Assembly: GCA_964016885.1 (NCBI GenBank)
Contig: OZ024762.1
Location: 14,384,001 to 14,448,000 of the forward strand
DNA: 64,000 bases
DNA from: Eledone cirrhosa
Lineage: Eukaryota
Reading direction: 5' to 3'
Shown here piece after piece: positions 1-64,000 of this stretch. Positions within the stretch are counted from its first letter, which is position 1. Each line of letters starts with the position of its first letter. The notes under the pieces are model-generated. The model saw only the letters and a program-made list of their open reading frames with translations, was not told where the DNA came from and made no database searches. A program made the position numbers and the translations under genes.

Positions 1-145
1 CACACATGTGTATAATACAAACTTACTACTAGATATTGTGTGTACACAGCAGAGAATCTACTTTTTGTATGTAGAGACTCCTCTGTAACATCTAGAAGGC
101 TTATATTTACTACGCTTCTCTATAATAAAAAAAACCCATATATAC

Positions 146-1353
146 GGTTCTAGGACAGGATTCTTCACCATATGAGATGTCATCTGGTGTACCACAGGGA
201 TCTGTTCTTGGTCCTCTTTTGTTTGTGGCATATATTAATGACATAGATGCCAACTTACAGAATACCACGGTACTGAAATATGCAGATGACATCAAGCTGT
301 ACCTTGAAATCAAAAGGACTGATCCTGAAATTTACAACTCTTTCCTACAATCAGACCTGGACACAATGCAGCAATGGATCACAGACTGGCAACTGAAGCT
401 GGCTGTGGACAAGTGTACCACCATGCATTTTGGAAGGAAAAATCCCTCCACAACACTGATATCAAAAAGTCCTCTTGTGAACGTGACCTGGGCATTACTG
501 TCAGCAACGATTTGCGTTGGACAAAGCATGTCTCTAAGATTGTCAAGAAGGCCGAGTGTGTCTTGGCATCACTCAGCAAGACCTTTGTTAGCCGCTCTCC
601 AGCCATCTATTTAAAACTGTATACAGCTATGGTACGACCACACTTGGAATTCGCATCATCAGTCTGGAACCCCTATCTTGCTCAGAACATTGACCTCCTG
701 GAAACTGTTCAGAGACGTGCAACCAAGCGCATACCCTCCATCAGACACCTACCATACTCTGAACGCCTTGCTTCCCTGGGCATGGATTCATTGAAACTCC
801 GACGTCTGGCAATGGACTTGGTGAATACCCACAAAGTTTTTAACCATCTCGCCAATTGCAACCCTGAGCGCCTCTTTGATCTCCATGTGTCTAACACACG
901 TGGACATGCCTACAAGATCAGAAAACAGCACAGCTCCCATGACTTTCGTAGACATTTTTTCACGCTCAGAGTTGCTGAAGCATGGAACAAACTGCCTGCG
1001 TCAGTTGTTAGCTGCCGAGACACTGCATCCTTTAAGACACTCATGCTTCCCGAAATACGCCAAAACTACACCTGATGTACCCCTTCCATACACATGCGCA
1101 CATGTGTGTATCATGACTCGTGCACTGTTCATTTTACTGATGTTTGTGCATTGCCCTATGTACTGTACATGTGACTTTTTTGATGAGTTGTGGTGCACCT
1201 GGGCACTGTACACAATATTTCATTATTATTATATCATGACTCATACACTGTTCATTTTCCTGACATTTGTACATTATTCTATGTACTATACATGCACCTT
1301 TGATGAGTTGTAGTGCACCTGAGCACTGTACACAATAATTTCATTATTATTAT
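146..1353 (+). mobile_element. 5'-truncated CR1-clade LINE (RT C-terminal half and 3' UTR), frameshifted
   Basis: SGVPQGSVLGPLLF and YADD in ORF 177-614; ERDLGI, VRPHLEFASSVWNP, VQRRATK and FFTLRVAEAWNKLP in ORF 374-1075; duplicated 3' UTR motif and (TAT)n tail; TATAC at 141-145 and 1354-1358 as candidate TSD. Confidence 0.92.
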
Positions 1354-1406
1354 TATACTGTAATACCTTATCTAGAGGCATATAAGAAACTGTATTTCAC
1401 AGCTCT

Positions 1407-2894
1407 ATTTCATTTCATTTGAGTTTGAGTCCATGCTCAGGCCAAGTCGAAGACTCCACCCTCAGAGTCTGGTGTGGTTGGATTCTCTGTTTAATTTTGA
1501 CATGTGTAGGAGCGAGTTTGAGTCAGTTTGTGCTCGTTGTGTATATCCTGGGAGATGGGGTTCATTTCTAATGGTGCTTAAGTATCTATCCAGCTGCAAT
1601 TTGAATGATTCCACACTGCATCCTGATAGATTTCTGACATGTACCGGAATGGAGTTGAATAATTGTGCCCCTCGAACCAACAGACTTGACTCTCGCAGGG
1701 TTTTTGCTGGCCAGCCCTTTTGTTGATTGGTGGTAGCTGGCAGCGTCTTCCGTGGCACAGTGAGTGGTAGGTTTTGATACCAAAGTTTGGCACCGTTTGC
1801 TCTATCATTTTCCAAATGTATATAATTCGGTATCGCTCAAATCTTCTTTCTATTGAGTACATCTTCAAGGTTTTGAGTCTTTGCCAATAGTCCAGGTCCC
1901 TCGTTTCTGAGAAGTATGAGGTAAAATTTCTTTGGAGCGATTCCATCTTAGATAGTTGGCCCTTTGTTGTTGGTGACCACAACTGAGAACAGTAGTCAAT
2001 CCTCGGAAGTATCATACTGTTCCAGAGGGTTTTCATTGTTGAGGTATCTCTTGATTTGAAGGTGCGCAAGATCCACCCGCTGTACTTTCTTGCAGTAAGA
2101 CAGACTGAGTCAAGGTGTTCTCTGAATTTTAGGCTGGTTCCCATGTGGATGCCTAAATCTTTCACACACTGTTTTTCCATTATTTGTTGTCCTGATGGGT
2201 TTCTGTAGTTTGTTGTATTTTTCAGATCTTGATCTGTTCCGTAGCGAATTAGTTCAAACTTCTTATCATTGAACAACATGTTGTTTGTTTCCTGCCATTT
2301 GTATATGGTGGTTAGGTCCTTTTGTAAGGCCTCTGTGTCCACCTCGTCTTTGATTTGTCTCATGACCCTGGTGTCATCAGCAAAGGATGAGACGTTGCTG
2401 GTTGTATCTTCATCTATGTCAGAGATGAGGATGAGAAACAGGATCGGGCCAAGTACTGTACCCTGGGGAACACTGCTGGTCACAGGTGATGGTGTTGAAT
2501 GGGTTCCATTCACAGTGACTGTTTGAGTTCTATTTGTAAGGAACTCGTGTATCCATGTACCAACTTTTCCTCCTAGCTTTCGAAGTTTGTGTCCCAGAAT
2601 GCCATGATCTACCTTGGCAAAGTCGAGGTAAATAACATCTGTGTTGTATCCATTCTCTAGATTTTCCAGGATTTGGTCATGGTGTGCCAGTAGTTGGGAA
2701 AGACATGATCTACCTAACCTGAATCCATGCTGATTGCAATTCATCAGATTGTTGGATTCCAGGAACTCAACCAGTTTTCTACGAACCATTCTTTCGAAGA
2801 CCTTGATAATGTGTGATGTCAGTGAGATTGGTCGGTAGTTCTTTGGTTTTGATTTGCTGTCCCCTTTATGTATTGGAGTTATGTTTGCTTCTTT
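1407..2894 (-). mobile_element. 5'-truncated CR1-clade LINE ORF2 (RT), decayed, left-arm copy
   Basis: NYRPISLTS upstream, QHGFR, YLDFAK, VPQGTVLGPILF, FADD in ORF 1578-2789; (GAAAT)n tail. Confidence 0.92.
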
Positions 2895-3949
2895 ATATGT
2901 ATTTCGTATTTATACTCACTCTCCTAAGAAACTAAACTGTTCATGACAAAGAGGTTTAATTTTTGCCTCTAGAAAATTATTGGTGTTAGAGCTGTGTAAT
3001 CTGGATTGTTTTTATTAATACCTTCTGTTTCTTTCCAGGTATGTTGAAGATCTCCGCCAGCTCAACTGAGTGTGTAAATACACACAGTCGTCTCAAGAAA
3101 TAAAATAACTCCAACAACAAAATGTAGTTTATTTATTGATCTTTATTTCACATATAAGTAAGTATATTCTATAGAACATTGTTTTTTATTATATATATAC
3201 ACAGGTAGATCGTTTAACTTCCATTCATATTATATGTATTTAGATACTGTATATATATATAGGAATCAACAGCTGTGTATACACAGTACTCTTCTGTGTA
3301 TATAACTAGTGGATTGTTAAACTTCATAGTAAAACACATGCCTAGAGATAAAAAGGTATTAACATGCGAGAGAATTCAGTTTCTTATATACAGAGAGTAC
3401 GTTTTCTTTCTAGAGCAGAACAAGGTAGTATTAATGTAATTAGTGAGAAACATCCCTCTTGAAAGAAGTTATATATAGAATAGATTAATTAATGTCTATG
3501 TATATATGATACAGTAATCCCAGCAAGTTTATTTCTTTCTGTGTATATAGGTATTCTATATCTCTCTCATACTTACCAGTAAGTATATTAATAAAGAATT
3601 TCATATTATAAACGTTTATATATACAGTATTCTAGTAAGTTTATTTCCTTCTGTATATAGAATAAGTTCGTATTCTATATCTCTCCCAGTATGGATATAG
3701 GAATAGAAGTAGGAATTGAGTTCGAAACATCTTTCATGAAAGAAATGTATATATAATGCAGTATTCTAGTGAGGCCATTTCTTTCTGTATGTATGCATAT
3801 GCCTAGAGACAGAAGGGTGTTAATATGTATGGATTTTATAGAAGTAAGTGTATATATATATATATACACAGGGTTTTAAAGTAATAGTATCCTATAGAAT
3901 ACACATACTTATCTCTGTCTAGACAGAGATAAGTATAACTCCTTAGCTA

Positions 3950-6900
3950 TATTTATATACACACATACATGTATATCCATACATATGTATATATGTACAT
4001 ACATATGTATATATATATATACATACATATGTATGTATATATATACATATGTATGTATATATATATGTATATATACATATGTATGTATATATACATACGT
4101 ATGTATATATACATACGTATGTATATATATACATATGTATGTATATATGTACATATGTATGTATATATGTACATACGTATGTATATATACATACGTATGT
4201 ATTTATATATATACATATGTATGTATATATACGTATGTATATATACATACATATATATGCATACATACGTATGTATGCATACATACGTATGTATACATAC
4301 ACACGTATACATACATATGTATACATACATATGTATGTATATATACATATGTATGTATATATACATATGTATATATACTTATGTATGTATATATACGTAT
4401 GTATATATACATACATATGTATATATACATACGTATATATACATACATATGTATATATACATACGTATGTATACATACGTATGTATACATACATATGTAT
4501 ATATACATACGTATGTATATATACATACGTATGTATACATACGTATGTATATATATACACATATGTATGTATATATACATACGTATGTATATATACGTAT
4601 GTATACATACATATGTATATATACATACGAATGTATGTATACATACATATGTATATATACATACGTATGTCTATATACATATGTATATATACATATGTAT
4701 GTATACATACATATGTATATATACATATGTATATATACATATGTATGTATACATATGTATGTATACATATATACATACATATGTGTATATATACGTATAT
4801 ATACATACGTATATATACACATATGTATGTATATATGTACATACATATGTATGTATATATGTACATACGTATGTATATATACATACGTATGTATTTATAT
4901 ATATACATATGTATGTATATATACGTATGTATATATACATACATACATACACACGTATGTATATATACGTATGTATACATACATATATATACATACATAT
5001 GTATATATACATACATATGTATATATACATACATATGTATATATATATACATACGTATGTATATATACATACATATGTATATATATATACATACGTATGT
5101 ATATATACATACGTATGTATATATACATACGTATGTATATATACATACGTATGTATATATACATACGTATGTATGTATATATACATACATATGTATGTAT
5201 ATATACATACATATGTATATATACATATGTATGTATGTATATATACATACATATGTATATATACATACATATGTATATATACATATGTATGTATATATAC
5301 GTATGTATATATACATACATACGTATGTATACATACATACGTATGTATACATACACACGTATGTATATATACATACATATGTATACATACATATGTATGT
5401 ATATATACATACGTATGTATTTATATATATACATATGTATGTATATATACGTATGTATATATACATACATATATATACATACATACGTATGTATGCATAC
5501 ATACACACGTATACATACATATGTATGTATATATACATATGTATGTATATATACATACATACGTATGTATATATACATACGTATGTATATATACATACGT
5601 ATGTATATATACATACGTATGTATATATACATACATATGTATGTATATATACATATGTATATATACTTATGTATGTATATATACATACATATGTATATAT
5701 ACATACGTATATATACATACATATGTATATATACATACGTATATATACATACGTATGTATATATACATACGTATGTATACATACATATGTATATATACAT
5801 ACGTATGTATATATACATACGTATGTATACATATACACATATGTATGTATATATACGTATGTATACATACATATGTATATATACATACGAATGTATACAT
5901 ACATATGTATATATACATACGTATGTCTATATACATATGTATATATACATATGTATGTATACATACATATGTATATATACATATGTATGTATACATATGT
6001 ATGTATACATATATACATACATATGTGTATATATACGTATATATACATATGTATGTATACATACGTATATATACACATATGTATGTATATATGTACATAC
6101 ATATGTATGTATATATGTACATACGTATGTATATATACATACGTATGTATTTATATATATACATATGTATGTATATATACGTATGTATATATACATACAT
6201 ACATACACACGTATGTATATATACGTATGTATACATACATATGTATATATATATACATACGTATGTATATATACATACATATGTATATATATATACATAC
6301 GTATGTATATATACATACGTATGTATATATACATACATATGTATGTATATATACATACGTATGTATGTATATATACATATGTATGTATATATACATATGT
6401 ATGTATATATACATACATATGTATGTATATATACATACATATGTATATATACATATGTATGTATATATACGTATGTATATATACATACATATGTATATAT
6501 ACATACATATGTATATATACATATGTATGTATATATACATACATACGTATGTATACATACATACGTATGTATACATACATACGTATGTATACATACACAC
6601 GTATGTATGTATACATACATATGTATGTATATATACATACATATGTATGTATATATACATACGTATGTATACATACATATGTATATATATACACATGCAT
6701 ATGTATGTATATATACATATGTATGTATATATACATACGTATGTATATATACATACATATGTATATATACATACGAATGTATGTATACATACATATGTAT
6801 ATATACATACGTATGTCTATATACATATGTATATATACACATATGTATGTATATATGTACATACATATGTACATACGTATGTATATATACATACGTATGT

Positions 6901-9900
6901 ATTTATATATATACATATGTATGTATATATACATACACACGTATGTATATATACGTATGTATACATACATATATATGTATATATACATACATATGTATAT
7001 ATACATACATATGTATATATATATACATACGTATGTATATATACATACGTATGTATATATACATACGTATGTATATATATATACGTATGTATGTATACAT
7101 ACGTATGTATATATACATACATATGTACGTATATATACATACGTATGTATATATGTATATATACGTATGTATATATACATACATACGTATGTATACATAC
7201 ATACGTATGTATACATACACACGTATGTATATATACATACATATGTATACATACATATGTATGTATGTATATATACATACATATGTATGTATATATACAT
7301 ACATATGTATATATACATATGTATGTATATATACGTATGTATATATACATACATATGTATATATACATACATATGTATATATACATATGTATGTATATAT
7401 ACGTATGTATGTATATATACGTATGTATATATACATACATACGTATGTATACATACATACGTATGTATACATACACACGTATGTATATATACATACATAT
7501 GTATACATACATATGTATGTATATATACATACGTATGTATTTATATATATACATATGTATGTATATATACGTATGTATATATACATACATATATATACAT
7601 ACATACGTATGTATGCATACACACGTATACATACATATGTATACATACATATGTATGTATATATACATATGTATGTATGTATATATACATACGTATGTAT
7701 ATATACATACGTATGTATATATACATACATATGTATGTATATATACATATGTATATATACTTATGTATGTATATATACGTATGTATATATACATACGTAT
7801 GTATATATACATACGTATATATACATACGTATGTATATATACATACGTATGTATACATACATATGTATATATACATACGTATGTATATATACATACGTAT
7901 GTATACATATACACATATGTATGTATATATACATACGTATGTATATATACGTATGTATACATACATATGTATATATACATACGAATGTATACATACATAT
8001 GTATATATACATACGTATGTCTATATACATATGTATATATACATATGTATGTATACATACATATGTATATATACATATGTATGTATACATATGTATGTAT
8101 ACATATATACATACATATGTGTATATATACGTATATATACATATGTATGTATACATACGTATATATACACATATGTATGTATATATGTACATACATATGT
8201 ATGTATATATGTACATACGTATGTATATATACATACGTATGTATTTATATATATACATATGTATGTATATATACGTATGTATATATACATACATACATAC
8301 ACACGTATGTATATATACGTATGTATACATACATATATATACATACATATGTATATATACATACATATGTATATATATATACATACGTATGTATATATAC
8401 ATACATATGTATATATACATATGTATGTATATATACATACATACGTATGTATACATACATACGTATGTATACATACATACGTATGTATACATACATACGT
8501 ATGTATACATACATATGTATGTATATATACATACATATGTATGTATATATACATACGTATGTATACATACATATGTATATATATACACATGCATATGTAT
8601 GTATATATACATATGTATGTATATATACATACGTATGTATGTATACATACATATGTATATATACATACGAATGTATGTATACATACATATGTATATATAC
8701 ATACGTATGTCTATATACATATGTATATATACACATATGTATGTATATATGTACATACATATGTACATACGTATGTATATATACATACGTATGTATTTAT
8801 ATATATACATATGTATGTATATATACATACACACGTATGTATATATACGTATGTATATATACGTATGTATACATACATATATATGTATATATACATACAT
8901 ATGTATATATATATACATACGTATGTATATATACATACGTATGTATATATACATACGTATGTATATATATATACGTATGTATGTATACATATGTATGTAT
9001 ATATACGTATGTATATATACATACATACACACGTATGTATATATACATACATATGTATGTATATATACATATGTATGTATATATACATACATATGTATGT
9101 ATATATACATATGTATGTATATATACATACATATGTATATATATATACATACGTATGTATATATACATACGTATGTATATATACATACATATGTATGTAT
9201 ATATACATATGTATGTATATATACATATGTATATATACATATGTATATATACGTATGTATATATATATACATACGTATGTATATATACATACGTATGTAT
9301 ACATACATATGTATATATACATACGTATGTATACATACATATGTATATATATACACATGCATATGTATGTATATATACATACGTATGTATACATACGTAT
9401 ATATACACATATGTATGTATATATGTACATACATATGTATGTATATATGTACATACGTATGTATATATACATATGTATGTATATATACATACATACACAC
9501 GTATGTATATATACATACGTATGTATGTATACATACATACGTATGTATACATGCATATGTATGTATATATACATACGTATGTATATGTACATACGTATGT
9601 ATATATACATACGTATGTATGTATACATACGTATGTATATATACATACATATGTATATATACATATGTACGTATGTATACATATATATATACATACATAC
9701 GTATGTATATATACATACGTATGTATACATACATATGTATATATATACACATGTGTATATATACACATATGTATGTATATATACATATGTATGTATATAT
9801 ACATACGTATGTATATGTACATACATATGTATATATACGTATGTATACATACATATGTATATATACATACGAATGTATGTATACATATGTATACATACGT

Positions 9901-11161
9901 ATATATACATACGTATGTATATATACATACATATGCATATATACATACATATGCATGTATATATATACATATGTATATATACATACGTATGTATATATAC
10001 ATACATATATATACATACATACATATGTATATATACATACGTATATATATACATACGAATGTATGTATACATATGTATATATACATACACATGTATGTGT
10101 ACATACATATGTATTTATACGTATGTATGTATATATACATACATATGTATATATACATACGTACGTATATACATACATATGTATGTATATATACATATGT
10201 ATGTGAAGATATACATACATATGCATGTATATATACATACGTATGTGTGTATGTATATATACATATGTATGTATACATACGTATGTATGTAGATATATAC
10301 ATACGTATGTATACATACATATGTATATATATACATACAAATGTATGTATATATATACATACATACGTATGTATATATATACATACGTATGTATATATAT
10401 ACATACGTATGTATATATACATACGTATGTATATATATACATACGTATGTATATATATACATATGTATGTATATATATATACATACATATGTATGTATAC
10501 ATACATATGTATATATACATGCGTATGTATATATATACATACGTATGTATATATACATACATGTATATATATACATATGTATACATACGTATATGTATGT
10601 ATATATACACATGTATTTATGTATATATACATACACATGTATGTATACATACATACGTATATATACATACACACGTATGTATGTATATATACATATGTAT
10701 GTATACATACATCCTTATGTATATATATATACAAACATATACTTACGTATATATATACACGTATGTATATATACATACATATGTATGTATGTATACATAC
10801 ATCTGTATATATACATACGTATATATATACATACGTATGTATACAAACATATGTATACATACATACATATGTATACATACATACGTATATATACATATGT
10901 ATACATACATATGTATATATACATACGTATGTATGTATGTTTATGTATACATACATATGTATATATACATACGTATGTATATATACATATGTATACATAC
11001 ATATGTATATATATACATACATATGTATATATACACATACATATGTATGTATATATACGTATGTATGTATATATTTATACATACACACACATATGTATAC
11101 ATACATACATATGTATATATACACATACGTATGTATACATACATATGTATATATATACATG
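3950..11161. repeat. ~7.2-kb compound (TA/CA/TG) microsatellite with higher-order structure
   Basis: Almost pure purine-pyrimidine alternation built from words such as CATACGTATG and TACATATGTA. Confidence 0.98.
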
Positions 11162-12859
11162 TTTAACTCCTTAACTATATTTATATAATACAGTCGTCTA
11201 GAGATATAAGGGTATTAATGTATGTAGGTTTATATCTATATACCTGTGTAGTGTAACTTCTAAATCTACAATGAAGATATGCTTTATATACACGAAAGTG
11301 TTTATATGGTGAGTATGCCTGTCTAGAGGAGAACAGGGTAACTGTGTACATATGGTTCTACATACTGTACTCTATTGAACACAACTTCTATATATAATGG
11401 GGGTACATTATAGACATGAAGGAAGCTATGTGTGTATGTATAGAACATTAGGTTTCTTTGTATTTATACAGTTAGCTCTCTTGCTTCTTAGGAAGCCTGT
11501 ACACGTTCTACAGTGAGATGCTTATACACAACTAGAAGAACAATAGTAGTAGTTTCCTAAGAGACGTATGTGTAGTATCTAGCGAGGATGTATTGATATG
11601 TATGTACAGATCACAACCTCTTATCTTATATATGTATGATGTTCACTTCCAGGTTTCTACATACACGTGTATAGTATAAGGAGACACACACAATGTGGGT
11701 TTAGATATATTCTATATAATACAGTTACTTATATACAGAAGTGTCTACATAGATGGAGATGGCTTGTTTATCTAGGTAATAACATTTCTCCTGTATAGAG
11801 GGGATTTATTTTTATAATATGAAACTAGTTAATAGTGACGAAAGGTTTTTGTCTTCCTACAGTGGAAGAGGTGTATATAGTTATATGTCTAGTGTGTGTG
11901 TGTACATACAGGGAATAAATAATAAAGCAACAAAGAAAAAGACTGGTTTATTCTTTTATTTCACAATTTATTTACCTTTCTTCTTGAAATAGGGATGTAG
12001 TTGTCTCCAGGTCTGGTGCTTCTTTCTTAGGAATAAAAAATAGGTTAGTTGTGTATATATAAAGGTTTAGTTTTGTATCTACTGACGAACGTTTATATAT
12101 GGATGATGTAGCTATCATGATGCTAGAAGTAAGGAGTTTTACGGCAGAGGAATGGAGCTACCATGCTTCGTTAGATATAAAATATAGCTGTATGGTTTAG
12201 CTTCTATATACATATGTTTAGTTTCGTGTCTATTATTCCAGTATAAACAAGATTGTATATTGCGCCTCATGAGTATCTGTTGAGATAAAAGGGAGACCGT
12301 TTATATATGAATATAGCTTCATGTGTACGTATGTCCCTAAGATTCTTCCTCTACATGGTGAATATTTAGAATAAATATGCCTGAAGTGTTTATGTATTTA
12401 CGTGAAAAAGTGTCTTCTTGTATATAGAATATCTGTCAGTGTGTATTCAGATATAAACGATGGTATAAGGTTTATATACAGAAGATAATAAAACGTGTAT
12501 AGAGAGGAAGCTTGGTTATATTTCCTTACAAGTATGTATCGAGAGAGGATTTAGTTGTCTCATAATAAAGTAAAGTAACATGTTGGAAGAGGTAGCTGTG
12601 TGTGTATACAGATCATGTTTAGTTTTGTTTCATAATAAAGGAGGGTAACATGTATGTTTAGTTAGAAGAGGTAGCTGCGTATATATTTAGTTATGATTCT
12701 CAAAATATATACGTTTAAATAGGAAGAGTGTTTGTATATATAAATGTAGCTAGATGTGAGTGTTTAGAATAAATTTAAAAGACATTACAACAAGTTATGT
12801 ATATTTCTAACGACAGGCGGTTTCTTTGAGATGATAGTGAAGTGTACTTTTGTGTCTCA

Positions 12860-13545
12860 ATAATATCTGTGAGTGTGTATATACGGCAAATAAGACTTTA
12901 CATACCTCTTGACACGAACGTAATATCCAAATATCAGTAATAGTCCCAGAGTAAATAGAATGATGTTACCGCTTCAATACACTGAAAATAAATGTCAACA
13001 AAGGAAGAAGAGTTCCACAAACCGGAAGTAGTTCAATCACAACAAAGGGCAAATAATTCAAATCAAAGGGAGATAACTCTCGTCAAATTTTTTAGCAAAA
13101 ACTCATGCGAGGGGGAGAGCAGGCCAGCATAAAGCCAGCCTGCAACGGTCCCGGCCGACCCCCGCAACGATTCGAACTTCAGACACGATCGAGTGGTCAG
13201 CCATACCGAAGTACGACATCGAAGCCAGAAACGCTACGTGCAGTGCCACGCACAAGCCGCAATTCTACAGAGTCAAATAGTCATACTTATAGCTAAAGTT
13301 TTCTTTCTTTTTAAAAAAAAAAAAGAAAGCGAGATAACACGACATATTCCGAGTGTTATCTAGCTTTCTTTCCGTTTCTCTCTATATATAATTATAACAT
13401 GATATATAGCCATTAAGGAACTGCTAGTATTTTGTACATATATAACGGGATATGTAGAAATAGGGAGTCAAAAGTTTGACCATTTTCGCCAAATTCTACG
13501 TAAATAAGCCTCGGATTTTTGCCTACTTCTCAGACATAAGATAGG
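12860..13545. repeat. GC-rich repeated module, type A, with downstream hairpin (copy 1)
   Basis: Near-identical to ~33590-34300 (inverted) and ~44330-45033 (direct). Confidence 0.85.
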
Positions 13546-13589
13546 GAGGAGGGTCACCTTATATTCGAGTACATCTATTCTTGTTAGAC

Positions 13590-13732
13590 TAGACCGGTAT
13601 CATCATGGGTAGAGCCTACCAGGTGCTACTGCGTTGAACGAGACTAAGGCTGTGATGGTCCTCAGGGCACTGCTGTCAATTGTCTTTGTGAAGGGCCACG
13701 TTTCTGCTCCAAAGAGGAGAAGACTGATGCAT
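13590..13732 (-). mobile_element. RTE-like LINE fragment; mirror copy at 33360-33545 (+)
   Basis: Translates to LLFGAETWP, the conserved post-RT motif; this copy lacks ~40 bp present in the mirror. Confidence 0.55.
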
Positions 13733-14491
13733 CTTTTCAGAACAATTAATATGTAGGTAACATAGCCTTAGAGAGATCTGTATTTGTAATAGTTAGTATC
13801 GATTTGGGGAATCTTAAGACCATGATTCCAATCATCAATATATGTATTGATTAAACCTAAATATAGTATATAAAGAAGTGGATCTTAAAATATGCAATGA
13901 TAGTGTCGAGAGAAGGCTTAGTTAGTTACTTCTAACAATGTACCACTATGAATAAGACAGAAGGCGGTGTATGTAGATAGAATGTTTACTTTTCCTGAGT
14001 ATGAAGGGGTTTTAGTTATTATTCTTAGTAAAAAGACGGTTATATTATACATATACGTCTCTAACATTCCTCCTGTATATAAAGGGTAGTAAAATATATT
14101 CTTGTGTCTCAGGAATAACTACGTGCTTATCGATGAATTTAAGGGACAACTAAAACATTACATACCTCTTTAGAAGAATGAAGGTGTATATATAAATGTA
14201 GGTTTATATGTGTATATATATCTAGATAGGAAACGTTTCTTCCAGTGTATGGATTAGAGAGGTGAATGCATACACTAAAGAATGTTAATATATATATCTA
14301 AGACTGTATTTTCGAGTGTTTAGCAATAAATTAAAATATACATGGCAAATAAAGCGTTCGTATAGGTAAATTAGAGGGTATTTTACCTCAGCTAAAGAAC
14401 ATTTATATATATAAATCTAGTTTTGTGTGTGTATTTAGGTTTAAATAAAACAATATGTACGTCTCTAAAATCTTTCTGTATATAGAATAAT

Positions 14492-14575
14492 TGTTTCTAC
14501 TTTTGACACAAGGCCAGCAATTATCCAGTGTATAACTGGTACTTTATTTTATCGACCCCATAAGGATGAAAGGCA
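14492..14575 (-). mobile_element. SINE fragment with Meta-domain-like core; mirror at ~32517-32600 (+)
   Basis: GCCTTTCATCCTTATGGGGTCGATAAAATAAAGTACCAG resembles the MetaSINE central domain (recalled, not searched). Confidence 0.6.
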
Positions 14576-14589
14576 TATAGAATAATGTA

Positions 14590-15020
14590 TGTCTGTGAGT
14601 GTATATACGGCAAATAAAACATTACATACCTCTCACCATTAGTATAATATCCAGACTGATTCTATCAAATTACACGAGTAAATCCAAACAATGTTAACAG
14701 TTCAATTCAAAAAAGAAAAATGACAACAAACGAGAAGAGTTCCAATCAGGGGCAAGTAATTCAAACGAAGGGGGATAACTCTCAGCGAATTTTTTAGTAA
14801 AACTCAATGCGTGGTGGGGACGCAAGCCAGCGATTCGATCTTCAGACAGATAGAATGGCCATGCCATACCGAACTACGACAGCGAAGCCCGAAACGTTAC
14901 GTGCAGCGTCACGCAAGAGCACAATTCTACTAAGTAAATTAGTCATACTTATAGGTAGAATTTTATTTATTTAAATAAAATATATATAGAAACGGAATGA
15001 AGACGAGATAACTGAGGGCG
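14590..15020. repeat. Diverged paralogue (type B) of the GC-rich module; mirror at ~32050-32500
   Basis: Shares TGTGAGTG..TATACGGCAAATAA, CATACCTC, GAAGAGTTCCA, GGGGATAACTCTC, CCATACCGAA.TACGACAGCGAAGCC and AGTCATACTTATAG with type A. Confidence 0.8.
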
Positions 15021-15702
15021 TGGAGAAATATCTCTTTCTGAATATATTTCGTATGGTGAGAGTTGAGATCTCTACCGAATGATTATCAATATTATACTTC
15101 GTCTCCGAAATATTTTCAGAAAGAAATTACTTTTTCACGACCGTGTTACCTCACTTCCATCCCGTGTCTATATGTAACAAGTTTAAACTACTAGTATTTA
15201 ATACATATATATACAGAACAATAAGTATATTTACTTCAAGATAGTAATGTTTATGTTAATACAGAAAATAAAAAATGCAAACCATCGATCTTAGTAATTA
15301 GTATCAATCACTAATTATCTATTTTGGTAATAAGCATCTTAAGACCATGATTTCCTTCATCGATATGTGATTAGACCAAAATTTAGTATAATATATAAAG
15401 ACTGTTCTCAGCTTATGACCAGTTTGCTTGGTGTTAAGACTCTCCCTGGATAGTACGCTGGTCTACCACAGGACTAACTCCTCAGCTGTGAGTACTGGAG
15501 AAATGTGATGAATGCAGAACTTCCAAACTGTGAGAGTTACATGTATGCATGGACCTGCAACTCCTAAGGGAGTCATACAGGCCACACATTGACATACAGT
15601 ATTTCTAGGGCCCTTTTTAAAACCTGGCAGACCCATCTCCTCTCCAGGTCAGAATACAGCAGATTTCTTCCAGAGAAACAGAAGAATCAACCTCAATACT
15701 AG

Positions 15703-15772
15703 ACTGGTATTTTGTTTTATCAACCTCAAATGGGTGAAAGGCAAAGTTGACCTCAGCAGAATTTGAATTCAG
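15703..15772 (-). mobile_element. tRNA-derived SINE fragment (B-box-like plus Meta-like core); mirror at 31280-31349 (+)
   Basis: GAATTCAAATTCTGCTGAGGTCAACTTTGCCTTTCACCC..GTTGATAAAA..TACCAG. Confidence 0.55.
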
Positions 15773-16021
15773 AGAACTGAAGGCATTCTGTTACATTCAT
15801 ATATACATACTTACTTTGTCTAATAAACAAAACATCTTCTCTCTACACACACATAACATATAAAGCTACATTTATATATACCTCTTCTAAGAAATTAAAC
15901 CTACTCTAGACTTACACATAGATACAGTTATATATAAATACTTACCTTGTCAAATAAACACAACTAAATCTTCTCTAGACAGACACACAAAGCTACATTT
16001 ATATAAACATTCTTCTCTACA

Positions 16022-16080
16022 AACGAGGATCAGCTGAAAAGCTCATAGGCTGACTTTGAAGGAGTGATGCTAGAACTGCG
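16022..16080 (+). mobile_element. Mariner terminal fragment; mirror at ~30972-31029 (-)
   Basis: ACGAGG..CAGCTGAAAAGCTCATAGGCTGACTTTGAAGGAGTGATGCTAGA matches the mariner 5' end seen at 21927 and 28861. Confidence 0.7.
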
Positions 16081-16589
16081 ATATATTGTGGTTAGGTTCA
16101 TTATGATAGGACTTGGTGGAGCAACCAAAATTCACTGCCAACTCATGTACAACTTTATGATGTTCGTGATTCATCGGTGAAAAGGAATGACTCTGATAGT
16201 TCTGTTTCATGTGAGGAAGACAAAAGGAAACCTTCAGAGTGTGCATTGAACAATGTGGGATATTTCTAGAATGTAACTAATGCTAACTAGAATCATCCTT
16301 GGACATCATCATACATAGTATATATATAGTGTGTTTAGTACAGTGTAGTTGTAGCTAACTAGGTATTTGGTTTTATGAAATGAAAGGAACAAAAAAAAAA
16401 CTGTATATATACACTGATACTTCAATGTGTTATAAGCAATCCAATACTATTGTTGGATACATAGAGTGCTTCACCCTGCTTACACCAAAGTTTATGGATT
16501 AAATACAGGTAACAATATATGGCCATAGTACAGAAAATTCTTATAATATACATATATATATACACACACACACATATATATATATATAC

Positions 16590-17210
16590 ATCTCGGGCTG
16601 GATTCTGTTGAGGGTCTTCGCCACAAGTGACATCAATGAGATTCCCCTGTAGTTGTTCATGTTAGAGAGATCTCCCTTCTTTGGTACTGAGATGATGTTA
16701 GTGATCAAGGGCAACTTTCTCCAGTGCCTGGTTACAGAACTCCAGGATGATATCATCAAAATCACACCTCTTCATCACTTTTGATGCCTCTCCATCTTCT
16801 CCATGGGTCTTGATCTTCTTGGTTCTCTGAAGCCCCTCTCTGGCGAAGGTCCTGTCTCAATATCCAGTTCCTCAAACAGCTGTCTGATCTCTCTGGTATT
16901 CTGGGCTGTCGAAGGTGGCTCTCCTAGTAGAGTCTTAAAATGGTCCAGCTTCTTCTTACCCCCAGATCTAACTCAAACTCCCTTTCTTTCTTCCTTTAAT
17001 CTTGTTGATCATCATCCAGCTCTCTTTACACTTACACCTGTCCACCGCTCTCTTTACACTTACACCTGTCCACCGCTCTCTCTACACTCTGTCAACATAT
17101 ATGTTGATGCCCTAAGGACAAACACTGGTCTCTGGGAGAGATGGGACGATGATGGAGAACAGAGACCACTGGAGAGAACTCGTCCATGGATCTCGGGAAT
17201 TTTACCTGCT
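16590..17210. mobile_element. Rearranged non-LTR (RTE-like) LINE remnant; mirror at ~29850-30440
   Basis: IISVPKKGDLSNMNNYRGISLMS (RT N-terminal motif) on the minus strand, abutting a C-terminal-like YVDAL..MMENRDHWRELV segment on the plus strand. Confidence 0.65.
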
Positions 17211-17215
17211 CTCTT

Positions 17216-17247
<32 letters not shown>

Positions 17248-17683
17248 CACTGACCTCCTACAAGGTTACATCTCAAAGGAGGTTTACACCAGTTCTTTTA
17301 TCCCGAAACTTTTTCAGTAACTGTGGACAAGGAGTTTCTTATGGTTGTAGGTTTTTTGAAAGGGGAAAAATAACAGAAGGCAACACATAAGGTGATTGTC
17401 GTGTGAAGGAGGAAGATTGGTAGAGCAATGGACTCCCTGGACACTGGTAAGGCTAACTTAGAACAGGATGGAAAGGTATCCATGGTGAGTGAAAAACCTA
17501 ACCATTGTTTCAGCTACAGCAGCAGAGGAATTAAGTTATGGTGGGTTTGAAGAAAACAGAGTGGGATGTCTTCAATGTAGTGACTATATAGACCAGAGGC
17601 TTTCAACATAACTGATGAGTGTTTCAGTGGAGACCAGCAACCTCTGAGGAGCAGGGACTATAGTAGTAGAGATAGAATAGGCA

Positions 17684-17941
17684 GAGGGAACGGCATATTT
17701 AGGGGCTGGGGAGAAGCAGAGACCACTGTAGTAGAGGTAGACTAGGTAGAGAGGGAACAGGATATTTAGGGGCTGGGGAGTGCTAGTGAGGAGCAGGATC
17801 CAGTGAAGTAGAGGTAGACTAGGAAGAGACGGAATAGCATATTTAGGGGTTGGGGAGGAGCAGAGACCATTGTAGTAGAGGTAGAGAGGGAACAGCATAT
17901 TTAAGGGCTGTGGAGGAGCAGAGACCATTGTAGTAGAGGTA
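17684..17941. repeat. ~55-75-bp purine-rich minisatellite, ~4 units; mirror at ~29195-29385 has one unit fewer
   Basis: Recurrent GGAACAGCATATTTAGGGGCTGGGGAG..GCAGAGACCATTGTAGTAGAGGTAG. Confidence 0.8.
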
Positions 17942-17985
17942 TAATGTGCAGAAGGAGGAGAGACAATAATTGTGGACCAGAGCCT

Positions 17986-18276
17986 GTTGAATTGTTGATA
18001 AAGCTGGAGTGTCATCCCTTAATGTAGCAACCTTGTCAACATGAATGTCCTTGGGGGATAAACCCCTTTTCTTCAGGTACTTGATAATACCACGATGCCA
18101 AATTTTGTCCATTTTCAAGAGGTCATTACTAATTACATTTGAAGTCCTCTTTCAACTGTCAGATGTCCGTTTACTTCGAAAGAAACAATGCAGTTATTAA
18201 TAAGAAGGCTTGAAATTAATTCATGCAAGATTTCCCAGCTCTAGCATCAGTCCTTCATAATCAGCCAACCTTCGTA
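17986..18276 (-). mobile_element. Mariner 5' fragment (terminus, UTR, transposase N-terminal HTH)
   Basis: MDKIWHRGIIKYLKKRGLSPKDIHVDKVATLRDDTPALSTIQ resembles the mariner N-terminal HTH; starts at TA|CGAAGGTTGGCTGA. Confidence 0.85.
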
Positions 18277-19602
18277 CTTCTGCTGGGTCAAGTCCGACGG
18301 GGGCTGACGTCTTAAACAAGCCCCAACAAATAAGAAAGATTTAGAAGAGAATATACTACTTACTAGATATTCACACAAAAGTGACATTAGAATTATTGTT
18401 GAAAATAGCAGCCAAATATTTATCGCTCGCCACGTTTTAAATTAATGAAGGACACATTAGAAGATGTAGTTTTAGATAGTCATATATACACATATTGTTC
18501 AACGCTGGAATCTCATTGATTCTATATAGATAAGTCGATTCTCAGAGGACCTATTCAGGTTATGGGAACTGTTTGTCCCCCGTGCAAAAATTTGGCGTGT
18601 ATATATATAATTTCGAGTATATATATAATTTCGAGTATATATATATACACTTATATATGTCTGTATGCATTTTGTTGGGGTTTAAATGGTGAAAATTTCA
18701 TAAGGTAGCTATTGTTTACTTTCATTGACAAGTCAGACCTGAGCGATCAAGACATATATTTATATATACGTAATCAAAAGTAAAAACATTGTTACACAGA
18801 TAAAATATAAAAAGATTGTATTTACATGTGTCACAGCTAATTCACCTCCGTAATTCTTAGGAAACATGGCTGCTATTTCTAGCAAGTCGAGCGTAGACGT
18901 AGAGACATGTTGCTGTTGTTTACTTTTATTCACAGGTCTTGAACGAGCAAGACAAGATGACCCGACATGTGTGTAATCGATGGTATTCCTGCCGTGACCA
19001 TCCTGTGATTATATGATTATCAAGGTACCCACATCTACATCGTTGAATGCACCTTTCATTGTTTTGAAAGGGGCTGTAGAAGACAGAACATCTGAGGGTG
19101 AGAGGCCGGAGATCGTCAGTGAGTGGCTTTAAATTAATTAGCCATGATTCTATGAAATAAAGAAGCGAAATCACTTTGAAGAAAAATAGGAGAACAATAG
19201 TAATTATTATGAGGCCGGTGTAGCGATTACATATTGCCCTGTGTTTACATTAACCACTCCCGACACGACGGTAATTAGATATTCAGATTACAGGAAGGTG
19301 TGGGATAGAAGTAATTCTTTTATTTATTTACTTATATCAAACAACAAACACGGTGGCAAGGAGTAAATTAAAAAAGTCGCCTTTCTTTTAAAATAAAATT
19401 CAAGCCTAACCTCTCCCATGATGCAACAGTGCGGGTACATAAGTTGACGCTTTAGCGACATCAGTTCCTCAAATTTCACCAAGAGGAAATCTCAAGAACG
19501 ATAACTCTGTCTTTACTTAATCGCAAAAATGGGTGCAAAAAAATTATTTCGAAAACGACAATATTAAAAGTATTTTGTGGATTTTTAATAGGTGAACACA
19601 TC

Positions 19603-19715
<113 letters not shown>

Positions 19716-19739
19716 ATATATCCATATATATACACATAC

Positions 19740-19963
19740 ACTCTTTTACCTGTATCCGGCTGAGGCCATGCTGGAGCACCGCCCTTGTTGCTACACATTT
19801 TATCTCCAGCCTGTATAGGTTGGCCACTGGTGTAAGAGGGACTTTGTTGCTACTGCCCTTAGGTTTCCCTCGTGTCCTGCTGTGGGCTCATCCGGGATCC
19901 TGGATAACAAGGTGTCGAGATGTTTCTTGAAGACATCCACCTCCACGTCGTGCAAATCTCTCA
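19740..19963 (-). mobile_element. CR1-like LINE 3' end fragment; mirror at 24936-25172 (+)
   Basis: [37 protein letters not shown] aligns by eye with the C-terminus of the 43-kb LINE (RNLSGCSVESFKLQLDRYLSTIRDEP..RAQTDSNSLLH). Confidence 0.7.
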
Positions 19964-20033
19964 TGTATATATGTATATATATGCAAGTATATATATACAT
20001 GTATATATATACATGTATATATAACTATATATA

Positions 20034-21404
20034 TAGCATCACTCCTTCATAGGCTGACCAAGATACTCTCATTGAATGACCAAATGAGGTTTATTTTTCA
20101 ACATGCAAGATTTCACAGCTCTAGCATCACTCCTTCATAGGCTGACCAAGATACTCTCATTGAATGACCAAATGAGGTTTATTTTTCAACATGCAAGATT
20201 GCACAGCTCTAGCATCAATCCTTCATAGGCTGACCAAGACACTCTCATGGAATGACCAAATGAGGTTTGTTTTTCAACATGCAAGATTTCACAGCTCTAG
20301 CATCAATCCTTCATAGGCTGACCAAGACACTCTCATGGAATGACCAAATGAGGTTTATTTTTCAACATGCAAGATTTCACAGCTCTAGCATCAATCCTTC
20401 ATAGGCTGACCAAGACACTCTCATGGAATGACCAAATGAGGTTTATTTTTCAACATGCAAGATTGCACAGCCCTAGCATCACTCCTTCATAGGCTGACCA
20501 AGATACTCTCATGGAATGACGAAATGAGGTTTATTTTTCAACATGCAAGATTGCACAGCCCTAGCATCACTCCTTCATAGGCTGACCAAGATACTCTCAT
20601 GGAATGACCAAATGAGGTTTGTTTTTCAACATGCAAGATTTCACAGCTCTAGCATCAATCCTTCATAGGCTGACCAAGACACTCTCATGGAATGACCAAA
20701 TGAGGTTTATTTTTCAACATGCAAGATTTCACAGCCCTAGCATCACTCCTTCATAGGCTGACCAAGACACTCTCATGGAATGACCAAATGAGGTTTATTT
20801 TTCAACATGCAAGATTTCACAGCTCTAGCATCAATCCTTCATAGGCTGACCAAGATACTCTCATGGAATGACGAAATGAGGTTTATTTTTCAACATGCAA
20901 GATTGCACAGCCCTAGCATCACTCCTTCATAGGCTGACCAAGATACTCTCATGGAATGACCAAATGAGGTTTGTTTTTCAACATGCAAGATTTCACAGCT
21001 CTAGCATCACTCCTTCATAGGCTGACCAAGACACTCTCATGGAATGACCAAATGAGGTTTATTTTTCAACATGCAAGATTTCACAGCTCTAGCATCAATC
21101 CTTCATAGGCTGACCAAGATACTCTCATGGAATGACGAAATGAGGTTTATTTTTCAACATGCAAGATTGCACAGCCCTGGCATCACTCCTTCATAGGCTG
21201 ACCAAGATACTCTCATGGAATGACCAAATGAGGTTTGTTTTTCAACATGCAAGATTTCACAGCTCTAGCATCACTCCTTCATAGGCTGACCAAGATACTC
21301 TCATGGAATGACCAAATGAGGTTTGTTTTTCAACATGCAAGATTGCATAGCCCTAGCATCACTCCTTCATAATTAGCCTATGAACTTTTAAGCCCACCTT
21401 CGTA
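20034..21404 (-). repeat. 88-bp satellite array A (~15 copies) ending in a mariner terminus
   Basis: Period 88; ends TAGCCTATGAACTTTTAAGCCCACCTTCGTA. Confidence 0.95.
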
Positions 21405-21405
21405 C

Positions 21406-21925
21406 ATGCAAACAATGTATTTAATATACAAATAATTACTAAGAAATTCGAAATAATTTTTGCACCCATTTTTGCGATTAAGTAAAGACGGAGTTATCGT
21501 TCTTGAGATTTCGGCTCGGTGAAATTTAAGGAACTGATGTCGCTAAATCGCCAAATCATTTACCTGCCCCGTTGCATCATGGGAGGGTAATGGCTGCCTT
21601 TTATCTTTCAAAATCCATGGCAGTCTTTTTAATATCTTTCTCGCCAAAATGTTTTAATTATTTACTTATATGAAACAAGGAACAAGATTCTGCGAAATAA
21701 ACTAAAGAATCTGCCATCGTTTAAAAAATAAAAGGCAGCCATTACCCTCCCATGATGCAACGGGGCAGGTAAATGATTTGGCGATTTAGCGACATCAGTT
21801 CCTTAAATTTCTCCGAGCCGAAATCTCAAGAACGATAACTCCGTCTTTACTTAATCGCAAAAATGGGTGCAAAAATTATTTCGAATTTCTTAGTAATTAT
21901 TTGTATATACTTACGTTGTTTGCAT
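21406..21925. repeat. Central foldback: ~200-bp arms (21406-21604 and 21728-21925) around a 123-bp spacer
   Basis: Arms are near-perfect reverse complements, e.g. GTTGCATCATGGGAGGGTAATGGCTGCCTTTTAT vs ATAAAAGGCAGCCATTACCCTCCCATGATGCAAC. Confidence 0.95.
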
Positions 21926-21926
21926 A

Positions 21927-24826
21927 TACGAAGGTGGGCTTAAAAGTTCATAGGCTAATTATGAAGGAGTGATGCTAGAGCTGTGCAATCTTGCATGTTG
22001 AAAAATAAACCTCATTTGGTCATTCCATGAGAGTATCTTGGTCAGCCTATGAAGGAGTGATGCTAGAACTGTGAAATCTTGCATGTTGAAAAATAAACCT
22101 CATTTGGTCATTCCATGAGAGTATCTTGGTCAGCCTATGAAGGAGTGATGCTAGAGCTGTGCAATCTTGCATGTTGAAAAATAAACCTCATTTGGTCATT
22201 CCATGAGAGTATCATGGTCAGCCTATGAAGGAGTGATGCTAGAGCTGTGAAATCTTGCATGTTGAAAAATAAACCTCATTTCGTCATTCCATGAGAGTAT
22301 ATTGGTCAGCCTATGAAGGAGTGATGCTAGAGCTGTGCAATCTTGCATGTTGAAAAATAAACCTCATTTGGTCATTCCATGAGAGTGTCTTGGTCAGCCT
22401 ATGAAGGAGTGATGCTAGAGCTGTGCAATCTTGCATGTTGAAAAATAAACCTCATTTGGTCATTCCATGAGAGTATCTTGGTCAGCCTATGAAGGAGTGA
22501 AGCTAGAGCTGTGCAATCTTGCATGTTGAAAAATAAACCTCATTTGGTCATTCCATGAGAGTATCTTGGTCAGCCTATGAAGGAGTGATGCTAGAGCTGT
22601 GAAATCTTGCATGTTGAAAAATAAACCTCATTTGGTCATTCCATGAGAGTATCTTGGTCAGCCTATGAAGGAGTGATGCTAGAGCTGTGAAATCTTTCAT
22701 GTTGAAAAATAAACCTCATTTGGTCATTCCATGAGAGTATCTTGGTCAGCCTATGAAGGAGTGATGCTAGAGCTGTGAAATCTTGCATGTTGAAAAATAA
22801 ACCTCATTTGGTCATTCCATGAGAGTATCTTGGTCAGCCTATGAAGGAGTGAAGCTAGAGCTGTGCAATCTTGCATGTTGAAAATAAACCTCATTTGGTC
22901 ATTCCATGAGAGTATCTTGGTCAGCCTATGAAGGAGTGATGCTAGAGCTGTGAAATCTTGCATGTTGAAAAATAAACCTCATTTGGTCATTCCATGAGAG
23001 TATCTTGGTCAGCCTATGAAGGAGTGATGCTAGAGCTGTGAAATCTTGCATGTTGAAAAATAAACCTCATTTGGTCATTCCATGAGAGTATCTTGGTCAG
23101 CCTATGAAGGAGTGAAGCTAGAGCTGTGCAATCTTGCATGTTGAAAAATAAACCTCATTTGGTCATTCCATGAGAGTATCTTGGTCAGCCTATGAAGGAG
23201 TGATGCTAGAGCTGTGCAATCTTGCATGTTGAAAAATAAACCTCATTTGGTCATTCCATGAGAGTATCTTGGTCAGCCTATGAAGAAGTGATGCTAGAGC
23301 TGTGAAATCTTGCATGTTGAAAAATAAACCTCATTTGGTCATTCCATGAGAGTATCTTGGTCAGCCTATGAAGGAGTGATGCTAGAGCTGTGAAATCTTG
23401 CATGTTGAAAAATAAACCTCATTTGGTCATTCCATGAGAGTATCTTGGTCAGCCTATGAAGGAGTGATGCTAGAGCTGTGAAATCTTGCATGTTGAAAAA
23501 TAAACCTCATTTGGTCATTCCATGAGAGTATCTTGGTCAGCCTATGAAGGAGTGATGCTAGAGCTGTGAAATCTTGCATGTTGAAAAATAAACCTCATTT
23601 GGTCATTCCATGAGAGTATCTTGGTCAGCCTATGAAGGAGTGATGCTAGAGATGTGAAATCTTGCATGTTGAAAAATAAACCTCATTTGGTCATTCCATG
23701 AGAGTATCTTGGTCAGCCTATGAAGGAGTGATGCTAGAGCTGTGCAATCTTGCATGTTGAAAAATAAACCTCATTTGGTCATTCCATGAGAGTATCTTGG
23801 TCAGCCTATGAAGGAGTGATGCTAGAGCTGTGAAATCTTGCATGTTGAAAAATAAACCTCATTTGGTCATTCCATGAGAGTATCTTGGTCAGCCTATGAA
23901 GGAGTGATGCTAGAGCTGTGCAATCTTGCATGTTGAAAAATAAACCTCATTTGGTCATTCCATGAGAGTATCTTGGTCAGCCTATGAAGGAGTGATGCTA
24001 GGGCTGTGAAATCTTGCATGTTGAAAAATAAATCTCATTTGGTCATTCCATGAGAATATCTTGGTCAGCCTATGAAGGAGTGATGCTAGAGCTGTGAAAT
24101 CTTGCTTGTTGAAAAATAAACCTCATTTGGTCATTCCATGAGAGTATCTTGGTCAGCCTATGAAGGAGTGATGCTAGGGCTGTGAAATCTTGCTTGTTGA
24201 AAAATAAACCTCATTTGGTCATTCCATGAGAGTATCTTGGTCAGCCTATGAAGGAGTGATGCTAGCGCTGTGAAATCTTGCATGTTGAAAAATAAACCTC
24301 ATTTGGTCATTCCGTGAGAGTATCTTGGTCAGCCTATGAAGGAGTGATGCTAGAGCTGTGAAATCTTGCAAATTGAAAGATAAACCTCATTTGGTCATTC
24401 CGTGAGAGTATCTTGGTCAGGCTATGAAGGAGTGAAGCTAGAGCTGTGCAATCTTGCATGTGGAAAAATAAACCTCATTTGGTCCTTCCATGAGAGTATC
24501 TTGGTCAGCCTATGAAGGAGTGATGCTAGAACTGTGAAATCCTGCAAATTGAAAGATAGACCTCATTTGGTCATTCCGTGAGAGTATCTTGGTCAGGCTA
24601 TGAAGGAGTGAAGCTAGAGCTGTGCAATCTTGCATGTGGAAAAATAAACCTCATTTGGTCTTTCCATGAGAGTATCTTGGTCAGCCTATGAAGGAGTGAT
24701 GCTAGAGCTGTAAAATCTTGCATGTTGAAAAATAAACCTCATTTGGTCATTCCGTGAGAGTCTCTTGGTCAGCCTATGAAGGAGTGATGCTAGAGCTGTG
24801 AAATCTTGCATGTTGAAAAATAAACC
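21927..24826 (+). repeat. 88-bp satellite array B (~33 copies) starting at a mariner terminus
   Basis: CATTCCATGA at 22021 and 22109 gives period 88; begins TACGAAGGTGGGCTTAAAAGTTCATAGGCT. Confidence 0.95.
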
Positions 24827-25170
24827 ATGTATATATATATATAGTTATATATACATGTATATATATATACATGTATATATATACATGTATATATATATAT
24901 ATACATGTATATATATACATGTATATATATGTATATGAGAGATTTGCATGACGTGGAGGTGGATGTCTTCAAGAAACGTCTGGACACCTTGTTATCCAGG
25001 ATCCCGGATGAGCCCACAGCAGGACACGAGGGAAACCTAAGGGCAGTAGCAACAAAGTCCCTCTTACACCAGTGGCCAACCTATACAGGCTGGAGATAAA
25101 ATATGTAGCAACAAGGGCGGTGCCCCAGCATGGCCTCAGATGGATGACTGAAACTTGTAAAAGAGTAAAA

Positions 25171-25272
<102 letters not shown>

Positions 25273-25900
25273 TGTTGCATCATGGGAGAGGTTAGGCTTG
25301 AATTTTATTTTAAAAGAAAGGCGAGTTTTTTATTTACTCCTTGCCACCGTGTTTGTTGTTTGATTTAAGTAAATAAATAAAAGAATTAATTCCATCCCAC
25401 ACCTCCAGTAATCTGAATATCTAATTACCGTGGTGTCGGGAGTGGTTAATGTAAACAAAGGGCAATATGTAATCGCTACACCGGCCTCATAATAATTACT
25501 ATTGTTCTCCTATTTTTCTTCAAAGTGATTTCGCTTCTTTATTTCATAGAATCATGGCTAATTAATTTAAAGCCACTCACTGACGATCTCCGGCCTCTCA
25601 CCCTCAGATGTTCTGTCTTCTACAACCCCTTTCAAAACAATGAAAGGTGCATTCAACGATGTAGATGTGAGTACCTTGATAGTCATATAAACACAGGATG
25701 GTCACGGCAGGAATACCATCGATTACACACATGTCGGGTCATCTTGTCTTGCTCGTTCAAGACCTGTGAATAAAAGTAAACAACAGCAACATGTCTCTAC
25801 GTCTACGCTCCACTTGCTAGAAATAGCAGCCAACGTCTCCTAAGAATATATATATACATGTATATATATACATGTATATATAACTATATATATATATATA

Positions 25901-27092
25901 TAGCATCACTCCTTCATAGGCTGACTAAGATACTCTCATGGAATGGCCAAATGAGGTTTATATTTCAATATGCAAGATTGCACAGCTCTAGCTTCACTCC
26001 TTCATAGGTAGACCAAGATACTCTCATGGAATGACCAAATGAGGTTTATTTTTCAACATGCAAGATTGCACAACCCTAGCATCACTCCTTCATAAGCTGA
26101 CCAAGATACTCTCATGGAATGACCAAATGAGGTTTATTTTTCAAAATGCAAGATTGCACAGCTCTAGCATCACTCCTTCATGAGCTGACCAAGATACTCT
26201 CATGGAATGATCAAATGAGGTTTATTTTTCAACATGCAAGATTTCACAGCTCTAGCATCACTCCTTCATAGGCTGACCAAGATACTCTCATGGAATGACC
26301 AAATGAGGTTTATTTTTCAACATGCAAGATTGCACAGCTCTAGCATCACTCCTTCATAGGCTGACCAAGATACTCTCATGGAATGACCAAATGAGATTTA
26401 TTTTTCAACATGCAAGATTGTACAGCTCTAGCATCACTCCTTCATAGGCTGACCAAGATACTCTCATGGAATGACCAAATGAGGTATATTTTTCAACATG
26501 CAAGATTGCACAGCTCTAGCATCACTCCTGCATAGGCTGACCAAGATACTCTCATGGAATGACCAAATGAGGTATATTTTTCAACATGCAAGATTGCACA
26601 GCTCTAGCATCACTCCTGCATAGGCTGACCAAGATACTCTCATGGAATGACCAAATGAGGTTTATTTTTCAACATTCAAGATTGCACAGCTCTAGCATCA
26701 CTCCTTCACAGGCTGATCAAGATACTCTCATGGAATGACCAAATGAGGTTTATTTTTCCACATGCAAGATTGCACAGCTCTAGCATCACTCCTTCATAGG
26801 CTGACCAAGATACTCTCATGGAATGACCAAATGAGGTTTATTTTTCCACATGCAAGATTGCACAGCTCTAGCATCACTCCTTCATAGGCTAGCCAAGATA
26901 CTCTCATGGAATGACCAAATGAGGTTTATTTTTCAACATGCAAGATTTCACACCTCTAACATCACTCCTTCATAGGCTGACCAAGATACTCTCATGGAAT
27001 GACCAAATGAGGTTTATTTTTCCACATCCAAGATTGCACAGCCCTAGCATCACTCTTTCATAGTGAGCCTATGAACTTTTAAGACTACCTTA
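25901..27092 (-). repeat. 88-bp satellite array C (~13 copies)
   Basis: Same monomer and same left flank as array A. Confidence 0.95.
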
Positions 27093-27094
27093 TA

Positions 27095-27665
27095 TGCAAA
27101 TTATTAAGAAATTCGAAATAAATTTTGCACCCATTTTTGCGATTAAGTAAAGACGGAGTTATCGTTCTTGAGATTTCGGCTCGGAGAAATTTGAGGAACT
27201 GATGTCGCTAAATCGCCAAATCATTTACCCGCCCCGTTGCACCATGGGAGGGTAATGGCTGCCTTTTATTTTTTTAAAACCACAGTAGACTTTTCAATAT
27301 CTTTCTCGCCAAAATGTTTTAATTATTTACTTATATGAAACAAGGAACAAGATGCTGCGAAAAAACTAAAGAATCTGCCATCGTTTAAAAAATAAAACGC
27401 AGCCATTACACTCCCATGAGGCAACGGGGCAGGTAAATGATTTGGCGATTTAGCGACATCAGTTCCTCAAATTTCACCGAGCCGAAATCTCAAGAACGAT
27501 AACTCCGTCTTTACTTAATCGCAAAAATGGGTGCAAAAATTATTTCGAATTTCTTTAACAGAATTGTTGCATGAATTAAACACTGAATTTAAAGTATTTT
27601 TTGTACATTTTTTAACAGTGGCAATAGTAATTATTTGTATATTAAATAAATACTTTGTTTACATA
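27095..27665. repeat. Second copy of the central foldback, spacer in the same orientation
   Basis: CTTTCTCGCCAAAATGTTTTAATTATTTACTTATATGAAACAAGGAACAAGAT at both ~21635 and ~27301, with flanking inverted arms. Confidence 0.92.
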
Positions 27666-27799
27666 TACGAAGGTAGGCTTAAAAGTTCATAGGGTCACTA
27701 TGAAGGAGTGAGCTAGGGCGTGAAATCTTGCATGTTGAAAAATAAATCTTATTTGGTCATTCCATGAGAGTATCTTGGTCAGCCTATGAAGGAGTGATG
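27666..27799 (+). repeat. Mariner terminus plus ~1 satellite monomer (array D)
   Basis: TACGAAGGTAGGCTTAAAAGTTCATAGG followed by one 88-bp unit. Confidence 0.9.
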
Positions 27800-28860
27800 T
27801 TTGTTGTTTGATATAAGTAAATAAATAAAATAATTAATTCCATCCCACACCTCCCTGTAATCTGAATATCTAATTACCGTCGTGTCAGGAGTGGTTAATG
27901 TAAACAAAGGGCAATATGTAATCGCTACACCGGCCTCATAATAATTACTATTGTTCTCCTATTTTTCTTCAAAGTGATTTCGCTTCTTTATTTCATAGAA
28001 TCATGGCTAATTTATTTAAAGCCACTCACTGACGATCTCCGGCCTCTCACCCTCAGATGTTCTGTCTTCTACAACCCCTTTTAAAACAATGAAAGGTGCA
28101 TTCAACGATGTAGATGTGGGTACCTTGATAGTCATATAAACACAGGATGGTCACGGCAGGTATACCATCGATTACACACATGTCGGGTCATCTTGTCTTG
28201 CTCGTTCAAGACCTGTGAATAAAAGTAAACAACAGCAACATGTCTCTACGTCTACGCTCCACTTGCTAGTAATAGCAGCCATGATTCCTAAGAATTACGG
28301 AGGTGAATTAGCTGTGACACATGTAAATACAATCTTTTATATTTTATCTGTGTAACAATGTTTTTACTTTTGATTATGTATATGTAAATATATGTCTTGA
28401 TCGCTCAGGTCTGACTTGTCAATGAAAGTAAACAATAGCTACCTTATGAAATTTTCACCATTTAAACCTCAACAAAATGCATACAGACATATATAAGTGT
28501 ATATATATATACTCGAAATTATATATATATATACACGCCAAATTTTTGCACGGGGGACAAACAGTTCCCATAACCTGAATAGGTCCTCTGAGAATCGACT
28601 TACTTATGTATATAGAATCAATGAGATTCCAGCGTTGACCAATATGTGTATATATGACTATCTAAAACTACATCTTCTAATGTGTCCTTCATTATTTTAA
28701 AACGTGGCGAGCGATAAATATTTGGCTGCTATTTCCAGAAATAATTCTAATGTCTCTTTTGTGTGAATATCTAGTAAGTAGTATATTCTCTTCTAAATCT
28801 TTCTTATTTGTTGGGGCTTGTTTAAGACGTCAGCCCCCGTCGGGCTTGACCCAGCAGAAG

Positions 28861-29151
28861 TACGAAGGTTGGCTGATTATGAAGGACTGATGCTAGAGCT
28901 GGGAAATCTTGCATGAATTAATTTCAAGCCTTCTTATTAATAACTGCATTGTTTCTTTCGAAGTAAACGGACATCTGACAGTTGAAAGAGGACTTCAAAT
29001 GTAATTAGTAATGACCTCTTGAAAATGGACAAAATTTGGCCTCGTGGTATTATCAAGTACCTGTAGAAAGGGGGTTTATCCCCCAAGGACATTCATGTTG
29101 ACAAGGTTGATACATTAAGGGATGACACTCCAGCTTTATCAACAATTCAAC
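28861..29151 (+). mobile_element. Mariner 5' fragment, right-arm copy with in-frame stop
   Basis: Mirror of 17986-18276; CTG AAG changed to CTG TAG. Confidence 0.85.
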
Positions 29152-32100
29152 AGGCTCTGGTCCACACTTATTGTCTCTCCTCCTTCTGCACATTATACCT
29201 CTACTACAATGGTCTCTGCTCCTCCACAGCCCTTAAATATGCTGTTCCCTCTCTACCTCTACTGCAATGGTCTCTGCTCCTCCCCAACCCCTAAATATGC
29301 TATTCCCTTTCTTCCTAGTCTACCTCTACTACACTGGTTCCTGCTCCTCACTAGCACTCCCCAGCCCCTAAATATGCCGTTCCCTCTGCCTATTCTATCT
29401 CTACTACTATAGTCCCTGCTCCTCAGAGGTTGCTGGTCTCCACTGAAACACTCATCAGTTATGTTGAAAGCCTCTGGTCTATATAGTCACTACATTGAAG
29501 ACATCCCACTCTGTTTTCTTCAAACCCACCATAACTTAATTCCTCTGCTGCTGTAGCTGAAACAATGGTTAGGTTTTTCACTCACCATGGATAGCTTTCC
29601 ATCCTGTTCTAAGTTAGCCTTACCAGTGTCCATGGAGTCCATTGCTCTACCAATCTTCCTCCTTCACAAGACAATCACCTTATGTGTTGCCTTCTGTTAT
29701 TTTTCCCCTTTCAAAAAAACCTACAACCATAAGAAACTCCTCGTCCACAGTTCCTGAGAAAGTTTCGGGATAAAAGAACTGGTGTAAACCTCCTTTGAGA
29801 TGTAACCTTGTAGGAGGTCAGTGTATATATATATATAGAGAGAGAGAGCAGGTAAAGTTCCCGAGATCCATGGACGAGTTCTCTCCAGGGGTCTCTGTTC
29901 TCCATCATCGTCCCATCTCTCCCAGAGACCAGTGTTTGTCCCTAGGCCATCAACATATATGTTGACAGAGTGTAGAGAGAGCGATGGACAGGTGTAAGTG
30001 TAAAGAGAGCTGGATGATGATCAACGAGATTACAGGAAGGAAGAGAGGGAGTCTGAGTTAGATCTGGGGGTCAGAAGAAGCTGGACCATTTTAAGACCCT
30101 ACTAGGAGAGCCACCTTCGACAGCCCAGAATACCAGAGAGATCAGACAGCTGTTTGAGGAACTGGATATTGAGACAAGACCTTCGCCAGCGAGGGGCTTC
30201 AGAGAACCAAGAAGATCAAGACCCATGGAGAAGATGGAGAGGCATCAAAAGTGATGAAGAGATGTGATTTTGATGATATCATCCTGGAGTTCTGTAACCA
30301 GGCACTGGAGAAAGTTGCCCTTGATCACTAACATCATCTCAGTACCAAAGAAGGGAGATCTCTCTAACATGAACAACTACAGGGGAATCTCATTGATGTC
30401 ACTTGTGGCAAAGACCCTTAACAGAATCCAGCCCGAGATGTATATATATATATATATGTGTGTGTGTGTATATATATGTATATTATAAGAATTTTCTGTA
30501 CTATGGCCATATATTGTTATCTTTATTTAAGTGTTGTTTGCACCACCTTAATTCATAAACTTTGGTGTAAGCAGGATGAAGCACTCTATGTATCCAACAG
30601 TAGTATTGGATTGCTTATAACACATTGAAGTATCAGTGTATATATATAGTTTGTTTTTTTTGTTCCTTTCATTTCATAAAACCAAATACCTAGTTAGCTA
30701 CAACTACACTGTACTAAACACACTATATATATACTATGTATGATGATGTCCAAGGATGATTCTAGTTAGCATTAGTTACATTCTAGAAATATCCCACATT
30801 GTTCAATGCACACTCTGAAGGTTTCCTTTTGTCTTCCTCACATGAAACAGAACTATCAGAGTCATTCCTTTTCACCGATGAATCACGAACATCATAAAGT
30901 TGTACATGAGTTGGCAGTGAATTTTGGTTGCTCCACCAAGTCCTATGATAATGAACCTAACCACAATATCTCGCAGTTCTAGCATCACTCCTTCAAAGTC
31001 AGCCTATGAGCTTTTCAGCTGATTCTCGTTTGTAGAGAAGAATGTTTATATAAATGTAGCTTTGTGTGTCTGTCTAGAGAAGATTTAGTTGTGTTTATTT
31101 GACAAGGTAAGTATTTATATATAACTGTATCTATGTGTAAGTCTAGAGTAGGTTTAATTTCTTAGAAGAGGTATATATAAATGTAGCTTTATATGTTATG
31201 TGTGTGTAGATAGAAGATGTTTTGTTTATTAGACAAAGTAAGTATGTACATATGAATGTAACAGAATGCCTTCAGTTCTCTGAATTCAAATCCTGCTGAG
31301 GTCAACTTTGCCTTTCACCCATTTGAGGTTGATAAAACAAAATACCAGTCTAGTATTGAGGTTGATTCTTCTGTTTCTCTGGAAGAAATCTGCTGTATTC
31401 AGACCTGGAGAGGAGATGGGTCTGCCAGTTTTTAAAAAGTGCCCTAGAAATACTGTATCTCGATGTGTGGCCTGTATGACTCCCTTAGGAGTTACAGGTC
31501 CATGCATACATGTAACTCTCACAGTTTGGAAGTTCTGCATTCATCACATTGCTCCAGTACTCACAGCTGAGGAGTTAGTCCTGTGGTAGACCAGCGTACT
31601 ATCCAGGGAGAGTCTTGTACTCTCAGACACTTAACACCAAGCAAACTGGTCATAAGCTGAGAACAGTCTTTATATATTATAGTAAATTTTGGTCTAATCA
31701 CATATCAATGAAGGAAATCATGGTCTTAAGATGCTTATTACCAAAATAGATAATTAGTGATTGATACTAATTACTAAGATCGATGGTTTGCATTTTTTAT
31801 TTTCTGTATTAACATAAACATTACTATCTTGAAGCAAATATACTTATTGTTCTGTATATATATGTATTAAATACTAGTAGTTTAAACTTGTTACATATAG
31901 ACACGGGATGGAAGTGAGGTAACACGGTCGTGAAAAAGTAATTTCTTTCTGAAAATATTTCGGAGACGAAGTATAATATTGATAATAATTCGGTAGAGAT
32001 CTCAACTCTCACCATACGAAATATATTCAGAAAGAGATATTTCCCCACGCCCTCAGTTATCTCGTCTTCATTCCGTTTCTATATATATTTTATTTAAATA

Positions 32101-33589
32101 AATAAAATTCTACCTATAAGTATGACTAATTTACTTAGTAGAATTGTGCTCTTGCGTGGCGCTGCACGTAACCTTTCAGGCTTCGCTGTCGTACTTCGGT
32201 ATGGCATGGTCATTCTATGTGTCTGAAGATCGAACCGCTGCGGGGCCAGCCCGGCTTTATGCTGGCCTGCGTCCCCACCTCGCATTGAGTTTTATTAAAA
32301 AATTCGCTGAGAGTTATCCCCCTTCGTTTGAATTACTTGCCCCTGATTGGAACTCTTCTCGTTTGTTGTCATTTTTCTTTATTGAATTGAACTGTTAACA
32401 TCGTTTGCATTTACTCGTGTAATTTGATAGAATCAGTCTGGATATTATACTAATGATGAGGGGTATGTAATGTTTTATTTGCCGTATATACACTCACAGA
32501 CATACATTATTTTATATGCCTTTCATCCTTATGGGGTCGATAAAATAAAGTACCAGTAATACACTGGATAATTGCTGGTTTTGTGTCAAAAGTAGAAACA
32601 ATTATTCTATATACAGAAAGATTTTAGAGACGTACATATTGTTTTATTTAAACCTAAATACACAGACAAAACTAGATTTATATATATATAAATGTTCTTT
32701 AGCTGAGGTAAAATACCCTCTAATTTACCTATACGATCGCTTTATTTGCCATGTATATTTTAATTTATTGCTAAACACTCGAAAATACAGTCTTAGATAT
32801 ATATTAACATTCTTTAGTGTATGCATTCACCTCTCTAATCCATACACTGGAAGAAACGTTTTCTATCTAGATATATATACACATATAAAGCTACATTTAT
32901 ATATACACCTTCATTCTTCTAAAGAGGTATGCAATGTTTTAGTTGTCCCTTAAATTCATCGATAAACACGTAGTTATTCCTGAGACACAAGAATATATTT
33001 TACTACCCTTTATATACAGGAGGAATGTTAGAGACGTATATGTATAATATAACCGTCTTTTTACTAAGAATAATAACTAAAACCCCTTCATACTTAGGAA
33101 AACTAAACATTCTATCTACATACACCGGCTTCTGTCTTATTCATAGTGGTACATTGTTAGAAGTAACTAACTAAGCCTTCTCTCGACACTATCATTGCAT
33201 ATTTTAAGATCCACTTCTTTATATACTATATTTAGGTTTAATCAATACATATATTGATGATTGGAATCATGGTCTTAAGATTACCCAAATCGATACTAAC
33301 TATTACAAATACAGAGCTGTCTAAGGCTATGTTACCTACATATTAATTGTTTTGAAAAGATGCATCAGTCTTCTCCTCTTTGGAGCAGAAACGTGGCCCC
33401 TCACAAAGACGATTGACAGCAGAGCCCTGAGGACCATCTAAAACATCAGATGGGACCACCACAGTGACGCATCAGCCCACAGCCTTACTCTCGTTCAACG
33501 CAGTAGCACCTGGTAGGCTCTACCCATGATGATGCCGGTCTAGTCTAACAAGAATAGATGTACTCGAATATAAGGTGACCCTCCTCCCT

Positions 33590-34300
33590 ATCTTATGTCT
33601 GAGAAGTGTGCAAAAATCCGAAGCTTATTTACGTAGAGTTTAAAGTTGGCGAAAATGGTCAAACTATTGACTCCCTATATAAGTCAACCCGTTTCTACAT
33701 ATCCCGTTATATATGTACAAAATACTAGCAGTTCCTTAATGGCTATATGTCCTGTTATATTTATATAGAGAGAAACTGAAAGAAAGCGAGATAACACTCG
33801 GAATATGTCGTGTTATCTCGCTTTCTTTCCGTTTCTTTTTTTTTTAAAAAGAAAGAAAACTTTAGCTATAAGTATGACTATTTGACTCTGTAGAATTGCG
33901 GCTTGTGCGTGGCGCTGCACGTAGCGTTTCTGGCTTCGCTGTCGTACTTCGGTATGGCTGACCACTCGATCGTGTCTGAAGTTCGAATCGTTGCGGGGGT
34001 CGGCCGGGACCGTTGCAGGCTGGCTTTATGCTGGCCTGCTCTCCCCCTCGCATGAGTTTTTGCTAAAAAATTTGACGAGAGTTATCTCCCTTTGATTTGA
34101 ATTATTTGCCCTTTGTTGTGATTGAACTACTACCGGTTTGTGGAACTCTTCTTCGTTTGTTGACATTTATTTTCAGTGTATAGAAGCGGTAACATCATTC
34201 TATTTACTCTGGGACTATTACTGATATTTGGATATTACGTTCGTGTAAAGAGGTATGTAAAGTCTTATTTGCCGTATATACACACTCACAGATATTATTG
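33590..34300. repeat. GC-rich module type A, right-arm inverted copy
   Basis: Reverse complement of 12860-13545. Confidence 0.85.
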
Positions 34301-35976
34301 AGACACAAAAGTACACTTCACTATCATCTCAAAGAAACCGCCTGTCGTTAGAAATATACATAACTTGTAATGTCTTTTAAATTTAGAATAAACACTCACA
34401 TATAGCTACATTTATATACACAAACACTCTTCCTATTTAAACGTATATATTTTGAGAATCATAACTAAATATATACGCAGCTACCTCTTCTAACTAAACA
34501 TACATGTTACCCTCCTTTATTATGAAACAAAACTAAACATGATCTGTATACACACACAGCTACCTCTTCCAACATGTTACTTTACTTTATTATGAGACAA
34601 CTAAATCCTCTCTCGATACATACTTGTAAGGAAATATAACCAAGCTTCCTCTCTATACACGTTTTATTATCTTCTTTATATAAACCTTATACCATCGTTT
34701 ATATCTGAATACACACTGACAGATATTCTATATACAAGAAGACACTTTTTCACGTAAATACATAAACACTTCAGGCATATTTATTCTAAATATTCACCAT
34801 GTAGAGGAAGAATCTTAGGGACATACGTACACATGAAGCTATATTCATATATAAACGGTCTCCCTTTTATCTCAACAGATACTCACGAGGCGCAATATAC
34901 AATCTTGTTTATACTGGAATAATAGACACGAAACTAAACATATGTATACAGAAGCTAAACCATACAGCTATATTTTATATCTAACGAAGCATGGTAGCTC
35001 CATTCCTCTGCCGTAAAACTCCTTACTTCTAGCATCATGATAGCTACATCATCCATATATAAACGTTCTTCAGTAGATACAAAACTAAACCTTTATATAT
35101 ACACAACTAACCTATTTTTTATTCCTAAGAAAGAAGCACCAGACCTGGAGACAACTACATCCCTATTTCAAGAAGAAAGGTAAATAAATTGTGAAATAAA
35201 AGAATAAACCAGTCTTTTTCTTTGTTGCTTTATTATTTATTCCCTGTATGTACACACACACACTAGACATATAACTATATACACCTCTTCCACTGTAGGA
35301 AGACAAAAACCTTTCGTCACTATTAACTAGTTTCATATTATAAAAATAAATCCCCTCTATACAGGAGAAATGTTATTACCTAGATAAACAAGCCATCTCC
35401 ATCTATGTAGACACTTCTGTATATAAGTAACTGTATTCTATAGAATATATCTAAACCTACATTGTGTGTGTCTCCTTATACTATACACGTGTATGTAGAA
35501 ACCTGGAAGTGAACATCATACATATATAAGATAAGAGGTTGTGATCTGTACATACATCCTCGCTAGATACTACACATACGTCTCTTAGGAAACTACTACT
35601 ATTGTTCTTCTAGTTGTGTATAAGCATCTCACAGTAGAACGTGTACATGCTTCCTAAGAAGCAAGAGAGCTAACTGTATAAATAGAAAGAAACCTAATGT
35701 TCTATACATACACACATAGCTTACTATAATATACCCCCATTATATATAGAAGTTGTGTTCAATATAGTACAGTATGTAGAACCATATGTTCACAGTTACC
35801 CTGTTCTCCTCTAGACAGGCATACTCACCATATAAACACTTTCGTGTATATAAAGAATATCTTCATTGTAGATTTAGAAATTACACTACACAGGTATATA
35901 GATATAAACCTACATACATTAATACCCTTATATCTCTAGAGTACTGTATTATATAAATATAGTTAAGGAGTTAAAC

Positions 35977-38900
35977 ATGTATATATATATATACGTATGT
36001 ATATATACATACATATGTATGTATATACATATGTATATATATACATACGTATGTATATATATACATATGTATGTATATATACATACGTATGTATACATAC
36101 ATTACATATGTATATATATACATATGTATATATACGTATGTATATATACATATGTATGTATACATATGTATGTATGTATATATACATACGTATGTATATA
36201 TACATACACGTATGTATAAATACATATGTTTGTATATATGTATGTTTATGCATACATATGTATATATACATACATACATATACAGATGTATGTATACATA
36301 CATATGTATATACATACGTATGTATATATACATACATATGTATGTATATATACATACATAAGGATGTATGTATACATACATATGTATATATATATACATA
36401 TGGATGTATATATACATACATACATAAGTATGTATATATATATATACATGTATGTATATATACATAAATACATGTGTATGTATATATACATACATATACA
36501 TGTATGTATATATATATACATATGTATATACACACACATGCATGTATACGTACATGTGTATGTATATATACATACGTATATATATATACATACGCATGTA
36601 TATATATACATACGTATGTATATATACACATACGTATGTATATATATACATACGTATGTATATATATACATACGTATGTGTATATATACATACACATGTA
36701 TGTATATATACATATGTATGTATACATACGTATGTATGTATACATACGTATGTATATATACAGACGTATATATACATACGTATGTATGCATATATACATA
36801 CATATGTATGTATATATACATACATATGTATGTATATATACATACGTATGTATACATACATATGTATGTATATATACATATGTATACATACGTATGTATA
36901 TATATACATACATAAGTATATATATATACATACATGTGTGTGTGTATATACATATGTATATACACACATATGCATGTATACATACATGTATGTATATATA
37001 TCCGTATGTATGTATACATACATGTGTATGTATAAATACATGTGTATGTATATATATACATGCATATACGTATATATACATATGTATATATATACATATG
37101 TATGTATATACACACATATGCATGTATACATACATGTGTATGTATACATACATACGTATGTATATATATACATACGCATGTATATATACAGTTGTATGTA
37201 TATATACATACAAATGCATGTATATATACATACATACATATGTATATACATACATATGTATATATATACATACATATGTATATATATACATACGTATGTA
37301 TATATACATATGTATGTATATATACATACATATGTATGCATATATACATACGTATGTATGTACATATACATACATAAGTATGTATACATACGCATGTATA
37401 TATATACGTACGTATGTATATATACATATGCATATATACATACGTATACATACATATGTATGTATACATACATATGTATGTATATATACATATGGATGTA
37501 TATATACATACATATGTATATATATATATACATGTATGTATATATACATGTGTATGTATATATACATGCATATACGTATGTATATATATATACATATGTA
37601 TATACACACACATGCATGTATACGTACATGTGTATGTATATATACATACGTATGTATATATATACATACGCATGTATATATATACATACGCATGTATATA
37701 TATACATACGCATGTATATATATACATACGTATGTGTATATATACATACACATGTATGTATATATACATATGTATGTATACATACATACGTATGTATACA
37801 TACGTATGTATGCATATATACATACATATGTATGTATATATACATATGTATACATACGTATGTATATATATATATACATACATAAGTATATATATATACA
37901 TACATGTGTGTGTGTATATACATATGTATATATATATACATACATATGCATGTATACATACATGTGTATATACATACATTATGTATGTATACATACATGT
38001 GTATGTATAAATACATGTGTATGTATATATACATACATATGTATGTATATATATACATGCATATACGTATATATACATATGTATATATATACATATGTAT
38101 GTATATACACACATATGCATGTATACATACATGTGTATGTATACATACATACGTATGTATATATATACATACGCATGTATATATACAGTTGTATGTATAT
38201 ATACATACATATGTATATATATACATATGCATGTATATATATATACATACATATGTATATACATACATATGTATATATATACATACATATGTATATATAT
38301 ACATACGTATGTATATATACATATGTATGCATATATACATACGTATGTATGTACATATACATACATAAGTATGTATACATACGTATGTATATATATACAT
38401 ACGTATGTATATATACATACATATGTATATATATACATATGTATATATATACATACGTATGTATATATACATATGTATGTATACATACATATGTATATAT
38501 ACATATGTATGCATATATACATACGTATGTATGTACATATACATACATAAGTATGTATACATACGTATGTATATATATATACGTACGTATGTATATATAC
38601 ATACATATGCATATATACATACGTATGTATACATACATATGTATGTATACATACATATGTATATATATATACATACATATGTATATACATGTATGTATAT
38701 ATACATATGTATGTATATATATACATGCATATACGTATGTATATATATATATACATATGTATATACACAGACATGCATGTATACATACATGCGTATGTAT
38801 ATATACATACGTATGTATATATATATACATACGTATGTATATATATACATACGCATGTATATATATACATACGTATGTATATATACGTATGTATATATAT

Positions 38901-40953
38901 ACATACGTATGTGTATATATACATACGTATGTGTATATATACATACACATGTATGTATGTATATATACATATGTATGTATACATACGTATGTATATATAC
39001 AAACGTATATATACATACGTATGTATGCATATATACATACATATGTATGTATATATACATACGTATGTATACATACATATGTATGTATATATATGTATAC
39101 GTATGTATATATATATATACATACATAAGTATATATATATACATACATGTGTGTGTGTATATACATATGTATATATATATACATATTTATATACACACAT
39201 ATGCATGTATACATACATGTATATACACATACGTATGTATATACATACATTATGTATGTATATATATCCGTATGTATGTATACATACGTGTGTATGTATA
39301 AATACATGTGTATGTATATATACATACATATGTATGTATATATATACATGCATATACGTATATATATATACATATGTATGTATATACACACATATGCATG
39401 TATACATACATACGTATGTATATATACAGTTGTATGTATATATACATACATATGTATATATATACATATGCATGTATATATATACATACGTATGTATATA
39501 TACATATGTATGTATATATACATACATATGTATATATACATATGTATGCATATATACATACGTATGTATGTACATACATAAGTATGTATACATACGTATG
39601 TATATATATACGTACGTATGTATATATACATACATATGTATATATATACATACATATGTATACATATACATACGTATGTATATATACATATGTATGTATA
39701 TATACATATGTATGTATATATACATATGTATGTATATATACATACGTACGTATGTATATATACATACATATGTATGTATACATACATATGTATGTATACA
39801 TACGTATGTATGTATACATACGTATGTATATATACATACGTATGTATATATACATACATATGTATATACATACATATGTATATATATATACATACATACG
39901 TATGTATATATATACATACATAAGTATATATATGCATGTATACATACATGTGTATATATATACGTATGTATACATACATGTGTATGTGTATATACGTATG
40001 TATACATACTATATATATACATACATATGTATGTATATATACATACACATGTATGTATACATACATACGGATGTATGTATACATACATGTATATATATAT
40101 ACATATGTATGTATATACATGTATGTATATACACATACGTATGTGTGTATATATACATACATATGTATATATATACATACATAAGGATGTATATATACAT
40201 ACATATGTATGTATATACACATACATATATGTGTATATACATACATATGCATATCCGTATGTATACATACTATATATATATATACATACATATGTATGTA
40301 TATATACATATGTATATATATACATACGTATGTATAGACATACATATGTATGTATGTATATATATATACATATGTATGTATACATACATGTGTATGTATA
40401 TATACATATGTATGTATATATATACATACGCATGTATATATATACATATGTATGTATATATACATCCTTATGTATGTATATATACATATGTATATATATA
40501 TACATACGTATGTATATATACATACATATGTATGTATATATGCATACATATGTATGTATATATGCATACATACGTATGTAATATACATATGTATATGTAC
40601 ATACATATGTATGTATATATACACACATATGTATGTATACATACATATGTATGTATATATACATACGTATGTATATATACATACATATGTATATATATAT
40701 ACATATGATTTACATATACGTATGTATATATACATACATATGTATATATACATATGATCTACATATACATACGTATGTATATATACATACATATGTATAT
40801 ATATACATATGTATGTATATATACATACATATGTATGTATATATATACATATGTATGTATATATACATATGTATATATATGTATGTATATATATGTATAT
40901 ATACATACATCTGTATGTATGTATACATACATATGTATGTATATATATATACA
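35977..40953. repeat. ~5.0-kb compound microsatellite at the mirror position of 3950-11161
   Basis: Same flanks in reverse complement (TAACTCCTTAACTATATTTA / TAAATATAGTTAAGGAGTTA). Confidence 0.98.
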
Positions 40954-41929
40954 TAAATATAGCTAAGGAGTTAAACTTTCTTCACTAGACAGAGATAAGT
41001 ATGTGTATTCTATAGGATACTATTACTTTAAAACCCTGTGTATATATATATACACTTACTTCTATAAAATCCATACATATTAACACCCTTCTATCTCTAG
41101 GCATATGTATACATACAGAAAGAAATGGCCTCACTAGAATACTGCATTATATATACATATCTTTCATGAAAGATGTTTTGAACTGAATTCATACTTCTAT
41201 TCCTATATACAGAAGGAAATAAACTTACTAGAATACTGTATATATACACATTATAAACGTTTATAATATGAAACTTCTTTATTAATATACTTGCTGGGAT
41301 TACTGTATCATATATACACAGACATTAATTAATCTATTCTATATATATACACTTCTTTCAAGAGGGATGCTTCTCACTAATTACATTAATACTACCTTGT
41401 TCTCCTCTAGAAAGAAAACGTACTCTCTGTATATAAGAAACTGAATTCTCTCGCATGTTAATACCTTTTTATCTCTAGGCATGTGTTTTACTATGAAGTT
41501 TAACAATCCACTAGTTATATACACAGAAGAGTACTGTGTATACACAGCTGTTGATTCCTATATATATACAGTATCTAAATACATATAATATGAATGGAAG
41601 TTAAATGATCTACCTGTGTATATATATATATATAATAAAAAACAATGTTCTATAGAATATACTTACTTATATGTGAAATAAAGATCAATAAATAAACTAC
41701 ATTTTGTTGTTGGAGTTATTTTATTTCTTGAGACGACTGTGTGTATTTACACACTCAATTGAGCTGGCAGAGATCTTCAACATACCTGGAAAGAAACAGA
41801 AGGTATTAATAAAAACAATCCAGATTACACAGCTCTAACACCAATAATTTTCTAGAGGCAAAAATTAAACCCCTTTGTCATGAACAGTTTAGTTTCTTAG
41901 GAGAGTGAGTATAAATACGAAATACATAT

Positions 41930-43450
41930 AAAGAAGCACACATAACTCCAATACATAAAGGGGACAGCAAATCAAAACCAAAGAACTACCGACCAATCTC
42001 ACTGACATCACACATTATCAAGGTCTTCGAAAGAATAGTTCGTGGAAAACTGGTTGAGTTCCTGGAATCCAACAATCTGATGAATTGCAATCAGCATGGA
42101 TTCAGGTTAGGTAGATCATGTCTTTCCCAACTACTGGCACACCATGACCAAATCCTGGAAAATCTAGAGAATGGATACAACACAGATGTTATTTACCTCG
42201 ACTTTGCCAAGGCATTTGACAAGGTAGATCATGGCATCCTGGGACACAAACTTCGAAAGCTAGGAGTAGGAGGAAAAGTTGGTACATGGATCCATGAGTT
42301 CCTTACAAATAGAACTCAAACAGTCACTGTGAATGGAACCCATTCAACACCATCACCTGTGACCAGCAGTGTTCCCCAGGGTACAGTACTCGGCCCGATC
42401 CTGTTTCTCATCCTCATCTCTGACATAGATGAAGATACAACCAGCAACGTCTCATCCTTTGCTGATGACACCAGGGTCATGAGACAAATCAAAGACGAGG
42501 TGGACACAGAGGCCTTACAAAAGGACCTAACCACCATATACAAATGGCAGGAAACAAACAACATGTTGTTCAATGATAAGAAGTTTGAACTAATTCGCTA
42601 CGGAACAGATCAAGATCTGAAAAATACAACAAACTACAGAAACCCATCAGGACAACAAATAATGGAAAAACAGTGTGTGAAAGATTTAGGCATCCACATG
42701 GGAACCAGCCTAAAATTCAGAGAACACCTTGACTCAGTCTGTCTTACTGCAAGAAAGTACAGCGGGTGGATCTTGCGCACCTTCAAATCAAGAGATACCT
42801 CAACAATGAAAACCCCCTGGAACAGTATGATACTTCCGAGGATTGACTAGTTCTCAGTTGTGGTCACCAACAACAAAGGGCCAACTATCTAAGATGGAAT
42901 CGCTCCAAAGAAATTTTACCTCATACTTCTCAGAAACGAGGGACCTGGACTATTGGCAAAGACTCAAAACCTTGAAGATGTACTCAATAGAAAGAAGATT
43001 TGAGCGATACCGAATTATATACATTTGGAAAATGATAGAGCAAAAGGTGCCAAACTTTGGTTTCAAAACCTACCACTCACTGCGCCACGGAAGACGCTGC
43101 CAGCTACCATCAATCAACAAAAGGGCTGGCCAGCCAGCAAAAACCCTGCGAGAGTCAAGTCTGTTGGTTCGAGGGACACAACTATTCAACTCCATTCCGG
43201 TACATGTCAGAAATCTATCAGGATGCAGTGTGGAATCATTCAAATTGCAGCTGGATAGATACTTAAGCACCATTAGAGATGAACCCCATCTCCCAGGATA
43301 TACACAACGAGCACAAACTGACTCAAACTCGCTCCTACACATGTCAAAATTAAACAGAGAATCCAACCTGGCAACCACACCAGACTCTGAGGGTGGAGTC
43401 TTCGACTTGGCCTGAGCATGGACTCAAACTCAAATGAAATGAAATGAAAT
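41930..43450 (+). mobile_element. 5'-truncated CR1-clade LINE ORF2, right-arm copy, frameshift at ~42848
   Basis: ORFs 42080-42850 and 42843-43415; YLDFAKAFDKV, FADD; (GAAAT)n tail. Confidence 0.92.
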
Positions 43451-44064
43451 AGAGCTGTGAAATACAGTTTCTTATATGCCTCTAGATAAGGTATTACTGT
43501 ATATATGGGTTTTTTTTTATTATAGAGAAGGGTAGTAAATATAAGCCTTCTAGATGTTACAGAGGAGCCTCTACATACAAAAAGTAGATTCTTTGCTGTG
43601 TACACACAATATCTAGTAGTAAGTTTCTATATATATAGAAGTGTTATAACTCCCTTGTTATATAAATATTGTACACACGTGTACAATATTTATATAACAA
43701 GGGAGTGTATTCTATAGAATGTCTTCTACATACAAAAAATAGATGCCTTGATAAAATATCCTCGGGAAAAGTAGTAGAGAATAGGGTTTTAACTTTGTCT
43801 TGTGTGTATGTAGATGCTGCATATATATACAATACTGCGAAGTAAGTGTGTTTATGTATAGAGAGATCGTCTGTATTCTATACACTACAGTTTCTTATAT
43901 AGCTGTGTATGATGAGGGTATATACCTTTCTTCTAGGTAAGTATATACAGAGAAGGTGTATATGTAATAGAGATACGATTATAATATAAATATATAGTTG
44001 TTAAAAAGGTATATGAAGTGTGAAAGAGAGAGTGGTGATGCCGAGGTAACTCGACGTAGAAATT

Positions 44065-45033
44065 ACGATGGTATAGTATAAGGTTTATTTATATACAGAA
44101 GATAATAAAATGTGTATAGAGAGAAGGCTTCGTTATATTTACTTACAGATGCTTCATGAGAGAGGAAAGTAACATGTATGTTTAGTTAGAAGAGGTAGCT
44201 ACGTGTATATATTATTTTGTTTGTTTCTCGGAAGGAGGTTTAGTTCTGTGAAGAGTGTTTAGAATAAATTTAAAAGACATGGCAACTAAAACATTACGAG
44301 AATGTATGTATTTTTGTGTCTCAATAATATCTGTGAGTGTGTATATACGGCAAATAAGACTTTACATACCTCTTTACACGAACGTAATATCCAAATATCA
44401 GTAATAGTCCCAGAGTAAATAGAATAATGTTACAGCTTCAATACACTGAAAATAAATGTCAACAAACGAAGAAGAGTTCCACAAACCGGAAGTAGTTCAA
44501 TCTCAACAAGGGGCAAATAATTCAAATCTAGGGGAGATAACTCTCATCAAGTTTTTTGGCAAAAACTCATGCGAGGGGGAGAGCAGGCCAGCATAAAGCC
44601 AGCCTGCAACGGTCCCGGCCGACCCCCGCAACGATTCGAACTTCAGACACGATCGAGTGGTCAGCCATACCGAAGTACGACAGCGAAGCCAGAAACGCTA
44701 CGTGCAGCGCCACGCACAAGCCGCAATTCTACAGAGTCAAATAGTCATACTTATAGCTAAAGTTTTCTTTCTTTTTTAATAAAAAAAAGAAACGGAAAGA
44801 AAGCGAGATAACACGACATATTCCGAGTGTTATCTCGCTTTCTTTCCGTTTCTCTCTATATAAATATAACAGGATATATAGCGATTAAGGAACTGCTAGT
44901 ATTTTGTACATATATAATGGGATATGTAGAAACGGGTTGACTTATATAGGGAGTCAATAGTTTGACCATTTTCGCCAACTTCAAATTCTACGTAAATAAT
45001 ATTTGGATTTTTGCCCATTTCTCAGACATAAGA
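44065..45033. repeat. Third copy of the 12458-13543 segment, outside the visible palindrome
   Basis: Direct repeat of the left arm; ORF 44569-44760 translates identically to 33862-34053; perfect 27-bp-stem hairpin at 44788-44853. Confidence 0.88.
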
Positions 45034-45034
45034 T

Positions 45035-46726
45035 ATATATGTATGTCTATGTATGTGTATGTATATATATGTATGTATATATATATGAAAAACAAGGGGA
45101 GAAGAATACTGCATGGTTGCACAGGGATTACATATTATAAGATTAGTCCCTCATCAGTGATTTGCCAACCATCATTGGTATTTCATGCATATATGTATAT
45201 ATATACATATATATATGTATATGTCTATGTATATATATATGTGTATATATATGTATATGTATGTATATATATGTGTGTATATATGTATATATATGTATAT
45301 ATGTATATATATGTATATGTATATATGTATATATATGTATATATATGTATATCTATGTATATATGTGTATGTGTATATATATGTATATATGTATGTATAT
45401 ATGTATATGTGTGTGTATATATGTATGTAAGTGTATATATGTATATATATGTATATATGTATATATATGTGTCTATATATATATTTATATATATAGATAT
45501 GTGTGTGTGTATGTATATGTATATATATGTATGTATATATGTGTATATATATGTATATGTACATGTATATATACATATATATATGTATATATATACAGTA
45601 TCTAAATACATATAATATGAATGGAAGTTAAAGGATCTACCTGTGTATATATATAATAAAAAACAATGTTCTATAGAATATAATTACCATGTATATGTAT
45701 ATATATGTATATATATGTGTATATATATGTAAATATATATGTGTATATATATGTATATATATATGCATATATAAATGTATATATGTATATATATGTGTAT
45801 ATATATGTAAATATATATGTGTATATATGTATATAGATATATATATGTATATATATATGTATATATAAGTATATATATATGTATATAGATATATGTATAT
45901 ATATGTATATATATGTATATATATGTATATATATGTATATATAAGTATATATATGTATATAGATATATGTATATATATGTATATATATGTATATATATGT
46001 ATATATGTATATATGTACATATATATGTATATATATACGTATATATATATACATATATATACATATATACATATATATATATACATACATATATATATAC
46101 ATATATATACATATATCTACATATATATACATACATACATATATATATACATATATCTACATATATATACATACATACATATATATATACATATATATAC
46201 ATATATCTACATATATATATATATATATACATATATAAATATATACATATATATATACATATATATATATACATATATATATACATATATCTACATATAT
46301 ATATATACATATATATATATATACATATATATATGTATATATGTAGATATATGTATATACGTATATATATACGTATATATATATGTATATATATACGTAT
46401 ATATATATGTATATATATACATATATATGTATATATATACATATATATATATGTATATATATACATATATATATATGTATATATATACATATATATATAG
46501 ATATATATATATACATATATATATAGATATATATATACATATATATATAGATATATATATACATATATATATACATATATATATACATATATATATACAT
46601 ATATATACATATATATACATATATATACATATATATACATATATATATACGTATATATATATACACATATATATCTATACATATATATATACACATATAT
46701 ATCTATATACATATATATATATACAC

Positions 46727-46763
<37 letters not shown>

Positions 46764-46768
46764 CATAT
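45035..46768. repeat. Interrupted TA-rich microsatellite
   Basis: Direct reading; unique inserts at ~45087-45190 and ~45595-45688. Confidence 0.95.
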
Positions 46769-46907
46769 AAATTGGAATAAATGCTCTGAAATAGCGATAT
46801 ATATGTGAATATAGACATAGAATATTCGAAAATATTCTGTATGTTTATAATAAACATTTTGAAGACCTAATCGCTATAGAATAGAATACGTCACGTATTA
46901 CAATTAG

Positions 46908-46996
46908 ATTCTCGATAAAAGCAAGGGAAGTAATCTACGCGTTTCATTCTAGTTAGAAATCATCAGGACTACATATCCAGTGCTTTTATCGAGAAT
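46908..46996 (-). ncRNA. Type I hammerhead ribozyme motif, monomer 1
   Basis: GUAGUC-CUGAUGA-U-UUCU(AACU)AGAA-U-GAAAC-GC-GUA-GAUUAC enclosed by a 16-bp stem AUUCUCGAUAAAAGCA/UGCUUUUAUCGAGAAU. Confidence 0.78.
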
Positions 46997-47217
46997 GACA
47001 CAGCTAGAGACTTATAGAATACTTAGCTGTGTACAGGAACTGGTTTGAAAGAGCGGTTGCCGGTCCGGCAGAAATTAGAAATTGGAATAAATGCTCTGAA
47101 ATAGCGATATATATGTGAATATAGACATAGAATATTCGAAAATATTCTGTATGTTTATAATAAACATTTTGAAGACCTAATCGCTATAGAATAGAATACG
47201 TCACGTATTACAATTAG

Positions 47218-47306
47218 ATTCTCGATAAAAGCAAGGGAAGTAATCTACGCGTTTCATTCTTCTTAGAAATCATCAGGACTACATATCCAGTGCTTTTATC
47301 GAGAAT
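47218..47306 (-). ncRNA. Type I hammerhead ribozyme motif, monomer 2
   Basis: As monomer 1, but loop II is AAGA. Confidence 0.78.
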
Positions 47307-47771
47307 GACACAGCTAGAGACTTATAGAATACTTAGCTGTGTACAGGAACTGGTTTGAAAGAGCGGTTGCCGGTCCGGCAGAAATTAGAAATTGGAATAA
47401 ATGCTCTGAAATAGCGATATATATGTGAATATAGACATAGAATATTCGAAAATATTCTGTATGTTTATAATAAACATTTTGAAGACCTAATCGCTATAGA
47501 ATAGAATACGTCACGTATTACAATTAGATTCTCGATAAAAGCAAGGGAAGTAATCTACGCGTTTCATTCTTCTTTATTCTATAGCGATTAGGTCTTCAAA
47601 ATGTTTATTATAAACATACAGAATATTTTCGAATATTCTATGTCTATATTCACATATATATCGCTATTTCAGAGCATTTATTCCAATTTCTAATTTCTGC
47701 CGGACCGGCAACCGCTCTTTCAAACCAGTTCCTGTACACAGCTAAGTATTCTATAAGTCTCTAGCTGTGTC

Positions 47772-47860
47772 ATTCTCGATAAAAGCACTGGATATGTAGT
47801 CCTGATGATTTCTAAGAAGAATGAAACGCGTAGATTACTTCCCTTGCTTTTATCGAGAAT
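47772..47860 (+). ncRNA. Type I hammerhead ribozyme motif, inverted copy
   Basis: Stem I 47796-47801/47833-47838, CTGATGA 47802-47808, GAAAC 47823-47827, cleavage triplet GTA 47830-47832. Confidence 0.78.
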
Positions 47861-47980
47861 CTAATTGTAATACGTGACGTATTCTATTCTATAGCGATTA
47901 GGTCTTCAAAATGTTTATTATAAACATACAGAATATTTTCGAATATTCTATGTCTATATTATATATACATATATATATAC

Positions 47981-48011
<31 letters not shown>

Positions 48012-48019
48012 CATATACA

Positions 48020-48121
<102 letters not shown>

Positions 48122-48183
48122 CATATATATCTATATATATACATACATATATATCTATATATATACATATATATATATATACA

Positions 48184-48793
48184 TGGTGGTGGCTGCCAAC
48201 TCGTTTTCGAGTACGGCCACTACTTTATATCCATGTAGGAGAACCCCTACCGATGCGCTGAACGAGTGTGACTTTTTAGTCCAGCCAGCGACTTGAAAAC
48301 TCTGGTACAAACACTACACCTGTGACAACTATTGACACAGTGCTGGGCCCATGGTACCATGTGACGACAAGTGCAGAGAGATCTCCAGATATAAAGCAAT
48401 GCCTGTGCCGTGAAGCTTTTATAGTGAGCAAAGGCACTGCACAAAGCCAGTCCCACTCTCTTAACCAAGATGATATTTACCAAAAAGAAGAACAAGTCAA
48501 CATCATTGGATACCATCAGGGTTGCAGGTGTTATATCAGAGTTTTCCTTCTCCTAGAATTCTGCCTTGACAAAGGCTAAGGGGTCATCTCTCCCGGTGAA
48601 TTTGGATGGCCATTGACTCTTAAGAGCTCCTTTGCCCTTTGACAGGTTTTGTTTTTAGTCCTGCAGGATGTCCAAAGTCACCCTCCTCACCAAGAAACCT
48701 TGGTGGAGTTGCCAGTTTAGTCGCCAACGACCCGACCATGGGACAGGTTGTACTGGGATACATGTTACCAGTAGCACCAACTGGTGACCTGAC
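48184..48793 (-). mobile_element. Short RTE-derived non-autonomous element (5' UTR-like part fused to 3' end)
   Basis: Ends in a C2H2-like motif [22 protein letters not shown] typical of RTE ORF termini; TAGGAGAAGGAAAACTCTGA resembles RTE 5' UTRs; short CCA tail. Confidence 0.6.
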
Positions 48794-51857
<3,064 letters not shown>

Positions 51858-51858
<1 letters not shown>

Positions 51859-52232
51859 TTCTAGGAGAAGGAAAACTCTGATATAACACCTGCAACCCTG
51901 ATGGTATCCAATGATGTTGACTTGTTCTTCTTTTTGGTAAATATCATCTTGGTTAAGAGAGTGGGACTGGCTTTGTGCAGTGCCTTTGCTCACTATAAAA
52001 GCTTCACAGCACAGGCATTGCTTTATATCTGGAGATCTCTCTGCACTTGTCATCACATGGTACCATGGGCCCAGCACTATGTGTCAATAATTGTCACAAG
52101 TGTAGTGTTTGTACCAGAGTTTTCAAGTCGCTGGCTGGACTAAAAAGTCACACTCGTTCAGCGCATTGGTAGGGGTTCTCCTACATGGATATAAAGTAGT
52201 GGCCGTACTCGAAAACGAGTTGGCAGCCACCA
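51858..52232 (+). mobile_element. Partial inverted copy of 48184-48560
   Basis: Reverse complement with a few differences; ORF 51901-52143 vs ORF 48247-48516. Confidence 0.9.
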
Positions 52233-52622
52233 TATGTATGTATATATATGTGTATATGTATGTATATAAATGTGTATATGTATGTATATGTATGTATATA
52301 TATGTATGTATTTATATATGTATGTATATATGTATGTATATATATACATGTACGTATGTATGTATATATATATATGTATGTGTGTATATATATATGTGTG
52401 TATATATATATGTATGTATATATATATATGTATGTATGTATGTATATGTATTTATGTATATATATATATGTATGTATGTATATATGTATGTATATATGTA
52501 TGTATATATGTATGTATGTATATATATGTATGTATGTATGTATATGTATGTATGTATGTATGTATATATATGTATGTATGTATGTGTATGTATATATATG
52601 TATGTATGTATATGTATGTATG

Positions 52623-52777
<155 letters not shown>

Positions 52778-52779
52778 AC

Positions 52780-52817
<38 letters not shown>

Positions 52818-52869
52818 ATATATATATGTATGTATATATATATATGTATGTATATATATATATGTATGT

Positions 52870-52909
<40 letters not shown>

Positions 52910-53027
52910 GTATATATATGTATGTATGTATATATATGTTTGTATGTATATATATGTATGTATGTATATATATGTTTGTATGTATATATATGTATGTATA
53001 TATATATATATATGTATATATATATGT

Positions 53028-53875
53028 ATCATCATCATCATCAACGTTTAACGTCCGTGTTCCACGCTTGTATGGGTTTGGACGGGGGTTTTTCCGCTTG
53101 AGGCAAGAGTGGTTGTCTTGCTCGCAAGGTTTTCTACAGTTGGATGCCCTTCCTAACACCAACCACATTTACAGTGTGGGGCTGGGAGTGTTTACCGTGT
53201 TGCCTACACGGCCACATTACAGCGTGGACTGTCTCGCGGGTTTTCTACAGCTGGATGCCCTTCCTAACACCAACCACATTTACAGTGTGGGGCTGGGAGT
53301 GTTTACCGTGTTGCCTACACGGCCACATTACAGCGTGGACTGTCTCGCGGGTTTTCTACAGCTGAATGCCCTTCCTAACACCAACCACATTTACAGCGTG
53401 GACTGTGTGTTTTTTTGTCGTGACACCTACACGATCTCATTTGTTTCGACCTGGATGGTGTGACACCAACATAACTTTACATAGAAGGGGGTGGTGTGGA
53501 TGGGGTGGTGGGACGGGGGTGTATTTTGTTAGAGATGCCTACTGACTGTAGTAGGTTTTACTATGTATTTAGGTAAGGCGGGTCTTCTCTATTACTGTGT
53601 AGCGCCAAAGGTCTCGGTCCAGTGACATTGTCTTGGTGAGGTGTAAGTGTGTGAGGTCGGAGTTTATCAGCTCGTCCCAGGTTTTTCTAGGTCTGCCTAT
53701 TCCGTGGCTACCGTCTATCTTTATTGCCCTGCACTTTGTTACACAGCTATCGACTTTCATGCGCATCACGTGTCCATACCAACGTAGCCTTCTCTCGAGT
53801 AAACAACATCTGATCCCTCTTATTTCTAATTTTTTCCTTAGTTCGTTTATGCTTTGCCGTTCACGTATATTACTA
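53028..53875 (-). mobile_element. RTE LINE 3' fragment with a tandem duplication in the 3' UTR
   Basis: GRPRKTWDE..DRDLWR; (GAT)n tail; closely related to 57168-57845. Confidence 0.9.
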
Positions 53876-54126
53876 TAAGAGCATTTGATGTTATTCCAAA
53901 TTGAAGGATAAGTGTTTTGAACTTTATTTTATCATGAGTTAAAAGTCTATTGATTTTTCCCTGGATTTCACTAAATTCTGTGGTTGAATTTATATACTGA
54001 TTCTCTTTTGCGATGAGTTTGAATTATTTTTCCTAAAACCTACTTTTCCCATCTTGACGTTATAGTCGCATATATGTTATAGAATGCTGTTAGCTTCTCG
54101 CTAAAACAATCTCTATACCTCTCATT

Positions 54127-54157
<31 letters not shown>

Positions 54158-54161
54158 GTTT

Positions 54162-54197
<36 letters not shown>

Positions 54198-54198
54198 G

Positions 54199-54339
<141 letters not shown>

Positions 54340-54408
54340 GTATATGTATATATATATGTATATATATATGTATATATATATGTATATATATGTATATATA
54401 TATGTATA

Positions 54409-54513
<105 letters not shown>

Positions 54514-54554
54514 GTATATATATATGTATATATATATGTATATATATATATATG

Positions 54555-54586
<32 letters not shown>

Positions 54587-54592
54587 TATATA

Positions 54593-54672
<80 letters not shown>

Positions 54673-54719
54673 TATATACATATATATACATATATATATA
54701 CATATATATATACATATAC

Positions 54720-54750
<31 letters not shown>

Positions 54751-54832
54751 CATGTATATATATATGTATATGTATTTATGTATATATATATATATATATG
54801 TATTTATGTATATATATATATATGTATGTATG

Positions 54833-54871
<39 letters not shown>

Positions 54872-54880
54872 GTATGTATG

Positions 54881-54917
<37 letters not shown>

Positions 54918-55149
54918 GTATATATATATATTTCGTTTCTGAATTTGTTTAGCAAGATTCTTTATCTGAAATTGTGTGTTGAAACTGATATTGTTATACT
55001 TTGGGAGGGTCATGTTGCCAATAAGAAACACACGCACCAGTTGCTTTCACTTCAATTTATTATATATTTATAAATTTATAAATTTACAAATCTACAAACT
55101 TATAAATTTCTGGTTGGTTGGTTCCACAACTAGATAGTTGTTTATATAT

Positions 55150-55194
55150 AGTCATAGTCCTTTCGTCACACACTCTGTGACCTCTTCAGTGACT
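55150..55194 (-). ncRNA. Minimal hammerhead ribozyme motif in the Penelope 3' terminal region
   Basis: AGUCA-CUGAAGA-G-GUCACA(GAGUG)UGUGAC-GAAAG-GA-CUA-UGACU. Confidence 0.7.
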
Positions 55195-55379
55195 GGGGAT
55201 TCCTTTCTTCTGTCCTACGCCATTTTGTTTCTGTGTGTGTGTTGTGTGCTCAGTTTGCGCATGCGACATATCCGGGTGTCTGTGTGTGTTTGTGTTCATT
55301 TATCTATTTGTTTATTTACTTATTTATTTATTGTTGGTTGGTTGTTTGTTCTATGTGTGTGTGTGTTTTCATTTTGTCC

Positions 55380-56837
55380 TTAATTGTAAGTTGTGATGTT
55401 GCTGTTCCACTCATATTTTCTATTTAATTTTGGTTGTAATTCTTTTATGCTTACTGCCTCTGTAATTTGCCTAAACATTGCATCTTTTCTGTGTGTGGAT
55501 TCTATTTTTATTTCTATGTTCTCTAATTTACCCCTGTGCTCTATCTTAGCATGTTGGTAGAGCACAGATGATTCTTTATTATCTTGAAGGTCTCGCCAGT
55601 GTTCATTTATTCGTTCCCCTATACTACAAGCTGTCTCACCTATGTACACTATATTTTTGTTTCTACATTGTCCTTCAGTACATCTTATGCTATACACTAC
55701 ATTTCTAGTTTTACAGTTAATATGGGGGCTTATTTTACAGGTTATACATTTCTTATCTATACATGAGGGTCTTTGGAACGGGTATGTCTTGCTAATAAGT
55801 GTTTTTACGGAGGTACCTGGTCTTTCTACTATCTTAATATTGAGTTTCTGTTTATTTAGGGCCCTTCTAAATTTGTAGGCTAGTTCGCCTCTAGGGGTTG
55901 TATTGATGAACATTACACTCTGGTATTTATTGCTATCATACCATGAGTTTATTCTATTGGCCTTGTTCCTAGTTCTTTCTATTCTATTCCAAAATTTGCT
56001 CCTATACAAGGGGCAGGTCCCATTTATGTCATTATTTACCATTTTTTCCCATTTGGTTCTGGCTCCTCTATACACTCTGATTCTATCTCTCTGATTGTAG
56101 CCAGAGAACTGCATACGGTGGATGAAGTGTTGTATGTGTCTCTCTAGTTCTTCGGGGTTGCACATGCTGGACACATTTCTCATCACCCGTACCAAATCCG
56201 CAATCAGTATGTTGATTTTGGTATGGTCCGAAATGGCCGAGTTTCGGTGGATCAGATGTTTGGAAGTCATGGGTTTGGCATAATGGGAATGGAGGATTTG
56301 TTTTTGGTTGTTAATGGTATCTAACCAGAGCTCTGTGTCTAGTACAGGTAATCGATGGTTGGGGTGTCTACTTGGGTAGTCTATAGTAACTCTAATGCTC
56401 TGGTGGATGGAGTTTGCTATTTGCTGGATGCTTTCCATTGTCTTTTTCTCTAGTTCCTGACTGTTCTTTAGTGGGGGTGTCTTAACTACGATGTTTATAT
56501 CATCTACGTAGCGGGAGTACATTATCAGGGTTAAGCTGTCTTCTAATTGTTCTTTAAGTTTTTGTTTAAGTCTACTGTCCCACCATACCATGAATAAGTT
56601 AGCTATGTCGCCTGCAATGCTAACACCAATGGCTGCTCCTTCCTCTTGGGCATATGTTTTACCATTAAATTTGAACATATGTTCCTTAAGGGTTAATTTT
56701 ATGCTGGCCCCTACCGCATGTGCAATCATTTTCTTCAGTTCATCGTGGTTTTCGGGTGTCCGTATGGCTCTGGTCCACCCGTTCCATCTATTTGTGTGGA
56801 TTTTCTTGGCCATTGAGATAATGGTAGGTGGTCTGCC
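55380..56837 (-). mobile_element. Penelope-like element, 5'-truncated ORF: RT C-terminal part and GIY-YIG endonuclease
   Basis: Open 477-aa frame with YAQEEGAAIG, YSRYVDD, LPVLD, Cys motif CIDKKCITC, and NVVYSIRC..VYIGET..ERINEH. Confidence 0.92.
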
Positions 56838-57167
56838 TATATATATGTATATATGTATATATGTTTATATATATATGTATATTTATATATGTATATATAT
56901 GTATATATATATATGTATATTTATATATGTATATATATATATGTATATATATATATGTATATATATATGTATATAAATATATATGTATATATATATGTAT
57001 ATATATATATATGTATATATATATGTATATATATATGTATATATATATATGTATATATATATATGTATATATGTATATATATATGTATATATATATGTAT
57101 ATATATGTATATATATATATGTATATATATGTATATATATATATATGTATATATATGTGTATATATA

Positions 57168-60066
57168 TCATCATCATCATCATCAACGTTTAACGTCCGT
57201 GTTCCACGCTTGCATGGGTTTGGACGGGGGTAGTCCCACTTGAGGCAAGAGTGATTGTCTTGCTCGCATAGGACTGTCTGGCAGGTTTTCTACAGTTGGA
57301 TGCCCTTCCTAACACCAACCACATTTACAGTGTGGGTCTGGGAGGTTTTTACCGTGTTGCCTACACGGCCACATTACAGCGTGGACTGTGTGTTTTTTTG
57401 TCGTGACACCTACACGATCTCATTTGTTTCGGCCTGGATGGCGCGGCACCAACATAACTTTACATAGAACGGGGTGGTGTGGATGGGGTGGGGGTGGTGG
57501 TGGTGGTGGGACGGGGTGTATTTTGTTAGAGATGCCTACTGGCAAGGCGGGTCTTCTCTATTACTGAGTACCGCCAAAGGTCTCGGTCCAGTGACATTGT
57601 CTTGGTGAGGTGTAAGTGTGTGAGGTCGGAGTTTATCAGCTCGTCCCAGGTTTTTCTGGGTCTGCCTATTCCGTGGCTACCGTCTATCTCTATTGCCCTG
57701 CACTTTGTTATACAGCTATCATCCTTCATGTGCATCACGTGACCATACCAACGTAGCCTTCTCTCTAGTAAACAACATCTGATCCCTCTTATTTCTAATT
57801 TTTTCCTTAGTTCGTTTATGCTTTGTCGTTCACGTATATTACTATTACACATCCAGCGGAGCATGCAAGCTTCGTTTCTCTCTAGTCTGTGTATATCCTC
57901 TGCACACAATGCCCAGGTCTCACTGCCATGCAACATTGCTGTTCGTATGCAGGCATCGTACAGCCTGCCTTTCATTTTTAGGGAGAACCCTTTAGCGGCT
58001 AATAGTGGTATAAGCTCTCTGAACTTTTTCCACCCAGTTCTGACTCTAGCTACTGTACTTTCAGAGCACCCTCCCCCACTGCTGATTTTGTCACCCAGGT
58101 AACGGAAGCTGTCCACTATTTCTATAGAACCCTCTGCGCAGTTGAAAGAGCTAGTATTTTGTGAGCACTTGCTGCTACTTATATTCCCAGAACACCGGCC
58201 ACATGTAAAATCTATGTTCTTAGTTAGCTTACCTGTGATCCCACTACATCTTTTATGCACCCAAACTTTGCATTTGGGACACAAAATGGAATTTCTACCT
58301 ACGCCTTTCCTACACTCTGCGCATGGCCACTTCCCGGAGGGGACCGCCGCCTTATTTTCTTTCTTACAAACTAGAACTTTAGTCTTAGCTAGGTTAATTT
58401 TAAGGCCTTTTGATTCTAGGCCGTGCTTCCATGTTTGGAATTTCTTCTCTAGCTCGGCCATTGATTCAGCTATGAGCGTTAGATCATCTGCGTATAGGAG
58501 TTCCCATGGGCAGCCGGTCTTGAACTCCACTGTTATAGCCTGGAGGGCAATAATAAATAGTAGGGGGCTAAGAACAGAGCCCTGATGAACACCAACTTTA
58601 CACTAAACTCTTCACTATATTCGTTGTTAATTCTAACCTTGCTAACTGTTTCTTTATACATGGCTTGTATAGCTCTCACAAGCCATTCATCAACACCTAG
58701 TTTTCTAAGAGCCCACCAGATAATGGAACGGGGGACTCTGTCGAAGGCCTTCTCCAAGTCGACGAAAGCTAAGTATAGGGGTTTACTTTTAGCTAGGTAC
58801 TTCTCCTGTAGTTGTCGTACAATGAAAAGAGCGTCTGTGGTACTTTTTCCTGACACAAACCCGAACTGCATTTCATCTAGATCAATTCGCTCTCTGATTA
58901 GTTGCGCTATAACTTTTTCCGTGACCTTCATGACCTGGTCGATTAATTTAATGCCTCTATAGTTACTCCTATCTAGGGCATCTCCTTTACCCTTATAACA
59001 GTTAACGATAATGCTGCTGCGCCAGTCCTTCGGAACAACCCCATTCTGTATGACTTGGTTGACAATCCGGGTGACCATGGTGTGTCCCACCGTACCAGAT
59101 GCCTTCAGCATCTCGGCAACTATTTCCGAAGGCCCAGCCGCCTTGCCTGTCTTCATATCTTTGATTGCCTTACTTATTATACTACCCTCGACTAACACTG
59201 CTGGTCCCTCTATTGGGTCGATGTGGGGGAGACTGTCTTTCTCCCATTTATTCTCCTCATTTAGTAGCCTTTCATAGTGACACTTCCAAGCTACCTTCTT
59301 ATCGGCGTCGGTGATGGCAAGTATGCCGTCATCGTTAAGTACACACTTCTCCCCGACAATATCACTGTTTTCCTTGACACATTGCCTAGCAATCCTGAAC
59401 ACCTCACGTTTTTGGTCATCGCGTTGTAGAACATGCTTGAACTTTCTTTCCTCTGCTTCCCTTCTTGCGAAGTACACTTGTCTCCTAGCTTCCCTCCTGG
59501 CCACTTGATAGTCTTCTCTGCTTCCCCCATCCCGCCATACTTTCCAAGCCTGCTTTTTGGCCTTAATTGACCCCTCCACCTCACTGTTCCACCACCATGT
59601 TACTCTCCTCCTGCCTACAGGCCTGCTCCAGCCACAGACTTCGTCTGCCGCCGTCAGCAGGTTTGCTTTCAGGAATTCCCACTGTTCCTCTACCTTGTAC
59701 GTCTCTAATTGCTCTTCCTCACTGTCGAAAGCATCAAGTAATATGCTTTGGAATTTATTTTTCGCTGTGGGGTCCTTTAGCTTCCATATTTTTCTCCTGA
59801 GGATAGTCCTCTTCTGTTGTCTAGTACGTCTCGTCCTGACTATTAGGTCGCTAATTATCAGTCTATGTTGGGAAGTGCATTCTTCATGGGGGAGGGATTT
59901 AGTGTTTACGACAGTCACTTTGTCACGTCTTCTGGTAAGGATATAATCTACCTGGCTAGTATGTTCCCCTGATCTGTAGGTGATCAAGTGATTGTCTCGT
60001 TTTTTGAAGTTAGTGTTGCAGATAGTTAGGTTATTTGCGTCGCAGAATTCCAGGATTCTGGAGCCT
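57168..60066 (-). mobile_element. RTE-clade LINE, 5'-truncated: APE C-terminus and RT, one frameshift at ~58598
   Basis: [42 protein letters not shown], (GVH)[27 protein letters not shown]; (GAT)n tail. Confidence 0.95.
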
Positions 60067-60111
60067 ATATATGTATATATATATATGTATATATATATGT
60101 ATATATATATG

Positions 60112-60174
<63 letters not shown>

Positions 60175-60327
60175 GTATATATATGTATATATGTATATAT
60201 ATATGTATATTTATATATGTATATATATGTATATATATATATATATATGTATGTATATATATATGTATATATATATATATATGTATATATATGTATATAT
60301 ATATACATATATATATGTATATATATG

Positions 60328-60383
<56 letters not shown>

Positions 60384-60444
60384 CACATATATATATATAT
60401 GTATATATACACACATATATATATATATATGTATATATACACAC

Positions 60445-60503
<59 letters not shown>

Positions 60504-60513
60504 CATATATATA

Positions 60514-60546
<33 letters not shown>

Positions 60547-60584
60547 GTATATATACACATATATATATATATATATACACATAT

Positions 60585-60838
60585 ATCATCATCATCATCA
60601 TCATCAACGTTTAACGTCCGTGTTCCACGCTTGCATGGGTTTGGACGGGGGTAGTCCCACTTGAGGCAAGAGTGATTGTCTTGCTCGCATAGGACTGTCT
60701 GGCAGGTTTTCTACAGTTGGATGCCCTTCCTAACACCAAACACATTTACAGTGTGGGTCTGGGAGGTTTTTACCGTGTTGCCTACACGGCCACATTACAG
60801 CGTGGACTGTGTGTTTTTTTGTCGTGACACCTACACGA

Positions 60839-60843
<5 letters not shown>
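60585..60843 (-). mobile_element. RTE 3' UTR fragment near-identical to 57168-57422
   Basis: Direct sequence match. Confidence 0.9.
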
Positions 60844-60915
<72 letters not shown>

Positions 60916-60936
60916 CATATATATATATATACACAC

Positions 60937-62600
<1,664 letters not shown>

Positions 62601-62708
62601 CATTTCTCCGGAATATAATTTATACTCGTTGAGCAAACCTGCACGTACGCTGTTCATCTCTAACGTAACGATATATTATCACTACATTATTGATAACCTG
62701 AAATTTTA

Positions 62709-62740
<32 letters not shown>

Positions 62741-62878
62741 ACGAAGGAAATGTGGTAAGGAACCAGGTGGACCATAACGCACCAAAGTACTCAATACTTG
62801 AGGTAGTAGAGTGGGTAATAGGAACCAGTAAGACCCCGACAGCTGAGCTCAAGCCGTTTCGACGGCTAATTCTGGACG

Positions 62879-63078
62879 NNNNNNNNNNNNNNNNNNNNNN
62901 NNNNNNNNNNNNNNNNNNNNNNNNNNNNNNNNNNNNNNNNNNNNNNNNNNNNNNNNNNNNNNNNNNNNNNNNNNNNNNNNNNNNNNNNNNNNNNNNNNNN
63001 NNNNNNNNNNNNNNNNNNNNNNNNNNNNNNNNNNNNNNNNNNNNNNNNNNNNNNNNNNNNNNNNNNNNNNNNNNNNNN
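62879..63078. other. Assembly gap (200 N)
   Basis: Run of N. Confidence 0.99.
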
Positions 63079-63096
63079 ATATATATGATATATATA

Positions 63097-63138
<42 letters not shown>

Positions 63139-63345
63139 GGAGAATAGAGGAAAGGTGTTCCTCAAAAAACCAGTATGACTCTAAAAACCGGTTTGTCTGT
63201 GTGTTTACATACAGAATAGCTGGCCACTCACAGTAAAGTGACCAGTGAAAAAACTTAGTACATCTACATATGTATACGTGTGTGTATTCATATACATACT
63301 AGTATTTCAGTATACATATATGGATGTACATCATTAACTTAATTA

Positions 63346-64000
<655 letters not shown>

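What the first reader, a model, noticed from the sequence alone, without database searches (positions are those of the whole stretch)
17..43626. ~43.6-kb imperfect palindrome with independently diverged arms
Seen: every landmark from the window start to ~21.6 kb recurs in reverse complement from ~21.7 to 43.6 kb around a spacer of only 123 bp. The arms differ by scattered substitutions, small indels, repeat copy numbers and a 1.2-kb LINE. Known: long palindromes with tiny spacers are usually unstable and arise by foldback priming or breakage-fusion. Inference: either a stably retained old inverted duplication, which could yield hairpin RNA or small RNAs against the transposons it contains, or two haplotypes misjoined through the central repeats. 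The left arm may extend beyond the window.
Basis: partly seen in the sequence, partly recalled or inferred. Interest (0 to 1): 0.78.

Follow-up and report, generated by a model that had tools for sequence, protein, structure and literature searches.

The report
Family of giant self-copying palindromes
This 47-kb mirror-image stretch is one of at least six giant, essentially non-coding palindromes of one repeat family on a small chromosome of this animal genome assembly, and their arms are likely re-copied from one another from time to time, this copy probably being one that has long gone without such a refresh.

Summary
The palindrome is in the assembly and is larger than reported: window -1502 to 45188 (46.7 kb), ending in TA microsatellites, with 1.92% substitutions between arms. 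About 60 kb of flank on each side is not colinear, so the arms are not two alleles. It is not a one-off. The arm is a mosaic duplicon (at least 24-26 copies, mainly contigs C22, C23, C25) of decayed transposon pieces and an NFX1 exon fragment. Five other C23 loci are palindromes of the same family, four with arms only 0.02-0.19% apart, while loci differ by 2-3%. Locus-specific LINE insertions, and in the window a terminal truncation, are mirrored on both arms. In the youngest copies the identical tract stops inside the 88-bp satellite arrays beside the core; these arrays derive from fused mariner ends. Best reading (0.55): occasional long-tract re-copying of one arm from its mirror. This works like sex-chromosome palindrome conversion, but without genes and in a dispersed family. 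No reads or RNA could be examined, so assembly effects and hairpin-RNA function are untested.

The parts
1..21604 (+). Left arm (continues to -1502, outside the window; G000:C23:14382498)
21728..45188 (-). Right arm, reverse complement of the left; 1.92% substitutions
21605..21727 (.). 123-bp spacer, shared by the family; 6.5% mean divergence between modules
21441..21891 (.). Core inverted repeat: 164-bp arms around the spacer; 36 such modules in the fetched loci on C22, C23, C24 and C26
20035..21371 (+). 88-bp satellite array, 15 units; unit = fused 5' and 3' ends of a mariner element
21960..24826 (-). 88-bp satellite array, 33 units
25846..27797 (+). Second core module in the right arm only (TA repeat, 13-unit array, core 27106-27555, one unit); same junctions in the paralog at C23:16.26 Mb
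25272..25845 (-). Duplicated arm piece (mirror of 18855-19429) beside the second module
19754..19962 (+). Short repeat fragment, LINE-like by recall only, mirrored at 24937-25145
19318..19553 (+). Older copy (81%) of the core arm plus half of the spacer
17985..18276 (-). 5' fragment of a mariner element (terminal repeat plus transposase start; stop codon in most family copies); mirror near 29025-29147
16073..16210 (-). Decayed NFX1 R3H exon: splice acceptor lost, cut before the donor at a mariner end; mirror near 30851-30967
12843..13540 (+). Segment with older inverted paralogs at each arm's outer end (44307-45032; -1356..-639), marking a second, older symmetry axis
3948..11160 (.). TATA/TACA minisatellite, left (7.2 kb)
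35980..40961 (.). TATA/TACA minisatellite, right (5.0 kb)
1417..2915 (-). LINE (RVT_1) on both arms (mirror about 41910-43449) and in the 16.24-Mb paralog; absent at this site from the other family loci compared
149..1353 (+). 5'-truncated LINE (RVT_1) with a TTA tail and a short duplicated target, left arm only; inserted after the last whole-arm copy
43649..43706 (.). 58-bp hairpin, complete only in the right arm
45033..45188 (.). Genome-wide short repeat that caps both arms at the same truncation point (mirror about -1502..-1357)
45189..46769 (.). TA-rich microsatellite at the palindrome's right end (left counterpart -2509..-1510)

Best explanation
The window holds one member of a family of giant palindromes built from a non-coding duplicon around a shared satellite-flanked core, and one arm is likely re-copied from its mirror in occasional long tracts. 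SHOWN: a ~20-kb mosaic arm occurs at many loci; several loci are palindromes whose arms match each other far better than any other locus; locus-specific insertions and truncations sit on both arms; the identical tract ends inside the 88-bp arrays and leaves the core arms different. INFERRED: a break in or near one 88-bp array (or elsewhere in an arm) is repaired using the opposite arm as template, by foldback or strand invasion, in any array register. Synthesis runs 8-20 kb outward and rejoins the old arm or a TA microsatellite. The 123-bp diverged spacer likely keeps the structure stable between events. The window's copy was last copied whole after the 1.5-kb LINE and the terminal truncation. 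Since then it has gathered 1.9% substitutions, a left-only LINE and a right-only second core, with only patchy exchange. New loci likely arise by ectopic duplication among the small chromosomes rather than by transposition. No gene function is evident.
For: Arm-to-arm substitutions: C23:9.37-9.42 Mb 11/15,718 (0 in the two inner blocks, 7,890 bp); 11.78-11.82 Mb 23/12,082 (0 in the inner 7,757 bp, 0.53% outside); 3.94-3.97 Mb 17/10,140; 17.59-17.61 Mb 1/5,963; 7.37-7.39 Mb 151/6,078, graded 0.4 to 3.3% outward. Between-locus means are 2.0-2.7%. In those four tight loci the partner arm is the nearest neighbour in every segment where both arms were recovered. The longest exact minisatellite matches between arms rank the same way: 443, 157, 98 bp, and 62 bp in the window against 49-72 bp between loci. 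Private variants are shared from the outer end of the two 88-bp arrays and hardly or not at all from the inner end in the 9.4, 11.8 and 7.4-Mb loci, and at the outermost unit in the 10.0-Mb locus; none in the window. The 9.4-Mb core keeps 6 differences in 228 bp. Mirrored insertions: the window's 1.5-kb LINE, and a different LINE insertion in the 9.4 and 11.8-Mb loci. Both window arms are truncated at the same point where the paralog runs on. The 9.4-Mb left flank keeps a remnant of a longer, older arm.
Against: No reads were seen, so near-zero divergence could be helped by consensus building. Only 5 of 21 other arm-bearing loci fetched are two-armed palindromes; several were fetched too short to judge, and the first loci were picked because inverted pairs showed. 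The window's own arms (1.9%) are about as far apart as two random paralogs, and each is often closer to the 16.24-Mb paralog than to its partner. Array sharing is absent or sporadic in 6 of 10 array pairs. The 17.6-Mb palindrome lacks the core yet has identical arms, so the core is not required. One genome cannot separate a reset from a new birth, and no break site or enzyme was identified.
Confidence: 0.55

Rival explanations
1. Steady short-tract arm-to-arm gene conversion, as on mammalian sex chromosomes, keeps the arms alike; loci differ only in conversion rate.
For: Derived sites shared among left arm, right arm and paralog (25 LR, 20 RD, 10 LD of 55) come in runs, 28 same-type neighbours against 19.4 expected, p = 0.01. 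Core arms diverge about half as much between modules (2.9-3.2%) as the spacer (6.5%), as reported for human Y palindromes (PMC8600007, passages).
Against: There are zero-difference tracts of 6-8 kb, a colinear 3.8-kb minisatellite, mirrored kb-size insertions and a mirrored terminal truncation, and a step from 0 to 0.53% at 11.8 Mb. The window and the 7.4-Mb locus are not held near identity.
Confidence: 0.15
2. Each palindrome is born anew from a single-arm copy by foldback priming at the short inverted core after a break, followed by hairpin replication and a rescuing rearrangement; arm divergence is then simply its age.
For: Many loci show a single or truncated arm. The 9.4-Mb palindrome ends sharply at a 5-bp match while its right arm runs on into family sequence. 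Short inverted repeats beside a break give inverted duplications in yeast and mammalian cells (PMC7999016 passages; PMC10622511 abstract).
Against: An older arm remnant lies beyond the 9.4-Mb left end. Two-step divergence at 11.8 and 7.4 Mb needs repeated events at one locus. The route passes through a dicentric chromosome, which would be costly in a germ line (inference).
Confidence: 0.15
3. Assembly effects: alleles misjoined at the centre, a haplotype switch at the centre of a real palindrome, or arms made identical by consensus.
For: No reads could be examined. Assembly gaps abut 3 of the fetched family loci. About 2% could be an allelic distance in repeats.
Against: The flanks are not colinear over about 60 kb, nor is the paralog's flank. 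There is no N inside the window's palindrome or four of the five others. In 'identical' loci the satellite arrays still differ in length and variants, which a collapsed path walked twice would not give.
Confidence: 0.1
4. The whole palindrome is a giant foldback transposon moved as one unit.
For: The core module looks like Tetris/foldback elements: tandem repeats inside long inverted repeats around a small middle (PMC4079207, section 10). It forms tandem clusters with the spacer in both orientations.
Against: Outer ends differ at every locus examined and no target duplication was seen at 4 of 4. No transposase frame lies in the arms. Nine Crypton-type loci share no core sequence within 1.5 kb.
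Confidence: 0.05

Closest known systems
Sex-chromosome palindromes under arm-to-arm gene conversion (human Y P1-P8; mammalian X; willow W)
   Same: Arms over 10 kb, arm identity above 99% in 4 loci, locus-specific changes on both arms, spacer diverging faster than arms (PMC3403216 and PMC8600007 passages; 10.1101/800185 and PMC7023750 seen only as listings).
   Different: No intact gene in the arms; a dispersed family sharing one centre; tiny spacer; arm divergence from 0.02 to 2.5%; apparent tracts of 8-20 kb ending in a satellite. Sex linkage was not tested.
Foldback elements that seed satellite DNA (Tetris of Drosophila virilis)
   Same: Inverted repeats with an internal tandem array and an inner domain around a non-coding middle; arrays expand to kb size (PMC4079207 abstract and section 10; here).
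   Different: No conserved outer terminus or 8-10-bp target duplication was found. The arrays are two mirrored mariner-derived miniature elements, and the symmetry runs on for 20 kb.
Break-induced foldback inverted duplication at short inverted repeats (yeast, mammalian cells)
   Same: A long palindrome centred on a short inverted repeat whose own arms keep their differences (PMC7999016 passages, PMC10622511 abstract).
   Different: Here it is heritable, interstitial and repeated at many loci, with signs of more than one round per locus.
Pack-type elements and mosaic segmental duplicons carrying gene fragments
   Same: A host exon with its intron flank (NFX1) is embedded among transposon pieces and multiplied (PMC6431247 passages).
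   Different: No bounding termini, and palindromic organisation.

Membership tests
Arm-to-arm homogenised palindromes (Y/X/W type) | Arms over about 10 kb in inverted orientation around a spacer | tested here: met
Arm-to-arm homogenised palindromes (Y/X/W type) | Arm identity above 99% | tested here: inconclusive
   Not met in the window (98.1%) or the 7.4-Mb locus; met in 4 sister loci
Arm-to-arm homogenised palindromes (Y/X/W type) | Arms closer to each other than to homologous arms elsewhere; derived changes on both arms | tested here: met
   Met for 4 sister loci; in the window only the mirrored LINE, the truncation and 25 LR-derived sites
Arm-to-arm homogenised palindromes (Y/X/W type) | Arms carry expressed multicopy genes | tested here: not met
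   121 frames from the non-satellite arm scanned: only a broken R3H exon passed its cut-off; expression not examined
Arm-to-arm homogenised palindromes (Y/X/W type) | Location on a sex chromosome | not testable with these tools
   No sex-specific depth data
Foldback transposons (FB, Tetris) | Long inverted repeats with internal tandem repeats and a non-coding middle | tested here: met
Foldback transposons (FB, Tetris) | Conserved outer termini with target-site duplication | tested here: not met
   Ends differ at 4 of 4 palindromes; array outer ends fall into several junction types
Tc1/mariner-derived miniature element (88-bp unit only) | Sequence from both ends of a mariner that encodes a DDE transposase | tested here: met
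   87% and 89% matches to the 5' and 3' ends of C8:29.29 Mb, whose 360-aa frame hits Transposase_1 and HTH_48
Crypton / tyrosine-recombinase element | Association with a DUF3504 recombinase frame | tested here: not met
   9 loci, none with core sequence within 1.5 kb
Hairpin-RNA / small-RNA locus | Transcription through the centre and phased small RNAs | not tested
   No RNA data examined; Rfam gave 0 hits at gathering thresholds, tRNA scan 0

The most novel reading that the evidence does not exclude
A gene-free, self-renewing palindromic duplicon: breaks focused at its mariner-derived satellite (possibly cut in trans by mariner transposase at the two inward-facing terminal repeats) trigger whole-arm re-synthesis, so the family refreshes and spreads itself across the small chromosomes, picks up host exons such as NFX1 R3H, and may supply long hairpin RNA or a short R3H peptide.
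Probability: 0.12. Interest if true: 0.8.

Novelty: new variant of a known kind. Interest (0 to 1): 0.5.

Why it matters
Arm-homogenised giant palindromes are known mostly from sex chromosomes, where they are explained by selection to protect genes. Here a gene-free family shows an age series (0.02 to 2.5% arm divergence) on one chromosome, with tract ends falling in a transposon-derived satellite. If reads confirm it, this is a natural system for measuring how palindromes are reset, stabilised and lost without genic selection, and a likely source of inversions and assembly gaps on the small chromosomes. The window's own copy, taken alone, is an old and mostly drifting member.

Tried and rejected
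Allelic misjoin: flanks not colinear. The 16.24-Mb copy as a stray allele of the right arm: its 50-kb flank matches neither window flank beyond dispersed repeats; it does end at an assembly gap. RNA genes: none. Protein genes: the 121-frame scan gave R3H above cut-off and four weak hits below cut-off, which I discarded; the 20-frame scan gave only retroelement-type domains (RVT_1, GIY-YIG, PHD). Functional R3H micro-gene: first estimate omega 0.26, p = 0.012. With the family's own mutation spectrum and more copies it became omega 0.43, 10 synonymous and 15 non-synonymous changes, p = 0.036-0.051; two copies are frameshifted and one has a stop among about 28. This is a weak hint only. Crypton link: none. 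Whole-unit transposition: no shared ends or target duplication. Pfam did not recognise the two short mariner-like and RT-like fragments; the mariner one was identified through full-length relatives. The Atlas added nothing beyond R3H, and the PDB match to yeast FAP1 was weak, E = 0.094. No earlier scan findings. Read depth, spanning reads and RNA were not examined.
Full report
1. Observation. The window is G000:C23:14384001-14448000 in a 2.996-Gb assembly. I take the animal to be an octopod mollusc from a recalled SINE motif, the TA-rich microsatellites and a C2H2 cluster; no call tested this. The palindrome runs from -1502 to 45188 (46.7 kb) and ends in TA microsatellite on both sides. The arms differ by 253 substitutions in 13,174 bases (1.92%; 1.4-2.4% in five blocks, 3.4% in one 209-bp block) and 47 indels, with no long identical tract. 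The asymmetries are a left-only LINE at 149-1353 with a clean empty site opposite, a right-only second core module with a 0.5-kb duplication, and array lengths. The innermost spacer is 123 bp.

2. Not two alleles. If the arms were haplotypes, their flanks would mirror each other. Over 60 kb left and 59 kb right they share only dispersed repeats. There is no gap inside the palindrome. Reads were not examined, so a haplotype switch at the centre of a real palindrome is not excluded.

3. A family. Arm segments hit dozens of places at 93-99% (40 of 1099 candidates scored). An arm-specific mariner piece has 24 copies at 90% or better, 20 on C23 and 4 on C22. By my count 26 of 34 R3H matches are arm copies on C22, C23, C25 and one small contig. 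The core hits C23, C24 and C26 (40 of 332 scored). I fetched 26 other loci: 21 carry arm sequence and 5 carry only core modules. Five of the 21 are two-armed palindromes: C23:9.37-9.42 Mb (43 kb), 11.78-11.82 (32 kb or more), 3.94-3.97 (28 kb or more), 17.59-17.61 (15 kb or more, cut by a gap, core deleted) and 7.37-7.39. The rest are single-armed, truncated, gapped or were fetched too short. The first loci were chosen because inverted pairs were visible, so 5 of 21 is not a genome-wide rate.

4. Anatomy. The arm is a mosaic with no intact gene. It holds a piece of the NFX1 R3H exon with upstream intron, 79% identical over 303 bp to an intact exon at C26:5.68 Mb. That exon lies downstream of NF-X1 zinc-finger exons. 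In the arm the acceptor is lost and the exon is cut at a mariner end. Constraint on the remaining 46-codon frame is weak (omega 0.43, p about 0.04-0.05; two frameshifts and one stop among about 28 copies). The 88-bp satellite is a fusion of the 5' end (87%) and 3' end (89%) of a full-length mariner, so each array is a miniature mariner with an amplified interior. Between two mirrored arrays lies the core: 164-bp arms and the spacer. Across 36 modules, core arms differ by 2.4% within a module and 2.9-3.2% between modules, and spacers by 6.5%. Each long arm also has an older inverted duplication around its minisatellite, a second axis.

5. Arms track each other within loci. Arm-to-arm substitutions are 0.07, 0.19, 0.17 and 0.02% in four loci, and 2.5% and 1.9% in the 7.4-Mb locus and the window, against 2.0-2.7% between loci. 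Minisatellite exact matches give the same ranking (443, 157, 98, 62 bp; 49-72 between loci), and the arrays still differ in length, so the tight loci are not one path walked twice. Insertions private to a lineage sit on both arms, as does the window's terminal truncation. In the 9.4-Mb locus the inner 7.9 kb has no difference and the outer array units are mirrored, while the inner units and the core (6 of 228 bases) are not. Outer-unit sharing also shows at 11.8, 7.4 and 10.0 Mb; the other 6 of 10 array pairs show none or only sporadic matches. The 11.8-Mb locus steps from 0 to 0.53%, and the 7.4-Mb locus grades from 0.4 to 3.3% outward. The 9.4-Mb left flank keeps a remnant of a longer arm, so that palindrome predates its last copy.

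6. The window's history (order inferred). The 1.5-kb LINE and the terminal truncation came first, then the last whole-arm copy. After that came the second core in the right arm, shared with the paralog at 16.24-16.26 Mb, and the left-only LINE. Against this simple tree, 55 polarised sites split 25 left+right, 20 right+paralog and 10 left+paralog, in runs (p = 0.01). That indicates patchy exchange; homoplasy and conversion of the paralog by other copies are not excluded. By distance alone the window's arms are no closer than two paralogs.

7. Mechanism. Best (0.55): rare long-tract copying of one arm from the other after a break, entering in the 88-bp array in arbitrary register and ending in the old arm or a TA microsatellite. 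The pattern is shown; the break, the template use and the spread by ectopic duplication are inferred. Spacers of 52 bp did not stall eukaryotic forks in the review passages read (PMC7999016), which fits persistence with 123 bp. Rivals: short-tract conversion (0.15), repeated new births by foldback (0.15), assembly effects (0.10), giant transposon (0.05). The core-less but identical 17.6-Mb locus shows that the core is not needed.

8. Relation to known systems. It works like sex-chromosome palindromes (PMC3403216 and PMC8600007, passages) but fails the gene-content feature, and the window itself fails the 99% identity feature. The core resembles Tetris (PMC4079207, abstract and section 10) but lacks fixed termini and target duplications. 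Foldback duplication is described in PMC10622511 (abstract), and gene-fragment capture in PMC6431247 (passages). Large autosomal palindromes exist (PMC13688818, listing only). Searches returned no description of such a family in cephalopods. An Octopus vulgaris repeat annotation has no occurrence of 'palindrom', 'foldback' or 'satellite' in its main text (PMC13282606, passages; its supplement was not read and could bear on this). The library lacks most subscription papers.

9. Verdict. Observation confirmed and extended; interpretation partly supported; new variant of a known kind; interest 0.5. Function is not shown, and reads are the decisive missing test.

Noticed in passing
window 46770-47954: Small separate palindrome (47124-47954, 94.8%) built from a 310-bp repeat, between TA arrays.
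   Followed up: no
window 61046-62598: 147-bp perfect inverted repeat pair (61046-61192, 62452-62598) around a frame with a weak GIY-YIG hit; further retroelement frames at 55383-56864 (RT, GIY-YIG) and 57529-58602 (RT, PHD).
   Followed up: no
window 62879-63078: 200-N assembly gap, outside the palindrome.
   Followed up: no
window 48185-48793: A 600-bp repeat bounded by TA arrays, with 95-98% copies in both flanks and near C23:16.23 Mb.
   Followed up: partly
G000:C26:5647000-5682000 (L125-L129): Multi-exon NFX1 gene, donor of the R3H piece (79% over 303 bp); followed by a C2H2 zinc-finger cluster and two core modules about 34 kb downstream.
   Followed up: yes
G000:C15:4994715-5015067 (L122-L124); C22:13.49 Mb; C1622: Older relatives of the inner arm (74-85%), also with the R3H piece; on C15 three copies at a 10-kb period.
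   Followed up: partly
G000:C26:19.92-19.96 Mb; C24:5.92-5.94 and 4.38-4.40 Mb; C23:4.67-4.68 Mb: Tandem clusters of 3-8 core modules without long arms; spacer in both orientations in some clusters; 0% core arm difference in all 8 on C26.
   Followed up: partly
G000:C23:6.40-6.41 Mb; C22:13.11-13.12 Mb: Inverted pairs at 97.9-98.6% around the second (minisatellite) axis, so both axes have been homogenised at times.
   Followed up: partly
G000:C23:10.37-10.42 Mb: Direct tandem duplication of about 28.7 kb containing an arm, 98-99.8% identical.
   Followed up: no
L159-L167: Nine DUF3504 (Crypton-type recombinase) loci in the genome, unrelated to the palindrome core.
   Followed up: partly
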